Virus record (IMG/VR): IMGVR_UViG_3300031088_000737
Location: 1 to 64,000 of that record
Direction: 5' to 3' (one strand)
DNA from: a virus
DNA length: 64,000 bases
Below are positions 1 to 64,000 of this stretch, piece after piece; positions within the stretch are counted from its first letter, which is position 1; every line of letters starts with the position of its first letter. Made by a program: the position numbers and the translations under genes. A model generated the notes under the pieces. It had not been told where the DNA came from and ran no database searches. It was given only the letters and a program-made list of their open reading frames with translations.

Positions 1-642
1 TTAGTGATGTTTAAATTTAATTCTTGAAACAGGTTCAATCTTTTTCTCAGATCCAAGATAGATTTCAAGATGGTTTCTAATTTCTGAAATATCGTTAATT
101 CTCTGCATACCAGTATCAAGTTCCACATGTCTGTTCCACGGTTGGTCTTGAATGTAATAGTTTTTAACATTACCTTGACACGCGAGTTTTGTTTCCATAA
201 TGTGTCTATCGCTGTCATCCACATAACCTACAATGTTGTAATCAGTAAGTTGAGCGATGTATTCTGACTTCTTCTCAGTGTACTTAATTACTTTGATACC
301 ACCCATTTGGATATCGTGCTCTTCAAAAAACGCTTGTGTAATCTGGTCAGCTTCTGGGTGCCAGCCGCGTGCAGTAACTGCTTTTGTTTCGATATTGTTC
401 TTTTTTAAGTAATCAAGTAATGGATAGATTCCAAAATTTAATTGACCACTTCTCAACACATCGTGTTTTAAAAAAACATCAACCACTTCTTTGTAGTCTA
501 AATCAAAGACTTCATTCATGTTTAATGTTTTCCATGTATCATGATGGATATCTTTACCAGTGTGTTCTTTTAATGCCTCATACATCATTGATTTTAAATC
601 GTAAATAACATCATCGATGTCAAAAATAAATAGTTTTTTCAT
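1..642 (-). CDS. HAD-superfamily 5'(3')-nucleotidase-like phosphatase
   Basis: N-terminal FDIDDVI (DxD motif I), YVDDS (motif IV) and QPWNR, typical of NT5C-like HAD nucleotidases; basic C-tail RIKFKHH. Confidence 0.75.
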   Translation of the reverse strand: MKKLFIFDIDDVIYDLKSMMYEALKEHTGKDIHHDTWKTLNMNEVFDLDYKEVVDVFLKHDVLRSGQLNFGIYPLLDYLKKNNIETKAVTARGWHPEADQITQAFFEEHDIQMGGIKVIKYTEKKSEYIAQLTDYNIVGYVDDSDRHIMETKLACQGNVKNYYIQDQPWNRHVELDTGMQRINDISEIRNHLEIYLGSEKKIEPVSRIKFKHH

Positions 643-702
643 ATGTTCTCCTATCTATGCATTATAACAAAACAATGCATAATGATCAATTTTAATAAAA
701 TA

Positions 703-1122
703 CTATTTTTTTTCAACGATCCATATTTGATCGACATCTTTTAATGCTACTTCATTATGACCAACATATATAATCCAACCATCTGTATACTCGTATCCTT
801 TTTTTAGATAAGCAGATATCATTTCACCTCTATAATTAACAGAAACCTGATGTTTACTGTTTACGCCAGTATAGGGGTATTTAATTTTTAATTCTTCATA
901 ACTCATTTCAACAAGTTTAAATTTCTTTTTGACTTCATTTTTTAAATGGTTAATAACAATAGTTGCTTCATCAGCGTCTATTTTCTTAATTAGCATATTT
1001 TTGGCTTTACGATAGTTTTTTTTACTAATGTAGGATGTAAACTCACTCGATTCTGGTGAGGCAAATGCAAAGCTGAGATCTTCCAATATTTTTTCAATAC
1101 TTCTTTTATTTGTCTCTGTCAT
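703..1122 (-). CDS. hypothetical protein
   Basis: 139-aa ORF with GAGG SD upstream; no recognisable motif. Confidence 0.7.
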   Translation of the reverse strand: MTETNKRSIEKILEDLSFAFASPESSEFTSYISKKNYRKAKNMLIKKIDADEATIVINHLKNEVKKKFKLVEMSYEELKIKYPYTGVNSKHQVSVNYRGEMISAYLKKGYEYTDGWIIYVGHNEVALKDVDQIWIVEKK

Positions 1123-1191
1123 TTTTTAACCTCATTTTTAATTGTATAACAATAAGTAGTAGTGTATTTAAAACCATATTACATTAATATT

Positions 1192-2943
1192 TTAACAAAT
1201 TTCGAGCATCCTGTCATTAATAGGACGTAAGTTTTCTGTTGGATATTTTATTTTATATGATTCTTTTTGTGTTGTATAATCTATAAAATTAATCTTTTTT
1301 AACTTTCTTAAATCTACTATAAAATGTTCTGATTTATTTATTATTATTTCTAATGTGTCTGGATAATGTATCATATAATAGTTAAGCAAGTTATCGCTAT
1401 CTGTAATTTTAATATTTTTGAATATACTCTTTTTTAAACAAGATCTAAAATTTTCTATACTATCAGTAATCTTTAATAAAATTTCTTTATAGTTTATGAA
1501 GTCAGAAGTATATTTTTCTATCATATAATTCAATGTAACGAATACAGTGTCTATTAAAAAATTTTTATTACTTTGATCTATATTAGAGTAATAGTTTTCT
1601 AATTCATCCATAAGAATTCTGCACATTTCATTATGGATATCAGAATTTTCAGTTAATTGAAGCACATTTAATATCCAATAACTTAATCTATGTGTTTCGT
1701 ATGTTGAATAACTTACGTCTAAATAACATCTATATTCTTTGATACATTGTAATAAAAAACTTAACGGGTCGTCTATTGAAGATTGATTATCTGTCCGGTG
1801 GCACATGTAATGCGATCTTAAAAACCTATCATTTAAATTGTTTATTTCACCTCTTTCATTTTTAAACATTTCATATTCTTTATCTATTTTATCAAAAAGT
1901 GGTTTATTGTTTAAACCAATAAATTGATCAATCTCTGTTGAAAACATTAATGCAATTTTTGTTTTTTCATTAATATCTTTATCATTTTTATTTTTAACAT
2001 CTGCTGATGGCGATTCAAAATTATTATAATTATCTTGTAAAAAAATATTATAAAAAAGAAGTTCTTTGTAAGGATCTAGAATGGACTTCATATTATTATC
2101 AAATTTATAAGATGGATACTTTGCATAAAGAATATTTAAAAAATTTAAATATTTATTGTAACTTCTATAATTTGAAAAAGTTTCTATGTTTTCAGTAATA
2201 TATTTTTTGAAATTTATCGAAAATTCAGATGGAATGTAGGTGTCAATTTCAACTTGATCCATTTTCAACTTAAAATCAAATATTTTCTCATACCACAAAT
2301 CCATTAATTCTTTTTCGTCTTCTAATTCTTCTGAGTTTACTATAAATAGTATTTTTACATTATAGTTTTCAAGAATATCTATTATTTTTGAAAAAATTGT
2401 TTTCAAATTATCATCTCTTTGTCGGTCTATTTCATCTACAATAATAATACATTTAGATATATCCGCACCGTGATATACATATTCCATATGATCATTGTAG
2501 AAATCATTCATTATGTTATATGGTGATGTAGAAATACCAACTGTACCAAATTTTGCTTCTACTTTTAAGTTTTTTGAAACACTTCTAAATAATGATTTTA
2601 AAGGTGTCGGTATGTTTGATACATTATTTAAACACTTGCTAATAAAATTAGTAAGTAGTGGATCTAATTCACATGTTTTAAGGTTAAAAGAATTTGTCAC
2701 TATGTATTTTTTCATGTCAAAATCTTTATCTATTTCAAATCCATTAATTTTACAATAATGAGTATATTTTAAATCAGCAGCATTGTTATTAATTATAATA
2801 TTACTGTAGTTTGTAATAAATTTTTTAATTGTTGTTGTTTTTCCAATGCCCCATTTTCCATCAATCATTAAACTTTTTTTCCAACAATCTTGTCGAAGAT
2901 ATTCTATTATTTTTTCATCTAATTTTGTATTTTTAAAATCCAT
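1192..2943 (-). CDS. KAP-family P-loop NTPase
   Basis: Walker A IDGKWGIGKT, Walker B IIIVDEIDR, followed by ILFIVNSEEL and YEKIFD, as in KAP/Abi-type NTPases. Confidence 0.75.
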   Translation of the reverse strand: MDFKNTKLDEKIIEYLRQDCWKKSLMIDGKWGIGKTTTIKKFITNYSNIIINNNAADLKYTHYCKINGFEIDKDFDMKKYIVTNSFNLKTCELDPLLTNFISKCLNNVSNIPTPLKSLFRSVSKNLKVEAKFGTVGISTSPYNIMNDFYNDHMEYVYHGADISKCIIIVDEIDRQRDDNLKTIFSKIIDILENYNVKILFIVNSEELEDEKELMDLWYEKIFDFKLKMDQVEIDTYIPSEFSINFKKYITENIETFSNYRSYNKYLNFLNILYAKYPSYKFDNNMKSILDPYKELLFYNIFLQDNYNNFESPSADVKNKNDKDINEKTKIALMFSTEIDQFIGLNNKPLFDKIDKEYEMFKNERGEINNLNDRFLRSHYMCHRTDNQSSIDDPLSFLLQCIKEYRCYLDVSYSTYETHRLSYWILNVLQLTENSDIHNEMCRILMDELENYYSNIDQSNKNFLIDTVFVTLNYMIEKYTSDFINYKEILLKITDSIENFRSCLKKSIFKNIKITDSDNLLNYYMIHYPDTLEIIINKSEHFIVDLRKLKKINFIDYTTQKESYKIKYPTENLRPINDRMLEIC

Positions 2944-3064
2944 AAATTCACCTTTTCAAATGTTTTATTATACCATAAACTATTTTTTTTTCAACAAAAA
3001 TCTAAATTAATTGAATTTTATTTTATTTAGTATAAGGTTATAGTAATAATAATGGAATATATAA

Positions 3065-3373
3065 ATGAAACAAAAGAGAATTGCTGATTTAATAATATTT
3101 GCTGTTAGAAAAGATGAGCACAAAAGGATAGTAAAAGTGAAAATTGGAATAGATGTCATAGATAATATTGTTGGCAATGTAGTTTTAACAAGAGAACAAG
3201 TGATAGGTATTTTAAAAGATGGTGCTAAAATCAAAACAGCTTATTTGGATTCTGATACAGACTATTTGGAGGGGGCAACCGTTCATTTTTTTTTAGATAA
3301 TGGTGTTGAATATTTAAAAACAATTGCTAATGGTAGCGAAAAAGACAACCTAGATAATTTACCAGAATTTTAA
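3065..3373 (+). CDS. DUF3892-like small protein
   Basis: C-terminal YLKTIANGSEKDNLDNLPEF matches the signature I recall for DUF3892. Confidence 0.7.
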   Translation: MKQKRIADLIIFAVRKDEHKRIVKVKIGIDVIDNIVGNVVLTREQVIGILKDGAKIKTAYLDSDTDYLEGATVHFFLDNGVEYLKTIANGSEKDNLDNLPEF

Positions 3374-3424
3374 CAAAATTGATTTGTTAACTTCATCAAA
3401 AATAATTTTAAAAATAGTTTATAA

Positions 3425-5278
3425 ATGGAGAATTCTAAAATGTTAAAAAAATATTTCGAACATCAAAATTTGATTATTGAAGTTAGAAAAAATTATAAAA
3501 TTTATGATATAATAAAAAATGAATATATAGATAAACATAGAAAAGATTTACTTTCGTTTTCAAAGAAACTTAAAAATAAAGTAATATTTAGAAATTGTTC
3601 TCATATTATTCATTATTTAATTAACAACGAAAATACAATAATCTTAAATATATTAAAAAAACATGTGACTTCAGGTGAGATCACCTTTTTTGATATATAC
3701 AATTTTATAAATCAAGATCTTCATTTTAATGTAAATAGCAATAGTTTGGAGAGTGATTTTAAATATAATGGCTTATACTCTATAACAGGAGTTTCTAATG
3801 ATTTGTATTCTCTTGATTATTATTTAGACTCAGGTGGCAATTCAAATATATTTTTAACCAGAAGACTTAAAGATAACAAACAATTTGTTTTGAAATACGT
3901 CAAAAAAAATGCAAAATATATTAAAGATGGTCCAAATAACATATTTGTAAGAGAAGTGGAAACAATAAAAAAAATAAATCATCCTAATATTATAAAAATT
4001 ATAGACCATTCTAATTTAAAAGATAATGAGATGAAATTTTATTTTACTGAATTTTATACAAATAGCTTACATAAATATCTATTCTATAGGAGCATTGATG
4101 AAGACTTTAAAGATTGTAATATCAATTCTAAAATCAATTTTATGATTAAAATGGTTGATGCATTATCATATATACAAAAACAAGGTTTAGCTCACTTTGA
4201 TATCAAAGCAGATAATATATTTTTTAATGACATTAATGAACCTGTTATTGCAGATTTTGGGTGTGTCGTTGATTTAAAAAATGACAAAATATTAAAAGAT
4301 GTTAACACTAAATTAGGAAATCATCCAAATGCATCACCTGAACAACGTAATTTTCCATATACAAGATTTCATAATTTAGAGTTTACTGATATTTATTCAG
4401 CAGGTATAGTGTTTAATCAGTTAGTTTGCGGTCAGTCTTTTGAAGGTATGTTGGACAAAAAAATGTATTCAACTGTTAATGAATATCTTTCATATTTGGC
4501 TTGGATTGCAACAAACATGATGACAAATAAACCAGACAAAAGACCTTCTTTTTCTTTAGTAACTGAAACTTTATCTTTATTCAAAAATATATGGAATGAG
4601 AATGTTGATTTTGTTAGAGATGTAAATTTTGAAACGAGTTTAGAAATTAACCTAAAACATCAAATACTTGTAACAAAACCAGTAATTAATGAACCATTTG
4701 ATAAATATATGACAAAATTTGAACACCCTACTGGTGTTGATCAGGATTTTGCAGATTTTCTCGAGAAAAATGTTACAAAGTCAGATGGAGGATTTGCTGA
4801 GTGGGTCGATGAAGATCTTGTATTAGAATATAAAAAGTTATTTTTAGATGAAGACACAGCGATTGGACAAATAATTGCCACCCCTAAAGGTAATAATTAT
4901 ACAATCAAAAACTCATTTTGTATTAAAAGTTTTGTAGTTAATAAAAATGAGGATGAAAAAGTTTCATTTAGTAAGTTTGGAGATACTATATTTATGTATT
5001 TAAACACTTCAAAATCAAATTTTTTTCATATGTTTAATACAAACGATATATTAAGTTATTATGAAGAAGGCATTGTTGATAATTATTTCTATCATCACGA
5101 AAAAGATTTTAACAAAATATACCATAGCAATAATTTATTTTTTAAAATTATAAACATATCTGGTCATGGTTCTTTGTTATGTTTTGGCGATAAATATAAT
5201 AAAAATTTACTATTTTTTGTATCTGGTAATAAAGTATTCAAACTTACACCACCTTACTTAAATTTATTAACAAAATAA
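3425..5278 (+). CDS. Hanks-type Ser/Thr protein kinase (non-RD) with unknown N- and C-terminal regions
   Basis: Gly loop DSGGNSNIF, VLKY lysine, REVE alphaC, HFDIKADN catalytic loop, IADFG, ASPEQ, TDIYSAG. Confidence 0.9.
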   Translation: MENSKMLKKYFEHQNLIIEVRKNYKIYDIIKNEYIDKHRKDLLSFSKKLKNKVIFRNCSHIIHYLINNENTIILNILKKHVTSGEITFFDIYNFINQDLHFNVNSNSLESDFKYNGLYSITGVSNDLYSLDYYLDSGGNSNIFLTRRLKDNKQFVLKYVKKNAKYIKDGPNNIFVREVETIKKINHPNIIKIIDHSNLKDNEMKFYFTEFYTNSLHKYLFYRSIDEDFKDCNINSKINFMIKMVDALSYIQKQGLAHFDIKADNIFFNDINEPVIADFGCVVDLKNDKILKDVNTKLGNHPNASPEQRNFPYTRFHNLEFTDIYSAGIVFNQLVCGQSFEGMLDKKMYSTVNEYLSYLAWIATNMMTNKPDKRPSFSLVTETLSLFKNIWNENVDFVRDVNFETSLEINLKHQILVTKPVINEPFDKYMTKFEHPTGVDQDFADFLEKNVTKSDGGFAEWVDEDLVLEYKKLFLDEDTAIGQIIATPKGNNYTIKNSFCIKSFVVNKNEDEKVSFSKFGDTIFMYLNTSKSNFFHMFNTNDILSYYEEGIVDNYFYHHEKDFNKIYHSNNLFFKIINISGHGSLLCFGDKYNKNLLFFVSGNKVFKLTPPYLNLLTK

Positions 5279-5300
5279 AAAGGCTCATATGAGCCTTTTT
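5277..5300. terminator. bidirectional intrinsic terminator
   Basis: AAAAA-GGCTC-ATAT-GAGCC-TTTTT between convergent kinase and aspS genes. Confidence 0.8.
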
Positions 5301-5307
5301 ATTGTTT

Positions 5308-6576
5308 TTATGGCGTCAATCTGTCTGGATCTCGTGGGACAAAGCTAACTTCTTTTACTGAACCTAATCCCAACAGTTTTGCAATCACTCGTTCAATCCC
5401 TAATCCAAATCCGCCATGTGGTGGGCAACCATATTTGAAACTGTCCAAATAATGATGTATGGATTCTGGTTGGATTCCTTTTTCTATGGCTTGTTGTTCT
5501 AAGATGTCAATTCTATGTTCACGAATAGCACCAGTCGTTATTTCAATACCTTTGAATATCAAGTCAAAACTCTTGGTTGTTCCTTTTTCAGTTTCTCTCA
5601 TATGATAGAATGGACGCTTACCTATCGGATAGTCTGAAATAAATATCAAGTCTTTACCTAATTTTTCATACAACAATCTTTCACCTTCATCTGGTAGGTC
5701 TTGTCCAACAGAGAGTTTCAACTCATCAGCTAAGATTTCTTTGGCTTCGGCTAAGGTCATATATTGAACAGTAGGCTTCGTCATCAATTCTATTCCATAG
5801 AGTTCCATAACTTTTTCTTTGAAAGGTTCCAACTTTGAAAACGCATAGGTTAAGATCTCTTCTTCAAGCTTCATCACATCTGCTGTTTCAAAGCACCATG
5901 CAAACTCAACATCAAATCCAGTAAACTCTGTCAGGTGTCTGGTTGAGTGTGATTCTTCTGCACGGAAGACTGGTCCGATTTCAAATATTGCTTCTAATCC
6001 ACTGGCAATTGAGCATTGCTTGTAAAACTGCGGGCTTTGGCTTAAATAAGCCTTTTTATCAAAGTATTTCACCTCAAAAACTTGTGAACCACTCTCACTT
6101 GCTTGGGCCATCAGTTTAGGTGTATGAATTTCAGTAAACTCACGTTGTAACAAGTATTCCCTGCAGCCCGCTTCAAAAGCAGAACGCAATTGCAACATGA
6201 GTTGTCGTTTAGGGTGTTTTAAGTCTACCACTCGGTAGTCAAAACGAAGGTCAATGGATGAGTCTTCCATGATTGGACGGGGTAACGCTTTGGAATGGAT
6301 AACAATAGAATCAACTTGCATTTCTACACCAAAGGTTTTACTTTGTTTGGCTTCCACAATCAACCCAGTTGCAGAAAATGTCGAACCTTCTAAAAGCTCT
6401 GATATTTCTTGATGTTGTTCAACTTTCGACTTCTGAACCACCAGTTGTAGTTTACCTGATTTGTCTCCACCGATTAAGAATTGCAGATGTTTCTGGTCAC
6501 GAAGTGCTTCCAGTGTTAAATGCATGGTAATGGTTTGACCAATGTAGCTTGTAATTTCACTTGTTTTAATTTTCAT
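5308..6576 (-). CDS. aspS: archaeal-type aspartyl-tRNA synthetase (AspRS2-like, probably non-discriminating Asp/Asn)
   Basis: OB anticodon domain, EIHTPKL motif 1, YLSQSPQFYKQ, FRAEESHSTRHLTEF motif 2, GCPPHGGFGLGIER motif 3; 422 aa, lacks the bacterial GAD insertion. Confidence 0.95.
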   Translation of the reverse strand: MKIKTSEITSYIGQTITMHLTLEALRDQKHLQFLIGGDKSGKLQLVVQKSKVEQHQEISELLEGSTFSATGLIVEAKQSKTFGVEMQVDSIVIHSKALPRPIMEDSSIDLRFDYRVVDLKHPKRQLMLQLRSAFEAGCREYLLQREFTEIHTPKLMAQASESGSQVFEVKYFDKKAYLSQSPQFYKQCSIASGLEAIFEIGPVFRAEESHSTRHLTEFTGFDVEFAWCFETADVMKLEEEILTYAFSKLEPFKEKVMELYGIELMTKPTVQYMTLAEAKEILADELKLSVGQDLPDEGERLLYEKLGKDLIFISDYPIGKRPFYHMRETEKGTTKSFDLIFKGIEITTGAIREHRIDILEQQAIEKGIQPESIHHYLDSFKYGCPPHGGFGLGIERVIAKLLGLGSVKEVSFVPRDPDRLTP

Positions 6577-6627
6577 GATGAATCTCCGTTAGTTAAGTTA
6601 GGTTTAGCATTGTTAAAATTAGGGCAC

Positions 6628-6655
6628 AAAAAAAGGCACTCTCGTGAGTGCCTTT
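6628..6655 (-). terminator. attenuator terminator in aspS leader
   Basis: minus strand AAAGGCACTC-ACGA-GAGTGCC-TTTTTTT, upstream of the aspS start. Confidence 0.9.
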
Positions 6656-6674
6656 GTTATCTTCGACTGTTTCT

Positions 6675-6746
6675 TTACGCCACAGATAATCCGACACTCA
6701 ATTGTGCAAAATTATCATTATTGTCAGCGATAAAACGAATAGTCAT
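6675..6746 (-). CDS. aspS leader peptide MTIRFIADNNDNFAQLSVGLSVA (Asp/Asn control codons)
   Basis: 23-aa ORF not in the ORF track; SD AGAGGA at 6759-6754; five consecutive Asp/Asn codons; overlaps the antiterminator strand. Confidence 0.85.
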   Translation of the reverse strand: MTIRFIADNNDNFAQLSVGLSVA

Positions 6747-6769
6747 GAAATAATCCTCTGTATTCTTCT

Positions 6770-6799
6770 ATTATAGCTCGTTGTTGGTTTGAAAGTCAA
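6770..6799 (-). promoter_or_regulatory. sigma70-like promoter of the aspS leader
   Basis: TTGACT (6799-6794), 18-nt spacer, TATAAT (6775-6770). Confidence 0.8.
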
Positions 6800-6874
6800 T
6801 AACTTTTTTTAAGGATTGAACAATATTTTTGGTTGTGTTATAATCAACCTACATTAAATGAGAGAGGTATGATT

Positions 6875-7099
6875 ATGAGTGATTGCGACGATTATGGCTA
6901 TTTGAATACGACAAAAATAGAAAAAGCTAAAACATCATCAAGTTCTTCAAGTCATAAGAAAGACGAAAGTAAAAAATCAAAGACTGTAGCGAGATCAATA
7001 CCATCCAGTTCAAAAGAGGAACCAAGCGATAATGTTGTCACACCAAAACCGAAGTCTAATGATGATGACAATGAGCGTATTTTTCGAGGTTTTTATTAA
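6875..7099 (+). CDS. small low-complexity Ser/Lys-rich protein
   Basis: GAGAGG SD supports start 6875 (track gives 6833); probably disordered. Confidence 0.55.
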   Translation: MSDCDDYGYLNTTKIEKAKTSSSSSSHKKDESKKSKTVARSIPSSSKEEPSDNVVTPKPKSNDDDNERIFRGFY

Positions 7100-7110
7100 A
7101 TTTTAGTCAT

Positions 7111-7141
7111 AAAAAATGTGCTCTTAGAAGCACATTTTTTT
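7111..7141. terminator. bidirectional intrinsic terminator
   Basis: AAAAAATGTGCT...AGCACATTTTTTT between convergent genes. Confidence 0.75.
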
Positions 7142-7154
7142 ATACCTTTCTTTT

Positions 7155-8573
7155 TTAATTTCGTTTATCTACAAAACTCAATACAGCTTCTTGTTTGCCA
7201 AAGAAATACTCTTGAACAACGGGTTCTTTAATTTCTCGCAAGAAATGCGTCATCCCAACAAATGATGTTCCTTTTGATTTTTTACCAATGGATACACTAA
7301 CATCACTGGTTTCTAAATCAATCATGTCAACCAAATCACCATGAATGCGATCTTGACCTTTCGTTAATAAAATAGCCAGATCTGAATTACTCAGTTTAAC
7401 AATGTTGTAAGTATCATTGAAATTTTCCAAACTTAGACAGACTTGATTACCATCTGTAAAACCACAGACTTCATCAATCAAACTACTCACTGACATGGAC
7501 GCTGCCAATATCTGACTAGCGAACTCTAAGTTTTCTAATGTAATCTCTGGTTTTTGTGTAAGCTTTGGTGGTTGCTTATGAATATATTCTTTTTTATTGC
7601 GTTCAATCTCTTCTAAACGCTCAATTTCATGTTCATAGTATTCAGTTTCATTCTTGGGTAGCTTCTCGTTAAAAGATCCCATTCTACTCGCGTAATAGGT
7701 TGAAGTTACTAACAGCACTTTAAACATGTTCGTAAATGACAAGTGATGTAATGTTTGATACTGTTCAAACACAACTGGCAATAACACACGAAATTCTTTT
7801 AGTGTATCTTTACTGAGTGCTTGTCTACTGTTGTCTTTATACAATTCATCCCATTTTGCTTGATCTTGCATGGCATGCCAATATTCTCTTTTTCCACCGA
7901 CTTCTAACATGATTCTGTTAAAGTTTTCAAATGTAATAGTGTTATATTTGAATTTCATCGAAATATCAAGCTCAACGTGTGCCGCTTTGAAAATAGCCTC
8001 ATTTTCAATGACAACATATTCTGGCTTGGCTTCTTTTAGCGATTTTTGATGATTATGCACTTGATCCAATACGGCTTGTTGAATCTGTTCATATTTAGAA
8101 ATCAATGGAATAAGAGTATTGTCTTTTTCAGCTACTTTTTTCAAAAACAAGACACCTTCAACAAATGATGTTGCAGCTTCAATTTCAGATTTAACCAATT
8201 TTTTATTGATCTTTTTAGGTTTAATTTGACTCATTTCTTCAAAATATTCTTCCATTGTGCCAAAAAGACTAACAAATACATCAGTCGTTGTTTTAAAATC
8301 AACATGTTGACCGAAACTTATTTTCAAATCACCCAAAGATTCAAGCATGTGATCAATCGCACAATAAATACCTAGTCGAGAATATTCATATTCGATATTT
8401 GACATTTCTTTAAATGATTTAATAGCGGCATTGTAGGTTTTTGTTTTATCTTTCTCATAATACACAAAGCCTAAGTCTTGAATAGATTTTGGTGTTTTCT
8501 TATTGACAGGTTGGGCCATTTTGATAACAGTGCAACCGTTGTTGCCAAAGAGCTGGTTAAAGATATCTTTCAT
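7155..8573 (-). CDS. hypothetical protein
   Basis: long ORF; AGGGG SD favours start 8573 (MKDIF) over 8600. Confidence 0.75.
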   Translation of the reverse strand: MKDIFNQLFGNNGCTVIKMAQPVNKKTPKSIQDLGFVYYEKDKTKTYNAAIKSFKEMSNIEYEYSRLGIYCAIDHMLESLGDLKISFGQHVDFKTTTDVFVSLFGTMEEYFEEMSQIKPKKINKKLVKSEIEAATSFVEGVLFLKKVAEKDNTLIPLISKYEQIQQAVLDQVHNHQKSLKEAKPEYVVIENEAIFKAAHVELDISMKFKYNTITFENFNRIMLEVGGKREYWHAMQDQAKWDELYKDNSRQALSKDTLKEFRVLLPVVFEQYQTLHHLSFTNMFKVLLVTSTYYASRMGSFNEKLPKNETEYYEHEIERLEEIERNKKEYIHKQPPKLTQKPEITLENLEFASQILAASMSVSSLIDEVCGFTDGNQVCLSLENFNDTYNIVKLSNSDLAILLTKGQDRIHGDLVDMIDLETSDVSVSIGKKSKGTSFVGMTHFLREIKEPVVQEYFFGKQEAVLSFVDKRN

Positions 8574-8660
8574 TAAAAGTCCCCTTATTTTAGATTGCAC
8601 AATATTACACTTTTTGGCTTAAAATGTCAAAGAATATTTATTTAATAGGTTGTTTTTTTG

Positions 8661-8689
8661 TTGACACATCTTTTAAAGAATGCTATTAT
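8661..8689 (+). promoter_or_regulatory. sigma70 promoter of rtcB (extended -10)
   Basis: TTGACA-17-TATTAT, with TG at 8681-8682. Confidence 0.85.
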
Positions 8690-8698
8690 ATGTCTATC

Positions 8699-8787
8699 CA
8701 TTCTAATAGCTGGCTGCTGATTGAATGTGATAATTTTATCGGAATATTTCCGAGGTAAGACTTTATCTAAAAAAATCAGAGGCCAGT
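8699..8787 (+). ncRNA. structured cis-regulatory 5' leader of rtcB (multibranch, SD-sequestering)
   Basis: closing stem CTGGC/GCCAG plus CTGATT/AATCAG enclosing three hairpins; SD GAGG (8779-8782) lies in the stem; alternative hairpin 8699-8727. Confidence 0.55.
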
Positions 8788-8790
8788 ATC

Positions 8791-10227
8791 ATGAAAAACA
8801 AACAAATTCCGTTTAAACGTATTCAACAAAAACTACAAAAAAGTGGTTTATTGATTGATCGTGAAAGTCCAAACGTATTAAGTGTTAAATCTACTAATGA
8901 CGTGGGATTAGAATCAAAAATATTAATGCCAGACACATTCCCTATTGAAGAGAAGGCTATTCATCAGCTTATGGATTTTGCAAAAATACAACATCCAGAC
9001 GGTGGACATGTGAAATGTTCTTGTGCCACACCAGATTTCCACACAGGAAGCACTATTCCAGTAGGCAGTGTGGTAGTGACCAGTCATGACATGGTGATTC
9101 CACAAGCTATCGGCACCGACATCAATTGTGGTATGAGATTGCATAAACTTGACTTAACCTATGACAAGTTCATGGCAAATAAAGAACAATGGGTAAAGAA
9201 ACTCAAAGGCGATTTGTTAGAAGGAACAAGAAATATTCCAGTAACACCTTATGCCATGAAAGCATTGTTTGATAATGGTGTGGGTGATTTCTTTGAGACG
9301 ATGAGAAACAGTAAGCAAGAAGGTATATTTCAGAAAATAGATTATCAACAAATTGAAAAAGAAATCTACAAATTACATTCATCGTCTTTTGAGAAAGGCA
9401 ATTCAAGCTTTGCACCAGAAGCTTTGCAAAACATGAGTAGAGATCTTATCAGAGATCCTTCAATGGGAACATTAGGTGGTGGGAATCATTTTTGTGAGTT
9501 GCAAGTAGTGACTGAAATCACGGATAGACAGAAAGCATATGAGTATGGTATCAAAGTGGGTCAACTGGTGGTGATGATTCACACAGGTTCCCGTGATGTA
9601 GGTTTCTATGTAGGCACTCGTTGGGCAGATAAAGCTAAACAGAAATGGCCGACAGGTCATAAACACCCAGACAGTAAGATATTCCCTATCTATGGTGAAG
9701 GTGTTGATGATTACATGGCTGCAATGCATAGTGCTTCCCATTATGCGACATTGAACAGAGCTTTGATTGCAGAACTCGTAAGACAACGCACTATGGAAGT
9801 ATTCGGTAATATAGATTGTTCTCTACTGGTAGATGTGCCACACAACATTGTATTAAAAGAAGCAGTGGGTAATGTTCACAGAAAAGGTGCAACACCCGCT
9901 CATGCAGGACAAGATCTTTTAATTCCGGGTAGTATGGGACATGATAGCTATATGTTAAGTGGACTAGGTAATGAAAGCTGGATTAATTCTGCAAGTCACG
10001 GTGCTGGGAGAAGTATTTCTAGAAATGAGATTTCCTATAAAGCTAAAAAAGACAAAAGCATTCTGGGATTAGATCGTGTTGAATGTATTACATTGAAAGA
10101 AGAACGATTGATTGAAGAAGCACCGGGAGCTTATAAAGAGATTGGCCCAGTGATTCAATCACAAGTGGATGAAAAGACTGTTTCAGTAATTGCTAAATTT
10201 AGTCCTATCTTAACATTTAAAGCATAA
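8791..10227 (+). CDS. rtcB: RtcB RNA 3'-phosphate/5'-OH ligase
   Basis: PDFH, GTDINCG, GTLGGGNHFCE, IHTGSR, HRKGAT, IPGSMG, SASHGAGR, EEAPGAYK. Confidence 0.95.
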   Translation: MKNKQIPFKRIQQKLQKSGLLIDRESPNVLSVKSTNDVGLESKILMPDTFPIEEKAIHQLMDFAKIQHPDGGHVKCSCATPDFHTGSTIPVGSVVVTSHDMVIPQAIGTDINCGMRLHKLDLTYDKFMANKEQWVKKLKGDLLEGTRNIPVTPYAMKALFDNGVGDFFETMRNSKQEGIFQKIDYQQIEKEIYKLHSSSFEKGNSSFAPEALQNMSRDLIRDPSMGTLGGGNHFCELQVVTEITDRQKAYEYGIKVGQLVVMIHTGSRDVGFYVGTRWADKAKQKWPTGHKHPDSKIFPIYGEGVDDYMAAMHSASHYATLNRALIAELVRQRTMEVFGNIDCSLLVDVPHNIVLKEAVGNVHRKGATPAHAGQDLLIPGSMGHDSYMLSGLGNESWINSASHGAGRSISRNEISYKAKKDKSILGLDRVECITLKEERLIEEAPGAYKEIGPVIQSQVDEKTVSVIAKFSPILTFKA

Positions 10228-10266
10228 AAAATACCTTTAATGGTCTTTTTTTGTTTGATTTAGATA

Positions 10267-10968
10267 TCAAGTATGACACATGTCTAATATTTGAATGTAT
10301 TGTTTAATATTAACTGCAGGCTCATTTAATAAATCAAGCATTAATGTATTACCAGTAATTTCTTTAAATTCTATGGGATTATTTTCCATGTAATATGTTA
10401 ATTTTAGTTTGTTAATAAGGTATTCTTGGTCAATGTTTACATCAAATCGAAAGCATTTGTCGCTGTCTAAAATAGATGTTTCATAGCCTTCAAAATGGTT
10501 TAACTCAACCAAGACTGAAGTAGCTCTCACTATTTTATGATTTAATTTTTCTAATGATATTAATCGGTTCTCTTTGGCACTTGTGTGCATGATGATTTCC
10601 CATTTTTCTTCTATATTAGTATCATTTAGGTTTATTTCTCTGGAATATCGAGTAACTATACTGTTGAAAACTCTATTTTGATCAAGTTTGATTCCAAATT
10701 TTAATGACATGACATCAGTGTAGTTATTATAGTTGATTTCGCAGCTACCTACTCTGGTATTTAGAACATCAATAAACGCTATTGGAAGTCGTTTTAAACT
10801 GTAAAAATCACTGGTATAATTCATCCAAAATGATTTGTCTAAAAATTTATCATCCCATCTTATGTCAATCTTTACATCAGTTTTGTTAATATTTAAGATT
10901 TCTATGCAGTCAGTAGCAAAATAAAGGATGTCTTCTTTTGTAAACACTTCTTTTTTTTGAATATTCAT
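10267..10968 (-). CDS. hypothetical protein with C-terminal M-x-x-Phi tag
   Basis: ends YIQILDMCHT. Confidence 0.75.
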   Translation of the reverse strand: MNIQKKEVFTKEDILYFATDCIEILNINKTDVKIDIRWDDKFLDKSFWMNYTSDFYSLKRLPIAFIDVLNTRVGSCEINYNNYTDVMSLKFGIKLDQNRVFNSIVTRYSREINLNDTNIEEKWEIIMHTSAKENRLISLEKLNHKIVRATSVLVELNHFEGYETSILDSDKCFRFDVNIDQEYLINKLKLTYYMENNPIEFKEITGNTLMLDLLNEPAVNIKQYIQILDMCHT

Positions 10969-10970
10969 TG

Positions 10971-11612
10971 TTAAATCTCACACATGTTGATCACATCAAG
11001 ATTAGATTGATAATTAGGACTGTTTAAAGCTTCAATAAAATCAGTTGTCCCAAATAAGTCAATAAAGAAATCTTGTTGTGTAAAGGCTATATAACTTAAC
11101 TCTAAACGATTAAAGTATAACGCTTGATTAGCTTCATGTTCTTTACGTTGCAATCGTGCATTAAGATTTGTTATTTTAAGCTCTTCTCCATAATTTAACA
11201 CATCAATATCATAAGCATGAACGCAACCTTCGTCTTGAACAATTTTATAGCTAATATTTAAATCAGCAGAGTTTTCTATTGTGTGATAAGTCCATTCTTC
11301 ATACATCGGGGACAAATCTTTCGATGATTTCGATCTCATTGTATAAGTATGTGGTATTCTTAAATAACCTACACCGCTTTTTAATACAAGTGTAGTGATG
11401 TAGTTTTTTATTTTATTCCCGTTTTTTGTAATTTGGATTCTGCCCACAGTTTTATCATCACATTTAATATGAAAAATACCCGATGATTGTCTACCAATGA
11501 TAATGTGACCAGATTTAATCATTTTAGTCGCCTTGTTGGCATATTCAAATAAAGAAACAGCTTTCTGTTTTGAAAGGACGTTCCCAGTATTTTTAAACTC
11601 AATTGTAATCAT
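10971..11612 (-). CDS. hypothetical protein with C-terminal M-x-x-Phi tag
   Basis: ends NLDVINMCEI; co-oriented with neighbours at 2- and 17-bp gaps. Confidence 0.75.
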   Translation of the reverse strand: MITIEFKNTGNVLSKQKAVSLFEYANKATKMIKSGHIIIGRQSSGIFHIKCDDKTVGRIQITKNGNKIKNYITTLVLKSGVGYLRIPHTYTMRSKSSKDLSPMYEEWTYHTIENSADLNISYKIVQDEGCVHAYDIDVLNYGEELKITNLNARLQRKEHEANQALYFNRLELSYIAFTQQDFFIDLFGTTDFIEALNSPNYQSNLDVINMCEI

Positions 11613-11629
11613 TCTTAGTCTCCAAATGC

Positions 11630-12286
11630 TTAATATTTCAAAGCTTCTAAAATAGTCAATCGTTTTTCAATTTCATCACTCGTTAATGGTTTCAGCATTG
11701 GGCCTTCGACATCATCAAACATTTCACTGAATGATTCTGGCTGTTTAAACTGGTGATAGCTGTATCGAGCCAACAAGTTTTCTTCTTCTATGGATAAAAG
11801 TTGTTGACCTGTTTTTTCAATAACTTTGTGGCTTTCTTGAGTGTAACCATAATACATGTAGGTGATTTTTTCTAAATTGTTAGATTTATCTAAATATCCC
11901 ACAATTTGGATGCAGTAAGCATAAGGTTCACGTTCATTTCTTTTATCTTGAACAACAGTGAATTGAGATTTAAGATCTAACTTATCATCCATATACCAGT
12001 GAACAATTTTGTTAATTTTTGGGAATAACAAAAAATTTCCATGAATATCATCAGCCGAGAGTTGTACTTCAGTTTCATACCCTGATTCAGTGGTTTCTGA
12101 TTTACAATGATTGTTGACGGTCACTCGACCTTGAGACTTACCATTGATTCTGTAATAACTCGTTTCATGGTTCTTTTCAGTAAAGGAAATTTGATCACGA
12201 GTCACTGTCACATTGATGGCTTTTTGAAGAGCGATAATAGTGTCTAATAGTTTATCCAAAGGAATGTCATCTAGCTCGGTAATCAT
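11630..12286 (-). CDS. hypothetical protein with variant C-terminal tag
   Basis: ends RLTILEALKY (Ala in place of Met). Confidence 0.75.
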   Translation of the reverse strand: MITELDDIPLDKLLDTIIALQKAINVTVTRDQISFTEKNHETSYYRINGKSQGRVTVNNHCKSETTESGYETEVQLSADDIHGNFLLFPKINKIVHWYMDDKLDLKSQFTVVQDKRNEREPYAYCIQIVGYLDKSNNLEKITYMYYGYTQESHKVIEKTGQQLLSIEEENLLARYSYHQFKQPESFSEMFDDVEGPMLKPLTSDEIEKRLTILEALKY

Positions 12287-12345
12287 TATTAAATCCTTAA
12301 ATTAAGGTCGTATTATACACAATAATACTCATCTTATCAAGATAT

Positions 12346-12738
12346 TTAAGGTTTAAATTTTGTGTGAGGTTTTACTTCTAATTTAAGTTCTGGTTTGAGT
12401 TCTGAAACTTCTGCTACTATTATTTCATTGAGGCCAAACCATTTGAAGGCGACAATACGATGACGACCCTCCATGATGAAGTTGTTAGGATCATCTTTAC
12501 CTACATAGATAGGTTGAGGCATTTCGCCATTGTTGAGTTTATCTAATATTTTTTGTGTGCGTTTTTTTTCGAGAGGAAACTCTTTATAGGAGTCTTCCAT
12601 TTCATTGATTTGCTTTTCAAACAAACTGATACTGATTTTCTTTATTTTTACGTCAACGTGGCTCACACTTTCAACATTCAGCCAAAGTGCTATGGATTCT
12701 AAGTCTTTTTCAAATAGTGCTTTGTCTAGAAATTCCAT
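12346..12738 (-). CDS. ParB/sulfiredoxin-like N-terminal domain protein
   Basis: PQPIYV...FIMEGRHRIVA (ParBc GxHR motif); basic tail HTKFKP. Confidence 0.7.
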   Translation of the reverse strand: MEFLDKALFEKDLESIALWLNVESVSHVDVKIKKISISLFEKQINEMEDSYKEFPLEKKRTQKILDKLNNGEMPQPIYVGKDDPNNFIMEGRHRIVAFKWFGLNEIIVAEVSELKPELKLEVKPHTKFKP

Positions 12739-12880
12739 AATGCCTCCATTTTAACCTCATATTATCATGAAATATTAAAGTATTCAATTGCCAATGTAAA
12801 AGATAATTATTTGCATTTTTATTTTGAGGTTGATCTATTTAAAATATTCGCTATATTGAAGAAAACAATTAATTTAAACC

Positions 12881-13096
12881 ATGATTTCATTTATTAAAAA
12901 GCACGCAGACTGGATTATTATTGCATTCCATAGTTTTGTATTATTCTCAGCCATGTTGGTTTCAATCACCGATATGGATATTTCAGGATGGGTTTTTGTA
13001 TTCTTTGCTCTTTACGTTGTTTGGGTCATTTATGATAAAGTAAAAAATACAAAAACATTTAAGCGTTATCTAAAAAGATTAAATATCAAGAAATAA
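12881..13096 (+). CDS. small two-helix membrane protein
   Basis: two hydrophobic segments and a Lys/Arg-rich C-terminus. Confidence 0.6.
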   Translation: MISFIKKHADWIIIAFHSFVLFSAMLVSITDMDISGWVFVFFALYVVWVIYDKVKNTKTFKRYLKRLNIKK

Positions 13097-13109
13097 CCAG
13101 ACTATGCCA

Positions 13110-13487
13110 TTAGTCTGGAAATTGGCTCATGTATTTTTTATATTCAGTTTGAACTTCTGTTTCAAATTCTTCATGCAAGAAACGAGTTGGAAATCCATCT
13201 TCATAAAGGTATACGTCATCCTCTCCACCTCTTTCTTTAACGACCTTAATGTCTATTAAATTGTTGTATTCTCTTGGATTAAAGAATCCAAAGAACTCTC
13301 TGTCTCCATTGCTTAGCGTGATATAATTGACTTCGTATCCAATCACACTACCAATATAGGCGGCAATATAGTTAATTCTTGACTCAATTAAAGGTAACAG
13401 ATCCAAATATTCTTTTAAAGTAATGGATTCATTAAAAATTTTATCTATGCTTTCTTTTGGAATAGGTTTTACTGGTTTACGTTTCAT
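13110..13487 (-). CDS. hypothetical protein
   Basis: AGGAG SD; 125 aa. Confidence 0.7.
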   Translation of the reverse strand: MKRKPVKPIPKESIDKIFNESITLKEYLDLLPLIESRINYIAAYIGSVIGYEVNYITLSNGDREFFGFFNPREYNNLIDIKVVKERGGEDDVYLYEDGFPTRFLHEEFETEVQTEYKKYMSQFPD

Positions 13488-13594
13488 TATTTATCTCCTT
13501 AATCTTGCAAAATTATATAACATCATACAAAAAAGTCAATTTTGTATTATTGATTTATCTCATTCTTCTGGTATTATTTTGTTAACAGAGGATT

Positions 13595-14407
13595 ATGGCT
13601 ATGTTTTTTGATGAAGAACAAATTAAAAATTTAGATTTTGGTACTTTTCCAAGTGGAGTAGATTTTTATTCAAAAGGGTATAAACTACTGTTCAAAAAAC
13701 CAGCCCCATCGACAGCAAGAATAACTGTAGGATATATTGACTATCCTTTTGATAGTACAGAATTCATTTTTAAAGAACTATGGTCAACTGAAGAGTTATT
13801 TCGAGTTCCGGTTTTAAAAAACAACTTTAATATTTATTATGAAAAGCATGATTATATTAAAACCATGACATTGGCATTTCCTGATATAGATAAAATTTGT
13901 TCAATCATGAATTTCCATTTTGAACAATTACTTCATTTTAAAGTGATAAATCCTAACAGAATGAAAACATTCAAGACACAAGATGATATTATGAAATATT
14001 GTAACACGTTTAATTTTCCTGTTGTTAACTCATTTACATGGGAAAAACATAAAGGGGCTGAAATCACTATTAACAATGCAAGCAATATGTGTTTATACCC
14101 GACTGTCAACAATAAATTTATGATTGCGTTATCTCTTCGATTACCCATTAAGAAAAATACAATGTTAAAACTCTTCGTATTACCTCAAGAAAATGGTAGT
14201 TATCTCTATGGGATGAGAGACATTACATCATTGAGAAAAAATCAATTATTTGTGTTAAATGATATGACTGAGTTGTTTAAATACATGAAAAGCGTTATTT
14301 TCGAAAATACACACTATACTAAAAAAATAAGAGATGTTTTGGGCACCTTTACAATTGACGACTACAATGAAGATAACTTGAAGGTTTATGAGATGTCAAA
14401 GTATTAA
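13595..14407 (+). CDS. hypothetical protein with C-terminal M-x-x-Phi tag
   Basis: ends NLKVYEMSKY; AGAGG SD. Confidence 0.75.
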   Translation: MAMFFDEEQIKNLDFGTFPSGVDFYSKGYKLLFKKPAPSTARITVGYIDYPFDSTEFIFKELWSTEELFRVPVLKNNFNIYYEKHDYIKTMTLAFPDIDKICSIMNFHFEQLLHFKVINPNRMKTFKTQDDIMKYCNTFNFPVVNSFTWEKHKGAEITINNASNMCLYPTVNNKFMIALSLRLPIKKNTMLKLFVLPQENGSYLYGMRDITSLRKNQLFVLNDMTELFKYMKSVIFENTHYTKKIRDVLGTFTIDDYNEDNLKVYEMSKY

Positions 14408-14467
14408 AGTATTGATAAATTTTTCATGAAATGATATACTACTGCAAATTCAGAAAGGTATCTAAAC

Positions 14468-14980
14468 ATGAGTCTAACCAATCGAAACCCAGCTACTTAT
14501 CAAAAATACGATGAAGTCATCAATTGCGTGCTTAAATCGCTTGCTCTCGTTCGGACGGGTGGTAAGTTTACACCTATTTCTTATCGAGACTTTGACGCTA
14601 AACATTCACTTAAATCTATGCACCTTCGGGTGATGCGAGTTGATTCTATTCCAACAGGAACGATGGCAATGGAATCAATGGTGATGGAGATCCTTTCTTT
14701 CAAAGATGATGTTGTTAAAAATTCAAAATACTTTTCAATTAAATTTAACCAAATTACCAACACCGTTGGTTTTAAAATGAATAAAGAATATGACCGCAAT
14801 TTTGATCAGTGTGGTTTTGTTTATCAAAATGATGATATGGAAGAAATCAAAAAGCATATTGATAAAGTCATGTACAATTTAGTGATAAAAGAAAAACTTT
14901 TTTCTTTGACTGGCGAACATGTTGATTTTGATGAAGTTACTGACCGTCATTATACATTATTGAATATGATTTTCATCTAA
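14468..14980 (+). CDS. hypothetical protein with C-terminal M-x-x-Phi tag
   Basis: ends HYTLLNMIFI. Confidence 0.75.
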   Translation: MSLTNRNPATYQKYDEVINCVLKSLALVRTGGKFTPISYRDFDAKHSLKSMHLRVMRVDSIPTGTMAMESMVMEILSFKDDVVKNSKYFSIKFNQITNTVGFKMNKEYDRNFDQCGFVYQNDDMEEIKKHIDKVMYNLVIKEKLFSLTGEHVDFDEVTDRHYTLLNMIFI

Positions 14981-15048
14981 TTTCAATTTTGTGGTCTTGA
15001 AAAGCTATCATAATCTTCTAAGATGAATGAACCAACAATTTGAAGATT

Positions 15049-15183
15049 ATGAACAAAATAATTATGATACTTTTACTAGCAGTTACTACACTAATAGCAA
15101 GCTGCACGAATGAAGACTGGAACAGAATAGATAGAAAAACAAAAAATATGAAACTTGAAGTTCCACTTTATGAACAACGATAA
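15049..15183 (+). CDS. 44-aa predicted lipoprotein (not in the ORF track)
   Basis: MNKIIMILLLAVTTLIAS-C: basic n-region, hydrophobic h-region, lipobox-like LIASC; mature CTNEDWNRIDRKTKNMKLEVPLYEQR. Confidence 0.6.
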   Translation: MNKIIMILLLAVTTLIASCTNEDWNRIDRKTKNMKLEVPLYEQR

Positions 15184-15264
15184 GATAAAATTGTTTTGAA
15201 CATCAATTTTATTGACATTTTTAAGGATAAAGATTAGTATTCAACAACTTTCAGGAGAGGTGAA

Positions 15265-15546
15265 ATGAATTACATAGAAAGAACAAAGCAACTGGCAAGT
15301 CGGTTAGAGCAAAACAATATTAAGATTAATGGTATTCAAAGTGATTATATCCTCTCGGATAAAGCAAAAAAAGCAATTGGTGAAATTTTAGAAGTAGGTA
15401 ACATTTATGTTCAAGTCTTGTACGATGTGGTCAGCACCGTGCGTAATGATGAGGATTTAACAGTAGAAGATAAAGAAAAAATTAAATTGATTAACGAACA
15501 TTACAAATCAACTAAAACTATTTTAGAATCTTATGAATTTGATTAA
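15265..15546 (+). CDS. hypothetical protein
   Basis: GGAGAGG SD and TTGACA promoter upstream. Confidence 0.7.
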   Translation: MNYIERTKQLASRLEQNNIKINGIQSDYILSDKAKKAIGEILEVGNIYVQVLYDVVSTVRNDEDLTVEDKEKIKLINEHYKSTKTILESYEFD

Positions 15547-15617
15547 GTTTATTTAATTAACTTTTTGACGTATTATTATAATGTGCTAAAATAACATTAT
15601 AAACTTATGAAATTGAG

Positions 15618-16085
15618 ATGGAATATACTAATAAAAGTGAAATGCATCAATTTGATTCAAGTATTGAAGATCGTAGTAAAATTGATTTGATTAACCATTT
15701 AAGACAGCTTAGCACATCCAGTATAGAAGAAATTCAGCCAGAAGTGATAAAACCAAAACCAAAATCAGATCTCGCCAAACAAATGGAAGGTTTGAGTTTT
15801 GAAGAACAAAAAGAGATGTTAAACAAAATGTCTGCAAGCCGTTCAACAACCAGAATTAATGAATACGTGGGTAAACGCTATTCATTGGAACAAATTAAAG
15901 CATTAGATGTGAGTGTGAGCGAATCTATTAAGTTACTGATTAATGAAGCCGCTGTTGCCCCAAGAATGGATATGAAAAGTGTTTCAGTAATGGTCGATGA
16001 TTTTCATCGTTCTAGAAAAAATGAAAGCTCAAACGATCAAGTTATTATTGATAAACCTACTCATAGAAAACTTGCAAGAGTTTAA
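15618..16085 (+). CDS. hypothetical protein, basic C-tail
   Basis: ends KPTHRKLARV; terminator at 16105-16129. Confidence 0.7.
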   Translation: MEYTNKSEMHQFDSSIEDRSKIDLINHLRQLSTSSIEEIQPEVIKPKPKSDLAKQMEGLSFEEQKEMLNKMSASRSTTRINEYVGKRYSLEQIKALDVSVSESIKLLINEAAVAPRMDMKSVSVMVDDFHRSRKNESSNDQVIIDKPTHRKLARV

Positions 16086-16104
16086 ATAATCATTACGAAT
16101 AATT

Positions 16105-16129
16105 AAGACCTTTGAAAAGGTCTTTTTTT
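16105..16129 (+). terminator. intrinsic terminator
   Basis: AAGACCTT-TGAA-AAGGTCTT-TTTTT. Confidence 0.75.
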
Positions 16130-16194
16130 GTGGTTGATTAATCTTAATAATCAATTATAATAACGCAATATTATGTTATACTTAAAGGATTGTT

Positions 16195-17424
16195 ATGTTA
16201 TTTAAACTCTTCAAGCCAAAAATAAAAGATGAATCTATCTTTGAAAAAATAATCAAGACTCCTGCTCATGTACAGGATATTCTCTTGGATAAGTATTTTA
16301 TTCAAGGAAGTGAACAGCCTACTGGTGATTTTGAGGTTATGTCTAATCTTGAAGAGATGTATCACACATTGATGAGTATTGATAAACCTTGTGTGGGGAT
16401 ATATCTCAATCCTTTCAGTGGAAAATATGTCTTATTAGAATTGAATCCTTTAAAAAAATCAGATAAAGATTCTTCCTATATGATAACTAATGATAAGACA
16501 ATTCTAAAACAAGAATACTTTGGCTCCTTTAAAGTGGTTATAAAAAAATCAAATGTACAGGATGGTAATTTTAAAAATGAGTTTAACAATTTCAAGTCCA
16601 TATTGTATCATGAACTCGCTCATGCTCACTTTATCAACATTTTAACCGTTTTTAGTCATGAACATGAAATCAATGCTGACATTTCTGGTGTTATATACAG
16701 CATTAAACATGAAAATTTAAACCTAGCAGAGACTCATTCATTGATTGATGACACTTTGATAATGAGGTTGAAAACAGCTAATTTTTCTCATTATAGCCGA
16801 AATGTCTGTCATAGAGGACGAGCACACGGCACGGAAGCGGCTCTAATTTTATTTCGTTCAATGGATGATGAGATATTAAATTCCTTAAAAACAATTGAAT
16901 ACACCGATATTGTTCGCTATGTAACTGTATGGCTTCAATCTGTCACTGGTTTGTTGGTTAATCCATATCAAGTTGATTTTAATAATAAACAGTTACTTTC
17001 ATTTATGTTCTATAACAATTATAAAATGCCACTTATGAAGCTAGATAGTGAAACTACTGGATATATTCGTAGTGCTCATGTAAAAAGTCGGCATGCGGTT
17101 AAAAGAATGTTTAAACAAAGGTTTAATCTTCCACCTGCCACTGTAGAAGAACTTGGCATTATGAAAGAATTCTGTCATTTCAATGCATTACATCGTCTAG
17201 ATATTTTTAATGATATCATGATTAATTATAGATTATTCAATGACTTTAACCATACCGTTAATCACTTATTCAATAAAGATGACTATAAATATATGTTTCT
17301 GGATAGCCTTGAAGCAATGAGATCACATCAAGAGACTAGAACCAACCATGTTGTTAATATTCGTTTTGGTTATAATAAAAAAGAATTAAATAACTATATT
17401 AAAAATAACCATTGTAAAATTTAA
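16195..17424 (+). CDS. putative zinc metallopeptidase-like protein (HExxH)
   Basis: ILYHELAHAHF followed by HEINAD, zincin-like spacing of a third-ligand Glu. Confidence 0.55.
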   Translation: MLFKLFKPKIKDESIFEKIIKTPAHVQDILLDKYFIQGSEQPTGDFEVMSNLEEMYHTLMSIDKPCVGIYLNPFSGKYVLLELNPLKKSDKDSSYMITNDKTILKQEYFGSFKVVIKKSNVQDGNFKNEFNNFKSILYHELAHAHFINILTVFSHEHEINADISGVIYSIKHENLNLAETHSLIDDTLIMRLKTANFSHYSRNVCHRGRAHGTEAALILFRSMDDEILNSLKTIEYTDIVRYVTVWLQSVTGLLVNPYQVDFNNKQLLSFMFYNNYKMPLMKLDSETTGYIRSAHVKSRHAVKRMFKQRFNLPPATVEELGIMKEFCHFNALHRLDIFNDIMINYRLFNDFNHTVNHLFNKDDYKYMFLDSLEAMRSHQETRTNHVVNIRFGYNKKELNNYIKNNHCKI

Positions 17425-17470
17425 AATAAATGGTTCAATTAAAGAAATCGAATAGACTGAGGAATTTGAC

Positions 17471-18043
17471 ATGAATAAATCAATTATAGTAATGAAACAT
17501 GATGCATACAGCAACTTGAATGACTTCTTGTTAGGATTGGAAGCGGCTATTGTAGCAGGTAAAGATTCTTACTATACTGTTATTGTGTCCGGTGACGTTG
17601 ATCCCTTCATCAATCCTGTTTTCTATCGTGATGGATATACCACAATGGTTAAAATGACCGAAGTGGCTAAAAATTTAAAAACACGATTATCCATTCACAT
17701 CAATACGCGAATGCCATCCACTATCCGTGGTAAACAAATTCGGGATATCTTTCATATCTATCCTGCAGGTATCAATTACTACATCACCAATCATGATTTT
17801 GAACAAGACAGTCAGTTATTGCCTGTTGAAGAAGCGGTTAAGAAATTAGAAACATGGGACAGTAAAAATCCAATGAAAACTCAAATTGTTTTTGATATTG
17901 ATGAACATATTCATAATGTGAGACGTAAGCATGTCATTAACGCAACACATAACACTTACATATCAGTCAGTCAAGAAGATGTGGCTCATTTCAGAAAGAC
18001 AACCAGTAACGTAGACAAAATTAAAAGATTGTTGCAAGCTTAA
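17471..18043 (+). CDS. hypothetical protein
   Basis: GAGG SD; 190 aa. Confidence 0.7.
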   Translation: MNKSIIVMKHDAYSNLNDFLLGLEAAIVAGKDSYYTVIVSGDVDPFINPVFYRDGYTTMVKMTEVAKNLKTRLSIHINTRMPSTIRGKQIRDIFHIYPAGINYYITNHDFEQDSQLLPVEEAVKKLETWDSKNPMKTQIVFDIDEHIHNVRRKHVINATHNTYISVSQEDVAHFRKTTSNVDKIKRLLQA

Positions 18044-18134
18044 TTATTTTCAACAATTGTATGATATTTTGCACCCAGTCAATTTAAAAAAACTGTATTC
18101 TATGTTATAATAATAAAAAATATACAATATACTT

Positions 18135-19943
18135 ATGCATTTTAAAGAAAATGAAGCAGTTAAAGACAGTTTAAACATCATCGAAAATCATTTTAAAGAA
18201 GTGGCTAAACGTGACATTACTCAAGAAATGCTCTTGGGATTTACGAAAGATACGCCTAACTTTGTTATCAACAAAGGGTATGCTTCCCAAATAAAGTCAG
18301 ATTTCACCAGTGTTGTGACAGCGTATGAAACATTTAAAGAAAAATTTAATGAATCCACCTCAAATCCAGAACTTGCGGATATCGTAGAAGCAGTCTCACG
18401 GGCTTATTTTACACTGGATGACACAGGTGGTGTTATTGATAAACGTATTGTGAATGGTCAGATGTCTGTTTATAAAGAATGGGTTGATTTTGCGAAAGAG
18501 AATGGTGTAGATTCTCAGGAAAACTTTGATCAGTTCAAAGAAACACTCACCAATTGTTCTGTCTTTATTAAGAAAGCGAGTTTAATTGTTAAAGACTTAT
18601 CAAAGACTATTAAGGAGATTAAAGAAAGTAAAGCTAATGCACCGTATGTTCGTGGATTAATACAAGACTTTATGGAAACCTTTCAGGATAAAGTGGGATC
18701 TCAAAATAGTTTCTTCATGGAGATCAATAAAAACGTTAGTCTTTATGAAAATGTTTTGTATAAAATGACTATTGATATTGACACAATGAAAGATGCCATA
18801 AAAAAACAAACACCAGAAGTCATGAAAACAATGGCAAACAAATTTTGTGACTCCCAAGTTGAGACAGACAATGATATTTCTAGTTTCTTAAAATCAAAAG
18901 ATTTTGATCACTTAATTGAAACAAGAGTTCAATTAAAAGGGCAATCAAAACCAGACAATATTCTATTTATAGATGGCTCTTACGCTTATGTTGATAATGG
19001 ACAATATAGACATACTCTTACTGAATATGACTTCTTTGAATCTCGTACAGAGTTACATGAATCCGCGATTGCTCACTTATCTAGAAAGAAACCAAAAGTC
19101 GCCACCTTTTTTAAACGCTTTATTGAAGACAGTGAATCAGCAGTGGATATTATTCCAGTCTTAGACACCTATCAACAATACAGTGATGTAGTGGCTCGTG
19201 CAGGTATTAATGTGTTGCAGATGACTAATAAATCAATGGAAGCTGTAGATGACAGTATCAACGAAGTTGTCTTGGAGCACAAAACTAATCAATACATAAA
19301 TAGCATACTGAGTAATAAATACCAACACCTTTTAACACCAGAATCTCGTGGCATGTTAAAAATTATTTATGATGCAGGCGTTAATAAACAATCTTTGCAA
19401 AATTATGTTGGTAAAAAGATTGCAGCGTTAAAAACACCAGAAGAGTTTTTAGAATACGTGACCAAAGTAAAAGACCATTTTTCTGGTTTTACTTACAATG
19501 CATTAAGTTCAAAACTAGAAGGGAATGGTATTACGCCTTGTTATGATAAAGATGGTGTTGTTATTTTCAATGTCGAGAACTTTGCTCTGTCTAAAAAATT
19601 AGGCTCACCGTCTTGGTGTATTTCACGTACATCTAATTACTTTGAAGACTATACTGAAAATGGAGCACGTCAGTATTTCATGTATGACTTTAATGAAAAA
19701 GAAACAAGCAATAATTCAATGATTGGATTTACGATAAAAAAAGATGGATCAATATTGGCTAGCCATTTGAAAAATGATGATGATTTTACATTTTTGACGA
19801 ATTATAGTGCATTACATTTAGAAGTATTAAAAAATGATTTCAATCAATTTAAACTTAATGACGAATACTCAAAAATAATGAAAGAAAAATATAATCTAGG
19901 CGACTATAAAGAGAAACCTAAAAAAACAGGATTAAAAATATGA
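18135..19943 (+). CDS. hypothetical protein, LGSPSWC family, paralogue of 37207-38970
   Basis: shares EHKTNQY..SILSNK..HLLTP, GKK.AA.KT, LGSPSWCI.R, QYFMYDF, IGFT with 37207-38970; tail KKTGLKI. Confidence 0.8.
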   Translation: MHFKENEAVKDSLNIIENHFKEVAKRDITQEMLLGFTKDTPNFVINKGYASQIKSDFTSVVTAYETFKEKFNESTSNPELADIVEAVSRAYFTLDDTGGVIDKRIVNGQMSVYKEWVDFAKENGVDSQENFDQFKETLTNCSVFIKKASLIVKDLSKTIKEIKESKANAPYVRGLIQDFMETFQDKVGSQNSFFMEINKNVSLYENVLYKMTIDIDTMKDAIKKQTPEVMKTMANKFCDSQVETDNDISSFLKSKDFDHLIETRVQLKGQSKPDNILFIDGSYAYVDNGQYRHTLTEYDFFESRTELHESAIAHLSRKKPKVATFFKRFIEDSESAVDIIPVLDTYQQYSDVVARAGINVLQMTNKSMEAVDDSINEVVLEHKTNQYINSILSNKYQHLLTPESRGMLKIIYDAGVNKQSLQNYVGKKIAALKTPEEFLEYVTKVKDHFSGFTYNALSSKLEGNGITPCYDKDGVVIFNVENFALSKKLGSPSWCISRTSNYFEDYTENGARQYFMYDFNEKETSNNSMIGFTIKKDGSILASHLKNDDDFTFLTNYSALHLEVLKNDFNQFKLNDEYSKIMKEKYNLGDYKEKPKKTGLKI

Positions 19944-21490
19944 AGATAACCGATTACGTTAAAGAAATGAAAACTATTGCAGAACAATCTGGGATATCTA
20001 ATCCTGCTGAAATGAATGAAGTATTAACCTTAGCATTGTTTAAATTACTTCAATCTCCTGCATTGTTATCAGAGTTTACCAAACATAAACTAGAACATCA
20101 TAATGACAATAACATAATGTTAGGGATCATGGATGATGATCTATTTGCGAAACATTTTATTATTGATCATGACAGTACTGTTAAATCAAATAAAAAAAGT
20201 TTCTCTGTTGGTGATAAAGACGTTTATGAAGTTAAAAATAATGTTCTGAAAGAAGTCGAGTTGGATTTTTTAAATGTTGTGAAATCCAGTGAATCGTTTG
20301 ACGATTTTTGTAAAAACTACTCTGATTTTTTAACCAATACAGATAACACGATTTTAAAGCAATTTTCACATCGTTCAAAAATTGAAAAAACATTAGTGGA
20401 AGCTTATACATTGTTAGATACGGTAAGAGAAGGTAAAACGAATCGCACACATTTAGTTGTAGAACCTTTTGGCGAAATTCAGATGAATCATGTTACGCCT
20501 GATTTTATGGAATTTGTGAATAAAGACATCAATGGAAAATTAGACCACTTGGCAGAAAAAGACATGCTCTTTCGCACATTTTCATCAATTGACGGTGTAA
20601 CCTACACCAGTGTTCAGAAATTTAAAGAAGCCTATTTAAACAATGAACTTGAAGAAGATAGCTTTTTATCAAAATTGTTAAGTAGCGATGATCCATCCGT
20701 CTGTATTGAAACGATTTTTGAAGGCGAATGGTTTGACACCTATAAAGAAACAACGTTGCGTTCAGGAAAAAAAGCATTATTAGCACCAACAGTTAATGAG
20801 ATGTATGAACGTTATCCTATTGTAAACGTAATGGTTGAAGTCATGTATGATAAGTATCCTTATTTTAATGTAGAACAGAACGATATGATTCAAATTAAAA
20901 CTATTTTAGAAACAGCGGATACAACAACTGATGAGATGGATATTCATAAAAAAGAATTTATGGCAGATGTTAATCAATTTTGTTTCAAGGATAAAGAATA
21001 TAGTGAACATCTTAAAGAAGACACTAAACATACCCGAGTCTATGCAACATCACCTTTTGGTGTATTAATGGAAGTGGGTGGTAGACATACCTTTCCGCCT
21101 AATAAAAATTTGAGTGTTTTATATTTAGATGATATTAAAATGAAAACACATCTTAATGATGAAAATGAAATAATTTGTTTGAATCGTTTTCTAAAACTTT
21201 GCGAAGAAAATAAAATAGTGTGTGCTTATGATGGCGAAAATCTTTCAGAACGTGCAAAAGAAATTATTAAAGCTCGTACTGGTGTGGCTAGCTTTGATAA
21301 AAGTAACAATTTTGATAATCTTGATCACTTATTGCCTTACAAAGTTATTATTAAAGATATGAACGCTACTTATGATGAGTTTATAACACTTAAATCTGTT
21401 ATTCCTTCACTTCCAGAAAACAGTAGCACTGAGGATATAATAAATACTTTTCAAGCAAAACTAAAACAACAAAATAAATTGACGCTTTGA
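19940..21490 (+). CDS. hypothetical protein, distant paralogue of 38972-40600
   Basis: 4-bp overlap with upstream gene; TVNEMYERYPIV resembles TVEQLYKANPIV; tail KQQNKLTL. Confidence 0.75.
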   Translation: MKITDYVKEMKTIAEQSGISNPAEMNEVLTLALFKLLQSPALLSEFTKHKLEHHNDNNIMLGIMDDDLFAKHFIIDHDSTVKSNKKSFSVGDKDVYEVKNNVLKEVELDFLNVVKSSESFDDFCKNYSDFLTNTDNTILKQFSHRSKIEKTLVEAYTLLDTVREGKTNRTHLVVEPFGEIQMNHVTPDFMEFVNKDINGKLDHLAEKDMLFRTFSSIDGVTYTSVQKFKEAYLNNELEEDSFLSKLLSSDDPSVCIETIFEGEWFDTYKETTLRSGKKALLAPTVNEMYERYPIVNVMVEVMYDKYPYFNVEQNDMIQIKTILETADTTTDEMDIHKKEFMADVNQFCFKDKEYSEHLKEDTKHTRVYATSPFGVLMEVGGRHTFPPNKNLSVLYLDDIKMKTHLNDENEIICLNRFLKLCEENKIVCAYDGENLSERAKEIIKARTGVASFDKSNNFDNLDHLLPYKVIIKDMNATYDEFITLKSVIPSLPENSSTEDIINTFQAKLKQQNKLTL

Positions 21491-21559
21491 GCGTCTTTTT
21501 ATTTTCCACCTCTATGCTATAATATTAGAAAGATAATAATTAAAGACGCTAGGAATTTC

Positions 21560-23623
21560 ATGGTTGATTCAAATTTAAAATACAAAGTTTATGAAAATAA
21601 AATGTCTCACTTTTTCTACGAATTAATTGAGTTCAAACTTACCTATGATGGTAAACTTGAAGCCCATGATTTCAACATGTTTAATAAAGTTATGACGAAC
21701 TATTTTAATTCAGGTGTTTTTAATGAATTCATTGGTGGTAAATATAAAATGTGTAAGCACCGTGAACATGAACATTATTCTATGTATGACAATGAAAGTG
21801 GTTCACCTGTTAATAATTTATACATCGGTCACAGTGTCTATGATGAGATAAGAGAAAAGTATCCAGAAAAAGGAGAACACTATGTTGCTCAAATGTATCA
21901 ATTTATTGATGATATCGAAGCTCTTATTTATGATAAAAATGACGACTATATTGAAAGAAGAAAAAAATATATTCCTAATATGCTAGTGGTAGACTATACC
22001 ATGAATGATAATGAATTAAAATTTCAAGAAAGTTTTTTTAAATCTGACATCGGACATCATTATAATGTAAACTTTAAAAATCAAAACATTAAAACACTTA
22101 TTCAAGATAAACTGAATATGGACGCTCCTGTTCAATCAGTTTTTTGTAAAAATTTTGGTGAACATTATGATTTATTGAAGAAAACGTTACCTTATGAATT
22201 TTATCCAGAATATATTGGAACTCCTTATGCTTTTGATAAGCAATGTCACTTTATGCATGATGAATTAGAATTACATTATATGCCATCTAAAACTGACCAT
22301 GATGAACACAGTCGAAATATTGATAACACATGGATTCTTTTACATCAAAATAATCGTTATGCTGGCGGTGTTGTTATTGCTAACTCAGCAGTGAATGAAG
22401 TAAGACATATTTCTATGAAATCATCGATAGCTAATAAAGAAAATTGTAAACGCATTATTGATGAAATTTTATCAAATAATCTATTTAGTAAAGAGATGTT
22501 TATAACAGCTCCAGAAATACAACGTTATGGTCTACAAGATGAGTTGAGACAACAATATAAAAATAGACCTCTTTATTTTACTCAGAGAGAGAAACATGCT
22601 TATTTTATCTTAGAATCTTTTATTGAGTTAAATGGCCTCAGTCAGCATAATGAAAAAATAAAAAATGACTTCTATAAAAACATTATAGTCAAACATGATA
22701 AGTTGTTAAATGCGGGTGATCTTTTTGAATATTCGTATGAGTTAAATGAATCACCAGTTGATTTACTGATGGACAAATTTAAACTTGATGTATTAAAAAA
22801 ATATCAAAAATCTCACAATGATTTAGAAGTGATCGAAAGAGAAACATTTATCAGGAGATGTTTCATATCTCAACAAGGTGAAGATGACTATAAATATTAC
22901 CTTCAAAACGATTATAGAGGCTTAGATTTTGCATTTAGAATTCCTCTCGATGGGAATGGAACTACTGATTTGTTGAATGTTGTTAAAGATTTCTTATTAA
23001 ATCAAAATATTGCTTACACTGCTGATGTTTACAAAGGGGTGTATGAAAGTATAAAAAACAACCAACAAATAGCTGAACAAGAGAGTTCACATAAAGAATT
23101 TTTAACATACAGTTATCATGCTCTTTATGAGACGCTTTCTGACTTAGGATGTATTAAAACTAATCAAGAACCTTGTTATGTTTTTAGACTGGAAATGGTT
23201 GATGGAAAAGGTGTTTATAAAAGTGTTGATAGTGAAAGTGATCTGGTAAGTAATAATGATGCTGCTATTTTAGAATATGATCAAAGAAAAATACCACAAC
23301 GAGATAGAGGACTATCTACACTCTTTTTGGCTTATGATTCACGAGTTGAAATCAAAAACAATTATGCGGATAATTATCATTTTGCTTTCTCATCGAAAGA
23401 ACAAATGTTGTCATGGTTTGGAAAACAAGAGTTGACGGATCTTGCTAAACTGGGAACTAAACTTTATCGTTGTGAAATCCCGGCTGTTAATATGATAGCC
23501 AGTCAAGTTCAAGTAGCATTTAATGCCAACAAACTAATCAGTAAAATTGAACTAGATTTAAATGAATTTTTAGACATTGAACAAGAGAATAAACCTCTAA
23601 CAAATAGGAAAATGAAGATATAA
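21560..23623 (+). CDS. large hypothetical protein, basic C-tail
   Basis: 687 aa; ends KPLTNRKMKI. Confidence 0.8.
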   Translation: MVDSNLKYKVYENKMSHFFYELIEFKLTYDGKLEAHDFNMFNKVMTNYFNSGVFNEFIGGKYKMCKHREHEHYSMYDNESGSPVNNLYIGHSVYDEIREKYPEKGEHYVAQMYQFIDDIEALIYDKNDDYIERRKKYIPNMLVVDYTMNDNELKFQESFFKSDIGHHYNVNFKNQNIKTLIQDKLNMDAPVQSVFCKNFGEHYDLLKKTLPYEFYPEYIGTPYAFDKQCHFMHDELELHYMPSKTDHDEHSRNIDNTWILLHQNNRYAGGVVIANSAVNEVRHISMKSSIANKENCKRIIDEILSNNLFSKEMFITAPEIQRYGLQDELRQQYKNRPLYFTQREKHAYFILESFIELNGLSQHNEKIKNDFYKNIIVKHDKLLNAGDLFEYSYELNESPVDLLMDKFKLDVLKKYQKSHNDLEVIERETFIRRCFISQQGEDDYKYYLQNDYRGLDFAFRIPLDGNGTTDLLNVVKDFLLNQNIAYTADVYKGVYESIKNNQQIAEQESSHKEFLTYSYHALYETLSDLGCIKTNQEPCYVFRLEMVDGKGVYKSVDSESDLVSNNDAAILEYDQRKIPQRDRGLSTLFLAYDSRVEIKNNYADNYHFAFSSKEQMLSWFGKQELTDLAKLGTKLYRCEIPAVNMIASQVQVAFNANKLISKIELDLNEFLDIEQENKPLTNRKMKI

Positions 23624-23650
23624 AAAAAGCCACTCCAAGTGGCTTCTTTT
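23622..23650. terminator. bidirectional intrinsic terminator
   Basis: AAAAAAAGCCACT-CCA-AGTGGCTTCTTTT between convergent genes. Confidence 0.75.
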
Positions 23651-23662
23651 ATTATGCATTTA

Positions 23663-24397
23663 TTATTTCAGAAATTCCATATGCTCAGTGACTGAGTTTG
23701 TAAAATTTTGTTCTTTTAAATCTTTTGCTGTTTTCTTTTTAAAAGCGTCTAATTTTCCAGTAGTTGTTGTTGTTTCAACAATATTGTCTTTAACTTCTAT
23801 TTTAAATTTTTTATCATTGAGAACGTAAAAATCATCATCTTTTTTATAACCACTATCTTCTAACAAGTCAACAATAAAGTCTTTTTCTTTGTCTGCTATT
23901 TTACCGCTGTCTTTTTTCTCTATTTTTCTAATTGAGATGACTTTACCAAAACCATATTCAAAACAGATCTTTAATGAGCTGTATTTTTTGTAAAAACATT
24001 CTGTTTTAAACTCTTCCTGATTGGTGTCAATCAATTGAGCATTTTTGTTCTCACTGTATAGGTTGTTTGTTAAATCTATTTGTTGTAAAACTTTCTCTAA
24101 TTTTTCAATATTTTCAATCGCAGCCGTATCCGATGGAGCTGTTTCTTTTAAAATCAATTTATAAGAGGCCAATTTGGTTAATGTGTTTGAAATTAATTTT
24201 GGATTAGTGTTCTCGGATGTATCACTTGTTGGCATAATAATATTCTGGTCTTTTATGATTTTTATATGCCTTACATCGCCTAATTGTAAATCTTGATAAT
24301 CAAATTCTAATTTTTTATCAGTAGCTTGTTTTTCTTCGGCATGAATACCTAGTGAACAAAGGGATATCATGGACAACAATAATATTTTTTTAATCAT
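23663..24397 (-). CDS. predicted exported protein
   Basis: GGAG SD favours start 24397; Sec-type signal MIKKILLLSMISLCSLGIHA. Confidence 0.7.
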   Translation of the reverse strand: MIKKILLLSMISLCSLGIHAEEKQATDKKLEFDYQDLQLGDVRHIKIIKDQNIIMPTSDTSENTNPKLISNTLTKLASYKLILKETAPSDTAAIENIEKLEKVLQQIDLTNNLYSENKNAQLIDTNQEEFKTECFYKKYSSLKICFEYGFGKVISIRKIEKKDSGKIADKEKDFIVDLLEDSGYKKDDDFYVLNDKKFKIEVKDNIVETTTTTGKLDAFKKKTAKDLKEQNFTNSVTEHMEFLK

Positions 24398-24542
24398 CTT
24401 TTTCTCCAAATAGTAGTTAAATTATAGTCAAATATGGTAATACAAAAAAAGCAATAAGTCAATTAAACTGCAACATATAATCCTTGATACATTGACAAAT
24501 ACATAAAATTTGATATAGTTTCATAATAAAAAGGGGTTTAAA

Positions 24543-25079
24543 ATGAGCGATAAATTTGTCATTTCATTGTCAGCAACAACGAAAAAACATATATCTTTCG
24601 ATTATTTTAAATCGAGAGCAGAAACACTACTTCTTAAAACCATTACTGAATGGGCCGAAGATCCAAACAAAATCATTGAAAAGAAAATTCCAGAAATTAA
24701 AGATTACAATTTTTATTTCAATAGACTGTATAAATTTAGACAGAAAATGGCAGAATCTTTACCTAATAGTTGTATCTTTGAACAAGAGCAACAACCAGAT
24801 GGTTCTACTAAATATATGGTGATATTCGATATAGAACAAATCATGAAAGATCTCTATGAATCTGAGCTTCAATATAATCAAAATAAAATCAATGATGTGA
24901 TGATGATTATTTCTGAATTGACTATTAAATTTAAAGCTAATAATTATATTGAAAATATGGACTTCTTATTCACTAATGATGCTGTAACACTTCCAAAAGA
25001 AATGAAAGAATGGAATGATTTAGTTCGTAATATGAAAAGCGAAACGTTTTATTTGATTGATGAAGATGACGAACCCTGA
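24543..25079 (+). CDS. hypothetical protein
   Basis: TTGACA promoter and AGGGG SD upstream. Confidence 0.7.
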   Translation: MSDKFVISLSATTKKHISFDYFKSRAETLLLKTITEWAEDPNKIIEKKIPEIKDYNFYFNRLYKFRQKMAESLPNSCIFEQEQQPDGSTKYMVIFDIEQIMKDLYESELQYNQNKINDVMMIISELTIKFKANNYIENMDFLFTNDAVTLPKEMKEWNDLVRNMKSETFYLIDEDDEP

Positions 25080-25114
25080 TATAATAACTTCCTACATGAT
25101 TAGGGAGTTTTTTT

Positions 25115-25987
25115 TTGAAATCACATAGTCCATTGCAACCATTAACATCAACACTTTTTAAAGAACATAACCTTAATGTTTATGTGAAAAGAGATGACCT
25201 GATTCATCCTTATATTTCAGGTAACAAATGGCGTAAGTGTTTTTACTTACTAGAACATATTATCAATAATGGATATAGAACGGCTGTTACGTTTGGTGGA
25301 GCTTACTCTAATCATATTCATGCCTTTGCCTATGCTTGTAATCAGCTTGGCCTCAAATCTGTTGGCATTATTCGTGGTGATGAATTAGCTGGAAAACCCT
25401 TGAATAAAACACTCTCATTTGCACAAGAACATGGCATGAAACTTGTATTTGTCAGTCGAGATGAATATAAGAAACGTTATGATGAACACTATAATAATGA
25501 ATTAGCTATTCAGCACAATGCTTATGTCGTTCCAGAAGGAGGCACTACTTTATTTGCGGTTGATGGTTTTAAAGAAATGCTCACTGAAATTAGAAATAAT
25601 ATTCAATTTGATTCTATTTTTGTTCCTTGTGGTTCTGGTGGCACCATTGCTGGAATTAATGCAAATCTTTTACCCAATGAAACTGTTTATGGTATTAATG
25701 TTTTAAAGGGTACCGAATCTGAATTATTGAACACATTAAAAGAGTTTTCATCTATCAAGCAGTATATTATTAATAATGATTATCATTTTGGTGGATATGC
25801 CAAGCACACCCCAGAGTTAATTGATTTTATGCAGTCGTTTGAACAAGAATTTGAAATTGAATTAGAAGAAGTTTATAGTTCGAAAATGTTCTATGCTTTT
25901 TTCGATATGGTTCGAAAAGGTTCTTTTAAAAACAAGACGGTCGTCTTATGCCATACAGGTGGTCTGCAGGCCAAGATCCATAAATAA
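25115..25987 (+). CDS. PLP-dependent D-cysteine desulfhydrase / ACC deaminase family enzyme
   Basis: KRDDL...SGNKWRK (PLP lysine), TFGGAYSNH, PEGG, CGSGGT, HFGGYAK, HTGGLQ. Confidence 0.9.
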   Translation: MKSHSPLQPLTSTLFKEHNLNVYVKRDDLIHPYISGNKWRKCFYLLEHIINNGYRTAVTFGGAYSNHIHAFAYACNQLGLKSVGIIRGDELAGKPLNKTLSFAQEHGMKLVFVSRDEYKKRYDEHYNNELAIQHNAYVVPEGGTTLFAVDGFKEMLTEIRNNIQFDSIFVPCGSGGTIAGINANLLPNETVYGINVLKGTESELLNTLKEFSSIKQYIINNDYHFGGYAKHTPELIDFMQSFEQEFEIELEEVYSSKMFYAFFDMVRKGSFKNKTVVLCHTGGLQAKIHK

Positions 25988-26072
25988 TATTGATATGAAC
26001 TATTTCTTGAATGGTGCTTGTTATTTTAATTTTACAGATAATAATATCTAAAATAAGGACAAGGAGAAATCT

Positions 26073-26678
26073 ATGCAAAACATAGGAATGATTGTGAGGG
26101 AAGATATTAATAATTATTTTGTAGAAAACATAAAAACAAAAGAAATAGAAGTTGTTGAAAAGTTGCCAGAATCTGATTTTAAGGCCACTGAGTATATTGC
26201 TTACTCGCTTGAGAAAAAGACACTGTATCAAACATATAAATATAATTCATTACCTAGCAAAAGTATTATCACTGAAACCAATGAGATTGATGGGATAATT
26301 TTCTTTTCGTCACCTTTTCATATTGTAGGTTGTTTGAGTGAAAAAGAAGCTAAGCTTGGCTTTGATGAATTCTTCCAAAAATCATCCTGTAACTTTGTTA
26401 AAAACCTTCAATATATTGAGAATGAAGCTGATGGTCATTATGATGTAAAGGGCGATATAGGTTTATATTATAATGAAAGATTCTCAGCAGAAAACTTTGT
26501 TGATAAATTTAATGAAAAATTTCATAACGATGTAAAAACTGTTCGTCAAAATTTAGAAGTTGAGCTAGCAGTTATTGAAAATGAAAAAGAAATTATAAAA
26601 GTATCTCACAATCTTTTTTTAGTTTCCGTATTGATGGTCATTGCCGTTATCTTAGTTGGATCTTTTTTTAGACTTTAA
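26073..26678 (+). CDS. hypothetical protein with C-terminal membrane anchor
   Basis: AAGGAG SD; hydrophobic C-terminal helix. Confidence 0.7.
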   Translation: MQNIGMIVREDINNYFVENIKTKEIEVVEKLPESDFKATEYIAYSLEKKTLYQTYKYNSLPSKSIITETNEIDGIIFFSSPFHIVGCLSEKEAKLGFDEFFQKSSCNFVKNLQYIENEADGHYDVKGDIGLYYNERFSAENFVDKFNEKFHNDVKTVRQNLEVELAVIENEKEIIKVSHNLFLVSVLMVIAVILVGSFFRL

Positions 26679-26779
26679 TTCATTAATATGTTACAAATAT
26701 AAGCTCTTTCATGAGCTTTTTTGTTGCTTAAATTTATTATTTTTGATATACTATAATCCTAATGTAAATAGGGTAAGCC

Positions 26780-28024
26780 ATGAACACTACACTTTCTCCC
26801 AATGCTATTGTCAACGAACTTTCTGGCCTGTTAACAGGGGATGAGATTGTTCCCTATATCGATCATAAAGTTAGACAATTTTGTGAAAGCATTGATTTGC
26901 CTATTTATTCAAGAGATGAGTATAAAGATAATAACGATATAACAGGTCTTTTTTTTGATGATTTGCATAAAGACAGAAACTGTTTTTTTTATGATTTGAC
27001 TAATCAATCTGTTGACAGTGTTATTGCTTTAATTGAGTTTATTATTGGTAAAAAAATCAATAATTTTCGTCAATATGTTTCTGCAGTTAATTTCTATTCT
27101 GATCTTCACTATGGATCATCTGACAAAGATAAAACTGATTTATCTGTATCCATTAGAAATGAGAACGGTTATGTAAAACTTTCGGTGTATGATGAGAAAA
27201 CTGAACGACCTATTTCAATTCTTTTAAAAATAGATAATGGTATTCTTTATTTGGAGTCATATGGTTATTATTTTAAATTAGAACTGGTTAATTGGGATTT
27301 ATTTAATAGCCTTTTTGATCGCTTTATAAATACGTGTCATCAGCGTAAAATTCAAGAAGTTTCAACCGTCATTGGACGGTCAGATGTGACATCAAACTAC
27401 ATTTTAAACAGAAATAAAATGTCAATTTTTGATTGTATACAAGAGACTACAAAACAATTAAACGTTAAAGATATTGTGGATCTTTGCGATGAATTTAAAT
27501 TCAGTGAAAAAGTCATTTTAAATGGTAGTGGACAGCAATGTTATAAGACTTATGACTATAAAAATATCTTAATGTTAACTGATACTATTTTAAATGAACG
27601 CGATGCATTTTTTATTAGACAAGTCATTAGTTTTAGTCATTTTAGATACACACTTTCTAATGGTAAAAAATTGGTATATCGATTTAGTTTTAAAAATCCA
27701 TCTAAATATAAACTAAAATATTCTTATCTGTATAATTTATCTATATTTGAAGACAACATTGGACCTATGGATGGAGCTATAGGTGATATTTCAATCGACA
27801 TTGGAGATTTTGAGAATTCAACCTTACTTTTGGGATTTTTCCAAGCAAAAGAAATGGGATTAACCATGCCTAGAAAACATCGTGATGAAGAACCCGATAT
27901 GTTTTTTAAATTGATGAAAGATTCATTTAAAATTGAAATTGCTGAAAAATTAGAAATGTCGTCAATTGATTTAAAAACAGAGCATTATATCTTATATGAA
28001 ATGATGAATTTCATGGGGATTTAA
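26780..28024 (+). CDS. hypothetical protein with extended C-terminal tag
   Basis: ends HYILYEMMNF-MGI (tag plus 3 residues). Confidence 0.75.
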   Translation: MNTTLSPNAIVNELSGLLTGDEIVPYIDHKVRQFCESIDLPIYSRDEYKDNNDITGLFFDDLHKDRNCFFYDLTNQSVDSVIALIEFIIGKKINNFRQYVSAVNFYSDLHYGSSDKDKTDLSVSIRNENGYVKLSVYDEKTERPISILLKIDNGILYLESYGYYFKLELVNWDLFNSLFDRFINTCHQRKIQEVSTVIGRSDVTSNYILNRNKMSIFDCIQETTKQLNVKDIVDLCDEFKFSEKVILNGSGQQCYKTYDYKNILMLTDTILNERDAFFIRQVISFSHFRYTLSNGKKLVYRFSFKNPSKYKLKYSYLYNLSIFEDNIGPMDGAIGDISIDIGDFENSTLLLGFFQAKEMGLTMPRKHRDEEPDMFFKLMKDSFKIEIAEKLEMSSIDLKTEHYILYEMMNFMGI

Positions 28025-28073
28025 TGTGTAATGATTGTATTAAACACCTTTATAGTTAATTTTTTCAAATTGG

Positions 28074-28847
28074 TTATATCGAATACATAATCAATAGTTT
28101 TAATTTTTCATCCATATCATCTCCAAGAGAAACTAACTGCCGACCTAATTCATTTGTTGGGTCGATATTTTTCATAACATTTTTTTCAATAAAATTTTTA
28201 AATATAATATCTAAATCCTTATCAAAATCAAAAATATCGTTTTCTTCAAAGAAATCTTCATAATACATAGGATATGACTTAACGAAATAAATAGATTGTT
28301 TTTCAATGTTAAATGCTATATCAAATTGAAAGTCTATATCTTTACCAGCAAAGAAAGATAACACAGGAACGGCTATTATTTCTCTTTTTTTTGTCATTTT
28401 GAATTGGTAATTAAGGTAAAATAAATATTTTTTATTGTCAATTCTGCAAATTGATGTCGATGAATTTGATAAATTGTGTATTAGTTTCAAACTTTCCCCA
28501 GACCCAGATATTTCATACATTTTCTTTTGATCAAAATATGAAAAAGGTTTCATTATTTTTCTAAAATAACCCCCTTCATAAAAAGACTTCATGAAATTAT
28601 TGATCAATGACATTCTGTTATTATCAGGCAATATAATATTGGTTACTTTCTTAGTGTCTTCAAAATCATTATATTTAGATTGTAAGGCTTCTATAAAATT
28701 GTTCTTAACAAAAAATGAAAATTTAAGACCTTGTTGTTCTATACCTACTTGAAATCCATTTTTCATGTATGCAACTTCGAAAATAGAGATATCAGAATCA
28801 GGGAAATATTTATCTAATGCGTCTTCTAGCAGTGTCCGATTATTCAT
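28074..28847 (-). CDS. hypothetical protein with C-terminal M-x-x-Phi tag
   Basis: ends KLKLLIMYSI. Confidence 0.75.
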   Translation of the reverse strand: MNNRTLLEDALDKYFPDSDISIFEVAYMKNGFQVGIEQQGLKFSFFVKNNFIEALQSKYNDFEDTKKVTNIILPDNNRMSLINNFMKSFYEGGYFRKIMKPFSYFDQKKMYEISGSGESLKLIHNLSNSSTSICRIDNKKYLFYLNYQFKMTKKREIIAVPVLSFFAGKDIDFQFDIAFNIEKQSIYFVKSYPMYYEDFFEENDIFDFDKDLDIIFKNFIEKNVMKNIDPTNELGRQLVSLGDDMDEKLKLLIMYSI

Positions 28848-29113
28848 ATTTTATCCTCAAAAATCAATATTATTTATTAATTTACTCCAATTAAAATAAT
28901 AATCAATGTTACCCATCAAGAAATTTACTATAAATAAGTACATTAAAAGGCAGATTTATAACAAAAAAATTCATCTATAAATCGTATTAAAATAATTTAA
29001 AATATTTAAAAAAATCCTTTAAAATCAATAAATTAAACTCGTAATAAATAATCTATAAATTTGACTTTTAGCCTTATTTTTGGTAAAATATTTATATAGA
29101 AAGAGAGGAAATT

Positions 29114-29488
29114 ATGACTACTAAACCTGTAAAAATCACCAAGAAAATGCTAGCAGAAATGGAAACTGTTTATTATGCTTATCTTGTAAAAAGAACAGCA
29201 GATTATGTTCTATCCAAAAATCCAACTTATCGTTTTGAAATTAAGAGAACCAATATTCAAAATAGAATGCCATTAAGTAAGCTTACTAATACAGGATTAA
29301 AGAAAGCCTTGAAAGATTCTCCTTATTCTTTTAAAGTCACTCGAAATAAATATCCAACGCCACACATTGAAAGAGGTTTTCTTAAAATGATCAATGATGT
29401 CAATGAAATCATGATTGAACAAGGTCGATTTTTAGAACAAGAGATTACAGATGATGATTTCCTTCTTGTTGAAATGATGAAATTCTAA
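29114..29488 (+). CDS. small basic protein with C-terminal M-x-x-Phi tag
   Basis: ends DFLLVEMMKF; GAGG SD; terminator at 29490-29512. Confidence 0.75.
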   Translation: MTTKPVKITKKMLAEMETVYYAYLVKRTADYVLSKNPTYRFEIKRTNIQNRMPLSKLTNTGLKKALKDSPYSFKVTRNKYPTPHIERGFLKMINDVNEIMIEQGRFLEQEITDDDFLLVEMMKF

Positions 29489-29563
29489 CAAAAGCCTCGA
29501 AAGAGGTTTTTTGCTAACTGGCCTTTTTGTGATAACATGATTTTTAATTAAAGGATATCAATC

Positions 29564-30574
29564 ATGAATAAAATAGGCTTCGCTTGTAAATATATGCACG
29601 CTGACAGAACACTATCAGCCAAAGACCTTGAAACAGTAGAACGTCAGTATAATACCAAAACAACCACCGCTAAATGGCTATCCAGTGTGGATATCAGCGA
29701 TTCTTACGCCAAGTTGTTCATGGTTGTAGAACACAATCTTGCTTCCCAGCTAAAACTCCTTGAGTATGTTACTACACTTCCTGAGCCGCTTCGTATGGTG
29801 CGTTTAAGCAGCGATCTCCTTCCACTCTATTCTCATCATGCATGGGGACACTTCTACAAGCGAAACGATGTTAAAGCTATCTTAGAAAAAGGTTTTGCTC
29901 AAATAGGTCAGTATGCCAGAGAACATCAGATCAGGCTTTCTATGCATCCGGGTCAATTTTGTGTCTTAGCTTCTGACAGATACGATGTTGTTGAGAAAAG
30001 CATTGCTGAGTTTGAATATCATGTGGATATGATTCGTATGATGGGGTATGGTCAGACATTCCAAGATTTTAAATGTAATATCCATATTGCGGGTACAAAT
30101 GGCGTTGCTGGGACTATTGCTGTATTGCCGCATCTTAGCCAAGAAGCACGCAATTGCATTACTTTCGAGAACGAAGAAAAGAAATATGGTTTAGATGATT
30201 GTCTTCAATTGGCTGCCTATGCTCCTGTAGTGCTGGATGTGCATCATTGTTGGATACATGAAGGTGATTACATAGCGTTAACAGATGATCGCATACAACG
30301 TGTTTTAGAAAGTTGGAGAGGTGTTAGACCCACTATGCATTATTCTCAATCCAGAGAGTTTGTGCTTGATCATTTCAATGATAAACAAAAACTTGAAATA
30401 CCAGAACTCATGAAATATTATAATAAAAAAGACTTATATGCTCACAGTGACTATATGTGGAATGATTGGAGCAATCTTTATGTGAAAGAATTCATGGCTT
30501 ATTTCGATATTATGTTTGAAGTTAAAGCTAAGAATTTAGCCATCATTCAGTATTATGAGACGTATTTAAAATAG
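29564..30574 (+). CDS. uvsE: UV DNA damage endonuclease (UvsE/UvdE)
   Basis: RLSSDLLP, RLSMHPGQF, ENEE, LDVHH, MHYS, AHSD, EVKAKNLA. Confidence 0.9.
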   Translation: MNKIGFACKYMHADRTLSAKDLETVERQYNTKTTTAKWLSSVDISDSYAKLFMVVEHNLASQLKLLEYVTTLPEPLRMVRLSSDLLPLYSHHAWGHFYKRNDVKAILEKGFAQIGQYAREHQIRLSMHPGQFCVLASDRYDVVEKSIAEFEYHVDMIRMMGYGQTFQDFKCNIHIAGTNGVAGTIAVLPHLSQEARNCITFENEEKKYGLDDCLQLAAYAPVVLDVHHCWIHEGDYIALTDDRIQRVLESWRGVRPTMHYSQSREFVLDHFNDKQKLEIPELMKYYNKKDLYAHSDYMWNDWSNLYVKEFMAYFDIMFEVKAKNLAIIQYYETYLK

Positions 30575-30614
30575 TTGACTGTTTAGGCTTTAATTGATAT
30601 AATCTTGGCATTAA

Positions 30615-31247
30615 ATGTCGAGGTGTCCATTGAGAATTAATGTTACCACATCTGTCCCTAGCCTATACATGGTTGAATATGAAATGGTTGGGGATTATTT
30701 CAAAACACAATTCTATTCTAAATTTGAGATTAGAGATGAAGCTATTGTGACTTCACCAGAAGCTGTCGAATTGATTGCTCAAATTTTTCAAGAAGAAAAC
30801 AACAGTGAAAACAGTCAATTTGTTAAAGAAATTGCTATTGCAGAAGCTGTTGATGGCTATGTAACCGATTGTGATGTATTTCTAGACTCTTACAAGTCTA
30901 CTGATGGATTGATCAGGGATATTCCTATTTCATTTTGTTATCAATTGACTGATCAACGTATTATTGACTTCATTAAAGAACGACGACAATTTATTTTTGA
31001 CGAACTTCAAATCCCTAACACAAAAAATAGACACCTTCGTAGAGCTGAATCAGTTCAAGTTTCAAAAGTTACAGTATCAAACAATAGACTGTCCGTCAGT
31101 TTTGAGTTCTCTTTTCATGTTACAGAAGGTAAAGATTTTTTTATTGAACAATTAGGGAAAAATCGTTTTCGCTATCGTTTGAAAAACAATCATCATGGCG
31201 AGACTTTTTTTACTGTCAAAACATCATTTCATCAGGAGTTAACATAA
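30615..31247 (+). CDS. hypothetical protein
   Basis: 210-aa ORF coupled to the next gene (TAATG overlap). Confidence 0.7.
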   Translation: MSRCPLRINVTTSVPSLYMVEYEMVGDYFKTQFYSKFEIRDEAIVTSPEAVELIAQIFQEENNSENSQFVKEIAIAEAVDGYVTDCDVFLDSYKSTDGLIRDIPISFCYQLTDQRIIDFIKERRQFIFDELQIPNTKNRHLRRAESVQVSKVTVSNNRLSVSFEFSFHVTEGKDFFIEQLGKNRFRYRLKNNHHGETFFTVKTSFHQELT

Positions 31248-31972
31248 TGGATCAATTTCAAGAAGAATCTATCCAACGATACATTCACAATTACAATACT
31301 TTTTTATACCTACTTCAAAACAGAGCTTCCAAATCTGATGAAGAGCTTATTCATCTATTGCAAGACAACCATAATATGTCACGTTCAGTGTTGATGGATT
31401 TGGGTGTAAAGTTCAATGAAATTGAAAGAATTCGCACGCTGAATGAACGTGTTCGAGAGCTTCAAGAAGAACAAGACAGTTCCGATATCACTTATGATAA
31501 AGTGTCTATTTTCATTAAACAAATTTCAGATAAAGTAAAAAAATCTCTCTCAGATCTAGGTCTTTATGCACTTGTTGATGTGGGTATGTCACCTAATTTG
31601 GAAATAAAAGTTCGTATCATGAGTTCTACGCCAAAAGAAGGGAGCCGTTCTAATTATCGCTCAGAAGAAGAGTTTCAAACGTATGCTAAAAAGAAGCTGG
31701 ATGAACATAATCGTTTCATGAGTAACTTTGAAGTTTTGAACCGTAAGGATGATGGCTTTGTAGTTGCTTATACGAATAGCAATATAGGTTTGATTCAAGA
31801 TTGTATTGAGAAATCGCTTGGCACTGATGTAGGAAGTCTTGAATTTGTGTTGGACAACGTTTATGATGGTGAAAAACCTAATCATCGTATTGTGCCTTAC
31901 TTGAGTGAACTGACGCTTCGTTTCTGGACATTGCCTAGTAGCCGATCTTTTAATGAAATAAGTCGATATTGA
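31247..31972 (+). CDS. hypothetical protein
   Basis: GGAG SD; 241 aa; terminator at 31993-32021. Confidence 0.75.
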   Translation: MDQFQEESIQRYIHNYNTFLYLLQNRASKSDEELIHLLQDNHNMSRSVLMDLGVKFNEIERIRTLNERVRELQEEQDSSDITYDKVSIFIKQISDKVKKSLSDLGLYALVDVGMSPNLEIKVRIMSSTPKEGSRSNYRSEEEFQTYAKKKLDEHNRFMSNFEVLNRKDDGFVVAYTNSNIGLIQDCIEKSLGTDVGSLEFVLDNVYDGEKPNHRIVPYLSELTLRFWTLPSSRSFNEISRY

Positions 31973-32033
31973 TTTTATTTTATAAAGTTAACAAAAAACT
32001 CGAATTCAATCGAGTTTTTTTGTTTTCAATAGA

Positions 32034-32405
32034 TTAGATACTCACTTTACAAATATGGTAACGAGCATAATCACCAAAGTTACCGATAAAGTCTCCGCGA
32101 GTATATTTTACATTACCAATGATATGAGTGGTATTGTAAATATCTTTACCATCATATACTTTTATATTGTTATCGACAACATGAACAATACTGTATGCTG
32201 TATTTCGACCGTTTAACCAGTAATTGCTAGGGTAATCATATTGACAAGTTGGCTTTGGTGGTTCAGGAGGCAATTCAGGAATTGGTGGTGTTTTGTCTAC
32301 AAATTTAATAGACTCAGTAGGCATACCTTTACCTATTACTACATTGTAATCTGCAAAGCTGTTTGTGATCAGCAGAGAGGTAATTATTATCATTATTTTT
32401 TTCAT
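32034..32405 (-). CDS. predicted exported protein related to 54459-55106
   Basis: signal peptide MKKIMIIITSLLITNSFA-DY (start 32405 preferred); Pro-rich linker; ends YHICKVSI. Confidence 0.65.
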   Translation of the reverse strand: MKKIMIIITSLLITNSFADYNVVIGKGMPTESIKFVDKTPPIPELPPEPPKPTCQYDYPSNYWLNGRNTAYSIVHVVDNNIKVYDGKDIYNTTHIIGNVKYTRGDFIGNFGDYARYHICKVSI

Positions 32406-32569
32406 ATTCTTTTTATAATTGTTGTGTATTATAATATAACTTACCATGTAAACGTGGCTTGTAAATATAGTATTTTGCTTTAATAAAAGCAATATTCAAG
32501 ATATTGTATATTTATGTTGCAGTAAATTTTCTTTTTTGTTATAATCTAATATATTTTAGGAGAACCACT

Positions 32570-33808
32570 ATGGGCACACCCGCAACCACAAGAATTGCTA
32601 ACGAAGACGATTACATTGAACACCATACTCGTTGGGATGGTTTTCCTGAAGAGATTATAGGTTATATGCAAAATTTGTCTTCTAAATGGGAGACGGCTAT
32701 CGAACTTTTTAAAGATAAAATCACTGATGATAGTCAAGGAACAGTTGGCCTTACTGAATGGGCTAGTAATTTTGAGAAACTACTCGAACAATACAAAGAA
32801 TCCCCAACTATTGAAATAACAAGCTTATTGTTATGTTTCCTTTCTTTTACTCATCACCATGTGTTGCCACATAAAGCACCTGATGATTTGTTAAGTTACT
32901 GGGGTGAAGGAGAACCTGATGTTACTGCTCAATTGATTAATGGTGGGTTTACTTATACCAAATTAGATGAAGATGATGAAGAACCAGAAGATGGAGAAAA
33001 TAGACCTTCCCTCAAACAGCCAGATATTACGGTAGTTGTTAAACCTATTCCAGATGATTTCAAGGTCATGAGAATTTATAATCTTAACAAAGAAGGTCAA
33101 TTGGTAGAAGATGATTATGTTGACTTTAAATATAAAGACATTACCGAAGAAGAACTTTTTGCTAACGTTCTACATCTACCATTGTTTTTAAGAGATGTAT
33201 ACACATTAACTAAGACAACAAGAACAGAAAGAAAGAATAATGACTATAAGGATGACTCACTCACCAGATTGTTTCAAAAAATAGCAGAATTCTATCAGCC
33301 TACCACTGAATACATACGCTATGGTAGGGATAGCCATGATAAAGTTCGAACACTGGCTGAGCGGAAAAAATCTATTTCTGATTCTTTAGATAATGCTGAG
33401 TCTATGATTCCCTTTGATCTTTATACGTCTTCATTAGGTAATCACATTGCATTAGCAAACCCCGGAAAAGTTTTCCCATTGACGAAAGGTGAAAGTTTGT
33501 CTGAGTATACTGTCTCTTTCAAAGTTGCTATGTTTGATAATCGGCTTAATTCTATTTATTGCAATATTCCTAATAAAAGCGAAGAAGAAATGCTTTCTTT
33601 ATTGAACGATGTCACTTTGAGATTCGATTTTAGAATGCATCGTTTTAATACTTATCATAAAGTTGATAATATCAGTGAACAAATAGAGTTTTTACAGTTG
33701 ATTTGTGATGAACCATATTTAGGTATTCATTATGAGGAAGCACTTATTAGCTTAATGGAAAATCAATATTCTATTGAGATGAACAATCTATTGGAAAGCA
33801 ATGAATAA
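32570..33808 (+). CDS. hypothetical protein with MGT...DG(F/Y)P N-terminal domain
   Basis: AGGAG SD supports start 32570; MGTPATTRI...HHTRWDGFP resembles 41474-42040. Confidence 0.7.
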   Translation: MGTPATTRIANEDDYIEHHTRWDGFPEEIIGYMQNLSSKWETAIELFKDKITDDSQGTVGLTEWASNFEKLLEQYKESPTIEITSLLLCFLSFTHHHVLPHKAPDDLLSYWGEGEPDVTAQLINGGFTYTKLDEDDEEPEDGENRPSLKQPDITVVVKPIPDDFKVMRIYNLNKEGQLVEDDYVDFKYKDITEEELFANVLHLPLFLRDVYTLTKTTRTERKNNDYKDDSLTRLFQKIAEFYQPTTEYIRYGRDSHDKVRTLAERKKSISDSLDNAESMIPFDLYTSSLGNHIALANPGKVFPLTKGESLSEYTVSFKVAMFDNRLNSIYCNIPNKSEEEMLSLLNDVTLRFDFRMHRFNTYHKVDNISEQIEFLQLICDEPYLGIHYEEALISLMENQYSIEMNNLLESNE

Positions 33809-33834
33809 GTATCCACAGATTAAGATTGTAATAG

Positions 33835-33858
33835 AAAAGAGCCTTATGGCTCTTTTTT
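33835..33858. terminator. bidirectional intrinsic terminator
   Basis: AAAAGAGCC-TTAT-GGCTCTTTTTT. Confidence 0.75.
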
Positions 33859-34528
33859 ATATTTTTTTGTTTTTTTCCTGCTCTTGGAATAGTTTCCATT
33901 CCCTTTCAATAATTTCAGTTTGCATTATATAGGAAAGTTGATCATATTTTTTTAATTCAGGGTTACTATTAATCTTTTCATCATTTAATAATGATTTGAT
34001 GACAAACCCCAAAGTAATGCCAACTACTTTACCATCATTAGCATACACTGGACCGCCTGACATGCCTTTTGTAGTTGAATTACTGGTTAATTTGTAAAAC
34101 TCTTTTTTTACCTTATGACTAGCATTTTCAGAAGTTTGAATGAACTTGGTTTTCATGACATAACCTTCTGATTTTGCTGTTACATAAAGAGATGTATTTC
34201 CATATGATGTAACCTTTTCATCAATTATAGAATGTCTCCATTCAGGAATTTTACCAGTAGCTTTGGCCTTGATAAATACAAGATCGCAACCAGTGCTGCA
34301 TCTGTACACGACATTGCTTAAAAAAGGTGTGTGTGCTGCTGAAACAGCGTAATCTTCATTCCATTGAACTGATGAAGCAGCAAATATGTAAGGTAGTGGA
34401 AATCCAGAATAAATAGGTTTGTAGCCAAGAGCTTCATCTGAAGATGAAACCTTTACAAAACCATTGCAACCAGTTAGCAATGATAACGAAAAAGCAATGG
34501 CAGCAGATTTTACTAATTTTTTCATCAA
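33857..34528 (-). CDS. trypsin-like serine protease, lipoprotein
   Basis: lipobox LLTGC; triad SAAH, CDL, GMSGGP. Confidence 0.85.
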   Translation of the reverse strand: MMKKLVKSAAIAFSLSLLTGCNGFVKVSSSDEALGYKPIYSGFPLPYIFAASSVQWNEDYAVSAAHTPFLSNVVYRCSTGCDLVFIKAKATGKIPEWRHSIIDEKVTSYGNTSLYVTAKSEGYVMKTKFIQTSENASHKVKKEFYKLTSNSTTKGMSGGPVYANDGKVVGITLGFVIKSLLNDEKINSNPELKKYDQLSYIMQTEIIEREWKLFQEQEKNKKI

Positions 34529-34664
34529 ATATAACTCCTTTGTGATAATACTATTATACTAAAATTATAATATTAAGGCAATTTATCTATTAAATAAACG
34601 ACGAGTGACATTTTTAAAATTTTAAAAATAAATGATTAATGGTGAAAATTTATCAAATTATTTT

Positions 34665-35338
34665 CTATATTTTTTTTTCCTGTTCTTGGAATATTTTCCA
34701 TTCTCTTTCAATGATTTCAGTCTGCATCATATACGAAATAGAGCTAGGTTCTATAAGTTCTGGAACCTTTGCCAACTTTTCTTTACTTAGTAATGTTTTA
34801 ATTACGAATCCTAATGTAATTCCGACGACCTTGCCATCTTCTCCATAAATCGGACCACCTGACATGCCCATTATGCTGGATATGTTATTAAGTTTGTAAA
34901 GTTCTACCGATTTTTTGTTATTTATTTCAACATCTTTCTGAAATCTTGTTAAGAGCGATACACCTTCTGTTTTAGCTGGTATATACAGTGGGGAAGTACC
35001 ATAAGCGGTTAATTTTTCATTCGGAACGGAATGTCTCCACTCAGGAATATTACCAGTTGCTTTTCTTTTGATAAAGACTAAATCGCATCCTGTACTGCAG
35101 GTGTAAGCGATGTTTCTTAACAAGGGCGTATGTTTGGCCGTCACACAGCATAATCTTCGTTCCATTGAACAGATGACGCAACAAAGAATAAAGGTAAAGG
35201 AAAGCCAGAAAATACAGGCTCGTAGCCTGTTGCTTTTTCAGCAGATGTTAATTGAATGGTGCCATTACAACCAGAAAGTAAGGTGACAGCCGATATCACA
35301 AGTCCATACTTGATACATTTTGAAAGTCCATTTAACAC
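34665..35338 (-). pseudogene. frameshifted trypsin-like serine protease lipoprotein (tandem paralogue)
   Basis: track ORFs 35141-35338 and 34665-35165 join into one LLSGC...TAKH...CDL...GMSGGP protein if one TG is removed from GCTGTGTGACG (35142-35147). Confidence 0.8.
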
Positions 35339-35406
35339 AAAATTCTCCTAAAAACATTTAACTCATATTCAGATTGCGTCAAAAAAATATTTAGTCAACT
35401 TTAAAA

Positions 35407-35422
35407 TTGACCAGTTGGTCAA
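35407..35422. promoter_or_regulatory. palindromic operator matching the RutR box TTGACCAnnTGGTCAA
   Basis: TTGACCAGTTGGTCAA in a divergent intergenic region. Confidence 0.55.
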
Positions 35423-35592
35423 TAAAATGACGAATGGTTTTATCATTTGTTTATTGTATAAAATATGTTTTACTGTTGTTATAGGACATTAACTGCCTTG
35501 CCAAGCACACTGGCGAAATCTTTATGATAAGTGATTCAAACAAATCAACAGTAAATTAATTAACTAAGTGCTTATAGTTAAAGGAGACTAAA

Positions 35593-37116
35593 ATGAGTAA
35601 TTTTGACATTGCCAAGAAAGACGCTGCACGTCTATTAAAAATAGCTAAAGAAAACCTATCCGGTGATATGCCGACCATTCCTATCAAAAATCTAAGTCAA
35701 GCTAAAGAATATATTGCTAAAATAAAAGGATACAAAACATGGTTTGAATATGAACGTGAATTAAAAACACAAGATGCTCAATACATTAATTTTCATAAAA
35801 ATGAAAAATTAGCCGAAATTAAACGTGTTCTTGAAAACATTGATGACCTCACGAAACAAATACCTTTTAAATTTATCCCATCTGATCGTATAGTCGATGA
35901 GTTTAAATACTTTGAGAAAAAAGAAAGACAATCGTATGTCATAGCTAAAGAAATACAGGATAAAACATTTTTTTCTTCGCCTGAAAAACCTTGGAACATT
36001 AGTCAATATCCGCTTTATATCAGTGGTTCTACAGGATCGGGAAGTGATGAAAGTATATTTTCATTGTTGAATAATTATGTGAATAACCAAGAAGGGGCTA
36101 TCATCCTCAATGGTGATGGTGGTCATTCAAGCTTCTGGAAATTATATTCATCCGTTACTCATGCCAAACGAAATGATGACTTTTATATCTTAAATTTTAT
36201 GAGTAGAGATGAAAGTGCATCTAATACCATTGATCCGATTAACGATATCATCGGTGATGAAGCACTCTTTATGATATTGTTTGGTCAAAAAATGGGAGCA
36301 TTGATTAATTCTCTATGTGAATGTATTAAAAATGCAGATGGTTTAGTGTCCTTTGACAATTTAGAATCCTTTTTAAATTTAGACAACTTAAAACTTTTTT
36401 TAACCGATGATTTATTCAAATCTGCATGGTTGCAAATTGAAAGCTACCTTGCTGAGTTAGTAGACTTCGATGAGCGTAAAGCGATTAAAAAACATGTTAT
36501 CAATTGCATGCAAGCTCGAAAAACTGTTGATGTTATACTCAATCATCCTTTTGTTTTTTCTATTCAGCCACAAGTGAAAATGGATAAAGTGTTTTATCAA
36601 CGTAAACTATTGAATATTATGTTTCCATCTTTAGAGAAATCCCCAGATTACTGCTCTAATTTAGTTGCTTTGATTGTGGGAAATATTGAACATGTTGCTC
36701 GCAAATTTAAAGGTGTTCAAAACATTCAAAATATTATTTATAAAGAAATAGATTATTCTACATCTCATCAGTTAGTCGATTATATTTTCAAAGAAACAAA
36801 TCATGAGGCTATCAATTATATTTATAAATTTTATGGTCACTGGCAGCGATCATTGATGATTCCTAAATGTGTTGCTGAATCAAAAACATTTGCATTGATG
36901 AAAGAATATGATGAATACCCAGATGCTTTAAAGATAAAAATTTTTGACTATATGGTGGATAAGAAAGGAATATTTAGTAAAAAAGCCTTAAAAGATCTTG
37001 ATTGTGGTGAGGCATTTATATTCAGTACACTGCATCGACCAGTCTGTAAAGTTAAAATGATATATACGAAAATAGAAAGTGTTCATAGCTCTCAGTTAAA
37101 TAGAAAAAAAATGTAA
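35593..37116 (+). CDS. degenerate DotL/IcmO-like type IVB coupling protein with an N-terminal Glyoxalase_8-like helical domain
   Basis: YISGSTGSGSDE, RNDDFYILNFMS, SNTIDPI and RKLLNIMFPSLEKSPDYCSNL align with DotL/TrbC blocks; Walker A lysine lost; N-terminal AKKDAARL...LSQAKEYIAKIKGYKTW. Confidence 0.7.
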   Translation: MSNFDIAKKDAARLLKIAKENLSGDMPTIPIKNLSQAKEYIAKIKGYKTWFEYERELKTQDAQYINFHKNEKLAEIKRVLENIDDLTKQIPFKFIPSDRIVDEFKYFEKKERQSYVIAKEIQDKTFFSSPEKPWNISQYPLYISGSTGSGSDESIFSLLNNYVNNQEGAIILNGDGGHSSFWKLYSSVTHAKRNDDFYILNFMSRDESASNTIDPINDIIGDEALFMILFGQKMGALINSLCECIKNADGLVSFDNLESFLNLDNLKLFLTDDLFKSAWLQIESYLAELVDFDERKAIKKHVINCMQARKTVDVILNHPFVFSIQPQVKMDKVFYQRKLLNIMFPSLEKSPDYCSNLVALIVGNIEHVARKFKGVQNIQNIIYKEIDYSTSHQLVDYIFKETNHEAINYIYKFYGHWQRSLMIPKCVAESKTFALMKEYDEYPDALKIKIFDYMVDKKGIFSKKALKDLDCGEAFIFSTLHRPVCKVKMIYTKIESVHSSQLNRKKM

Positions 37117-37206
37117 TGTATTAAATAATATTTATCTTGATTAAAACACATGACAACTTTATTATTTTGATAGAAATGTTATAATAAAAAAAACAATAAA
37201 ATTGTC

Positions 37207-38970
37207 ATGAATCAAGAATATTTAGATATAGCCTCAAATTACTCAAGTTCTTCAAGATTTAGTCACTGTATTGGCTATATTAAGATCCTTCCCTTTAAAG
37301 ACCCTACTGATGGTCTTCTCAATAGTTTAAAAACAAATTCTAAAAATATACTATTACCTTTTGGATCAATCAAACAATATTTAGAAGCTGAACAGTTTCA
37401 TATGATTGCTATTCAAGACAATGAAGAAATCACAGCTCGTTATCGTCTATTAAATGATATGAATATTATAAAAAAAATAAAACCTAACTTCACACAATTA
37501 AGTGTATTAGCACAAGAGGCTGGTGTTGATTATGGCGATCTTTTGGCTGATGTTAACCAATTAGAGCAAATAAATGAGCAATTGTTAGCCCCATTTAGAC
37601 GAACAATAGACTATTCACACGAACTATTATTACTCTGTCCTTATTTAATTAAAAGCAAATCATTGCCAACTTATGATAATTATTTGAACATGTTAAAAGA
37701 CTTAAATGAAGAATATGACGATATATTACATAATGGTTTCTATGACAAAATAGAAACACTCAAACATGAAATGGCTCACCATATGATCACTTTTCACAAT
37801 ATATTGGATAAAGTATTGGAAAGAATCCAAGAAAAAAATCCAGAAATTTTGTCTACAATGAGTTCTCGATATTCGACTGAATTAAATAATTCCACTGGGG
37901 ATATTTCACAGTTCTTATTGGATAAAACATTTGATGAAACTATTCAATCTTCTATAAAACTTGAAGACAATCAAAAAGTTCAAGCCTATATCGTATTTAA
38001 AGATAACAGTATTGCAGTGAAAACAAAAGGACAATTTTCAGCTATCAATACGATGTCTGAATTGGATAATTCTTTTGTTGGATTAAAAGAAAGTATTGTG
38101 GCGTATAAATTAAAAAAACGACCTCAAATAGCCAAGTTATTCATAGAGCTTGCAAGAGAAAGCATTCATTTTGACAAGTGTCTTATTGCTATTGATACGT
38201 TTATCAATAATGAACAAATTCTTAAAAATATGAAAATGGATTTAAACATATTTACAAATAAGTCATTTGAAGTTATAGATGACCACATGAATAGTTTAGT
38301 AAATGAACATAAAACTAATCAGTATGCGAACAGTATATTAAGTAATAAAAATAAACACCTATTAACACCCGCAGCAATAGCTTCTTTTAAATTATTAAGA
38401 GAAATGAATGTCACTGAACAAGAATTACAAAAGGCTGTTGGCAAAAAAATGGCGGCTATTAAAACGTCTGATGATTTGGAAGCTTACTTGGTTAAAGTGT
38501 TAGGACAGTATACAGGTTTTAGTCATGAAGCTGTATCTTCTAAATTAGAGCGTGCATCCATTATACCTGTTTATGATAATGGTGATGTATTAGTATTCCC
38601 AGTTACTGAGTATAAACATTCAAAAGAGCTAGGAAGTCCAAGCTGGTGTATTGTTCGTGAAGAAAGTTATTTTAGAACTTATACTGATTACAATCAAAAA
38701 CAATATTTTATGTATGACTTTTCTAAAAATGAAAAGGATAATGATTCTTTAATTGGGTTCACACTCACAAAAGATGGTAATTTTCACACTCAACATCTTA
38801 GAGATGATGATTACCTAAGTGTTGATGAAAAATTACAATATATTGCTGATAATATCATGTTTAACCACAAAGATGAATTTAATCTCAGTGAAAAGAAAAT
38901 AGCCAGCTTGGATAAAATGTTTGAGAAGACATTAAAAAAACAAATAAATAAAAATAAACAGGGTCTATAA
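37207..38970 (+). CDS. hypothetical protein, LGSPSWC family, paralogue of 18135-19943
   Basis: shared blocks listed for 18135; tail KNKQGL. Confidence 0.8.
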   Translation: MNQEYLDIASNYSSSSRFSHCIGYIKILPFKDPTDGLLNSLKTNSKNILLPFGSIKQYLEAEQFHMIAIQDNEEITARYRLLNDMNIIKKIKPNFTQLSVLAQEAGVDYGDLLADVNQLEQINEQLLAPFRRTIDYSHELLLLCPYLIKSKSLPTYDNYLNMLKDLNEEYDDILHNGFYDKIETLKHEMAHHMITFHNILDKVLERIQEKNPEILSTMSSRYSTELNNSTGDISQFLLDKTFDETIQSSIKLEDNQKVQAYIVFKDNSIAVKTKGQFSAINTMSELDNSFVGLKESIVAYKLKKRPQIAKLFIELARESIHFDKCLIAIDTFINNEQILKNMKMDLNIFTNKSFEVIDDHMNSLVNEHKTNQYANSILSNKNKHLLTPAAIASFKLLREMNVTEQELQKAVGKKMAAIKTSDDLEAYLVKVLGQYTGFSHEAVSSKLERASIIPVYDNGDVLVFPVTEYKHSKELGSPSWCIVREESYFRTYTDYNQKQYFMYDFSKNEKDNDSLIGFTLTKDGNFHTQHLRDDDYLSVDEKLQYIADNIMFNHKDEFNLSEKKIASLDKMFEKTLKKQINKNKQGL

Positions 38971-38971
38971 T

Positions 38972-40600
38972 ATGAATTTAAAAGAATACAGTAAAATATT
39001 AAACGATACCTTAGAACGAGTTGAAAACGAAACTGGTCAACAGTTTAGTAAAGATGTTGAAATGTTAGCCATTAATAAATATTTGAATACTCCTATTATG
39101 AAATCAGCTTATCCAAATATTGGACTCATTCATGATATTAAAAATGATGCTTATATGTTGGAATACAATGCAGATGGTTTTCATAAATTTTTTGGTTTGA
39201 TGACAGAAGACGGTTTTGAATTTAGATCAAAATTTGGTAACTACTCCAATATCTTGAGTGGACTAAAACCCATGATCAGTGAAGCTGTTCAATCATCAGC
39301 CAACAACATGAAAGAATTATTGCAACCAGCAAGCACTTTTAAAGATTTCATAAAAAATATTAGTGATAACGATCTTAACAATATTATTGCTGTTTCTGAT
39401 CGATCCTATGCTGAGTTTTTCAAAGTTGTTAAAATGATTAAACAAGAAGACCCGCTCACTCGTGATTTCTTAAAGCTTGCTTTAAAAGTAATGAATAAAT
39501 CCAATCAGAATGCTAAGTTTATTGATAATTATATGGAAGACAGGGTATATGAAATTATAAAAGAAGGGTTTGCAGAAGGTAGTGATCGATTAGGTCAATT
39601 AAGAAGATTACTTCACATTCAAGATTTTGACATTGATAATTATGATTTTGATGACACTGATGATGATCGTCAAGTTGAGTTTCTTACAAATATCATCAAG
39701 GAAGGATTTCCTAAGAACAGTATTGGGTATTTGTTATTAAATGATCATAAAAACTTCATTCATAACGTATTTGAACAACTCGTTTTTGAGAACCTAAAAA
39801 AACCCTTATGTTTTAGTATGAAATTAATCAGCAATGATTTAACAGTTGAACAATTATATAAAGCTAATCCTATTGTGGATATTGTCTTTAATGAAGCATT
39901 AAAACAAGACCCATTGCTAAATGAACAACCAGAAAACCTATTTAAACACAGTGTTATAAAAGATAATGATATATTTACATACGAACAAGGTGTTGATTAT
40001 TTTGCTTATCTCGATCATATTTTAGAAGAAACCGACAGATCATCCGTCATGATGGAACATTTTAAAACGCCACCACATAGACGTTCATATGCAGTCATTG
40101 ACCCAGAACTAGATGTGGATGTTGTTCGTTTTATCGGTACCGCTGGGCCTGATGTTCGATATCTCTTATGTGCCAGTGTTGATAAGAAATCAGAATCTAA
40201 GTATAAGACATTAAATCTAGATACCTATCTTCTTACAAAAAATGTATCTCCACAACAATTAGAAGACGCGGTTAAAAATGTGATTGACTACTGTAAAAAA
40301 AATGAACTTATATTATGTTTAGACCACAAGTCCATGCAACAAGGTTTAAATTATGATGAAGATGATATTGTGTGTAATATAGTTGATAAATTTAAAACTG
40401 AAATCTGTGCTGTTCTATTACCGTCATCATCAGAAAAAAAACGTCATACTTTGATTTCAAATTTGGATCTCCCTTATGCTGATATTGTTAAACTTGATAA
40501 CAAAATTGGAGAGATGATTGAAGCTAATATGAATGTAGATGATATGAAAACCATGTTAAAAAATGGAAATAAAACAATAAAATTAAAAATGTTAAAATAA
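38972..40600 (+). CDS. hypothetical protein, distant paralogue of 19940-21490
   Basis: 1-bp gap from upstream gene; tail KTIKLKMLK; terminator at 40599-40624. Confidence 0.75.
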   Translation: MNLKEYSKILNDTLERVENETGQQFSKDVEMLAINKYLNTPIMKSAYPNIGLIHDIKNDAYMLEYNADGFHKFFGLMTEDGFEFRSKFGNYSNILSGLKPMISEAVQSSANNMKELLQPASTFKDFIKNISDNDLNNIIAVSDRSYAEFFKVVKMIKQEDPLTRDFLKLALKVMNKSNQNAKFIDNYMEDRVYEIIKEGFAEGSDRLGQLRRLLHIQDFDIDNYDFDDTDDDRQVEFLTNIIKEGFPKNSIGYLLLNDHKNFIHNVFEQLVFENLKKPLCFSMKLISNDLTVEQLYKANPIVDIVFNEALKQDPLLNEQPENLFKHSVIKDNDIFTYEQGVDYFAYLDHILEETDRSSVMMEHFKTPPHRRSYAVIDPELDVDVVRFIGTAGPDVRYLLCASVDKKSESKYKTLNLDTYLLTKNVSPQQLEDAVKNVIDYCKKNELILCLDHKSMQQGLNYDEDDIVCNIVDKFKTEICAVLLPSSSEKKRHTLISNLDLPYADIVKLDNKIGEMIEANMNVDDMKTMLKNGNKTIKLKMLK

Positions 40601-40640
40601 AAAAGAGCTTCTAAAAGCTCTTTTATTTTTAAATCTTATA

Positions 40641-41456
40641 TCAATAATTAAAACTTTCTTGATATATTTTCTCTAGAACATCTTCAATACGCGAAACCAT
40701 CTTAAAATTAGCTTCTATACTGACACGATCTTCTTTTGATACGTTATCACCAATCCATACCCATGTGGTCTTGTTTGGAACATCAAGAAGCGTTAAACCT
40801 TCACAACATTCAATCGCATCTTCAATCATATGATTTTCAATACAAAAATCTCCAACAAGTGCTACTGAGTAACCAATGTTAGGTTCGTAGTCATTATAAA
40901 AGCTACTGAACAGAATAGATTCATCCAAGAAACCTTCGTTATAGAGAAAATACATGACTTGATTACCATGTGTGCTGGAATCTCGACCAAAATACAGATT
41001 ATCAATCAAATGACAGTCATCGTAACAGAAAAAAGTTTCCATATCTTCTTGATTGACTGAATTTAGCTTCAAAAACTCATTGAGAATAGTATCAATAACA
41101 GAATCCATATCGCGTTGTGTATCCACAAAAGCAATACCTGTTTGAGTATAAGAGTATAAAAGAATATTTGATAATCCAGAAGCCGTCATATCATCAGTCA
41201 AAGTTGTATAATTATTTTCAAACCATTTATCAGCATATTCGATGAAGTCTTGACCTAGCTCAGCTTTAAACCAAAAAATAGCTCCATCCCAAGAAAAGTT
41301 AGTGTCTTCTTCAAGAAAACTAATAGGTTGGTTATCTTCGATAAGATTAGCATGTCGGCTATTGTCTAGATTGAGCACCATCAGTACGCCATCAAAATGA
41401 TGGAACACTGGAGCATAACTGAGTTCAAATTGCTCTTTTGTGTGTTTGTAATACAT
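40641..41456 (-). CDS. acidic hypothetical protein
   Basis: AGGAG SD; D/E-rich. Confidence 0.75.
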   Translation of the reverse strand: MYYKHTKEQFELSYAPVFHHFDGVLMVLNLDNSRHANLIEDNQPISFLEEDTNFSWDGAIFWFKAELGQDFIEYADKWFENNYTTLTDDMTASGLSNILLYSYTQTGIAFVDTQRDMDSVIDTILNEFLKLNSVNQEDMETFFCYDDCHLIDNLYFGRDSSTHGNQVMYFLYNEGFLDESILFSSFYNDYEPNIGYSVALVGDFCIENHMIEDAIECCEGLTLLDVPNKTTWVWIGDNVSKEDRVSIEANFKMVSRIEDVLEKIYQESFNY

Positions 41457-41473
41457 GTTAAACTCCTATTAAA

Positions 41474-42040
41474 TTATACATCTTCTTCTTCTTTAAAGCG
41501 TTCAACAAAATCTTCTGTTTCTGGCAAACTTTCTAAACCATAGGAAGCCACCAATTTAACAGGATAATAATCTGTTACTGCATAGTTTGGGTTTTTCTTT
41601 TTAGGTGGAAGCTTATATTTCATAAATAATTCAGCCGATTCGCGTTCATCTTCAACAAAACCTTCATATACACTGAATGTCATCTTATCTAAATCGAGGA
41701 CATACACCCATTCGCAATAAAGAGAGTCACCTGCAAAAGAAACGCTGTTGATTAAATGAATTTCATCATCTGAATCAAAAATATATTGTAACAGTTCATG
41801 AGCTGCAGGCTGATGATGTTTGGGGGTGTCATATAAGTTTTTCTCTTGAAACTCTTTTTCACTGTGTAACCGAACATTTCTTAATTTCTTCTTGAATATA
41901 GCCATTTTTTTTGCATCAAGTGTGCGAACAAAATCTAAAACGTCGATACCAGTCCCACCGGGATAGCCATCAGAACGACCATATTGTGCGGCTTGAAACC
42001 TTTTATTTGCATAAACGCATACCAAGTGTCTTGTGCCCAT
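41474..42040 (-). CDS. MGTR...DGYP family protein, common in phages and plasmids
   Basis: MGTRHLVCV...AQYGRSDGYP...CEWVYVLDLD. Confidence 0.7.
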   Translation of the reverse strand: MGTRHLVCVYANKRFQAAQYGRSDGYPGGTGIDVLDFVRTLDAKKMAIFKKKLRNVRLHSEKEFQEKNLYDTPKHHQPAAHELLQYIFDSDDEIHLINSVSFAGDSLYCEWVYVLDLDKMTFSVYEGFVEDERESAELFMKYKLPPKKKNPNYAVTDYYPVKLVASYGLESLPETEDFVERFKEEEDV

Positions 42041-42136
42041 ATAAATCTCCTAAAATAAGTATCGTCTATATTATCATCTTTATCTTGAAATTACAATAAA
42101 ATAATGATAGTCTATTGTGAGAAAAATGGAGAAATC

Positions 42137-42877
42137 ATGAATATTCAATTGATTTTAGATAAAACTAAGTTTACCGATTTAGAGAAAATAAAAGTAGGTG
42201 CATTTATTACACCACTGACTAATAACATGAGTATCGTGTCGATTGAATATTCAGACTTAGATAAATATGAAATGATTAGCATCCATTTACATGACATTGT
42301 TTATTATTTTGGAAAGTCAGAAGTTGGACAAGTCTTAACATTGACATCATTTGAACGTTCAAAAGAAACTTATACAGAATACCAATTTTTTAGTAGTTTT
42401 ATCCCTACGATTGTTTACAAATTTAAGGAAGGTAAATCATTAGGCATGGGTAATGGAAGAAAAGAACGAAAACGAACCACTTTATACAATACTGCGTATG
42501 TTGATCCCATGATCAAAGTCGATATCGGTTATGCGGGTGGATCTGAAAAGCCAAAACAGATTACTGTTTATGTTCAAAAAAACGATTTGGTCAAGGTCAA
42601 CAAAGGTTTCACATTGGATCTCGTTAACTATTATTTTACGATTGACATGAAAACAAAAGAAGTTTTAGAAACACACTCGCATGGTGCAAAACGTTACAAC
42701 ATGTTATTTTCTGATAAACAATTTAAAAATCATACAAAATATAAATACTCAACAGAACTGGCAGAAAATTTTCTCGGATGTTTTAGCTCTTTGAATGATG
42801 TTCAAGATGTTTATTCAACGATAGGAAGGGAAGGGATACAGAATTTTGTTTACCTCAGTAAAATGATTTTAATTTAA
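42137..42877 (+). CDS. hypothetical protein with C-terminal M-x-x-Phi tag
   Basis: GGAG SD favours start 42137 (track 42104); ends FVYLSKMILI. Confidence 0.7.
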   Translation: MNIQLILDKTKFTDLEKIKVGAFITPLTNNMSIVSIEYSDLDKYEMISIHLHDIVYYFGKSEVGQVLTLTSFERSKETYTEYQFFSSFIPTIVYKFKEGKSLGMGNGRKERKRTTLYNTAYVDPMIKVDIGYAGGSEKPKQITVYVQKNDLVKVNKGFTLDLVNYYFTIDMKTKEVLETHSHGAKRYNMLFSDKQFKNHTKYKYSTELAENFLGCFSSLNDVQDVYSTIGREGIQNFVYLSKMILI

Positions 42878-42891
42878 AACCACCAGATAAC

Positions 42892-42914
42892 AAAAAAGCC
42901 CTTTCGGGCTTTTT
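42892..42914. terminator. bidirectional intrinsic terminator
   Basis: AAAAAAGCCC-TTTC-GGGCTTTTT. Confidence 0.75.
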
Positions 42915-42920
42915 GTCGTT

Positions 42921-43895
42921 TTAACTTTCGTCATTACTGAGAATATGACTGTATATTTGTTTCATGGTAATAGTGCTGATAGGTGTTTTTGTTTCTTGAT
43001 CAACAACAATACCAAGGGCAGTGTTATTTTCTCTTAATTCAACAATCACATCCATCAAGTTATCATCAGTTTCCAAAATGATAGCTGGTCTTGTAAAATC
43101 AGCCACTGTTGCCATTGTGACACCTTTAACAAATTCAGGAGCCACATCACGGTAAAACACGATACCAATCATTTGATCATTGTTCATCACGAAGAAACGT
43201 TTGTTATTTACGTCTTCAAATGCTGAACGATATGTCATCACTGGTTCATTGTAATCCATAATAACGGGATGAAAATGTTTATCAATAACATCCCCTATCT
43301 TAATTTGTTTAATATTGAAAATCCTTTCCAGCATTTTTTGTTCTGATTTATCAATAATACCATTCTTTCTATAATGCTTGATAGTCATTTTCAACTCGTT
43401 GAGACTCATCAATCGTTTGGATTCCAATTTGAAAATCTTAACCCAAACATAGGTTAGTAAAATGAATGGATAGTTAACAAAGTAAGCATATCGAGGAATC
43501 ACACTGAGTTTAACCAATATCTTTTCATAATTATAGTTTGCAACAATTTTTGGTAATGTTCTGGCGAATACAAGCATGAAGTATGTTAATAGACCAGTGA
43601 AAATTAATACATATTGATGTGGTAAGTATTTTGAAGACATTGCACCCAAAAGGGAGCTACCTAAAATACTACTTAATGTGCTAGAAACTGTCATCGCAGT
43701 AATATGCCAGTCCTTTTTATTCATTATTTTTTCAATACGTTTTTTTTTCTTATCTGGGATGTCGTCTCTGTTCATTAATAGATTTAGTTTTATATCATCC
43801 ATAATCACAAGCGATGATTCAATAAGAGCAAACATACCAGAAATGGCTACGATACCAATAGAAGCAAGTATAAGCAATCCAATTTCTATGTACAT
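42921..43895 (-). CDS. CNNM (DUF21) + CBS domain protein, TlyC/CorB-like
   Basis: ISGMFALIESSL, further TM helices, RTLPKIVA, KSEQKMLERIF, CBS pair. Confidence 0.85.
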   Translation of the reverse strand: MYIEIGLLILASIGIVAISGMFALIESSLVIMDDIKLNLLMNRDDIPDKKKKRIEKIMNKKDWHITAMTVSSTLSSILGSSLLGAMSSKYLPHQYVLIFTGLLTYFMLVFARTLPKIVANYNYEKILVKLSVIPRYAYFVNYPFILLTYVWVKIFKLESKRLMSLNELKMTIKHYRKNGIIDKSEQKMLERIFNIKQIKIGDVIDKHFHPVIMDYNEPVMTYRSAFEDVNNKRFFVMNNDQMIGIVFYRDVAPEFVKGVTMATVADFTRPAIILETDDNLMDVIVELRENNTALGIVVDQETKTPISTITMKQIYSHILSNDES

Positions 43896-44000
43896 AAAAG
43901 TCTTCCTTATTAGCGTTTATAATCATCAGTTTAGCACACATATTATCAAAATAAAATGATTATTTTTTTATTTTTTTACAAAATTATTTCAAAATAATTT

Positions 44001-44957
44001 TTAATACTCATACATGCGATACACTTCAAAATCTTTCTCTGTTAAATTGTTGGCGTCTAATCCAAATTCATTGAACAAACTATCAATACTTTCAGCATTA
44101 AATATCTTATTTTGTTTAAAATAATCCAAAGAATATTTAGACAGTAATTCATTCAATGAAAATTCTTTATCTGTCCCGGCTACTCTGATTGTATTTTGAC
44201 CAGTTTTTAATACATAAATATATTGACCAAGACAATTAGCTAAAAAGCCGGTGCAATTGTTGGAAAAGTCTGCAATCAAAAACCATTCATCGTAGCTAAT
44301 ACGTTTTGAAACAAAATACGGCGTTTTTACTAATTTTTGTTTTAATACCATATGTTCGTCAATAAAGTCAACGCCTTTATTTTTATGAATTTCTCTCAAT
44401 TGTCCATTATACAGATGATAGAGATCTGGTTCTCCTGCTTTATCAGCCGCGTAACATTTGTAGACCGGACTATCTCGATCATTATTTACACTGAAATCCA
44501 TCGTTGATTTAATAAAATGATAGTAATTCTTTACACCATTTTTTGACAACACTTTGAAATCCTTTCTGGTTGCATAGATAAATGGGCAGCTATTAACAAT
44601 TTCAACAATGTGGCGGCTAGCATGCTCCAACTTATTTTTTTTACTGGCAGTATCTACTTCTTCCATATAGGTTTTCATATCATCGGTTGGTTTTGGGGTC
44701 ATTTTGAGATTGAATTCATAGACCAGCTTCTTGAAAAAATAGCCGAAATAAAACGCAACATGAAATTGTTGATGTTCGGGTTGAAACTGAATTTTTAGTT
44801 TAAGTTTTCCGCTCACAATTATTGTAAACATGCAATTTTTTTTATCGTAAGCTAAATTGTTTGCTTGATAATGATAAGGGATATCATCTCGATGTTTATT
44901 TGATTCTTGAGAACGTGTGTGCATTCTTAATTGATTGTAATGTTCCCAATAATTCAT
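44001..44957 (-). CDS. hypothetical protein with C-terminal M-x-x-Phi tag
   Basis: ends DFEVYRMYEY. Confidence 0.75.
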   Translation of the reverse strand: MNYWEHYNQLRMHTRSQESNKHRDDIPYHYQANNLAYDKKNCMFTIIVSGKLKLKIQFQPEHQQFHVAFYFGYFFKKLVYEFNLKMTPKPTDDMKTYMEEVDTASKKNKLEHASRHIVEIVNSCPFIYATRKDFKVLSKNGVKNYYHFIKSTMDFSVNNDRDSPVYKCYAADKAGEPDLYHLYNGQLREIHKNKGVDFIDEHMVLKQKLVKTPYFVSKRISYDEWFLIADFSNNCTGFLANCLGQYIYVLKTGQNTIRVAGTDKEFSLNELLSKYSLDYFKQNKIFNAESIDSLFNEFGLDANNLTEKDFEVYRMYEY

Positions 44958-45139
44958 GATGACCTCCTATAAAGTAGACAAATTATACCACTTATTATAA
45001 TACTTAACAAGGATTATTAAGCAATTTTAAGCTAAGAAACAATTAAAAATGATTACTTTTCAATGATTAAAAAAAAGTATTTGTTTTTTCTTGGAAAGCC
45101 TCTATACTTAGAGATAGTTTATACATAAGGAGTTTAAAT

Positions 45140-46150
45140 ATGATAAAAGTAGCAATTAATGGATTTGGTAGAATTGGCAGAAACGTTTTAAGAGCTTTTC
45201 ACGAGCATCCACATTATAGAAGCTCGATTGAAATCGTCGCCATTAATGATCTTTCTCCCATTGAACATTCCGTTCACTTACTAAAATATGACAGCATTCA
45301 TAAACAGTTTGATAAAATTGTTAAAGCCCACGACGACGAAATTCACATCAATAATCATAAAATTAAATACACATCTATCAAAGATGCTAAGTTGCTGCCT
45401 TGGGCTGCATTAGATGTTGATATCGTATTTGACTGTACAGGTAAATATACCAAGCATGAAACCGCTTCTGACCATTTGGTGGCTGGGGCTAAACGTGTTG
45501 TAGTTTCAGCACCTTGTGATGGAGCTGATAAAACCATTGTCTGGGGTGTGAATGAGAATACATTGGTTGCCAGTGACAAAATCATTTCAAATGCATCCTG
45601 TACCACCAACTGTCTTGCTCCTATTGTAGCACTTATCCATAGAGAGTTTGATATTAAAAATGGCTTAATGACCACTATTCACTCTTATACAGGTGACCAA
45701 CGCTTGGTGGATACTGATCATAGTGATCTTTACAGAGCACGAGCCGCCGCTCTTTCTATGATTCCGTCTAAGACAGGTGCAGCAAAAGCTATCGGCCTGA
45801 TTATTCCAGAATTAAAAGGCAAGATTAATGGACTATCTGTTCGTGTTCCAACCCCTAACGTTTCATTGGTTGACTTTACTTGTAATGTTAATAAAGAAGT
45901 GACTGCAGACGCAGTAAACAATCTCTTCAAGACAGAAGTTGCCAAAGGCGTATTTAACGGTGTATTGGGTTATAACGATGAACCACTAGTCTCTATTGAT
46001 TTCAATCATAATAAGCATTCAAGTGTCTACGATTCCACTCAGACCATTGTGCATGATGGTATGGTCAAAGTGTTTGCATGGTATGATAATGAATGGGGTT
46101 TCTCAAACAGAATGCTTGATTTGGCATTAACCATTTCTAAATTGAAATAA
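45140..46150 (+). CDS. gap: type I glyceraldehyde-3-phosphate dehydrogenase
   Basis: INGFGRIGR, SNASCTTNCLAP (catalytic Cys), TGAAKA, RVPTPNVS, WYDNEWGFS. Confidence 0.95.
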   Translation: MIKVAINGFGRIGRNVLRAFHEHPHYRSSIEIVAINDLSPIEHSVHLLKYDSIHKQFDKIVKAHDDEIHINNHKIKYTSIKDAKLLPWAALDVDIVFDCTGKYTKHETASDHLVAGAKRVVVSAPCDGADKTIVWGVNENTLVASDKIISNASCTTNCLAPIVALIHREFDIKNGLMTTIHSYTGDQRLVDTDHSDLYRARAAALSMIPSKTGAAKAIGLIIPELKGKINGLSVRVPTPNVSLVDFTCNVNKEVTADAVNNLFKTEVAKGVFNGVLGYNDEPLVSIDFNHNKHSSVYDSTQTIVHDGMVKVFAWYDNEWGFSNRMLDLALTISKLK

Positions 46151-46152
46151 TT

Positions 46153-46175
46153 AAAGGCTCGAAAGAGCCTTTTTT
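46153..46175 (+). terminator. intrinsic terminator
   Basis: AAAGGCTC-GAAA-GAGCCTTTTTT. Confidence 0.8.
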
Positions 46176-46228
46176 GTTGACATCTACCTATCATTTTTGA
46201 TATCATAGTTCAAATTTAGGAGAATGCT

Positions 46229-47170
46229 ATGTCAACTGTTATCTATAATGCTTATCGTTTTAAATCAAACAGAGCTTCCACTGTTGAAAAAAACAATACG
46301 CTCATTCGTGAAGTGTTGACTAAAAAACTCAAGTCTACTATTTATAAAAAAATGACAGACCTTTTTATTGAATATAAATTTTATCTGATGAGAAATCCAG
46401 AAAAAAAGAATGAACTTAATAGCATTCATAGCTTTTTGGACTTATCTAGTTATGACACACCTAAACAGCAATCAGTTTTTTTGAAAGACTTGATTAATCA
46501 ACGAGTCTATTCTGATACTAAATTTTATAAATTATTTGTTGAAATGACCACTGAATCGACTAGATTTAATCTCAGCAATAACTTTAACCATAAAGTTACA
46601 GTTTATTTTAGAACAGTAGGTGAATATACTTATTATCTTTTTATGAGTAATATGAGTGATGTTACTTTTGATTTTAGGAATGACTTCGAAAGCTACATGC
46701 CTGCGACATTTACAACTTATGATTACTGGAATAATACTGATGGGCCAGATGATATGACCTATGAAGCATGGAGTGGTCGTGGCCGTAAATGGGATAAGGT
46801 ATTCAAGCATAAACCTTCTAATGAAATGAATAAAATTGAAATTGAACTTGAAAATTATTCTTTAATGGATTATCAAAATTGTATTGATTCAATTCCTGAT
46901 GATTATAACCTGTTTAAGCTCTATTATGATGAAATTAGATCGGAAATCTATTTCTCAGAAATTACTGAAAAGTATTTGAAAGAAACTGGTAAACGAAGTG
47001 ATAGTAAAACTTTCCGTGAGACAGTTGCTCGGATTCGACAAGATTTTGCAGATGGCTCTGCGTTAGAACTCTACCCAGAATTTGAGGCAAGTCCTTACAC
47101 TAAGGATAGAATTCTAAATTCATTGTTTTATGACAGCATTCCAAAATCCACTGAAATTCAAATGTGCTGA
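46229..47170 (+). CDS. hypothetical protein, MSTxIxN family, paralogue of 47229-48167
   Basis: MSTVIYNAY; YDYWNNTDGPDDMTYEAW...W. Confidence 0.75.
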   Translation: MSTVIYNAYRFKSNRASTVEKNNTLIREVLTKKLKSTIYKKMTDLFIEYKFYLMRNPEKKNELNSIHSFLDLSSYDTPKQQSVFLKDLINQRVYSDTKFYKLFVEMTTESTRFNLSNNFNHKVTVYFRTVGEYTYYLFMSNMSDVTFDFRNDFESYMPATFTTYDYWNNTDGPDDMTYEAWSGRGRKWDKVFKHKPSNEMNKIEIELENYSLMDYQNCIDSIPDDYNLFKLYYDEIRSEIYFSEITEKYLKETGKRSDSKTFRETVARIRQDFADGSALELYPEFEASPYTKDRILNSLFYDSIPKSTEIQMC

Positions 47171-47228
47171 TTTTGATTGATTTGAAACATAGTAACGTGT
47201 ATAATTGCAGTTAAAATAGGAGAAATAA

Positions 47229-48167
47229 ATGTCAACATGTATTTCAAATGGTTACATACTTGAAACTTCAAACTCTAAAAAAGTGAATAAAGTGAACGAA
47301 CGGCTTCGCCTCATTTTTAATCAAATTTTAAAGGATACATTAGTTTCTAATATGGTTTCCATTATGTCTCCTATTGCTAACTACACCTGTAATTTAAAAT
47401 CTGATTGTGCTGAGCGTCATGATTCTTATTTGGAATGTATTCAGTCTAAAAACCATGAACTACAAAATATAGCATTTGAAACGAGTGTTCGTCATAAGTT
47501 TAGGAATGATGAAGGCACACTTTTTGATTTCACTAAAGATGTCATTGAGTTGATGTCAAACCAAAACATTTATAGTCAATACAGTCTTAATTCGGAAAAA
47601 ATTTATTTCAAAACCGTAGGTCATGTGACTTTATATTTCTTTGCAGTATCCAATGCCGTTGCAGAACAATTTGAAAAAATTAACCAACGTCATAATATTT
47701 TAAAAAAATATGAATACTATGACAATACGGACAAACCCGATGAAGTTACTACAAAAGCTTGGGAACATCGTCGTCATACATGGAATCGTGTATTAGGCCA
47801 TTCTATGAATATTTCCGAAGTTATGTATAATATTCCTATCAAGGTTGATTTTTATGATATTCGTGAAGATACTGTTATGGCTGAACTTCCAGATGAAGCG
47901 GAACGACTTCGTAGTGTTTATAAGCGAAGCCGTCTCAATGAAATATGCCAAGCTCAATTAGCTGAATATGAAGCAAAGCATGGAGCAGCACCTGCTATGT
48001 CTGAATATTCCAATATCTACTTTGAAGCTGCAGAAGCTGTTGCAGAAGAAATTAAACAAGGTGTCTATCTTACGTCTCAAAAACATCTTGATATGATGAT
48101 CAATCAAGAAGATTTCTTTAACGCCATTTTTTACAAAGAAAGCAACTATTTTAAAAAAGAAGATTAA
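47229..48167 (+). CDS. hypothetical protein, MSTxIxN family
   Basis: MSTCISNGY; YEYYDNTDKPDEVTTKAW...W. Confidence 0.75.
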   Translation: MSTCISNGYILETSNSKKVNKVNERLRLIFNQILKDTLVSNMVSIMSPIANYTCNLKSDCAERHDSYLECIQSKNHELQNIAFETSVRHKFRNDEGTLFDFTKDVIELMSNQNIYSQYSLNSEKIYFKTVGHVTLYFFAVSNAVAEQFEKINQRHNILKKYEYYDNTDKPDEVTTKAWEHRRHTWNRVLGHSMNISEVMYNIPIKVDFYDIREDTVMAELPDEAERLRSVYKRSRLNEICQAQLAEYEAKHGAAPAMSEYSNIYFEAAEAVAEEIKQGVYLTSQKHLDMMINQEDFFNAIFYKESNYFKKED

Positions 48168-48168
48168 T

Positions 48169-48852
48169 ATGATTGTAAATGAAATTTATGAACCTGATGA
48201 ACCTGAAATGATTGAGCACATGGACATTTTTCGTGAGGCTCTGTTACCTTACATGTCGGAGGATGCGATTGTTAATATTGAATACATTGGTAATCGTTAT
48301 GATGTCGATATCTCAGAAGGTCGTTTCGCTGGAGTTAGTTTTCTAGGTTATTATTACAATGATTATATCAGCATTGAATTGAAAAGTAAGCAAGCATTTT
48401 ATAAACTATTTGAGCTTTTTCCACAATCTACACCTATTGATTATGAGACTTTAAATAAAAACTTAACTCGTTTTAAATTTTTATATGCGTTTGCTTTTGG
48501 ACGTAATCTTAATATAAAATCCATTAAAAATGAGGATGATTTGCTGAATCATCATACCTATGATGGCCCTAATTATTATCATCTTATAAAAGAACCTGAC
48601 ATGGAAAATTCCAGATTTTCAGTGGGTATGGGTATCGGTATTGATACTCAACCCATTTTGTTGAATAATCATATTTCTTACAATTATTCCACTGAAAAAG
48701 ATTTTTCAAAAGATAAAAATGCTATTCGTAAAAGACACTATAAAGAGTTTGAGGATGCTTTTATTGAGAGATTTATCACAAATCGACTGGGTATTTCAAA
48801 AGCTGATGTGACGTTGGCACATTATAAAATCTTGCGAATGGTAAATATTTAA
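48169..48852 (+). CDS. hypothetical protein with C-terminal tag, paralogue of 50945-51649
   Basis: YISIELKS..F..LFELFP...IDYE.LN..L..FKFLYAF; ends HYKILRMVNI. Confidence 0.75.
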   Translation: MIVNEIYEPDEPEMIEHMDIFREALLPYMSEDAIVNIEYIGNRYDVDISEGRFAGVSFLGYYYNDYISIELKSKQAFYKLFELFPQSTPIDYETLNKNLTRFKFLYAFAFGRNLNIKSIKNEDDLLNHHTYDGPNYYHLIKEPDMENSRFSVGMGIGIDTQPILLNNHISYNYSTEKDFSKDKNAIRKRHYKEFEDAFIERFITNRLGISKADVTLAHYKILRMVNI

Positions 48853-48947
48853 AGAACTCCTATTTTGTTATTTTATTTTTTTTTAATGATGTTATAGTTT
48901 AATCAAATCGAGTAAAAAATTTCTAAACTATATAAGGATAACTAAAT

Positions 48948-50804
48948 ATGAGTGGAATTATAGGTCAAATATCATTTGATAAGCAAACAGATAAGCATTT
49001 TATAAAAAAAGGGTTACGTCTTATTGGTCATCGTGGTGAAGATGACAGCGGTTATATGATGACAGACTATGTAGGTATTGGTCATAATCTATTGAGCATT
49101 ACTGGCGATAAAACCAGACAACCCGTAAGTAATAAAGAACGTACTATCTTTGCAGCAGTAAATGGTGAGTTTTACGATTATCAAGATATCATTAAAGAAT
49201 TCAACATGAGTGTCGAGACAAATTCAGATTCTGAAATGATTATTCAACTCTACCAGAGAGGTTTGTTGTTCAAGTATTTAGAGAATGGCAAATTGAATGG
49301 TGAATTCTCATTCTTCCTTTATGACAGTATTAAAAACAAAGTCTACCTTGGAAGAGATTCATTTGGTATTAAACCCCTCTATATTTACCGACACAATGAA
49401 AATGTATATGTATCTTCTGAAATTAAAGGCTTTTTGGCTCTACATAGTTTAGCTTTCGATCCAAACTCATTATACAGTGTGTTAACCATGCAATATCACG
49501 ACACCTATAACACCTTATTTGATGAAGTGAAGCAAGTTCAACCCGGCACTGTATTATTGATTGATGTCAATAAGCGAACGTTCTCTGAAATTACTTATTT
49601 CAACATGAATTTTGAAGAAAACACAAATACCTTTGAAGAAAACAAAATCATCTTGCTTTCCACCCTAAGAAACAGTGTCAGAAGACGCATTGAAAATACT
49701 AAGAAAACAGGGATTGCACTCAGTGGTGGTATTGATTCTGCCTCGGTTCTGGCGTTAGCAGCAGAATGTAGACAACATCTCAATGCCTATACCATTAGTT
49801 TTAAAAATGGAGATGACTATGATGAATTGAAAGCAGCAGAAGAAATGGCTAAACGTTACTCTGCTAATTTTACGCCTATCATTGTTGATGAAAACATGTT
49901 GTTGAAAAACTTAGAGCAGTCTTTGTATCATTCCGAAAACGTTTCAATGAACATGCATGTTGCTTCTAAATATTTGTTGTTTAAGAAAATGGCTGATGAT
50001 GGTTGTAAAGTCTCACTAAGTGGTGAAGGGGCTGATGAAATACTCTTAGGATACCCACATTTTAAAATGGACATGGGATATGGACTTAATATTGAAAATA
50101 ACAAGTACATTTCAGGACTTGATAACTTGTCAGAGATTTTAAACACAGCTAAAATTGAAAAAGAATTAGGTTTTGTACCTACGTTCTTAAAAACTAAATA
50201 TGCATTAGGGTTTAAAATGCATACGCATACGTTGCGTAATGATTACTTAGCTCATTATGTAAACCATGATCCAGCCAGTTATATTATCCGTTTGTATGAA
50301 TTATCGAAAAAGAACAAACCCGTCTTTAATTCAAGTATTCTATGGAGTAAAATAGGCATGAGTAACTATGTGCTCAATGCCCTATGTGATAAAGTCGAAA
50401 TGGCTCACACGATTGAAGGCCGAGTGCCTTTCTTAGATACTGAGTTTTATAACTTTGCTCGCACTATTCCACTTGACCAGAAAATTCATATGGGTCAAGA
50501 AAAATATATCCTTAAAGAAGCTATGAAACCGTTCATTACTGATACAATTTACAATCAGGAAAAACAACCTTTCATTTCACCACCTTTGTTTAACTGGCAG
50601 AACAGTAAGTTTGTGTATGAGCACTTAATGGATGTTGTGCATTCCTCTACTATTCTTAATAGTCATTGTTTTGATCAAGCAAAGATACTGAATATGATTG
50701 ATTTGATTAAGGCTGGAAAACTTGAAGCCAGTAGTTATGACCAAGTGATTATGATGATATTTAGTCTTTATTATTTAGATAAAAACTTTTGTAGAAATCC
50801 TTAA
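48948..50804 (+). CDS. asnB: asparagine synthetase B-like amidotransferase, N-terminal Cys replaced by Ser
   Basis: MSGIIG, HRGEDD, NGEFYD, RDSFGIKPLY, LSGGIDS, SGEGADE, EGRVPFLD. Confidence 0.85.
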   Translation: MSGIIGQISFDKQTDKHFIKKGLRLIGHRGEDDSGYMMTDYVGIGHNLLSITGDKTRQPVSNKERTIFAAVNGEFYDYQDIIKEFNMSVETNSDSEMIIQLYQRGLLFKYLENGKLNGEFSFFLYDSIKNKVYLGRDSFGIKPLYIYRHNENVYVSSEIKGFLALHSLAFDPNSLYSVLTMQYHDTYNTLFDEVKQVQPGTVLLIDVNKRTFSEITYFNMNFEENTNTFEENKIILLSTLRNSVRRRIENTKKTGIALSGGIDSASVLALAAECRQHLNAYTISFKNGDDYDELKAAEEMAKRYSANFTPIIVDENMLLKNLEQSLYHSENVSMNMHVASKYLLFKKMADDGCKVSLSGEGADEILLGYPHFKMDMGYGLNIENNKYISGLDNLSEILNTAKIEKELGFVPTFLKTKYALGFKMHTHTLRNDYLAHYVNHDPASYIIRLYELSKKNKPVFNSSILWSKIGMSNYVLNALCDKVEMAHTIEGRVPFLDTEFYNFARTIPLDQKIHMGQEKYILKEAMKPFITDTIYNQEKQPFISPPLFNWQNSKFVYEHLMDVVHSSTILNSHCFDQAKILNMIDLIKAGKLEASSYDQVIMMIFSLYYLDKNFCRNP

Positions 50805-50835
50805 AATGAAATGAACACTACAATTTGACAAATAT

Positions 50836-50857
50836 AACAGCCGTCAGGCTGTTTTTT
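50836..50857 (+). terminator. intrinsic terminator
   Basis: AACAGCC-GTCA-GGCTGTT-TTTT. Confidence 0.75.
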
Positions 50858-50944
50858 GTTGTTATTTTAATATTGATTTGATATAATCGTTAGAATTTAA
50901 TAATATTTTTAAAAAATATTACCCACTATTGAGAGTTAATAATT

Positions 50945-51649
50945 ATGGAATATGACGAAGCAGCAATAATGAAAATGATTGAAGAATCTGACATTAAAAC
51001 GAAGGACGTAATGAAAATAATAAAACCAGTATTTGAAAAAATAGTTAATTTAACTCATTCATCTGATTTTCATTCAAATGAATATGAATTTGTTTTAAGT
51101 TATGATATACCTGAAAAACCTTTTTATGGTTCTTATTTCATGGGAACCTATAACAAAGATACCAATTATATTGATATTGAAATTAAATCAGAAAATGGAT
51201 TTAATCAGTTTTTTGAGATTTTCCCATCAGCACCCAAAATAGATTTTGAACACCTTAATCATGTTATTCATGAATTTCGTTTAATGTATGCTTTTATGTT
51301 GGGTGAAGATGTTGTATTCACTGTTAATTCAATGGAAGATGTTAAAGACCATTTCTACTGGTGTGGGAACAACTATCGTTTTTCAGTAAGATTATTTGAT
51401 GAGCATATTCATGACGATAATCATTTTGTTATTAACATATTTTATGGAATTTGTACGGAAACCTGCCAGATGACGCAGACGTATAAGTATGATTTTAAAC
51501 ACCCGAAAATTGGTTTCTCTTGTGAACGATGGGATTCAATTGATGAAATCAAAACAGAGTTCTTTAAATATGTCGCTAAAATGTTAAATAAACCTGTCAG
51601 TGAGATAACATTAATGGATTATAAACTATTGCCTATGTTGAATGTTTAA
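50945..51649 (+). CDS. hypothetical protein with C-terminal tag, paralogue of 48169-48852
   Basis: YIDIEIKS..F..FFEIFP...IDFE.LN; ends DYKLLPMLNV. Confidence 0.75.
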   Translation: MEYDEAAIMKMIEESDIKTKDVMKIIKPVFEKIVNLTHSSDFHSNEYEFVLSYDIPEKPFYGSYFMGTYNKDTNYIDIEIKSENGFNQFFEIFPSAPKIDFEHLNHVIHEFRLMYAFMLGEDVVFTVNSMEDVKDHFYWCGNNYRFSVRLFDEHIHDDNHFVINIFYGICTETCQMTQTYKYDFKHPKIGFSCERWDSIDEIKTEFFKYVAKMLNKPVSEITLMDYKLLPMLNV

Positions 51650-51658
51650 GGAGTTCTA

Positions 51659-52291
51659 ATGTTATATGTTGATTATGAACAGTTCATGCAAGACATGCAG
51701 TCAGAAACAAATATAAAACTACCAGAACATAATAGATTCTCAGGCTACTATGATGAGAAAAACTTTATTTCATGTAATCGTAAATCAGATGACTTGGTAT
51801 TGTTTGAAGCGTCCTTAAGACACAATGAGAATTACAGTAAAAACGAAGTCAGTTTGAAAATCCCTTTTGAAATCATTAATAAAAAAATTGTTTTAAACTA
51901 TCCAATTGACAATGTTCAAATTATGGATGGCATTGCCCGCACTAATGAGTATTTGCCTGTCTACCATTCCGTTGAGATTGCTGGCAAAAGCAAGACTGAC
52001 TTATTTGAAGATTATTATACGTCAAATTTATTGATTTCTGCCGATTTAGTGATTACGACTGACATCCATCGAAATGTGTCTTATATCTTAGATGACATTC
52101 ATTTTGATTTTCAAATACAATATAGACTGTATGGTGGTTACAAAGTCATGAGTATACAAAATATATTTAAACACGTTGATGATAAGCTTAAATCAAAATT
52201 CTATACAAACAACCAGCATTATGAACAACTCAGTATGAATGAGCGTGTGTGGTTATATAACATTGCAAATAAATTGTCAGCTAACTTTTAA
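51659..52291 (+). CDS. hypothetical protein, distant paralogue of 52361 and 52964
   Basis: similar block order (IP...YLP.Y...NVSY); degenerate tag WLYNI plus extension. Confidence 0.7.
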   Translation: MLYVDYEQFMQDMQSETNIKLPEHNRFSGYYDEKNFISCNRKSDDLVLFEASLRHNENYSKNEVSLKIPFEIINKKIVLNYPIDNVQIMDGIARTNEYLPVYHSVEIAGKSKTDLFEDYYTSNLLISADLVITTDIHRNVSYILDDIHFDFQIQYRLYGGYKVMSIQNIFKHVDDKLKSKFYTNNQHYEQLSMNERVWLYNIANKLSANF

Positions 52292-52360
52292 ATCAGTAGA
52301 TTTATCGTTAAAAATTTGCTATAATATGGCATTAGAAAATTATAGAGAAGGTAAACTACT

Positions 52361-52963
52361 ATGAAGACATTTGACAGCGATAAGTTCCTTAATACTTTTC
52401 AAGCGTATTTTGATTTAAAGGTCGAGAAAGGCCGCACCACTTATTACTATGGTAAAAAAGATCTCACGATTTATTACAATACTGAAAACTATCTGACATC
52501 CAACGATCTTCGTATTATGGTTATGGATTTTAAATACACTGAGCAAATTGAAAATCTTTCGTTGTTTGTTCGTATTCCTTTGGACAATGGTTTTAATAAA
52601 GCGAATGGGATGACAATTAACAGTGGTGTTATTAAAAATCATATTAAAAAAGCAAAAGATTACCTCCCAATCTTTAAACAAATTACAAAAGCATCTTATA
52701 ATGGAAAGCCTTACTTGCTGATTAAATGTAATGTTGATCAAGTGCATGATGAACGTGGAATTCTTCGTCATAAAATTAGCAATGTGAGCTATCAGTTTGA
52801 AATTTCTTTTAACGTCAAAGAAAATGGTCAATCGGATAGTTGCACTGACTATATTAGTTATGTGGATCGCCATCTTGATGATTATTTCTCTAAAACAGAT
52901 GTCGATGTGAGTGGAGCAGACTACAAGCGTAAATTAGACCTTTATAGCATGATTGTAATTTGA
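52361..52963 (+). CDS. hypothetical protein with C-terminal tag
   Basis: tandem paralogue of 52964; ends KLDLYSMIVI. Confidence 0.75.
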   Translation: MKTFDSDKFLNTFQAYFDLKVEKGRTTYYYGKKDLTIYYNTENYLTSNDLRIMVMDFKYTEQIENLSLFVRIPLDNGFNKANGMTINSGVIKNHIKKAKDYLPIFKQITKASYNGKPYLLIKCNVDQVHDERGILRHKISNVSYQFEISFNVKENGQSDSCTDYISYVDRHLDDYFSKTDVDVSGADYKRKLDLYSMIVI

Positions 52964-53548
52964 ATGAAAAAAATTAATTTTGATATTTTTTCCAAAAGCT
53001 TTCAAGACTATTTTGGATTTAATATGAGCATCGGCACTGCAAAACATTATGATGGTCCAGATAGATTAATCGTTATCTATGAATATAATCCATCATTTTT
53101 AAGAAGAACTGGTTTTACGATTAAAGAAAATAATGGTTTATTGAAAGTTTATGCAGAAATACCAATGGACTACACATTCAATAAAAACAATCCGTTAATT
53201 TTAAACGGTCAAGAAGTCCAAGAAAAAATTGATGAAGCTATTCACTATTTTTCTGTCTTTCGTAAAATAGTTGATGTGGATGAATACTATAAACCTTATT
53301 TGAATATTAATTTCATTATTGATGAAGTGACAGAAGGTGACGAAATTGTTAAATATAATATATCAACTGTCACTTATAACTTTGAAATGACGTATAACAG
53401 TAAAGTAAATGGACGAGAGGACAATTCTAAAAACTTTTTGGTAGTGGTTCAGGACTATCTTGATAAATATTTCCAAAAGAATGACATTGATGTTACAGGA
53501 TCGAGTTATAAAGAAAAAATTGACTTATATAACATGATGGAGATTTAA
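52964..53548 (+). CDS. hypothetical protein with C-terminal tag
   Basis: ends KIDLYNMMEI; shares YF.K.D.DV.G..YK.K.DLY.M with 52361. Confidence 0.75.
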   Translation: MKKINFDIFSKSFQDYFGFNMSIGTAKHYDGPDRLIVIYEYNPSFLRRTGFTIKENNGLLKVYAEIPMDYTFNKNNPLILNGQEVQEKIDEAIHYFSVFRKIVDVDEYYKPYLNINFIIDEVTEGDEIVKYNISTVTYNFEMTYNSKVNGREDNSKNFLVVVQDYLDKYFQKNDIDVTGSSYKEKIDLYNMMEI

Positions 53549-53549
53549 T

Positions 53550-54392
53550 ATGCAGTATCAACCCACAATGATTACTTCATTTGACGAAAATGAAGTGGCA
53601 GTAAGTCGTATCTTTAAATTTATTAAAGCTTTTGCTGCACAAACATTATTAGTAGATTGCTTTTCGTTAAGTGTCAGAAAAGATGATCCTACTCCAGATA
53701 AGGCGAAAATTAATAAAAATAATTGGAAAAATACAAATACTTTTAAGTCATCTGCTATTACTGTTTACAATTATTCATTTAATATAAAAAAAACAACGGT
53801 TAAAAAAATGTCATTTTTTTACAAGAAATATAATGACTACAATAAATCTATTCAGGGACAAGTTTATTATCAAGATGGTAATATTTTAAGAATTGTTGTT
53901 TCTTTTTATGGCGAGAAAGATGAGTTGCTTAATTTTATAAAATATCATCCAGAAAGTTATTTTATGATTGATCGCTATTATAGACTGTCATTGGCGGCAA
54001 TGCATGATGTGCATCCTAAAAACAAATCAATTTCAGGTCGTATAGAATGTTCCTATAAGATTAAACAGGAACAATGTAAGCTAGAATATGTTTTGAGTGA
54101 TGAAAAAACGAGTCAAATTACTAATTCGCAAGGTTTTACAATAGTGCAAGGTCTTACATCACAAGGTTCAGCCATTTCACTATCAAATCTTTTGTCAGCA
54201 TTTGTTGGTAATCGTACTAATAGTTACAGTAAATTTATGATACGTTTTGAGAATGAACATTTTCAATCATTAACTTCAACTAGATTGGTTGAATTACAAA
54301 AATGTTTTGTAGATTTCCCAATATTAAGTGATTTGATTAGATCTGATAATTTTGACGACTATGTTTTAGTCTTAGAAATGGAACAAATTTAA
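53550..54392 (+). CDS. hypothetical protein with C-terminal tag
   Basis: ends YVLVLEMEQI. Confidence 0.75.
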   Translation: MQYQPTMITSFDENEVAVSRIFKFIKAFAAQTLLVDCFSLSVRKDDPTPDKAKINKNNWKNTNTFKSSAITVYNYSFNIKKTTVKKMSFFYKKYNDYNKSIQGQVYYQDGNILRIVVSFYGEKDELLNFIKYHPESYFMIDRYYRLSLAAMHDVHPKNKSISGRIECSYKIKQEQCKLEYVLSDEKTSQITNSQGFTIVQGLTSQGSAISLSNLLSAFVGNRTNSYSKFMIRFENEHFQSLTSTRLVELQKCFVDFPILSDLIRSDNFDDYVLVLEMEQI

Positions 54393-54458
54393 AAAGTCAA
54401 TTTATTGACATATTGTTTGTAAAGTATTATAATAATAAAAACAATAAAAATAAAATAT

Positions 54459-55106
54459 ATGTTCTTAAAATTATCCCTACCTATTATCATCAGTATCATA
54501 GGAATAAATTCCTTAGCTGATTATACTATTATTTATCCAGTAAAATTTGTAAACTTTAAAGACATTCCTAAATGGGAAGAAACCGATTCACAATATTCTG
54601 AATGGACTAATGTTGGATCTCCAAGCAATTGTAAATCAGCTACACCATTAGAAAACACGGTCACACTAGGGCAGAGTTATGAAAAAACATTTTCTCAATG
54701 TGATATCAATCAAGAAAGAATTGAAACAAAGTATTTAATTAGAAAAGATACTGGTGCTACAAAGCCTAATGGCGAAGTAAAAGAAACCAGAGTGAAAAAT
54801 GATTATTCTTATAAAGCTCAAAGTATAGGAACATTGCCAGCAGAAGAATGTAGATACTCAATGTCTGGTAAGAATTTCCATTGGTATGATGTATCAAGGT
54901 CCGTTGGTGCTACTGATGGTAAAGGTTCAGTGTTGACGTGGGATGGCGTTCAAGTTAAAAGCACTATGGGTGTAAGTGGCGGAAATCAACCAACTGAATT
55001 TGTGGTTGGATCTTATAAGTATAAGAGATCAACATTCCAATATAAATCATTATATAATGATAGCTTATGGTATCACTACTATCAAATATGCAGAACACCT
55101 ATTTAA
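54459..55106 (+). CDS. predicted exported Cys-containing protein related to 32034-32405
   Basis: signal peptide ...NSLA-DY; W..T...YSEW.N.G...C block; ends YYQICRTPI. Confidence 0.7.
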   Translation: MFLKLSLPIIISIIGINSLADYTIIYPVKFVNFKDIPKWEETDSQYSEWTNVGSPSNCKSATPLENTVTLGQSYEKTFSQCDINQERIETKYLIRKDTGATKPNGEVKETRVKNDYSYKAQSIGTLPAEECRYSMSGKNFHWYDVSRSVGATDGKGSVLTWDGVQVKSTMGVSGGNQPTEFVVGSYKYKRSTFQYKSLYNDSLWYHYYQICRTPI

Positions 55107-55124
55107 ACGAATAGAGTAGACAAT

Positions 55125-55154
55125 AAAAAGCCTGACATTATATCAGGCTTTTTT
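55125..55154. terminator. bidirectional intrinsic terminator
   Basis: AAAAAGCCTGA-CATTATA-TCAGGCTTTTTT. Confidence 0.75.
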
Positions 55155-55172
55155 ATTGGTATTGGTTCTTAA

Positions 55173-56123
<951 letters not shown>

Positions 56124-56281
56124 TTATTTGATTACATAATTATACGTTGAAAAATAAAAATAATCAATAAGTCATGAGATTTATTATGATTATACTTTCA
56201 ATAGTCAAAAACTATAATGTTTAACAAACAACTAAAAAATCATTCATTTAAAATAAAATATTAAAAAGTTAAATACGTTTA

Positions 56282-56310
56282 TTGACAATGATATCATTGT
56301 GCCTTATTAT
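56282..56310 (+). promoter_or_regulatory. sigma70 promoter with no CDS before the next terminator
   Basis: TTGACA-17-TATTAT. Confidence 0.75.
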
Positions 56311-56316
56311 GAAAAT

Positions 56317-56396
56317 ATGTAACGTTGGTTACGTTACAATGCATGTTGTTCTCCTTGGGTTAGAAGAAAAAATTACAGAAATGTAGTTTTTTTTTT
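56317..56396 (+). ncRNA. candidate small RNA (~80 nt)
   Basis: 5' hairpin TGTAACGT-TGGTT-ACGTTACA, central TTGTTCTCCTT, terminator ATTACA-GAAA-TGTAGT followed by a long T run. Confidence 0.6.
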
Positions 56397-56498
56397 CCTG
56401 TTATTTAACAAATTACATAATACAAAAGCACCTTTTCAAAAAAAAGTGTCATTTTTTTGTGGTCTATGCTATAATAATAAAATAAACATGAGGAAGTA

Positions 56499-57335
56499 AT
56501 GATGAGCACTGAAATGACTCCAATGAAAAGATACAGCACAGGTCTAACTACTCTAAAAAATAACCTGACTAGCATTTGTGAAAAAACTGAATTAAATAAA
56601 ACCGCTCCCAAGAGTAATTATGATGGTGGATATTCAAAAGGTGTTGCATCAGATTATGTGCTTATTTTTAAAGACAAGTACTCAGATGCTTCTTTTGCGT
56701 TGGTATTTGAATACATGGGACTTTCAGCAGATAAGCAACGAGTAGTGGGGTCTGTTAAACTTTCTAATGATGGCGATATCAAAAATAGCTTTAATATGAC
56801 ACTTGAAGAGTTTAAGACGAATCTTAATGCGTTGAATAAAGATATGGATGTCGCCAGAACAAACCGTATGAAAGTTGACTTTGGTTTTCCACAAGCTCTA
56901 GCTCTCTTTTCCAAGCATATGTTAAAAGAAGTCATTGACCTTGCGAGTGATCTTAAAAGTGCAACCAGTGATGTCAGCAAATTTTTAAGCAAAAAACTAA
57001 AAGAGCTTGAAAATGAAGGTCTTGATGAGAAAATTGTAGCGGCTGAAAAAAGTCTGGATAAAGCTCAACGTTCGATTAATAAAAAAATAGCAGATTCTCC
57101 ACTCACCGCTGAAAGAGAGCAATTATTAGAACGTATTAAAGAAATTGATAAGCAGCTTAAAATTGAGCGTCAAAGCCTGACTTCAAAAGCAGATATTGTG
57201 GGTAAAAAGCAGGCTGTTGTTGATACTCGTAAAGCATTAGCTGATAAACAAGCTGAAATTTCAAAAGATGTTGATGAGCAACTTGAAAAATATCCAGTCG
57301 CTGTTCGTAAACGAGTTAAACAAGGTTTGAATTAA
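56499..57335 (+). CDS. coiled-coil protein with basic C-tail
   Basis: GAGG SD; heptad-rich C-terminal half; ends RKRVKQGLN; terminator at 57351-57373. Confidence 0.75.
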   Translation: MMSTEMTPMKRYSTGLTTLKNNLTSICEKTELNKTAPKSNYDGGYSKGVASDYVLIFKDKYSDASFALVFEYMGLSADKQRVVGSVKLSNDGDIKNSFNMTLEEFKTNLNALNKDMDVARTNRMKVDFGFPQALALFSKHMLKEVIDLASDLKSATSDVSKFLSKKLKELENEGLDEKIVAAEKSLDKAQRSINKKIADSPLTAEREQLLERIKEIDKQLKIERQSLTSKADIVGKKQAVVDTRKALADKQAEISKDVDEQLEKYPVAVRKRVKQGLN

Positions 57336-57375
57336 AGACAACACGATAATAAAAAAGGAGCCTAGGCTCCTTTCT

Positions 57376-58083
57376 TTATTTTATTTTGTTAGTAAAATTT
57401 TCAATATCTTTTTCTTTTGATGATTGGAGATATATTGAACCACCTACAACGACTAATGCTGATATAAATCCCCATGTTGTGGTTGATGATGTAAATGTAT
57501 GTAGACTTAATATACCATGAGTAATCACAAGTTTTACAGTGAAAAATATTGGCATAAATCCACAGATAGCACAAATTAATCTTACCATTTTAACATTTAC
57601 TTCTGGATAATTCTCTTTTGTTGATTTAAAATCATGTTTAAAAGCTAATTTAAAGTTCATAAATGTTGACACCACTGGAATTAGAAATCCAATAAACGCT
57701 ATAATAGCAATGATAATATCTTTTGTTCCAAGTTTTTTTAGTGAGCTTACTATTTTTATATTTTCAGGTTGTCCTTGGATATCTGCTGATTCATCAATGC
57801 TTATCTTTGAGTAAGTGACTATTCTATTATTTTTTTCACCAATGTAGAGGATATCGCCAATTTCTATATCATTTTCTAGTGCTTTTAATGAAAAAAGTTG
57901 TCCAGTTTCTTCAACTTCAATAGTATAATGGTATACTAGCTTTCGTTCAGTTGTGTTATTATCAACTTCTTCTTTTTTATCTCCCACCCATGTTTTACGG
58001 TAATAAACTGAAGTTATATGCTCACCTTCAGTAATTCTATGTGTTCTTTTCTCTCTAACTACAGTTTTATTAATTTTTAGCAT
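57376..58083 (-). CDS. membrane protein
   Basis: soluble N-terminal half followed by three hydrophobic segments. Confidence 0.7.
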   Translation of the reverse strand: MLKINKTVVREKRTHRITEGEHITSVYYRKTWVGDKKEEVDNNTTERKLVYHYTIEVEETGQLFSLKALENDIEIGDILYIGEKNNRIVTYSKISIDESADIQGQPENIKIVSSLKKLGTKDIIIAIIAFIGFLIPVVSTFMNFKLAFKHDFKSTKENYPEVNVKMVRLICAICGFMPIFFTVKLVITHGILSLHTFTSSTTTWGFISALVVVGGSIYLQSSKEKDIENFTNKIK

Positions 58084-58087
58084 AATA

Positions 58088-58795
58088 TTAGACTCCTTTT
58101 AACTGTTTTTTTATTTTATAAGCATATTTTTTTATGTTTACACAATTAATAGCTCTATTAATTGTGACAACAGAAGCAATTATTATGCCGCCTGTAATAT
58201 ACCCTAGCATACTCATTAAAAATACTTTAGATCCACCATTGTACCAATAATAAGTAAAATAGACATGAAATATTATTAAAATTAAATACAATAAAGTTTT
58301 TAATAAACTTCTACTTTTAAGATGACCATCAGAATAATTGTATAAATTAAATTTTTGGGGTTCAAGTATGCTTAATAGTGATACTACTGGGATACTAGAA
58401 ACTGCTGCTCTAGATACAAAATCTCCAAGATCAAAAAGAGATAGTCTAGGAAAAGCATTTTTTATTAAGATGGGATCAGCATTTTTATAAGGGACGTAAC
58501 CTAATATCTCTTTATCATCATTCACATAACATTTTATTGTACTATTTTCGATAGGCAAAAAGTCATCTTCTAAAATAATGCCTTTATATTGCTCATTAGT
58601 TTTTTCGTCAATGCAATCTATTTCTGTTTTTGTATAATTTTCATAGGTTGTTTTACTACCACCACCAGCATATTCAAAACTTTTGTCACCATTTTTTTCA
58701 GTGTCATTGTAATAGGTCGTAGACTTTGTTTTAGAATCTGTCACCATTTGTACAGTTTTACGTACTATTTTTAAGTCTAATAGTTTTCCGTTCAT
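58088..58795 (-). CDS. membrane protein, architecture similar to 57376-58083
   Basis: GGGAG SD favours start 58795; C-terminal TM helices. Confidence 0.7.
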   Translation of the reverse strand: MNGKLLDLKIVRKTVQMVTDSKTKSTTYYNDTEKNGDKSFEYAGGGSKTTYENYTKTEIDCIDEKTNEQYKGIILEDDFLPIENSTIKCYVNDDKEILGYVPYKNADPILIKNAFPRLSLFDLGDFVSRAAVSSIPVVSLLSILEPQKFNLYNYSDGHLKSRSLLKTLLYLILIIFHVYFTYYWYNGGSKVFLMSMLGYITGGIIIASVVTINRAINCVNIKKYAYKIKKQLKGV

Positions 58796-58903
58796 AAAAA
58801 CTCCCATTTTAATAAGTTAAAAATAGGATAGATCTAAAATAAATAAAGTCAATAGCATAAAATCAAATAAATGCTTAAAAAAAGCCTAAATTTAAAATAT
58901 TTT

Positions 58904-59332
58904 TTAACCCCAACTAAAATAATCAAACTGTAATTGATTGTTTTCATCTAATCGGGCTTCACTGTCCAAAAATTCTTCAAAATTATAATATTGAATGTCT
59001 ACTGAGTCTGTTTCTGGATCACCGGGATAAATAATGGTACCATAACTGCCATCGTTAATAGGACGTGTATCTATAACAAGTCGATCATTTACGCTGTTTG
59101 TATACACAACAACTAATTTTGAGCGTATTTCTGGTGTGCTGTCATCAATATCAATGTTGAAGTCATTGCCGTCTCCTAATTCTTCTAATGTCAACCATTT
59201 ACCAGAACATTTGTCATCTGAATGTTCAACACCTTCAAATCGTTTGATAAATTTTACATAAGAGATAGGCAACTTAATTCCTAATCTTTTTTCAGCTATC
59301 TTTACACGTTTGGCAAATGTTAACTTTTCCAT
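58904..59332 (-). CDS. SMI1/KNR4 (SUKH) family protein
   Basis: VKIAEKRLGIKLPISYVKFIKRFEG N-terminal signature. Confidence 0.75.
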   Translation of the reverse strand: MEKLTFAKRVKIAEKRLGIKLPISYVKFIKRFEGVEHSDDKCSGKWLTLEELGDGNDFNIDIDDSTPEIRSKLVVVYTNSVNDRLVIDTRPINDGSYGTIIYPGDPETDSVDIQYYNFEEFLDSEARLDENNQLQFDYFSWG

Positions 59333-59469
59333 ATTGAACTCCTAGTCTTTCAAATAGATTATCATTAAAAATATTGATTGCCATTTTGAACTAAAAGTGT
59401 TACTATAATGTTTAAAATTTTGATATTGTCTCATTATGAGGTTAAATCAATATCTAGGAGCGAATTCAT

Positions 59470-60531
59470 ATGTTGAGTTTAATTAAAGATAAAAGTGAAG
59501 ATATTTATTTAAAAGAAACATTAACGACAGTTTTAGATAACTTAGGTGTAAGTCATCAAGAAATTGCTAATCTCTTATGCTCAGTTGATGATAAAATTGA
59601 ATATCTTGAAAACATAAACTTATTTAAGTTTAATAACAAAGAAATAGTATTTGATTTTGGTATTGAGATTAATAAAAAAATTACATCATCATCTATCATG
59701 ATTTATTTGAATAATTCCTTAGAATTTAAAACAATTGAAATACATTTTTTGATTGATACTAATGAACTTATTATTGTCTACTATAACAACAATTTTGAAT
59801 TTATTAATTTCAAACATAAAGATTTTAAAATGAATGAAAAAAGAGAATTGCTTATAATTGCAGCAGAACAAAAGAAAAAAATTGCAATGGAGGAAGAAAA
59901 GAATAAAGAAGAAAACGAAAAAAAATTACAAAACGATTTAGTTGTTAAACGCACTGCTGATAATCGTAAAATTATTAAATCATTACAAGAAAAATTGCAT
60001 CTTTTTCAATATGATGTAAGAGATTTTGATTATATTTGCAATAAATTTTTGTTAACTAATGTTCAATATGATAATTGGAAAATAGACAGTGATAGAACCT
60101 TCATGTTATATGATAATACTAAGAAACTTTCAACTACAATTTTACGATCAGGCATTGTTCCTATTTCATCAAAATCATTTTGGGAAAAATGTGATATAGA
60201 ATTTGATGATAACCTGAATATTATTGGTGTTGAATTTAAAATAAAACAAATAACACTGGGTGATTATCATATTTATGTATTTAAACTTGATACTAATTTT
60301 AATATAAAAGATTTTTGCTTGATTGAAGTTATTAATAAAAAGATAAGATCATCAGATTATAGTTATAATAAATTCGTATTCAAAGATCTAGTTTCTATTT
60401 TAAAATTTAAATTGAGTGGGAACCCATATATTTATGAAGTTATCCCAGAAGTTATTGTTCCTTCGGCATACGATTTTAATTCAGAAGACTTTAAAAAACG
60501 ATTGTTAATTGCTGAAATGCTACTTGTTTGA
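59470..60531 (+). CDS. hypothetical protein with C-terminal tag, paralogue of 60562-61551
   Basis: ends PSAYDFNSEDFKKRLLIAEMLLV. Confidence 0.75.
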   Translation: MLSLIKDKSEDIYLKETLTTVLDNLGVSHQEIANLLCSVDDKIEYLENINLFKFNNKEIVFDFGIEINKKITSSSIMIYLNNSLEFKTIEIHFLIDTNELIIVYYNNNFEFINFKHKDFKMNEKRELLIIAAEQKKKIAMEEEKNKEENEKKLQNDLVVKRTADNRKIIKSLQEKLHLFQYDVRDFDYICNKFLLTNVQYDNWKIDSDRTFMLYDNTKKLSTTILRSGIVPISSKSFWEKCDIEFDDNLNIIGVEFKIKQITLGDYHIYVFKLDTNFNIKDFCLIEVINKKIRSSDYSYNKFVFKDLVSILKFKLSGNPYIYEVIPEVIVPSAYDFNSEDFKKRLLIAEMLLV

Positions 60532-60561
60532 TAATTAATTGATAACCATTGAGGATTTTTT

Positions 60562-61551
60562 ATGCTACAAAAAAAATATGACAATAAAGAAGAAAACCTT
60601 CAAATCATAAAGAATAGTTTAACCTATGTTTTGACCACATTAGGAGCATCTGAGTCTTTTATTGAAAGCTCGTTGAATGACATTATTTCTTCTGAATTAA
60701 GTTATTCTTTCGTTAATGATTTTATGAAGGTAGATTTTGGTGATGATGTTAATCAATCAGTTTCTTCATCTACTATTGTGACACACTTCAACGCATCAGC
60801 AGCCTTATATAAAGTCCATGTTGAATTTAGAGATGAAGTTAAAAAGTCAACAATGGTCATGATTTACAATGCTGATATGGATTTTGTTGATTATCAATTT
60901 AAAGAAGACATTCCTAGTCGCCATAGATATTATCAAAATTTATGTGATCTTGAATTTGAATTAAAACGCTCATTGATTTCACAGTTAAAAAGACTTCCAT
61001 CTGTATTTAAATGTGATGAAAACCTCCTTGATAAGTTTTTTAACCAAATCTATTTAACTAAACATCATGATTACCATTCAGTGGGCGAAAACACGAAAAA
61101 TATGAAATTCTCGTTATCGTATAGCTCTCAAAAGTTCGCAATAAAAACCAACATTTTTTCAATAAATGTTGATTACTTTAATCATTCAAAATTTGACATA
61201 ATTTGCGAAATAGAATTTGATACATTAACAAAAATAAAAGATATAACCTTTATCTTTCAATCAAAATCAGTAGATAGATATAAGATAACACAAGATATTA
61301 TTTCATTTGACTCTGATCTCAGTCTTTGGCGTTATCAGAAAAAATATTTTGCAGACAAGCATATAAAAATAGATCTCATTCCAACCAATGGTTTAAGCAA
61401 TGAAGACTTTTATTTTTTGCTTAATTTAAAATTTTGTCCACATCCTGAAATTCATGATATCTTACCTGAGCTGATGAATCCATCAGCTTATAACTTCAAT
61501 TCAATAGATTTTAAAAATAGGTTGAATACTGCAGAGATGTTATTGTTTTAA
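60562..61551 (+). CDS. hypothetical protein with C-terminal tag
   Basis: ends PSAYNFNSIDFKNRLNTAEMLLF; terminator at 61572-61600. Confidence 0.75.
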   Translation: MLQKKYDNKEENLQIIKNSLTYVLTTLGASESFIESSLNDIISSELSYSFVNDFMKVDFGDDVNQSVSSSTIVTHFNASAALYKVHVEFRDEVKKSTMVMIYNADMDFVDYQFKEDIPSRHRYYQNLCDLEFELKRSLISQLKRLPSVFKCDENLLDKFFNQIYLTKHHDYHSVGENTKNMKFSLSYSSQKFAIKTNIFSINVDYFNHSKFDIICEIEFDTLTKIKDITFIFQSKSVDRYKITQDIISFDSDLSLWRYQKKYFADKHIKIDLIPTNGLSNEDFYFLLNLKFCPHPEIHDILPELMNPSAYNFNSIDFKNRLNTAEMLLF

Positions 61552-61611
61552 ACGAGTTTAAAACTAGATATAAAAAAATCCGCTTTTTCTGGCGGATTTT
61601 GTTGTTATATT

Positions 61612-62073
61612 CTATTCATCTGTTTCTTCTTCAATAGTTTCAAGAACTTCTTCGATAAAGAATGTTAAATCATTAATCAATTCTGTTTTATAGTTATCAT
61701 CTTCTATATTGACAATATTATAGATAGATACAATAAATGAGACAAAGAACGGTTCTTGTTGTTCATATTGATTTATCTCTAATGATGTTTGAGCATTAAA
61801 AATATCATTAACATTTTTATCAATATATGGTTTTAAAGCTTTAAAACTGCTGGTTATCTGTGTAATGGTTGTTACACCTTCAAAATCATTAATTTCGCAT
61901 AGTTCGTATAATTTGTTGAGATAGATATCTAATGCTTCATCAATTTTTTCAACACTGTTGTTTTTTATGAATGCTATCATGCCTTTTCGAAGTCTGTCTG
62001 CATCTTTGGAATCAATGTCACCAATTTTGTAATTTTTAACTTTTTTGATTAGTAGTTCTTTAAGATTGAGCAT
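61612..62073 (-). CDS. hypothetical protein
   Basis: GAGG SD; 153 aa. Confidence 0.7.
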   Translation of the reverse strand: MLNLKELLIKKVKNYKIGDIDSKDADRLRKGMIAFIKNNSVEKIDEALDIYLNKLYELCEINDFEGVTTITQITSSFKALKPYIDKNVNDIFNAQTSLEINQYEQQEPFFVSFIVSIYNIVNIEDDNYKTELINDLTFFIEEVLETIEEETDE

Positions 62074-62168
62074 GAAAACACCTCATTATGAGCTGATATT
62101 TTAAATCAGTCATGATGAAATGTCAATTGATTTAAAGAGACTTTTAATCTATTATTTTAATAATAAGC

Positions 62169-62197
62169 TTGCTAAATTCAAAAAAATAACGTATAAT
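62169..62197 (+). promoter_or_regulatory. sigma70-like promoter of the proS leader
   Basis: TTGCTA-17-TATAAT. Confidence 0.75.
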
Positions 62198-62222
62198 TTA
62201 AAAATACATAGGAAAATACAAA

Positions 62223-62285
62223 ATGAAAACTAATATTGCATTATTCAAAACTATTCGACCTCTACCGCTCATGTTGGGCGTCTAA
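62223..62285 (+). CDS. proS leader peptide MKTNIALFKTIRPLPLMLGV (Pro control codons)
   Basis: 20-aa ORF not in the ORF track; AGGA SD at 62210; CCT and CCG codons just before the antiterminator strand TTGGGCGT. Confidence 0.7.
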   Translation: MKTNIALFKTIRPLPLMLGV

Positions 62286-62312
62286 GACTCTATTTACTTT
62301 TAAATTGACCTT

Positions 62313-62335
62313 AACGCCCAATATGGGCGTTTTTT
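62313..62335 (+). terminator. attenuator terminator in proS leader
   Basis: AACGCCCA-ATA-TGGGCGTT-TTTT, 60 nt before the proS ATG. Confidence 0.85.
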
Positions 62336-62395
62336 ATTGCTCAAAATAAACTATTACAACACAATAAAATAAATCAATTTAAGAGGATACACATC

Positions 62396-63526
62396 ATGAA
62401 ATTTTCAAACATATTTTTTAACAACAGTTCATTCGCTAAAGATAACCAATCATTGAACTTGGTAGACTTAACTAAAAAAGCGTGCTTCTTTAACCAAGAC
62501 TCATCTGGCATTTACTCCACTTTGTCACTGGGCTATATCTTAGAGAAGAAGATAGAACGAATCATCGAAGATGAGTTATCAGAGATAGGCTTTTCACAAA
62601 TGCGTTTAAGTTTAATTCAAGACGCTGATTTATGGAAAGAAACAGGTCGATATGACCAATACGGTGAAGAATTATTCAAATTGAAAAATAGGGCTGGCAA
62701 AGAGCTTGTTTTGAGTGCTACATGTGAAGAATCCATCACTAACATTGTGAAGTCTTACTACAATTTCACGAAAACAAATTTGAAGATGTTTCAAATTGGT
62801 AATAAATACAGAGATGAGTTAAGAGCTAAATCTGGTTTAGTGCGTGGTCGTGAGTTTTTAATGTCAGATGCTTATCATTTCTCTAATAGCAAAGAGAATA
62901 TTGTGACGACTTACAATGAAGTGAAAGAAGCCTATATCAGAATATTTACACGTTTAGGATTAGAATTTCATATTCAAGGTTCTGATGTTGGTGAGATGGG
63001 TGGTATAGCCTCAGAAGAGTTCCGTTGTATCAGTGAGTTTGGTGAGGATATCGGTGAAGATGGTAGCAAAAACCTTGAAATAGGACACATCTTTAACTTG
63101 GGCACTCACTACTCTAAAAAAATGGGCTTATTGGATAATATCAAACAACATGTGAATATGGCATGCTTTGGTATTGGTGTATCCAGAACATTGATGGCTT
63201 TATTAGAAAAACAACGTGATGAAAAAGGTTTCTTTGGCACTGCAGCTTTCAATACCTTTGATTACATTATAACGGCTATTGATTATGAGAAGAATAAAGA
63301 AGTCGCTGATGGTCTTTATCAATCATTAAAGAAACAAGGTTATTCAGTCTTGTTAGATGATAGAAATGTTTCTGCTGGCAATAAGTTCAATGACAGTGAA
63401 TTGATTGGTGTTAGCAATCGCATTATTGTCAGTAACAAGAGTATTGTTAACAATCAATATGAAGTGTTGAACAGAGAAACAAACACGGCGAAAACGGTCA
63501 GTATTGAAGAATTACAACAATTGTAA
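62396..63526 (+). CDS. proS: minimal prolyl-tRNA synthetase without INS editing domain
   Basis: LWKETGRY..YGEEL, TCEE, FQIGNKYRDE...RGREFLMSDAY, EIGHIF.LG, MACFGIGVSR, anticodon domain LLDDR...G.KF.DSELIG. Confidence 0.93.
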   Translation: MKFSNIFFNNSSFAKDNQSLNLVDLTKKACFFNQDSSGIYSTLSLGYILEKKIERIIEDELSEIGFSQMRLSLIQDADLWKETGRYDQYGEELFKLKNRAGKELVLSATCEESITNIVKSYYNFTKTNLKMFQIGNKYRDELRAKSGLVRGREFLMSDAYHFSNSKENIVTTYNEVKEAYIRIFTRLGLEFHIQGSDVGEMGGIASEEFRCISEFGEDIGEDGSKNLEIGHIFNLGTHYSKKMGLLDNIKQHVNMACFGIGVSRTLMALLEKQRDEKGFFGTAAFNTFDYIITAIDYEKNKEVADGLYQSLKKQGYSVLLDDRNVSAGNKFNDSELIGVSNRIIVSNKSIVNNQYEVLNRETNTAKTVSIEELQQL

Positions 63527-63547
63527 TAACCATGTATAGAGACAACG

Positions 63548-63568
63548 AAACCGCCTAGGCGGTTTTTT
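63548..63568. terminator. bidirectional intrinsic terminator
   Basis: AAACCGCC-TA-GGCGGTTTTTT. Confidence 0.7.
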
Positions 63569-63586
63569 GTTTTACATTTTTTTTAA

Positions 63587-64000
63587 TTACAATCTTGATA
63601 GAAATCTAATTTGATCGGATGTCATTTTTAAACCTTTGGTCGTTGTGAAGGCATATCTTTTGAAATCTTCATATTCTTCGAAGGTTACGTACTTGTCTGC
63701 ACGAATCATTTTAAATCTTTCTATAATCTCTGGAACACCTATTTCGTTCACAAGTGCAAGCTTATCTATCATATCATTAGCTGAAAGACCATTAACTTTA
63801 TTATTAATGCCCTCTCTACTACCTTTTGGATAATACACATTGAGTGTTGCATAATCATTTGTATCAATAGCCATTCTTAAATTTTTACCTACATTAGAAT
63901 TTTTAAAATAGATATTTGCCTCAGCTAGTTTATCGTATTTTTCATTAAATTCTGTTTTTACATATTTTTCTGATGATGTTGAATGTATGTATGTAAAAAA
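63587..64000 (-). CDS. hypothetical protein, 5'-truncated by the window edge
   Basis: the frame of the 95-aa track ORF stays open, with no stop, from 63874 to 64000. Confidence 0.65.
   Translation of the reverse strand, partial: FFTYIHSTSSEKYVKTEFNEKYDKLAEANIYFKNSNVGKNLRMAIDTNDYATLNVYYPKGSREGINNKVNGLSANDMIDKLALVNEIGVPEIIERFKMIRADKYVTFEEYEDFKRYAFTTTKGLKMTSDQIRFLSRL

Follow-up and report, generated by a model that had tools for sequence, protein, structure and literature searches.

The archaeal-type aspartyl-tRNA synthetase gene (aspS) on the DNA analysed here is very probably gated by a ribosome-mediated leader-peptide transcription attenuator, which, judged from its sequence, would provide feedback through the translation of asparagine codons. 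The anatomy of this element, its conservation among homologous loci, the covariation of its helices and its alternative folds in silico were directly observed and are described below. Throughout, the window denotes the whole stretch of 64,000 nucleotides that was analysed; all coordinates given refer to the window and all features described are encoded by its minus strand.

Organization of the aspS leader region

The transcript comprising the leader and aspS is expected to originate from a sigma-70-type promoter (TTGACT-18-TATAAT, 6799-6770), which agrees with the consensus at 11 of 12 positions and was the joint-best match in a scan of window positions 5000-9000. A TTGAC-type promoter was identified in the equivalent position of the low-GC homologues. 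Downstream of it, the Shine-Dalgarno sequence AGAGGA (6759-6754) was read from the sequence 7 nt upstream of the ATG of a leader ORF (6746-6675), which consists of 23 codons and a TAA stop codon and translates into the peptide MTIRFIADNNDNFAQLSVGLSVA. Most low-GC homologues likewise possess an AGGA/GGA-type Shine-Dalgarno sequence 5-11 nt upstream of the leader ATG, and in Burkholderia-type leaders this sequence is weak or missing. Codons 8-12 of the leader ORF, GAC AAT AAT GAT AAT (D N N D N, 6725-6711), are the proposed ribosome stall site.

Four segments capable of mutually exclusive pairing were assigned to the leader, which measures about 135 nt and contains three short helices. Segment 1 (6727-6704), which would provide the 5' strand of the anti-antiterminator, shares positions with the control codons; the sequence CUGACA (6727-6722) is part of it. 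Segment 2 (GAGUGUC-GG-AUUAUCU, 6699-6684) resides within codons 16-21 of the leader ORF and may have either segment 1 or segment 3 as its partner, with TGTCGG (6696-6691) and GAGTGTC (6699-6693) as sub-elements. Segment 3 (AGAUAA-CAAA-GGCACUC, 6662-6646) is the proposed 3' strand of the antiterminator; it contains the sub-element GGCACTC (6652-6646), contributes to the helix TTATCT/AGATAA (6689-6684/6662-6657), and its last 10 nt (6655-6646) are at the same time the 5' arm of the terminator. The latter, an intrinsic terminator formed by segments 3 and 4 (6655-6628), was located by a terminator scan and consists of the hairpin AAAGGCACUC-ACGA-GAGUGCCUUU followed by U7, whereby the GC-rich hairpin (6655-6632) comprises 10 bp with a folding energy of -15.4 kcal/mol and the T7 tract occupies positions 6634-6628. 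The proposed regulated gene aspS (6576-5308) encodes an archaeal-type AspRS of 422 aa and starts 55 nt past the hairpin, i.e., 51 nt past the U tract, and a scan of this 51-nt interval between U tract and aspS start codon gave no promoter-like site. A preliminary description of this DNA had reported the promoter, the Shine-Dalgarno sequence, the ORF of 23 codons, the U7 terminator and aspS, all of which were recovered where it had placed them, and the coordinates it had given for the segments proved correct.

Distribution of the leader and its genomic setting

Homologous loci encoding members of the same AspRS subfamily (33 loci, 60-100% identity) were fetched from low-GC contigs of uncultured bacteria, from Burkholderia chromosomes and from Burkholderia alba, and those with sufficient upstream DNA provided 25 distinct leaders. 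Several of the low-GC contigs derive from eukaryote assemblies, and on one of them (L090) aspS adjoins icmW. Also in the set is a protein of the subfamily with Pandoraea communis named in its NCBI record.

Each of the 25 distinct leaders possesses an ORF of 21-27 codons with a run of Asn codons, followed by a GC-rich hairpin and a U tract, which are positioned 45-60 nt upstream of aspS in every case. Examples of the encoded peptides are MTIYLIVDNNDNLAFKSVRLSFA, MFTKIFLNDNNNNDAAQSAGRLLSM and MFTQFLINNVDNNNDAHFMCWQVMC, next to MSRFSLNQHNNPMSPLGDRSVFDC from Burkholderia and MHRISRIDLNNNVSPLGDRRLFAG from B. alba. The conservation of an Asp- and Asn-rich upstream ORF, as would be expected from the attenuator proposed in the preliminary description, was thus borne out in 25 of 25 distinct leaders as far as the Asn run is concerned. 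The genes neighbouring the leader and aspS are wholly different between the lineages carrying them, and therefore the unit of promoter, leader and aspS (about 1.6 kb) behaves as a cassette, the hosts of which range from low-GC symbiont-like bacteria to Burkholderia.

As controls served 80 loci, taken among the matches listed in a full-length-alignment scan of genome contigs, which encode distant archaeal-type AspRS enzymes (41-49% identity). An nhmmer profile of the leader gave matches confined to the subfamily loci and matched none of the 80 control loci; likewise, no second copy of the leader, e.g., in front of the AsnB-like gene, was found with the profile in the 181-kb source record. A sequence-independent scan of the 80 control loci returned nine upstream ORFs with Asn runs, only two of which are clear analogues (L010 and L014). 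Both are from Latescibacterota and place an Asn/Asp-rich mini-ORF (leader peptide M.IHYFQIAQF.GNNNDDNNPIRRRAGPA) and a terminator before an archaeal-type aspS, hence following the same idea as the window leader, yet without detectable homology to it, as the profile search gave no match. Taken over all loci, the arrangement of ORF and terminator ahead of aspS is more than chance. Outside of these bacterial loci, a megablast search of the region against phage and plasmid collections gave no match, and no relatives were found on viral contigs searched with the whole AspRS and with an N-terminal alignment.

The source record is listed in IMG/VR as a "provirus" of 181 kb with an estimated completeness of 58%, and the preliminary description had spoken of a mobile element. 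This setting is not endorsed here, because a protein identical to the window AspRS was found on contigs of up to 1.86 Mb, because the genes for RtcB and AspRS co-occur on the contigs of relatives, and because matches to phage and Pfam families are few. Precisely, of ten large ORFs in other parts of the window nine gave no Pfam match, and none of the ten proteins adjoining aspS matched a PHROG family of known function, one of them being assigned to phrog_1106, a family of unknown function. With icmW adjoining aspS in L090, the host appears to be a proteobacterium of low GC content and intracellular lifestyle.

Codon conservation within the leader ORF

Of the 599 codons of the 25 distinct leaders, 105 (18%) encode Asn, with three to six Asn codons per leader, which cluster at codons 7-14, where the Asn run is located in nearly every homologue. 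Asp, with 41 leader codons, usually adjoins the Asn run; of the five Burkholderia-type leaders, four have no Asp codon in the run. As Asn is universal and Asp is often missing from the run in the latter leaders, Asn is the conserved signal, and the codon counts identify it as the apparent universal control codon, with Asp in an auxiliary role. Within the control run, synonymous changes (AAT/AAC, GAT/GAC) leave the amino acids intact; furthermore, the in-frame Asn run keeps its reading frame across indels and is the only unpaired feature of the leader that is conserved. As a consequence, the mixed sensing of Asp and Asn that had initially been suggested is retained for Asn, which is found throughout, but not in full for Asp, which most Burkholderia-type leaders lack in the run.

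The presence of both codons has to be considered with respect to the purpose of the attenuator, as the same device could serve another job than the tuning of Asn supply, namely the induction of a spare or drug-insensitive AspRS in response to inhibition of the housekeeping AspRS (e.g., by microcin C-type mimics of aspartyl adenylate) or to a general slowing of translation. There are known cases of extra aminoacyl-tRNA synthetase genes, such as thrZ, tyrZ and ileS2, that act as inducible backups or confer resistance. The Burkholderia gene, moreover, looks accessory, with varied and non-syntenic neighbourhoods, and inhibition of an AspRS serving both tRNAs would starve Asp as well as Asn codons, which is the mix encountered in the low-GC leaders. 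Nevertheless, neither biosynthetic nor immunity genes adjoin the cassette at any of the loci, and the Asn-only runs of the Burkholderia-type leaders point to the supply of Asn-tRNA rather than to a general failure of AspRS. A backup function is therefore considered unlikely, albeit it is the most serious competitor of the Asn-supply attenuator favoured here.

The 3' half of the leader ORF follows a different constraint than the Asn run. Most leaders decode its motif GUGCUGGCAGGUUAU as S-A-G-R-L, L090 and L093 as M-C-W-Q-V-M, i.e., the RNA is kept but read in two frames; selection therefore acts on this half of the ORF as RNA and on the Asn run as codons. The two-frame reading likewise argues against a functional micropeptide.

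Alternative helices and their covariation

The terminator was the sole helix returned by RNAalifold for an alignment of 20 leaders, with compensatory changes in four of its eight consensus pairs. Among its variants are GGCACUC/GAGUGCC, GACACUC/GAGUGUC, GGCACC/GGUGCC, GGCUCUCG/CGAGAGCC and GGCGCUCG/CGAGCGCC.

The antiterminator of the window pairs GAGUGUC (6699-6693) with GGCACUC (6652-6646) and, in addition, UUAUCU with AGAUAA. Its equivalents were evaluated in a sub-alignment of 12 sequences belonging to the GUGCUGGCAGG class, whereby the partner strand slid by 1-3 columns served as control. Across these 12 relatives 87.5% of cells are paired as compared to 27-47% with the slid partner, three pairs are changed on both sides, and the covariation score was reached by none of 500 shuffles; the antiterminator core pairs are invariant within a class and the covariation is limited to a few edge pairs. 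In L083, GACACUC converts a U.G pair of the antiterminator to U-A. Altogether two classes of leaders were distinguished, one of which pairs GUGCU/GAGUGUC with GGCAC, the other (Burkholderia type, L112 and L113) pairing GCCUUUGG with CCAAAGGC at the base of the same terminator arm. These two sequence classes are, as far as can be read from their predicted pairing, different solutions for sequestering the same terminator arm.

The dominant 1:2 pairing in minimum-free-energy folds involves GAUAAUUU.GCAC and GUGU.GGAUUAUC, i.e., the control codons themselves. These codons (GAUAAU in the window, AAUAAU or AAUAAC elsewhere) pair with a conserved AUUAUC/GGUUAUU just past segment 2, and according to the folds an inner hairpin of UGCUGCAC with GUGCUGGCA holds segment 2 in the 1:2 state. 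In the 12 relatives this anti-antiterminator is paired in 84.5% of cells as compared to 30-49% with the slid partner, and five of its pairs are changed on both sides. A double role of the control codons as a strand of the 1:2 helix would explain why high-GC hosts, too, retain AAU as the sole Asn codon of the run. The preliminary description had instead assigned the 1:2 pairing to CUGACA of segment 1 and UGUCGG; these two can pair, but as the main helix this pairing was rejected, being neither the folded nor the conserved one in the relatives. With this correction, the four-segment architecture of a classical attenuator, as originally suggested, is supported by its conservation across the homologues and by the covariation of all three stems, which the preliminary description had named as a check.

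Folding of the masked leader and limits of the proposed switch

The effect of a stalled ribosome was modelled by cutting the RNA ahead of segment 4 and masking the footprint of a ribosome whose A site holds the last Asn codon. Folded in this way, 15 of 20 leaders have at least five bases of the 5' terminator arm held by segment 2, and the masked fold is more stable than at least 95% of dinucleotide shuffles in 12 of 20. In the unmasked RNA of most low-GC leaders the 1:2 helix forms and the terminator arm is free. For the window, a stall at any of the Asn codons sequesters six to seven of the ten arm bases, whereby the stalled folds (-15.6 to -20.1 kcal/mol) are comparable in stability to the terminator (-15.4 kcal/mol). 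In the minimum-energy fold of the full-length leader the terminator is always present, and the switch must therefore be a kinetic one.

Two states of the window leader depart from the ideal scheme. Firstly, its untranslated nascent RNA prefers the antiterminator, whereas the near-identical relatives L085 and L092 prefer the 1:2 helix, and hence the comparison of masked and unmasked folds agrees with the proposed switch when the leader is masked, but not for the unmasked nascent RNA of the window. Secondly, a ribosome positioned at the stop codon is not sufficient to block the GAGUGUC/GGCACUC pairing, and seven of the ten arm bases remain paired. As both states allow for the antiterminator, termination in them depends on an unproven refolding into the 1:2 helix. 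The fold of the whole window leader is only modestly more stable than those of shuffled sequences (z = -1.65). For the Burkholderia-type leaders, where segment 2 begins about 7 nt past the last Asn codon, this spacing implies that segment 2 is free only if the ribosome stalls on the first Asn codons.

The terminator being formed in every full-length fold, and the ORF having a promoter, a Shine-Dalgarno sequence and a terminator of its own, it could be reasoned that ORF and hairpin constitute an independent unit, i.e., a small gene, an sRNA with its own terminator or a micropeptide, with aspS being transcribed separately. Such a unit is very improbable, given that the 51 nt between U tract and aspS contain no promoter-like site and that the unit invariably precedes an aspS of this subfamily by 45-60 nt in otherwise unrelated neighbourhoods, being absent from the remainder of the 181-kb record and from the 80 control loci. 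Furthermore, the C-terminal half of the peptide is unconserved and encoded in two frames, whereas the underlying RNA, which is complementary to the terminator arm, has been conserved. More improbable still is that the ORF is incidental and the leader is bound by a protein or acts as an RNA switch recognising a ligand or tRNA (a riboswitch or a T-box-like element), a reading with which the conserved alternative structures of the leader RNA and the Asn-specific T-boxes reported for the non-discriminating AspRS and GatCAB of Clostridium acetobutylicum (as referred to in PMC4206432) would accord, but against which stand the lack of any match to a T-box or riboswitch family even at E-values up to 1-10, the in-frame Asn codon run as the only conserved unpaired feature, and a leader so short (about 135 nt with three short helices) that no space is left for a T-box.

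The AspRS subfamily and its tRNA substrate

The aspS product was assigned to the NCBIfam family NF003483, aspartate--tRNA(Asn) ligase, with 427.8 bits (cut-off 353), as compared to at most 242 bits with models of AsnRS. The best match among solved structures is AspRS2 from Thermus thermophilus (1N9W), which aligns over its full length with an E-value of 5e-85. Within the subfamily the N-terminal signature LRDQKH...QSKT is invariant.

For the enzyme from T. kodakarensis, mutational work is reported to show that W and K at positions 26 and 85 of the anticodon domain (W26/K85) characterize a discriminating AspRS and H and P a non-discriminating one. In the alignment the equivalent residues of the window AspRS are E23 and T81, which match neither the W/K nor the H/P state; position 23 is E in the window AspRS and D in its relatives, and T81 is invariant in the subfamily. 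The non-discriminating character proposed in the preliminary description is suggested by the family name and by the regulation, and not by these two positions. AspRS2 from T. thermophilus (1N9W/3KFU) and AspRS2 from D. radiodurans are short archaeal-type AspRS enzymes of the same kind as the window enzyme; at the specificity positions, however, the T. thermophilus enzyme possesses H and P where the window AspRS has E23 and T81. We know of no report of leader-peptide control for the AspRS2 genes of T. thermophilus or D. radiodurans.

In Thermus and Deinococcus radiodurans the extra archaeal-type AspRS is non-discriminating and feeds GatCAB for the synthesis of Asn (PMC4206432). Considering this precedent together with the universal Asn signal of the leader and the name of the protein family, we infer that the window AspRS would charge tRNA(Asn) with aspartate and thereby initiate the indirect formation of Asn-tRNA(Asn) via GatCAB. 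Genes for tRNA-Asn and tRNA-Asp were sought in the 181-kb record and none were found.

A model for the control of aspS

The suggested mechanism assumes that transcription initiates at the promoter (6799-6770) and that a ribosome translates the 23-codon leader. With Asn-tRNA(Asn) and Asp-tRNA(Asp) being plentiful, the ribosome would pass codons 8-12 and cover segment 2. Behind the ribosome, or after its release, segment 1 (the control codons and GCAC) would re-pair with segment 2. Segment 3 would then be available for the 3:4 terminator, with the majority of transcripts stopping at U7. A ribosome stalled on Asn or Asp codons, by comparison, would cover segment 1, which would allow segment 2 (GAGUGUC...UUAUCU) to pair with the emerging segment 3 (AGAUAA...GGCACUC). 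Once the 2:3 helix has formed, no terminator would arise and RNA polymerase would read into aspS, and as a result the device would function as a feedback loop on the supply of Asn-tRNA(Asn). In this scheme leader translation, ribosome stalling, termination, read-through and the tRNA specificity of the enzyme are what we infer.

We lean, by a narrow margin of confidence, towards a wider interpretation, according to which the leaders constitute a hitherto undescribed family of Asn-specific ribosome-mediated attenuators, and promoter, leader and aspS2 a portable cassette that is shared by Burkholderiaceae and low-GC bacteria of the intracellular type and would place the initial enzyme of the tRNA-dependent Asn route under induction by stalling on Asn codons, with the AspRS, which carries the invariant anticodon-domain motifs LRDQKH and QSKT, being possibly specialised for tRNA(Asn).

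Relation to known attenuators

Searches of Rfam with the window and six homologous loci at permissive E-values returned only sub-threshold matches to Phe_leader and chance matches to sRNAs. Phe_leader (RF01859) is the only leader-peptide family of Rfam with an even weak match to the window element; with 24.9 bits for the window and 28 bits for L090 against a gathering threshold of 55, the element is not a member of this family. The T-box family (RF00230) and the other leaders in Rfam gave no match at E-values up to 10 or 1.

The family Phe_leader represents the pheST attenuator of E. coli (pheM), which, like the window element, is a leader-peptide attenuator placed before an aminoacyl-tRNA synthetase gene and combines a run of cognate codons with alternative hairpins and an intrinsic terminator. 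The two differ in their control codons (Phe in pheST, Asn and Asp in the window), in the archaeal-type AspRS as target of the window element, and in that no sequence homology between them is detectable. The enterobacterial leaders trpL, hisL, thrL, leuL and ilvL share with the attenuator proposed for the window the logic of 1:2, 2:3 and 3:4 pairing, control codons in or beside segment 1 and a terminator with U tract. These classical leaders, however, control biosynthetic operons. In the window the leader ORF spans segment 2 as well, and the 5' strand of the 1:2 helix is provided by the control codons. To our knowledge, none of the classical operon leaders is keyed to asparagine.

The closest functional analogue is the Asn-specifier T-box of C. 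acetobutylicum, which, as far as the work of Saad et al. (2012 J Biol Chem 287:20382) is cited in PMC4206432, controls a non-discriminating AspRS together with GatCAB and thereby couples the charging of tRNA(Asn) to the tRNA-dependent Asn route by transcription antitermination. As described there, the T-box senses uncharged tRNA directly and without a ribosome, whereas the window element lacks the features of a T-box and would sense via the translation of Asn codons.

A full-text literature search, the coverage of which was incomplete, yielded no account of an aspS leader peptide keyed to Asn or to Asp and Asn. We know of no described leader-peptide attenuator keyed to asparagine and of only a handful that belong to aminoacyl-tRNA synthetase genes. 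Leader-peptide attenuation itself is textbook knowledge; what would be new here is the amino-acid specificity (Asn) and the target (aspS).

Implications

The leader described here could give rise to a new family in Rfam and help to annotate aspS genes better. The compact cassette, being present in very different hosts, lends itself to the study of how attenuators move together with genes and adapt; its AAU codons double as a strand of RNA. For the uncharacterised AspRS subfamily, the regulation provides an independent and testable clue that the enzyme serves tRNA(Asn). If the proposed mechanism holds true, bacteria without T-boxes would couple the route of AspRS and GatCAB to the supply of Asn-tRNA(Asn) by means of sensing through the ribosome, the leader then being the functional counterpart of the Asn T-box of Clostridium.

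RNA-level conservation of the leader

Comparison of the translated leaders revealed that a conserved RNA motif, GUGCUGGCAGGUUAU, is used in two reading frames among the leader ORFs of loci coding for AspRS of the window's subfamily, being read as MCWQVM in L090 (2338-2415) and L093 and as SAGRL in L100, L094 and L108. As the motif is translated in two frames, the constraint on the 3' half of this ORF acts on the RNA and not on the peptide. In the high-GC Burkholderia-type leaders of L088, L098, L105, L110 and L111, every Asn codon within the run is AAU, even though their hosts are GC-rich and such hosts favour AAC. Downstream of the run, L110 and L111 possess AUUAUU, which is complementary to the AAUAAU of the run itself. 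In L088, CAA CAC interrupts the run, and GUGUU takes the place of AUUAUU as the partner downstream.

A leader nearly identical to that of the window (MTIRFIADNNDNFTQLSVGLSVA) was identified in L092 (1011-1500), and despite this the AspRS encoded there shares only 63% identity with that of the window over the N-terminal 100 residues, with its N-terminus, MRTL, being shared with other lineages. This mismatch suggests either that leader and gene recombined or that the N-terminus diverged at a fast rate.

Genomic setting

Of ten large ORFs searched in other parts of the window, nine had no Pfam match; among ten ORFs adjacent to aspS, one matched a PHROG family of unknown function and none matched a family whose function is known. 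RtcB (8791-10227) and aspS were found together on contigs of relatives, 58 kb and 1.54 Mb in length. Nothing observed around aspS supports the 'provirus' label of the 181-kb record. At L113 (1-6275), the subfamily AspRS (P0052, present in 69 blocks of the contig collection) lies amid numerous short same-strand ORFs without Pfam matches, a gene layout which looks phage-like; its aspS leader, MFLFNNDNRDNMLPLGDRRLLIR, belongs to class II, the second leader sequence class.

A promoter-like TTGAAC-17-TATAAT (6816-6844, plus strand), placed back to back with the promoter of the leader, belongs to a small divergent gene (6816-7099, plus strand, start at about 6869, GAGAGAGG just upstream), which is called at 68-74 aa in relatives. 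The window further encodes an AsnB-like asparagine synthase (48948-50804, plus strand; PF00733, E 2e-61), which starts with MSGIIG and hence lacks the catalytic Cys that glutamine-hydrolysing AsnB carries at its N-terminus. Upstream of this gene, no Asn leader was found.

An analogous leader in Latescibacterota

Among the control loci with more distant archaeal-type aspS, the Latescibacterota loci L010 (2316-2460) and L014 (aspS identity 45-46%) possess an Asn/Asp leader before aspS, M(Y/H)IHYFQIAQF(I/T)GNNNDDNNPIRRRAGPA, downstream of which a long hairpin and then a U7 tract follow. This leader is an analogue of the window-type leader and non-homologous to it; this points to the Asn/Asp leader preceding archaeal-type aspS being either of convergent origin or very old.

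Follow-up and report, generated by a model that had tools for sequence, protein, structure and literature searches.

A C-terminal Met(-4) tag on about one in five predicted proteins of a megabase low-GC element, and a DotL homologue as its candidate reader

Why should proteins with little else in common end in the same few residues? An earlier note on the window, the whole 64,000-nucleotide stretch analysed here (positions 1 to 64,000 of IMG/VR record IMGVR_UViG_3300031088_000737), had pointed to 15 ORFs with Met exactly four residues from the stop, on tails that it took for a terminal helix acting as an address label. With ORFs called as the longest non-overlapping frames of at least 80 aa, all 15 tails are recovered with Met at -4; a single start departs from the earlier list, where an alternative at 42104 replaces 42137. 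The three paralogue pairs and the two variant tails that it described are real as well. These ORFs, together with one untagged gene that lies among them, are the following.

10267..10968, minus strand: tagged ORF of 233 aa, tail DMCHT; the weakest member, with Thr at -1 and a PWM score of -2.4
10971..11612, minus strand: tagged ORF of 213 aa, tail NMCEI; no Pfam match
11630..12286, minus strand: variant tag on an ORF of 218 aa, tail LEALKY, Ala replacing Met at -4; PWM score 9.3
13595..14407, plus strand: tagged ORF of 270 aa, tail EMSKY
14468..14980, plus strand: tagged ORF of 170 aa, tail NMIFI
26780..28024, plus strand: variant on an ORF of 414 aa, in which three more residues come after a complete EMMNF tag
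28074..28847, minus strand: tagged ORF of 257 aa, tail IMYSI
29114..29488, plus strand: tagged ORF of 124 aa, tail EMMKF
35593..37116, plus strand: untagged DotL/IcmO homologue of 507 aa (PDB 6sz9_A, E 7e-11)
42104..42877, plus strand: tagged ORF of 257 aa, tail KMILI
44001..44957, minus strand: tagged ORF of 318 aa, tail RMYEY
48169..48852, plus strand: tagged ORF of 227 aa, tail RMVNI; paralogue of 50945
50945..51649, plus strand: tagged ORF of 234 aa, tail PMLNV; paralogue of 48169
52361..52963, plus strand: tagged ORF of 200 aa, tail SMIVI; paralogue of 52964
52964..53548, plus strand: tagged ORF of 194 aa, tail NMMEI; paralogue of 52361
53550..54392, plus strand: tagged ORF of 280 aa, tail EMEQI
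59470..60531, plus strand: tagged ORF of 353 aa, tail EMLLV; paralogue of 60562
60562..61551, plus strand: tagged ORF of 329 aa, tail EMLLF; paralogue of 59470, 26% identity

Position and consensus of the tag

Met at -4 is strongly enriched against an expectation drawn from the internal Met frequency (2.4%). It occurs in 15 of the 65 ORFs of the window, where 1.6 are expected (binomial P 3.8e-11), and in 45/191 ORFs across the whole 181-kb contig, where the expectation is 4.6 (P 7.5e-31). Among the C-terminal positions of the contig's ORFs, the enrichment is confined to -4. Two of the 45, starting at 101260 and 124070, have the Met without the remaining pattern and are probably chance matches; the other 43 are convincing tags. 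BLAST clustering after trimming of the last 30 aa sorts the contig's proteins into 161 families, which iterative HMM searches leave unmerged, and the tag is present in 31 of these (P 5e-21). When C-termini are scored with a C-terminus-anchored PWM of 16 residues, 41/191 exceed the 99.9th percentile of the scores of 49,780 internal windows, a cut that 50 of the internal windows also pass, marking the motif as C-terminal only.

The consensus covers 14-16 residues. After an acidic N-cap, positions -9, -7 and -6 are hydrophobic and -5 is usually Glu or Asp; Met is invariant at -4, and position -1 is Ile, Phe, Val or Tyr. The hydrophobe pattern described in the earlier note holds for the tagged ORFs of the window at -9 (15/15) and at -7, -6 and -1 (14/15 each). 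Its acidic stretch is borne out too, with a net charge over the last 20 aa of -1.7 in tagged proteins versus +0.8 in untagged ones and with Glu/Asp enriched at -15, -12, -11 and -5.

A predicted modular tail on orphan proteins

Upstream of the tail the carrier families have nothing detectable in common. BLAST, iterative HMM searches and hhalign found no upstream homology between them (hhalign gives two carrier families a probability of 0.9%), a leave-family-out HMM found no cross-family similarity in the 40 aa preceding the tail, and between-family similarity is limited to the last ~14 residues; the claim that the upstream parts are unrelated survives each of these comparisons. AlphaFold models of two carrier families predict the proposed terminal helix in both (tail pLDDT about 82-87), the tag forming helix 339-352 in the model of ORF 59470 (mean pLDDT 76). 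The two modelled carriers differ in architecture, which speaks against one full-length fold shared by all tagged proteins. Further, a tagged carrier of 492 aa is built around a phrog_21276 domain that jumbo phages have alone and untagged. From this domain and the two dissimilar models, the tail is judged to be modular. As predicted, then, the tag is an acidic-hydrophobic helix that ends about one in five proteins of the element.

The alignments indicate that the tag is selected at the level of protein rather than DNA, and under strong purifying selection: synonymous sites and the DNA downstream vary, while few windows are conserved as well as the tail in three orthologue sets (A1, A4 and A6), and its conservation stands out in orthologues down to about 30% identity. 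Orthologues of ORF 59470, 43-49% identical overall, show 94% column identity in the last 16 residues. Orthologues that share 34% and 29% identity with ORF 44001 retain its tag, apart from a single change of Met to Ile, and two relatives whose orthologues are only 29-38% identical keep the tag on 6/18 ORFs (L096) and 7/19 ORFs (L102).

What kind of protein carries the tail? Of 42 tagged proteins, none has a Pfam match at E 1e-3, and neither whole carriers nor their 45-aa tails have one even at E 5, F-box and PRANC included, whereas 141 untagged proteins of the contig match 76 Pfam families at 1e-6. The observation that no recognisable enzyme is tagged extends from the window to the contig, whose effector-like enzymes (a protein kinase, HipA/LepB_N, an ART and a lipase) are untagged. 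Carriers have a median length of 257 aa and often stand in tandem arrays; by sequence they are a large, fast-evolving repertoire of orphans. No signal peptide or membrane segment is found in 39/43 of them. The membrane carriers include four-helix proteins, and in 3/4 a K/R-rich flank after the last helix puts the tail in the cytoplasm, so that the tail is predicted to be exposed to the cytoplasm.

The replicon and known C-terminal peptides

The earlier note had treated the element as a small replicon, which it is not: the contig is a piece of a replicon of >1 Mb, with 31% GC and tRNA arrays, and near-identical genes are found on contigs of 1.3-1.9 Mb. In IMG/VR and CheckV the contig is classed as a provirus of 58% completeness. 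Within about 220 kb examined (~10% of the replicon) neither virion nor ribosomal genes were seen, the profiles Terminase_6N, Phage_capsid and Gp23 have no match in the 181-kb contig, and the PHROG matches listed include no structural family. Expression signals are bacterial (sigma-70/SD). Accessory genes of phage type are present, namely RNA repair, tRNA arrays and phrog_21276, with R2K and T4 Y00F in relatives.

The replicon resembles the published low-GC pMEGA megaplasmids of Enterobacteriaceae, with which it shares megabase size, very low GC, tRNA arrays, tandem multi-copy novel proteins and, in the part examined, a lack of ribosomal and phage virion genes (bioRxiv 10.1101/2025.09.30.679422). 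The pMEGA plasmids are circular, with a GC content far lower than their host's, many variant tRNAs, no rRNA and conjugation genes of Vir/Dot/Icm type, to which the tRNA arrays and the DotL homologue found here may be compared; they reach at most 1.58 Mb (same source), whereas relatives of the present replicon measure 1.8-1.9 Mb. A test of kinship by DNA match to the E. coli genome collection returned none. The word "C-terminal" is absent from the main text of the pMEGA paper (bioRxiv 10.1101/2025.09.30.679422), and a Pseudomonas megaplasmid of 1.17 Mb, which has a DotL-like gene, shows no enrichment of the tag (1/46 ORFs).

No description of such a tag was found in the literature searched, and several known systems share part of its features. 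Among the closest are the Dot/Icm signals of Legionella and Coxiella, which likewise sit at the extreme C-terminus of unrelated proteins without a Sec signal, inside the final ~20-35 residues and functional in that place alone. These signals combine an extreme C-terminal hydrophobic residue with an E-block, one class being a motif on a C-terminal helix that is read by an adaptor (PMC7251119). Their acidic residues 10-17 from the end and hydrophobe near -3/-4 (PMC7251119) have counterparts in the negative charge and Met(-4) of the tag, and the tag is just as strictly located at the end, by the PWM counts for termini and internal windows. However, Dot/Icm signals are loose and compositional and have no invariant residue, whereas the register of the tag is fixed; the invariant Met and the stereotyped helix are foreign to known type IV signals. 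The Dot/Icm system also has a coupling complex of DotL, DotM and IcmSW, where the ~220 kb examined here hold only a soluble, degenerate DotL homologue.

In phage T4 the C-termini of gp43, gp55 and gp33 dock on the gp45 sliding clamp and are interchangeable between proteins (PMC2988020). These too are short hydrophobic-acidic peptides at the very end of unrelated proteins, but T4 has three such clients, whereas there are 40 or more per 181 kb here, all orphans, and the contig has no DNA_pol3_beta_3 match. The XB tail of SspB and ssrA-type tags are C-terminal peptides with a free carboxylate, read by the AAA+ proteins ClpX/ClpA; they are unstructured and shorter than the predicted helix of the tag, whose contig has a ClpA-like gene but no ClpP or ClpS match. 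Poxviruses and giant viruses join a fast-evolving variable body to a short conserved C-terminal docking module in their PRANC/F-box ankyrin families. The large, fast-evolving repertoire is alike, but the tag has only about 15 residues, no ankyrin or F-box match and bacterial expression signals around it.

A candidate reader and the rival explanations

The ORF at 35593..37116, which the earlier note called DotL-like, is a true but degenerate homologue of the type IVB coupling protein DotL, 24% identical to that of Legionella. It lacks a membrane anchor and is predicted to be soluble, and its Walker A motif reads GSGSD, the lysine lost, where more distant orthologues have GSGKT (alignment A9). 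It is conserved in the lineage and in L096 sits among tagged genes. It is a candidate reader of the tail. In about 220 kb examined it was the sole type IV apparatus gene to be seen.

The tail is best read as a helix that docks its carriers on, or addresses them to, one shared reader, with a probability of roughly 0.65: a modular C-terminal helix would hand orphan cytoplasmic proteins to a common partner. The favoured specific form of this reading, though tentative and less likely than not, makes the tail a signal for type IV translocation that DotL-type coupling machinery would recognise. In that case the reader would be the coupling-protein machinery of a megabase low-GC plasmid-like element, and, the tail being an export signal, the tagged proteins would leave the cell, for instance into a recipient or target cell. 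Counted for the type IV reading were the enrichment, strict C-terminal position, protein-level selection, modularity, cytoplasmic tail, likeness to type IVB signals, DotL homologue and pMEGA-like replicon. Counted against it were the missing apparatus genes, the soluble DotL homologue without its Walker A lysine, the untagged kinase, HipA/LepB_N, ART and lipase (Dot/Icm effectors with such domains carry the signal), the tag-free Pseudomonas megaplasmid, the lack of a sequence link to pMEGA and the IMG/VR provirus label.

Could another machine read the tail, or could it have no reader at all? If an AAA+ unfoldase were the reader, the tail would either dock on the element's own ClpA-like machine while the variable body binds a target, much as in the SspB XB tail or in F-box/PRANC proteins, or act as a degron that makes its carriers short-lived. 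The contig does encode a full-length ClpA-like double-AAA+ protein (121545-123842), about 40% identical to proteobacterial ClpA; the tail needs a free C-terminus, as ssrA-type tags do, and fast-evolving orphans in tandem arrays are what arms-race adaptors would be. With ClpP and ClpS unmatched in the contig, no co-occurrence with ClpA in L096 and L102, and a tail confidently predicted to be helical and hydrophobic at several positions, whereas ssrA and XB peptides lack structure, this reading is unlikely. The same low standing falls to the idea that the tail is the last helix of one ancient, hyper-divergent superfamily, kept for folding and having no separate reader. The similar sizes and frequent tandem arrays of the carriers would fit, as would the fairly confident helix, which in each of the two models follows immediately on other C-terminal helices. 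But every search for upstream homology was negative, the two modelled architectures differ, the tag also ends four-helix membrane proteins and the 492-aa protein with a phage domain, and a helix kept only for structure would not have to place an unvarying Met always equally far from the stop.

A tail that binds some hub, DNA-bound or otherwise, after the manner of gp43, gp55 and gp33 on the gp45 clamp, is less probable again: the kind of peptide is the same and Met stands at -4 in the tail of the RB69 polymerase, but the beta-clamp profile is unmatched in the contig, the carriers are orphans rather than replication or transcription factors, and 40 or more clients go far beyond known clamp toolbelts. 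If the replicon were viral, the tail might be a loading signal for a particle or compartment such as a capsid or encapsulin-like shell. The provirus classification and the phage-type accessory genes on contig and relatives are in its favour, and encapsulins and scaffold-coat binding do use C-terminal cargo peptides; the absence of capsid and terminase matches from the contig and of structural families from the PHROG matches listed, the size of the 1.3-1.9 Mb replicons, larger than any known phage, and the N-terminal place of T-even capsid-targeting sequences make it very improbable. As for an artefact of chance, recent paralogy or a DNA signal over the stop codon, some carriers are indeed tandem paralogues, but the family-level P value, the varying codons and downstream DNA, the absence of the motif internally and its conservation in distant relatives refute it.

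Known short C-terminal address or docking peptides serve few clients (T4 clamp tails) or are loose in composition (Dot/Icm), whereas here a sharp, position-locked consensus marks about 20% of the genes in poorly understood megabase elements. Dozens of otherwise unannotated orphan families thereby gain a property in common, and the tail peptide is a handle with which to fish out the putative reader. Were it an export signal, it would be a portable protein-delivery tag. A wider and more speculative view, on balance doubtful, is that a clade of megabase AT-rich extrachromosomal elements of bacteria has a protein-sorting code of its own. The Met(-4) helix would then single out roughly one-fifth of the proteome, and a dedicated reader, for example a coupling ATPase derived from DotL, would deliver these proteins in bulk to recipient or target cells or to a compartment; if true, both the signal, one for secretion or sorting that has a defined consensus, and its class of clients would be new. 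The consensus is in any event a one-line rule to pick the client proteome in any related genome, and the tagged clients genome-wide probably number in the hundreds.

The tail and the proteins that carry it

The earlier note's claim of an excess of proteins with methionine at position -4, in a shared C-terminal tag, holds on a simple non-overlapping ORF call, both in the window (15 of 65 ORFs, P 3.8e-11) and over the whole source contig, a single piece of 181,270 bp at about 31% GC that begins with the 64 kb of the window, where 45 of 191 ORFs have it against 4.6 expected (P 7.5e-31). Positions neighbouring -4 show no methionine enrichment among the contig ORFs. The rest of the pattern is missing in two of the 45, and the 43 good tails share a Glu or Asp at -5 and hydrophobic residues at -9 (37/43), -7 (40/43), -6 (42/43) and -1 (41/43, mostly Ile), with a cap between -11 and -15 whose residues are acidic or Thr, Ser or Asn. 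Their net charge is -1.7, as against +0.8 in other proteins. When a 16-residue position weight matrix was scanned, 41 C-termini exceeded the 99.9th percentile of 49,780 internal windows, and the motif is therefore tied to the protein end. Variants are few: methionine is replaced by Ala or Ile, or one to three residues are added after the tag. At the syntenic loci L007, L009 and L010, 11-14 of 22-24 ORFs are tagged, as are 6 of 18 and 7 of 19 in the distant relatives L096 and L102; the tag is as frequent in relatives as in this genome. Tail preference shifts between lineages: L102 often has Tyr at -1, a residue seldom used there in this genome. Promoter class does not distinguish tagged from untagged genes.

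The carriers are proteins of 124-492 aa (median 257). Of 43, 39 have neither a signal peptide nor a membrane helix; the other four are membrane carriers, and for three of these the positive-inside rule predicts a cytoplasmic tail. None of 42 matches Pfam, whereas untagged proteins match 76 families, and no known family was found for carriers in Pfam or PHROGs except for one phrog_21276 domain, which occupies residues 105-256 of the following protein:

Contig 165353-166831 (L006:1353-2831): tagged 492-aa carrier

Stenotrophomonas phage RAS14 has this domain as an untagged 169-aa protein of its own, 56% identical to the carrier's domain, which also matches phages CM1, XacN1 and Xoo-sp13 (Xanthomonas and Pseudomonas phages). 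The proposal that the tag sits on unrelated folds agrees with structure prediction for two carrier families, whose modelled architectures differ: ORF 59470 (353 aa; AlphaFold pLDDT 76) is predicted as two beta domains plus a 54-residue helix, and ORF 104413 (pLDDT 83, pTM 0.83) as an alpha/beta body plus a long helix. Neither has a convincing structural relative by Foldseek against PDB and BFVD, a wide VIA-align search or ESM Atlas (best Z scores 4.1 and 7.0; TM-scores by model length <=0.29), and an ESM Atlas feature search for carriers gave nothing.

The tail itself gave nothing consistent when the 43 sequences were compared with Pfam at E 5 and in a profile search of PDB sequences, and a literature search found no description of a Met(-4) tail motif. 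It is rated as a variant within a known kind, the short C-terminal docking or address peptides; what sets it apart is a sharp consensus and coverage of about a fifth of the genes.

Possible common descent of the tail, and selection on it

Could the tail simply be the last helix of a single hyper-divergent superfamily? Both AlphaFold models end in the same order, a helix, a short helix and the tag helix (tag pLDDT about 82-87). With tails trimmed, BLAST and iterative HMM comparison gave 31 tagged families among 161, independent of one another (P 5e-21). For the 40 residues preceding the tail, a leave-family-out HMM detected no signal (median rank 53 of 148, with hits away from the end), and hhalign of the two best-sampled families returned a probability of 0.9%. 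A single superfamily is improbable. A signal at the DNA level was rejected: the codons of conserved residues vary synonymously, all three stop codons occur, and the DNA beyond them is heterogeneous.

The tag is kept in orthologues of 29-34% overall identity, and in three orthologue sets of tagged families the tail ranks with the best-conserved windows.

Column identity in the three orthologue sets, last 16 residues versus the protein minus its last 40 residues
Set: last 16; rest
A1: 0.94; 0.71
A4: 0.94; 0.66
A6: 0.73; 0.64

One protein of a distant relative ends differently and gives this lineage a second type of C-terminal docking tail:

L102:11921-13177: 418-aa protein with an SSB-like acidic end (...DADDIPF)

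Candidate readers of the tail

The preferred reading, with a probability of about 0.65, is that the tail, 14-16 residues long, is a modular helix that faces the cytoplasm and serves for docking or as an address, with a single partner reading it. Two contig proteins bear on who that partner might be:

Window 35593-37116 (+): DotL/IcmO homologue (PDB 6sz9_A, E 7e-11)
Contig 121545-123842 (-) (L003:17545-19842): full-length ClpA-type double AAA+ protein

Among specific readers a type IV coupling system is tentatively favoured, because the tail has the layout of a type IVB signal, because a DotL homologue is present and because the replicon resembles conjugative megaplasmids. That layout consists of an acidic block, a hydrophobe near -4 and a strict C-terminal position (PMC7251119), all of which the tail shares with Dot/Icm signals. 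ORF 35593-37116 is genuinely homologous to the coupling protein of type IVB systems: its Walker A and 'LEKSPD' blocks align with DotL, and although its own Walker A reads GSGSD where DotL has GSGKT, the consensus of an orthologue alignment that includes 37-39% identical sequences is GSGKT. The protein is soluble, having a strongly conserved N-terminal helical domain instead of a membrane anchor. The lineage conserves it, and in L096 it has tagged genes around it. Of the DotL-like genes found in PLSDB plasmids, the closest, at 31% identity, belongs to the Pseudomonas silesiensis megaplasmid pPL1 (NZ_CP143488.1, L104; 1.17 Mb), which was rejected as a relative (53% GC, Met(-4) in only 1 of 46 ORFs, no tags). 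A type IV reader has weak points: no other type IV apparatus gene was seen in the ~220 kb covered, the DotL homologue is degenerate, and enzyme-type effector candidates are untagged.

Other readers would make the tail something else. As an AAA+ adaptor or degron tail, an unlikely role, it would be served by the ClpA-like protein; neither ClpP nor ClpS is encoded on the contig. This protein is only ~40% identical to any proteobacterial ClpA, a level shared with many Proteobacteria and uninformative for taxonomic placement. A hub tail that docks on a clamp-like partner, of the T4 kind (PMC2988020), is more doubtful still, and the contig has no beta-clamp match. Least probable is a particle-loading signal; no terminase or capsid match was found in the contig, and there is no structural family among the PHROG matches listed for it.

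The replicon and its other genes

In IMG/VR the contig is listed as a provirus, with a CheckV completeness of 58%. A giant virus of eukaryotes, the first guess from its aaRS genes, RtcB, AsnB and tRNA arrays, was rejected because a GGAG-type, SD-like motif lies 4-20 nt 5' of the start in 56% of ORFs (4% background) and TTGACA-17-TATAAT promoters are enriched several-fold; the expression signals are bacterial. Genes from both contig ends have exact copies on 283-kb and 1.28-Mb metagenome contigs of one sample, further exact copies lie on other contigs >1 Mb, and syntenic orthologues occur on contigs of 450 kb and 1.84, 1.85 and 1.92 Mb; the contig is therefore part of a replicon >1 Mb. The 10 kb past each contig end hold further orphan genes and no housekeeping genes, and in about 220 kb of the replicon no virion, ribosomal, cell-division or core-metabolism genes were seen. 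No relatives of the element were found in IMG/VR by pattern search, nor of the tagged families in GTDB species genomes, and megablast against phage and plasmid collections gave no match.

A preprint on the pMEGA megaplasmids of Enterobacteriaceae describes low GC, a lack of both rRNA and ribosomal proteins, as many as 208 tRNAs, Vir/Dot/Icm genes, and novel proteins in multiple tandem copies (bioRxiv 10.1101/2025.09.30.679422); its main text does not contain the term 'C-terminal'. The ~220 kb covered of this replicon resemble them in showing no rRNA or ribosomal protein genes, in low GC, in the tRNA arrays and in tandem multi-copy novel proteins. No sequence link to pMEGA was found, with no DNA match in the E. 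coli genome collection; a pMEGA-like megaplasmid is one possible identity, a type not yet classified another.

The 25 tRNA genes, 11 of them tRNA-Leu (several anticodons), six tRNA-Ala and two aberrant tRNA-like genes, form two arrays outside the window:

Contig 77614-79500: tRNA array
Contig 156104-158247: tRNA array

The contig also encodes AspRS/AsnRS-type, LeuRS-like and ProRS-like genes, RtcB, a Pnkp-RNA ligase, an AsnB homologue, GAPDH, thioredoxin reductase, DNA repair enzymes, Sir2, OmpA-like proteins and effector-like proteins (a protein kinase, HipA/LepB_N, ART-PolyVal and a 2309-aa lipase-like giant). Large untagged proteins of the window had no useful match among phages, PDB or NCBIfam. 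One two-gene cassette is present in three copies, and the ProRS-like gene lies near the window's end:

Window 18135-21490: two-gene cassette
Window 37207-40600: two-gene cassette
Contig 81688-84845: two-gene cassette
Window 62396-63526 (+): ProRS-like gene, 376 aa

One cassette gene encodes a ~600-aa protein with an invariant GSPSWC block and its partner, translationally coupled to it, one of 460-540 aa; the cassette has no Pfam, NCBIfam or PDB match and only a faint one to two uncultured 635-642-kb phages. The ProRS-like protein, with two stretches that match proline-tRNA ligase models and a score of 356 bits, below the 558-bit cut-off of the PRK09194 equivalog model, looks shortened or rearranged.

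Follow-up and report, generated by a model that had tools for sequence, protein, structure and literature searches.

The standard view of coupling proteins is that of membrane-anchored motors for which ATPase activity is essential. The window analysed here (64,000 nt, positions 1 to 64,000 of the 181-kb IMG/VR record IMGVR_UViG_3300031088_000737) contains a gene that the initial annotation had read as a soluble pseudo-ATPase derived from DotL/TrbC. What could a coupling protein do without an anchor and without the residues for catalysis? The features of the gene that bear on this question are the following.

35581..35586, plus strand: Shine-Dalgarno sequence AAGGAG, with the ATG about 6-7 nt downstream (direct reading)
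35593..37116, plus strand: coding sequence of the soluble DotL-like protein, 507 aa (ORF list)
35593..35862, plus strand: N-terminal helical module, aa 1-90, with helices at 3-23, 34-44, 50-63, 69-81 and 83-87
35929..37110, plus strand: coupling-protein core (nucleotide-binding plus all-alpha domain), aa 113-506, equal to DotL 104-588 (VIA-align, family profile)
36025..36051, plus strand: degenerate Walker A GSTGSGSDE, aa 145-153, with Lys151 replaced by Ser, Thr152 by Asp and the glycine scaffold intact
36226..36243, plus strand: TIDPIN motif (SNTLNPF in DotL), with D214 and N217 as family-specific signatures
36259..36543, plus strand: all-alpha domain, aa 223-317, bearing Tyr285 and His301
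36625..36648, plus strand: retained PSLEKSPD motif, aa 345-352 (PALEKSPD in DotL)
36733..36747, plus strand: degenerate Walker B IIYKE, aa 381-385, with Asp replaced by Lys at aa 384 and Glu385 intact

The ORF encodes a real homologue of DotL/IcmO, the coupling ATPase of type IVB systems. A phmmer search of all PDB sequences returned IcmO/DotL (6sz9_A) as the sole match at an E-value of 7.1e-11, with residues 142-205 aligned to DotL 130-193 and residues 262-368 to DotL 298-405. The alignment takes in the blocks GSTGSGKTE, DDLLLINFM and RRILVVLLPALEKSPDELSNLG, so that the DotL/TrbC-like motifs named initially were borne out; LPALEKSPD, listed among them, is a separate conserved motif, kept here as PSLEKSPD. 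With a profile of the family described below, DotL was again the sole match among PDB sequences (E 5.8e-44 over DotL 129-577). The NCBIfam model TrbC_conju matched the 507-aa protein weakly (E 1.1e-3, 17.5 bits vs a cut-off of 800), nothing was found in Pfam at E<=1, including TraG-D_C, T4SS-DNA_transf and TrwB_AAD_bind, and neither PHROGs nor PADLOC gave a match to it. Across the family, TrwB_AAD_bind was weakly touched by just 8 of 79 members. Proteins of this kind slip below the Pfam and NCBIfam thresholds in annotation.

The AlphaFold (AF2) model was confident and compact (pLDDT 91.5, pTM 0.91) and contains the coupling-protein fold, a nucleotide-binding domain with an all-alpha domain inserted. 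Foldseek ranked 6sz9_A first for this predicted model (E 1.3e-13), and VIA-align placed its residues 113-506 on DotL 104-588 of the same chain with Z 29.6 and an rmsd of 2.5 Å over 348 aa, TrwB coming second to DotL with Z 23.6. DndH-C (Z 22.5) and HerA defence complexes were good fold matches as well, and ATPase 3 of EccC with its signal peptide (4n1a) reached Z 14.8. Profile and fold searches thus rank DotL first and point to no other P-loop family, the nearest sequence relative being DotL/IcmO rather than VirD4, TraG or TrwB.

With DotL of Legionella pneumophila (PDB 6sz9, 7ovb) and the IncI-type TrbC, the protein shares the nucleotide-binding and all-alpha core, the DotL-specific motifs G-x-x-G-x-G, DD-h-h-h-h-NF, T-h-[DN]-P-h and P-x-LEKSPD, and the Tyr and His of the DotL all-alpha domain. 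Tyr285 is found in 78 of 79 family members and 30 of 32 canonical DotL-type proteins, His301 in 77 of 79 and 29 of 32, respectively. Unlike DotL, the 507-aa protein has lost the Lys and Thr of Walker A and the Asp of Walker B. The missing Walker A lysine had been noted earlier and is confirmed, together with the Thr to Asp exchange next to it; this lysine is present in all 32 canonical coupling proteins and in 44 of the 79 family members. Walker B had been called unrecognisable, but the site aligns clearly as IIYKE and keeps its glutamate. Among the canonical proteins (n=32), Asp occupies its position in 31 and Glu follows in all 32. Neither GxxGxGK[T/S] nor hhhhDE is matched by the 507-aa protein. 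It further differs from the canonical proteins by signatures specific to the family, namely Pro140 in place of an invariant His, D214, N217, F226, F230 and G231.

No transmembrane segment was found in the 507-aa protein, the Kyte-Doolittle maximum over 19 residues being 1.43 with a cut-off of >1.6 for a membrane anchor. At the place of the DotL anchor, the protein begins with an amphipathic helical domain lacking a hydrophobic anchor, about 90 aa being helical in the model, in agreement with the replacement proposed initially. Throughout the family this N-module follows the pattern MSxLDQAKxEAxRLxKLAK ... NLSxAxExIAxxNGYxxW, and no part of the family proteins is more conserved, its first 60 aa equalling the P-loop in this respect. 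It occurs in none of the canonical coupling proteins, and an HMM of the module detected no further gene bearing it in the record or in five contigs carrying distant relatives (L004-L008).

The resemblance of this module to Glyoxalase_8 (PF20066), also suggested initially, is weakly supported. In the ESM Atlas, PF20066 clusters neighbour the N-module structure at TM 0.51-0.56, values that serve as leads only, and the L006 homologue gave E 0.19 and 12.2 bits with a gathering score of 23.7. The query itself was unmatched by PF20066 even at E<=10, and a fold search over 48,161 PDB chains gave a best Z of 5.0, which is noise. PF20066 had no match in the control genomes or in five genomes of Gammaproteobacteria, and the literature search on it yielded no relevant account. 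A similar helix-hairpin lies at the extreme N-terminus of both, while the N-module, unlike that of PF20066 proteins, is not followed by a glyoxalase domain.

In Legionella, the C-terminal tail of DotL holds DotM, DotN and IcmSW. The C-terminus of the 507-aa protein corresponds to DotL residue ~588, where the adaptor-binding tail (572-783) begins, and thus lacks the tail for DotM, DotN, IcmSW and LvgA; this absence did not figure in the initial annotation. Contacts of the DotL tail to the DotM groove and to DotN start from residue 572 (PMC7280309). A coupling protein without a transmembrane domain has been described in TraJ of pIP501, which has the membrane partner TraI (PMC7434980). Like TraJ, the 507-aa protein has a soluble core that presumably depends on a partner for reaching the membrane. 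TraJ-type proteins, however, are catalytically active, belong to the VirD4/TraG type and have their genes within a conjugation operon, adjacent to that of the membrane partner, whereas the protein studied here is of DotL type, an orphan, catalytically dead by its motifs and equipped with its own conserved N-module. In its identity and architecture it is very probably a cytoplasmic, non-catalytic DotL/IcmO paralogue from which anchor and tail are missing. Sequence, profile, fold and motif state all back the soluble DotL/TrbC-derived pseudo-ATPase of the initial annotation.

The protein had been treated as a one-off, yet it belongs to a large family of about 80 sequence clusters, seen in metagenomes only; searching exhaustively with a profile yielded 72 representatives at E<1e-30. 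In the tree, a branch with 100% support separates the family from 32 canonical coupling proteins; the family is monophyletic, sizeable and previously undescribed. Both catalytic motifs are intact in 26 of 79 members and degenerate in the other 53, with at least 19 changes of motif state along the family tree. End branches are long (median 0.55), those of canonical DotL being mostly shorter. The family can do without the catalytic residues, with the N-module and the all-alpha Tyr/His pair nearly invariant. As it contains both intact and dead members, it offers a natural separation-of-function set.

Among 400 sampled gammaproteobacterial species genomes, canonical DotL was present in 85 and family members in none, and therefore the family is not a general Dot/Icm accessory. 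The best match in these genomes, the G349 protein, is membrane-anchored and TrbC-like, adjoins a DotM/TrbA-like gene and falls outside the family. A profile scan of genome contigs with the close-family alignment detected no relatives, and our literature search on soluble or orphan DotL paralogues gave no relevant account.

Could the gene be a non-functional, decaying remnant of a Dot/Icm or conjugative system that has been lost? Neither catalytic motif has survived, and the gene is isolated from type IV secretion genes, as a relic would be. Unlike dotL, it adjoins neither dotM nor any other such gene. The statement that the window holds no other type IV secretion gene extends to the whole 181-kb record, in which no second coupling protein and no match to T2SSE/DotB, TrbI/DotG or DotI/IcmL was found, nor any counterpart of the ORFs flanking canonical dotL loci (DotM and others). 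The coding sequence, on the other hand, has a strong ribosome-binding site (AAGGAG) and a confident, compact predicted fold, and relatives at 97% and 57% identity are intact ORFs of 507 aa that keep all non-catalytic family signatures. In the 57%-identical relatives, Walker A reads GGCGSGAGE or GGCGSGAME and Walker B IYKE. For one catalytically degenerate family pair, L007 and L008, dN/dS was 0.15 (dS 0.39). Purifying selection thus acts on at least one degenerate family member, which together with the full-length ORFs speaks against the decay considered initially; because of this ratio we regard the family proteins as not decaying. The N-module, family-wide and foreign to every canonical coupling protein, also argues against a relic, an explanation that we consider very improbable.

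The same holds for a phage protein acting in takeover or packaging. IMG/VR classes the record as 'provirus' with a CheckV value of 58%, and the gene for a lipoprotein protease adjoining the DotL-like gene matches a PHROG. No family homologue, however, was found in 50,697 GenBank phages or in IMG/VR viral contigs, and the contigs of family relatives measure 0.5 to 2.3 Mb. Housekeeping genes occur in the record and its relatives (aspS, trxB, gapA, asnB, clpB and a class I aaRS), and recN, nrdAB, ppnN and gltX adjoin family homologues. The TrxB of the record is ~69% identical to that of many Gammaproteobacteria, none being nearer among the matches listed. The record is probably part of the chromosome of an uncultured AT-rich gammaproteobacterium, not of a phage. 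Effector-like genes are present in it, encoding a eukaryote-type kinase, a LepB_N/HipA-like kinase, an ART and a giant lipase. None of ten AT-rich full-length DotL clusters could be matched to the large contigs bearing the family.

The family is thus DotL-derived, soluble, tail-less and orphan, with repeated catalytic loss while the N-module and the all-alpha signature are under selection. This combination implies that part of the core has a selectable function free of ATP hydrolysis, most plausibly the binding of a ligand or partner. As the best overall explanation, with a probability of about 0.5, we propose a non-catalytic binder or adaptor derived from a coupling protein. By its motifs the 507-aa protein would be incapable of ATP hydrolysis and would act by binding. 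The N-module may dock it onto a conserved partner, and the core may bind a ligand, either protein or nucleic acid, or further subunits of coupling proteins. Its likeliest role would be an accessory one, in which it assists or regulates, as an adaptor, how substrates are handled by a secretion apparatus whose genes lie elsewhere in the genome, presumably that of an effector-rich, AT-rich gammaproteobacterium. Other coupling proteins receive their substrates through the all-alpha domain. Coupling proteins mutated in Walker A preserve localisation and substrate interaction (review PMC7434980). Since about one third of the family has intact motifs, the ancestral function may need ATP. A link of the adaptor to secretion is proposed tentatively, and the roles put forward initially, as adaptor, regulator or decoy (for instance in fertility inhibition) of a Dot/Icm system located elsewhere and as reader of the C-terminal tags, stay hypothetical. 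Against the link stand the lack of type IV secretion genes in the 181-kb record, of a gene neighbour common to distant relatives and of family members in the sampled genomes with canonical DotL, the missing tail, by which DotL joins its known partners, and the secretion-independent precedent for a DotL-type ATPase in the PADLOC mad8 model, which scores Legionella DotL at 1.5e-92.

A soluble dead copy might instead join or compete with a membrane coupling protein and so throttle or exclude transfer; the target could be the cell's own coupling protein or that of invading conjugative elements. Compatible with such dominant-negative action, the protein still has the core through which TrwB and DotL build their hexamer interface, its catalytic residues are dead, and the long family branches suggest fast evolution. 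The intact third of the family does not fit a decoy, and an N-module of such conservation implies a fixed cellular partner, beyond mere mimicry. Moreover, cytosolic domains without the membrane domain oligomerise poorly (review PMC7434980), and no conjugative element was found nearby in the 181-kb record. We therefore consider a decoy improbable.

The adaptor could be more specific, a cytoplasmic receptor for C-terminal tags that passes tagged orphan proteins to an export machine. About 50 of the 195 ORFs in the record (about a quarter) share a C-terminal tail that is acidic, then hydrophobic, with M-x-x-hydrophobic, and 8 of ~25 ORFs around the homologue on L004, a 520-kb contig, are tagged likewise. 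Signal reception is known for the all-alpha domains of coupling proteins and for degenerate FtsK-like ATPase domains, and the all-alpha Tyr/His pair is kept even in members without catalysis. XVIPCD-VirD4 is such an example among coupling proteins (PMC8740702). EccC ATPase 3 with its signal peptide is another. Like the 507-aa protein, the degenerate D2/D3 domains of EccC/EssC (4n1a, 4lya) are FtsK/coupling-protein-like P-loop domains (fold match Z about 15), and they bind the C-terminal signal of substrates without a motor role; unlike it, they are fused to an active domain in one membrane protein of a type VII system, so that the kinship is distant and structural only. The co-occurrence of tags and family gene is seen in two related sequences only, tags being absent from 21 kb around the L005 homologue and from L006-L008, and adjacency to tagged genes is not conserved. 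DotM and the adaptors, rather than the core of DotL, recognise the acidic signal in Legionella (PMC7280309). A tag receptor thus has a low probability, and so has its extension, in which a soluble shuttle would use the all-alpha domain to pick up tagged orphan effectors, dozens to hundreds of them, and the N-module to dock them at the export machine. If the link to the tagged orphan proteins were true, the signal and the receptor of an unstudied secretion pathway would be identified, and with it a new route of substrate recruitment in an uncultured gammaproteobacterial lineage of AT-rich symbionts.

The protein might also act apart from secretion. The scaffold could have been recruited elsewhere, for instance into a defence pair of ATPase and partner such as MAD7-MAD8, HerA-nuclease or DndH, with the products of two downstream orphan genes as partners. 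These genes and the end of the block are:

37207..38970, plus strand: ORF of 587 aa, soluble, possibly co-transcribed with the DotL-like gene
38972..40600, plus strand: ORF of 542 aa, third in the same orientation (ORF list)
40601..40624, no strand assigned: terminator-like hairpin, bidirectional, at the end of the three-gene block

No terminator-like site was found between the three genes, consistent with a common unit. A homologue of the 587-aa ORF at 72% identity and the close DotL-like homologue P0004 agree in the length of their longest contig, 42,451 bp. The fold matches to DndH-C and the HerA defence complexes point in the same direction, as does the mad8 model of PADLOC, itself DotL-like, with matches in 49 of the 79 family members, the best at E 7.5e-16. 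MAD8 of the anti-phage MADS system (PADLOC PDLC04140) is a DotL-type ATPase outside type IV secretion. Canonical DotL, however, scores far above the family with this model (1.5e-92 vs 1e-11 to 1e-16), the 507-aa protein is unmatched at E<=1, and no mad1-mad7 gene was found near the DotL-like gene, the neighbours scanned having no defence-model matches. Defence ATPases normally possess catalytic motifs. The two downstream ORFs contain no nuclease or other recognisable domain (no match for the 587-aa ORF in Pfam, PHROG or PDB, no assignment for the 542-aa ORF from PDB or Pfam), and they do not adjoin the gene in L004-L008, where no conserved gene neighbourhood of family members exists at all. 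A function outside secretion is therefore unlikely, though less so than the decoy or the tag receptor. For annotation, the mad8 model cross-matches every DotL. A PcfJ-like reading of the downstream ORFs, a lead from the ESM Atlas, failed confirmation. The 587-aa ORF belongs to a family present in multiple copies, whose C-terminal GSPSWCI.R block is invariant, and this family also occurs on the L005 contig, though away from the DotL-like gene there.

The DotL-like protein of 507 aa is a real, well-defined variant of coupling proteins. Its gene and the features around it are the following.

35581-35586, + strand: AAGGAG directly 5′ of the ATG, read from the sequence
35593-37116, + strand: coding sequence of the 507-aa DotL-like protein, from the ORF list
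37207-38970, + strand: soluble orphan ORF of 587 aa, directly downstream
40601-40624: bidirectional terminator-like site, closing a three-gene block

In a phmmer search of all PDB sequences the sole match of the query was IcmO/DotL of Legionella (6sz9_A, E 7.1e-11), with a P-loop block (query residues 142-205 on DotL 130-193) and the LPALEKSPD block (262-368 on DotL 298-405). Therefore, the DotL/TrbC motif blocks named in the initial annotation are genuine and far beyond chance. A Pfam scan of the query gave no match and the NCBIfam model TrbC_conju a weak one (E 1.1e-3, 17.5 bits vs a cut-off of 800), while a profile of the family of 79 aligned relatives again matched DotL as the sole PDB sequence (E 5.8e-44, spanning DotL 129-577). 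The AlphaFold2 model is confident (pLDDT 91.5, pTM 0.91). Its top Foldseek match is DotL (E 1.3e-13), and VIA-align placed residues 113-506 on DotL 104-588 with Z 29.6 and an rmsd of 2.5 Å over 348 residues, followed by TrwB (Z 23.6) and then DndH-C, VirB4 and HerA. Hence, with regard to a different P-loop family, DotL came first by family profile, Foldseek and VIA-align.

Walker A reads GSTGSGSDE, with Lys151 replaced by Ser and Thr152 by Asp, as had been claimed for the lysine. Walker B, previously called unrecognisable, was described too strongly, because the position aligns unambiguously as IIYKE; its Glu is kept and Lys replaces the Asp found in 31 of 32 canonical DotL/TrbC-type coupling proteins. 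LPALEKSPD is a separate DotL motif, kept as PSLEKSPD. From GSTGSGSDE and IIYKE, it is reasonable to regard the site as catalytically dead. No hydrophobic segment was found in the protein, and the place of the membrane anchor is taken by a helical module (helices 3-23, 34-44, 50-63, 69-81 and 83-87 in the model), which agrees with the proposed replacement of the anchor by a short helical domain. The C-terminal tail of DotL begins at residue 572, bears the DotM-groove and DotN contacts and leads on to the IcmSW-binding region (PMC7280309). The query ends at the equivalent of DotL residue ~588, so this tail is absent. Compared with DotL, these data show a DotL-derived core kept without anchor, without tail and with dead motifs.

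We infer that the protein acts by binding rather than by hydrolysis; Walker A mutants of coupling proteins retain localisation and substrate interaction (reviewed in PMC7434980). That it would serve as a decoy or dominant-negative subunit appears improbable. TMD-less coupling proteins exist, e.g. TraJ of pIP501, but these are active and encoded in their own operon (PMC7434980).

For the N-terminal module, comprising the first ~90 aa, the query had no Pfam match even at E ≤ 10. The homologue at metagenome locus L006 matched PF20066 (Glyoxalase_8) at E 0.19 over profile positions 7-56, and the nearest predicted structures in the ESM Atlas include PF20066-bearing clusters (TM 0.51-0.56 over residues 2-81), along with ankyrin, ClpX-ZB and DUF1835 proteins whose N-terminus is similar. 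Among solved structures none resembled the module (best Z 5.0, noise). The suggested Glyoxalase_8 resemblance is thus a reasonable lead, not membership. Within the record and five related loci, the module is confined to the DotL-like gene.

When 1.84 billion representatives were searched exhaustively with the profile, 72 proteins scored E<1e-30; almost all have 500-620 aa and align over their full length. A further group of 400-470-aa forms lacks the module. All family members are from metagenome sources. Literature searches on soluble or orphan DotL paralogues and on PF20066 turned up no account of a family of this kind. In a FastTree phylogeny, to which long-branch caveats apply, the 79 relatives and the 32 canonical proteins lie on opposite sides of a branch with 100% support. 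Both Walker motifs are intact in just 26 of the 79; the Walker A Lys is Arg in 18 and another residue in 17, and the tree requires 19 or more switches between the intact and the degenerate state. The same positions in the canonical set are K in 32/32, D in 31/32 and E in 32/32. The first 60 residues (MSxLDQAKxEAxRLxKLAK ... NLSxAxExIAxxNGYxxW) are conserved as strongly as the P-loop. Within the all-alpha domain, Tyr285 is kept in 78/79 (canonical 30/32) and His301 in 77/79 (29/32). Family-specific signatures include Pro140, at a position that is invariably His in the canonical set. These results show that the family is large, has lost its motifs repeatedly and keeps a conserved signature of N-terminal module and all-alpha domain; this is the chief addition beyond the single-protein observation.

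The dead motifs (GGCGSGAGE or GGCGSGAME; IYKE) recur, in ORFs of identical length, throughout the query clade, in which P0001 has 97% identity and P0002-P0004 have 57%. GSTGSGKTE and ILDD stand in the sister clade, P0005-P0010, at 39% identity. One degenerate member (Walker A GDTGAGKVE, Walker B IFDNC) has two close relatives, at loci L007 and L008, whose Nei-Gojobori dN/dS is 0.15 (dS 0.39, 447 codons), compared with 0.09 for the adjoining gene. This member is under purifying selection, which argues against pseudogene-like decay within the L007/L008 pair. A relic is very unlikely.

A supported subclade of ten short forms (400-445 aa; P0060, P0065-P0069, P0077, P0078, P0081, P0082) lacks the module and is less AT-biased in composition. 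Eight (P0060, P0065-P0069, P0077, P0082) have GSGR, with Arg for the Walker A Lys, whereas P0081 retains Lys and the P0078 loop is degenerate. GSGR suggests a stable altered P-loop rather than random decay.

The statement that the window holds no other T4SS gene was borne out and extends to the 181-kb record, in which a second coupling protein, DotB/T2SSE, DotG/TrbI, DotI/IcmL and the flanking ORFs of canonical dotL loci had no match. The reading we favour, at roughly one chance in three, is that the protein would serve a secretion apparatus with genes elsewhere, as adaptor or regulator in substrate handling. In a sample of 400 genomes, drawn from the class to which a Pseudomonas genome belongs, canonical DotL (~780-890 aa) is present in 85 and a family member in none; therefore, the family is no general Dot/Icm accessory. 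The sole better match there, at locus L095 (G349:C344), was rejected as a member, being a 646-aa membrane-anchored TrbC-like coupling protein that adjoins a DotM/TrbA-like membrane protein. Its genome also has a canonical DotL; the locus is probably an IncI-type conjugative element.

The second downstream soluble orphan ORF has 542 aa. No terminator-like site separates the DotL-like gene from the two ORFs and a promoter-like site also lies 5′ of the second gene, so the block may be co-transcribed. For the 587-aa ORF, relatives form a multi-copy family of 82 clusters with an invariant C-terminal block GSPSWCI.R..YF, on large contigs (1.5-1.9 Mb) shared with DotL-like homologues, several contigs having two copies; for its 72% homologue, as for DotL-like P0004, the longest contig is 42,451 bp. 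A PcfJ-like identity (ESM-Atlas lead, score 0.90) was unconfirmed by Pfam. At L004-L008, which are more distantly related, the gene has no neighbour in common. A secretion-independent module working with the downstream genes is a less likely alternative, for which the PADLOC model mad8 (PDLC04140, MADS defence system) speaks: it matches 49 of the 79 family members and, as a precedent, shows DotL-type ATPases used outside secretion. Its match to Legionella DotL (1.5e-92) is much stronger than that to family members. The query has no match to it and was rejected as MAD8. Other canonical DotL proteins score 1e-28 to 1e-65; mad8 in practice models DotL-type coupling proteins, and any Dot/Icm genome would be flagged by it.

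IMG/VR classes the 181-kb record as provirus. It carries UvdE, a eukaryote-type kinase, asparagine synthase, GAPDH, ClpB, a class I aaRS and an LplT-Aas fusion, at a G+C of ~30%. Among the matches listed, its TrxB shares ~69% identity with many Gammaproteobacteria and 77-97% with uncultured relatives, whose contigs reach 1.54 Mb. The L005 homologue (1.54-Mb contig) adjoins recN, nrdAB, ppnN, a GGDEF protein, an M23 peptidase and Sel1 proteins, and the L004 homologue (520-kb contig) gltX. Because housekeeping genes occur throughout, the contigs of relatives span 0.5-2.3 Mb and searches of phages and IMG/VR gave no relatives, the label looks wrong, and the same genes and missing relatives leave a phage protein a very slim chance. 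The record is probably chromosomal DNA of an uncultured AT-rich gammaproteobacterium, probably without a close relative among NCBI-named proteins in the matches listed. It is probably host-associated, as supported by the three effector-like genes below.

67179-74108 of the record (L009:3179-10105): 2309-aa protein with Mbeg1-like lipase domain, effector-like
95908-98259 (L010:11908-14256): Pnkp-like kinase-phosphatase-RNA-ligase, RNA repair
161567-162997 (L013:17567-18994): HipA_C and LepB_N-like kinase, effector-like
169110-171020 (L014:5110-7017): ART-PolyVal ADP-ribosyltransferase, effector-like

It is doubtful that the DotL-like protein would itself read C-terminal tags. The tag, in which hydrophobic-x-M-x-x-[I/F/V/L] at the C-terminus comes after an acidic stretch, occurs on ~50 of 195 ORFs of the record (window 10267-61551 and the rest of the record) and on 8 of ~25 ORFs around the L004 homologue.

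Follow-up and report, generated by a model that had tools for sequence, protein, structure and literature searches.

Sequence and folding analysis of the DNA upstream of a prolyl-tRNA synthetase gene (proS) indicated that the locus is probably a ribosome-mediated transcription attenuator of the trpL/pheM type controlling an accessory copy of this gene, a reading to which we assign a probability of roughly three in four. The window, meaning the whole 64,000-nucleotide stretch that was analysed, is the first 64 kb of the 181-kb record IMGVR_UViG_3300031088_000737 (31% GC), which carries the IMG/VR label provirus. An original prediction, made from the sequence, had placed a promoter, a Shine-Dalgarno sequence, a leader open reading frame (ORF) at 62223-62285 and a terminator at this locus, and all of them were found exactly there. 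The elements of the locus are as follows.

62169-62197, plus strand: sigma-70-type promoter, with -35 TTGCTA (62169-62174), a 17-nt spacer and -10 TATAAT (62192-62197); 10 of 12 matches
62210-62213, plus strand: Shine-Dalgarno sequence of the leader, AGGA, 9 nt 5' of the ATG
62223-62285, plus strand: leader ORF, 20 codons and a stop; a homologous ORF precedes 25 distinct proS homologues
62256-62261, plus strand: sensing site predicted from masked folds, CGA-CCT (Arg12-Pro13); the Pro is invariant and the CGA is present in 19 of 25 leaders
62265-62267, plus strand: second Pro codon, CCG, overlapping region 1 and not in the sensing position
62266-62271, plus strand: region 1, the 5' arm of the protector hairpin 1:2 (6 bp, -6.6 kcal/mol)
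62275-62281, plus strand: region 2, partner of region 1 or of region 3 (antiterminator)
62289-62308, plus strand: small spacer hairpin that folds between regions 2 and 3; a spacer hairpin is found in relatives too
62313-62335, plus strand: intrinsic terminator, made of region 3 (62313-62320) and region 4 (62324-62331) and then a U-run
62383-62386, plus strand: Shine-Dalgarno sequence of proS, GAGG, read from the sequence
62396-63526, plus strand: proS, encoding a bacterial-type prolyl-tRNA synthetase (ProRS) without the INS editing domain, 376 aa, with zero proline
63547-63566, plus strand: terminator closing the proS transcript, a bidirectional hairpin found by terminator search

The terminator hairpin ahead of proS (62313-62331) has 8 bp, five of them GC pairs, a 3-nt loop and then six T, and lies 65 nt 5' of the proS ATG; five terminator-like sites were observed in 3 kb, compared with 0.9 expected. 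An 8-bp complementarity between 62274-62281 and the 5' arm of the terminator at 62314-62321 had been claimed, and it is exact, but the pairing proved to be longer than that, a 16-bp antiterminator duplex of 62266-62281 with 62314-62329 that includes two G-U pairs. This duplex is the minimum-free-energy fold of the leader (z = -5.85 relative to shuffles). In folds of the transcript ahead of the synthesis of region 3, hairpin 1:2 formed between 62266-62271 and 62275-62280. As region 1 can pair with region 2 before region 3 exists, the leader has the four segments of a classical attenuator, and the mutually exclusive pairings 1:2, 2:3 and 3:4 are all present in the window.

These elements could in principle be a chance short ORF beside an insulating terminator, with no regulation and with a separate promoter, located past the terminator, driving proS. 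Promoter-like matches in the region are no commoner than in shuffled sequence, which makes the promoter alone weak evidence and lends this reading some support, but no second promoter-like site was found between 62198 and proS, and the gene upstream of the leader (61612-62073) points the other way and needs no terminator at this place. Relatives L085, L087 and L088 have a promoter-like site at the equivalent position. The ORF, its length, its Pro codon and the three pairings are kept in relatives whose leaders are otherwise unrelated, and we regard the absence of regulation as very improbable.

Relatives of the locus came from Logan and JGI metagenomes; 30 proS loci were fetched and 330 nt upstream of each were inspected. 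Conservation of the leader ORF before homologous proS genes had been named in the original prediction as a point on which it could fail. The ORF and the paired segments occur before proS at every locus with enough upstream DNA, giving 25 distinct leaders of 14-34 codons, the proS homologues of which share 42-94% protein identity and come from AT-rich as well as 62%-GC hosts. A 26th leader, L113, is outside this set and keeps the CGA-CCT motif and matching stems in a frame without an ATG. In the leaders of close relatives, AGGA or AAGGAAA is found at the same spacing as in the window. An anchor Pro codon is present in all 25 leaders, always as codon 10-13 (CCT in 17, CCA in six, CCC in two), and the codon before it specifies Arg in 20 and is CGA in 19, the GC-rich clade included. 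The N-terminal parts of the leader peptides, upstream of this Arg-Pro, are mutually unrelated. Pro accounts for 13.3% of all leader codons compared with 2.56% in the proteins of the element. Most relatives have a stop codon in the loop of hairpin 1:2. It has been lost from the window leader and from those of the two closest relatives, and the ORFs of these three are three codons (nine bases) longer. The window leader stops at 62283-62285, its frame passing through region 2.

Support for the three pairings was also found across the relatives. In a covariance-model alignment of 13 leaders, canonical pairs filled 72 of 78 cells for 1:2, 68 of 78 for 2:3 and 78 of 78 for 3:4, counts obtained after minus-strand matches to the near-palindromic hairpins had been filtered by hand and with L104 and L113 still off-register in the terminator columns. 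MAFFT misaligned L085 and L104, the most divergent of the close leaders. The core GCC/GGC is nearly constant in the close clade, where covariation is confined to the outer pairs. In remote leaders the four segments have changed in concert (CGCC/GGCG, GCCAUCU/AGGUGGC, UGGCCU/AGGCCA and UCUCACCU/AGGUGAGA), and this concerted replacement is stronger structural evidence, as far as comparison of sequences goes, than the covariation within the close clade.

The effect of a ribosome at different codons was modelled by folding each leader with pairing forbidden as far as 11 nt past the first base of the codon in the A site. When the first Pro codon occupied this site, the antiterminator was the minimum-free-energy structure in 11 of 12 close leaders and beat the terminator-enforced fold by 0.9 to 5.9 kcal/mol; when the second Pro codon or the stop occupied it, the close leaders folded into the terminator. 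For the window, the probability of the terminator was 0.00-0.12 for a ribosome at the first Pro codon (CCT, 62259-62261) and 3' edges of the mask from +10 to +14, 0.58-0.91 for one at the second Pro codon, and 0.92 for one at the stop. The complement to the terminator begins 15 nt past the first base of the first Pro codon, which agrees with the geometry that had been proposed for a stalled ribosome, and in the masked folds region 2 is left free. A clear switch was not obtained in the masked folds for L092, L100, L103, L106 and the GC-rich clade.

Two Pro control codons had been predicted in the window leader, which reads Pro-Leu-Pro and has no adjacent Pro codons. Both codons are present, but only the first is predicted to sense: the second is part of region 1, where a stalled ribosome would be expected to cause termination, and this leaves one Pro codon in the sensing position. 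The sensing window is thus likely, to judge from these folds, to be essentially the CGA-CCT pair. For this ORF alone, two non-adjacent Pro codons in 20 are not a significant excess (P = 0.08 by chance).

The mechanism we propose would work as follows. Transcription would start at the 62169-62197 promoter and the 20-codon leader would be translated. When Pro-tRNA is plentiful, the ribosome would reach the stop and cover regions 1 and 2, the 3:4 terminator would fold, and transcription would end at the U-run before proS. When Pro-tRNA is scarce, the ribosome would wait with the first Pro codon in its A site, covering region 1 and leaving region 2 free to pair with region 3; no terminator would form and RNA polymerase would enter proS. 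The enzyme could be translated even without Pro-tRNA, since it contains no proline, and would then restore charging. In this scheme leader translation, the stall and the response to Pro-tRNA are what we infer from the sequence elements, the exclusive pairings, their conservation and the Pro-free enzyme family. Attenuation by sensing of Pro-tRNA, as originally predicted, is supported at this level by the invariant Pro codon, the conserved leaders and the geometry of the folds.

Without a mask, the window leader at equilibrium is entirely in the 16-bp antiterminator (terminator probability 0.00). It follows that termination requires either a ribosome or the kinetic trapping of hairpin 1:2, and it is uncertain which state the leader adopts by default. 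A free leader that folds wholly as antiterminator would also suit a general sensor of translation coupling with no amino-acid specificity, in which a shortage of ribosomes or poor translation of the leader would allow formation of the 16-bp duplex and hence read-through, a ribosome that efficiently reached the stop would cause termination, and Pro would be incidental to C-rich stems. The second Pro codon of the window leader and the Pro codons of a related leader before ileS (described below) do lie in stems, where CCN supplies a C-rich strand in an AT-rich genome. The anchor Pro codon, however, is 5' of region 1 and outside the stems, and is nevertheless found in 25 of 25 leaders and spelled with three synonymous codons, while its distance to region 2 is fixed at 17-18 nt in the 12 close-clade leaders. 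Such a sensor would also not account for the cognate codons of their own in the other leaders of the element, nor for a Pro-free ProRS, which is sensible only if proline decoding is limiting. We consider it improbable, and read the leader as a sensor of Pro-tRNA.

[quoted passage not shown] By analogy, CGA may act as a sensitiser of the Pro codon, slowing A-site decoding through an I:A wobble in the P site such that a single Pro codon would suffice as the sensor; this extrapolates from CGA-CCG in yeast to CCU in bacteria. A stall at the CGA itself would mask region 1 as well, so that the leader could co-sense Arg. This idea was ranked below the sensitiser as the enzyme is not Arg-poor (16 Arg).

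The Arg-Pro pair raises another candidate signal, slow peptide-bond chemistry or nascent-peptide arrest, in which Arg-Pro, or Pro-Pro in many relatives, would stall the ribosome at low EF-P or in the presence of a ligand or antibiotic. Adjacent Pro codons, which form EF-P-dependent pause motifs, are indeed found in the leaders of many relatives (R-P-P, P-P-I, K-P-P), Arg-Pro occurs in 20 of the 25, and the Salmonella leader mgtP responds to EF-P levels also (PMC5021804). The window leader, however, has no adjacent Pro codons, and in a hisL reporter the closely similar, non-consecutive R-P-A-P gave no intrinsic pause, while R-P-P-P did (PMC8129111), which is compatible with a leader on which ribosomes pause only during a shortage of Pro-tRNA. 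A Pro-free protein would need no EF-P, but the same holds for Pro-tRNA, and an arrest sensor leaves both proS as the target and its avoidance of proline unexplained. We judge this signal still less probable than the coupling sensor, and Pro-tRNA remains the preferred one.

The enzyme itself points in the same direction. The ProRS matches TIGR00409 with 338.1 bits (cut-off 306.7) and contains PF00587 and PF03129. The TIGR00409 match is split into two stretches, residues 1-218 aligning with profile positions 1-219 and then a C-terminal part, as the enzyme has no INS editing domain, which would lie between motifs 2 and 3; PF04073 was not matched, unlike in full-length hits. About 95 clusters of proteins 370-385 aa long make up the family of this enzyme. 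Nearly all are from metagenome assemblies, and the columns of motifs 2 and 3 are invariant in the family, indicating from sequence that the short ProRS is probably active. INS-less ProRS are represented by that of Rhodopseudomonas palustris (PDB 2i4l), which shares the class II core and anticodon-binding domain and also lacks the editing insertion; the window enzyme is shorter (376 aa compared with 458 aa in the chain) and is proline-free.

Proline is the only amino acid missing from the window ProRS, and among the record's 164 ORFs of 150 aa or more no other is without it. The same is true of 92 of 94 family representatives, including those at loci of 57-62% GC, while full-length ProRS have 16-21 Pro each. 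The window enzyme has other residues at 13 sites where three or all four of the full-length bacterial ProRS compared have Pro. Amino-acid biosynthetic enzymes are known to show a partial "cognate bias", containing less of their own amino acid (PMC4209129). Here the depletion is total (0 Pro here, and 0 Ile and 0 Asn in two further enzymes of the record), it affects tRNA synthetases, and it reaches residues that are conserved in the four full-length bacterial ProRS. A literature search found no paper on synthetases wholly lacking their cognate residue. The Pro-free ProRS is independent evidence, at the level of sequence, for the proposed purpose of the switch, as are the Ile-free IleRS and the Asn-free AspRS.

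Both of these enzymes are encoded behind leaders with cognate codons, for which a search of the rest of the record had been suggested. In addition to the proS leader, the 181-kb record holds four more of the same design, before aspS, ileS, a tRNA-Leu array and a tRNA-Ala/Arg array, with codons matching the gene behind each. The aspS leader has a run of Asp/Asn codons and precedes a non-discriminating AspRS (window 5308-6746, minus strand), AspRS(Asn), which has 422 aa with 0 Asn (background 7.3%) and 20 Asp; the lack of Asn in particular would suit an enzyme of the Asp-tRNA(Asn) route. At G000:C1:113758-116445 (minus strand), ileS is preceded by a terminator and, ahead of that, by a leader of 20 codons in which Ile is specified four times in succession; its 841-aa product, the IleRS, has 0 Ile (background 8.3%). 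The ileS leader also contains two Pro codons. A Leu-rich leader, in which CGA immediately precedes the first Leu codon, lies before eleven tRNA-Leu genes. A leader of 13 codons, among them AGA twice and GCN twice, is followed at G000:C1:155791-158247 by a terminator and then by an array of tRNA-Ala, tRNA-Arg and tRNA-Met. The five leaders, together with the absence of the cognate residue from three enzymes, fit the proposal that each synthetase is regulated by its cognate charged tRNA. Also encoded in the record (G000:C1:120594-121437, minus strand) is a 280-aa PilS-like pilin ORF without Arg; it has no upstream leader ORF and is probably unrelated to the pattern seen in the synthetases.

Four of the five leader peptides contain Thr-Ile-Arg, the background frequency of which is 1.6e-4 per position, at these sites.

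Window 62250-62258, plus strand: Thr-Ile-Arg
Window 6743-6735, minus strand: Thr-Ile-Arg
G000:C1:79831-79823, minus strand: Thr-Ile-Arg
G000:C1:155806-155814: Thr-Ile-Arg

The tripeptide had been noted shortly before the control codons of both the proS and aspS leaders. It is present in both, but in aspS it does not adjoin the control codons; it adjoins them in three leaders and is missing from the ileS leader. The codons used for Thr-Ile-Arg vary from leader to leader, so the constraint looks to be at the level of the peptide.

The nature of the element that carries these leaders was approached through gene content and sequence searches. Ten large window ORFs (in 7155-40600) were searched in PHROGs and no phage hallmark was found among them, and phage identity was not assigned despite the provirus label. 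In blastn searches of the locus against phage and plasmid collections there were zero matches, and two scans of viral contigs found no relative. Relatives of the element are on contigs of up to 1.3 Mb, L088 being an ENA contig of 1.33 Mb, and the majority of called genes on these large contigs have no recorded Pfam match.

No Rfam family reached its gathering threshold in the window. The best leader match was Phe_leader (window 62222-62337; 15.3 bits compared with a cut-off of 55, E = 5.2), which reflects common architecture only. The match spans precisely the leader from its ATG to the U-run. A T-box was rejected, as there was no Rfam match and the leader is short, at about 115 nt.

Attenuation by leader peptides is a textbook mechanism, known almost only from the amino-acid operons of cultured bacteria. 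Known attenuators have two or more tandem control codons, and the single Pro codon at the sensing position of the proS leader counts against the reading preferred here. Attenuators before aminoacyl-tRNA synthetase genes include pheST, and trpS and leuS have been predicted to have them, in Streptomyces (PMC1262725). The proS leader shares with pheM-pheST of E. coli and with trpS/leuS a short ORF with cognate codons, the 1:2/2:3/3:4 switch and an intrinsic terminator before a synthetase gene. Unlike pheM, it would sense Pro, and would do so through a single codon at the sensing position where pheM has a run; it has no sequence relationship to Phe_leader, and the enzyme behind it is an accessory, editing-less copy, carried by a mobile element and free of the amino acid that it charges.

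In the trpL layout, two control codons lie about 17-20 nt 5' of region 2 and the stop adjoins region 2. The proS leader resembles this layout, but the window ORF runs through region 2, and the window antiterminator is far stabler than hairpin 1:2 and the terminator together.

Sensing of Pro-tRNA by leader ORFs with Pro codons is known from mgtP (mgtCBR) and mgtL (mgtA) of Salmonella (PMC3641672). There, as proposed here, Pro codons that are slow to be read at low charged tRNA-Pro change the leader RNA and allow transcription to continue. The Pro codons of the mgt leaders number three in a row or four, and the genes under their control serve Mg2+ transport and virulence, whereas the window Pro codons are non-adjacent, the output is ProRS, giving direct feedback, and the leader ends in a plain intrinsic terminator; the two kinds of leader are not homologous in sequence. 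Literature searches found no description of a comparable leader ahead of proS.

Taken as a unit, leader and enzyme could form a bootstrapping module, a single-codon sensor with a slow CGA-CCN pair joined to an enzyme that would restart translation from zero Pro-tRNA. A bank of such modules, comprising the Pro, Ile and Asp/Asn synthetases and the Leu and Ala/Arg tRNA arrays, might then serve as a rescue kit against attacks that eliminate one charged tRNA, for example by host or competitor toxins acting on tRNAs or synthetases. We offer this only tentatively, at slightly less than even odds. The Pro-, Ile- and Asn-free synthetases seem built for production when their own charged tRNA is missing, a pattern suggesting that the elements face, or cause, complete uncharging or destruction of one tRNA species. 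Attenuation would here be a reusable module, coupled to spare components of the translation machinery on mobile elements that are giant and for the most part uncharacterised. Natural, active-looking class I and class II synthetases without one of the twenty amino acids are also relevant to work on reduced alphabets and cell-free translation.

Several remote leaders differ from the window in ways that may affect control. In L106, L107, L111 and L115 the leader ATG is 7-10 nt past the -10 box, and these upstream ORFs are possibly leaderless. In L107 (1844-2000) and L111 (1826-2000) the 3:4 helix also pairs the Shine-Dalgarno sequence of proS, and L111 has no U-run; control at these two loci may involve translation besides termination. 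The layout of L115 is different again, with a region 1 able to pair with two copies of region 2.

Among GTDB genomes there was a single close relative, L003, with 48% identity. This locus (NZ_JAQQEG010000019.1:115923-122053) belongs to the cultured strain Paraburkholderia dipogonis RL18-106-BIC-C and has a 31-codon leader with four Pro codons. In addition to the short Pro-free copy, P. dipogonis encodes a separate 578-aa ProRS with 31 Pro, and the coexistence of this normal enzyme indicates that the short one is an accessory copy. A cultured carrier of the Pro-free short ProRS is a possible experimental system and makes the idea testable.
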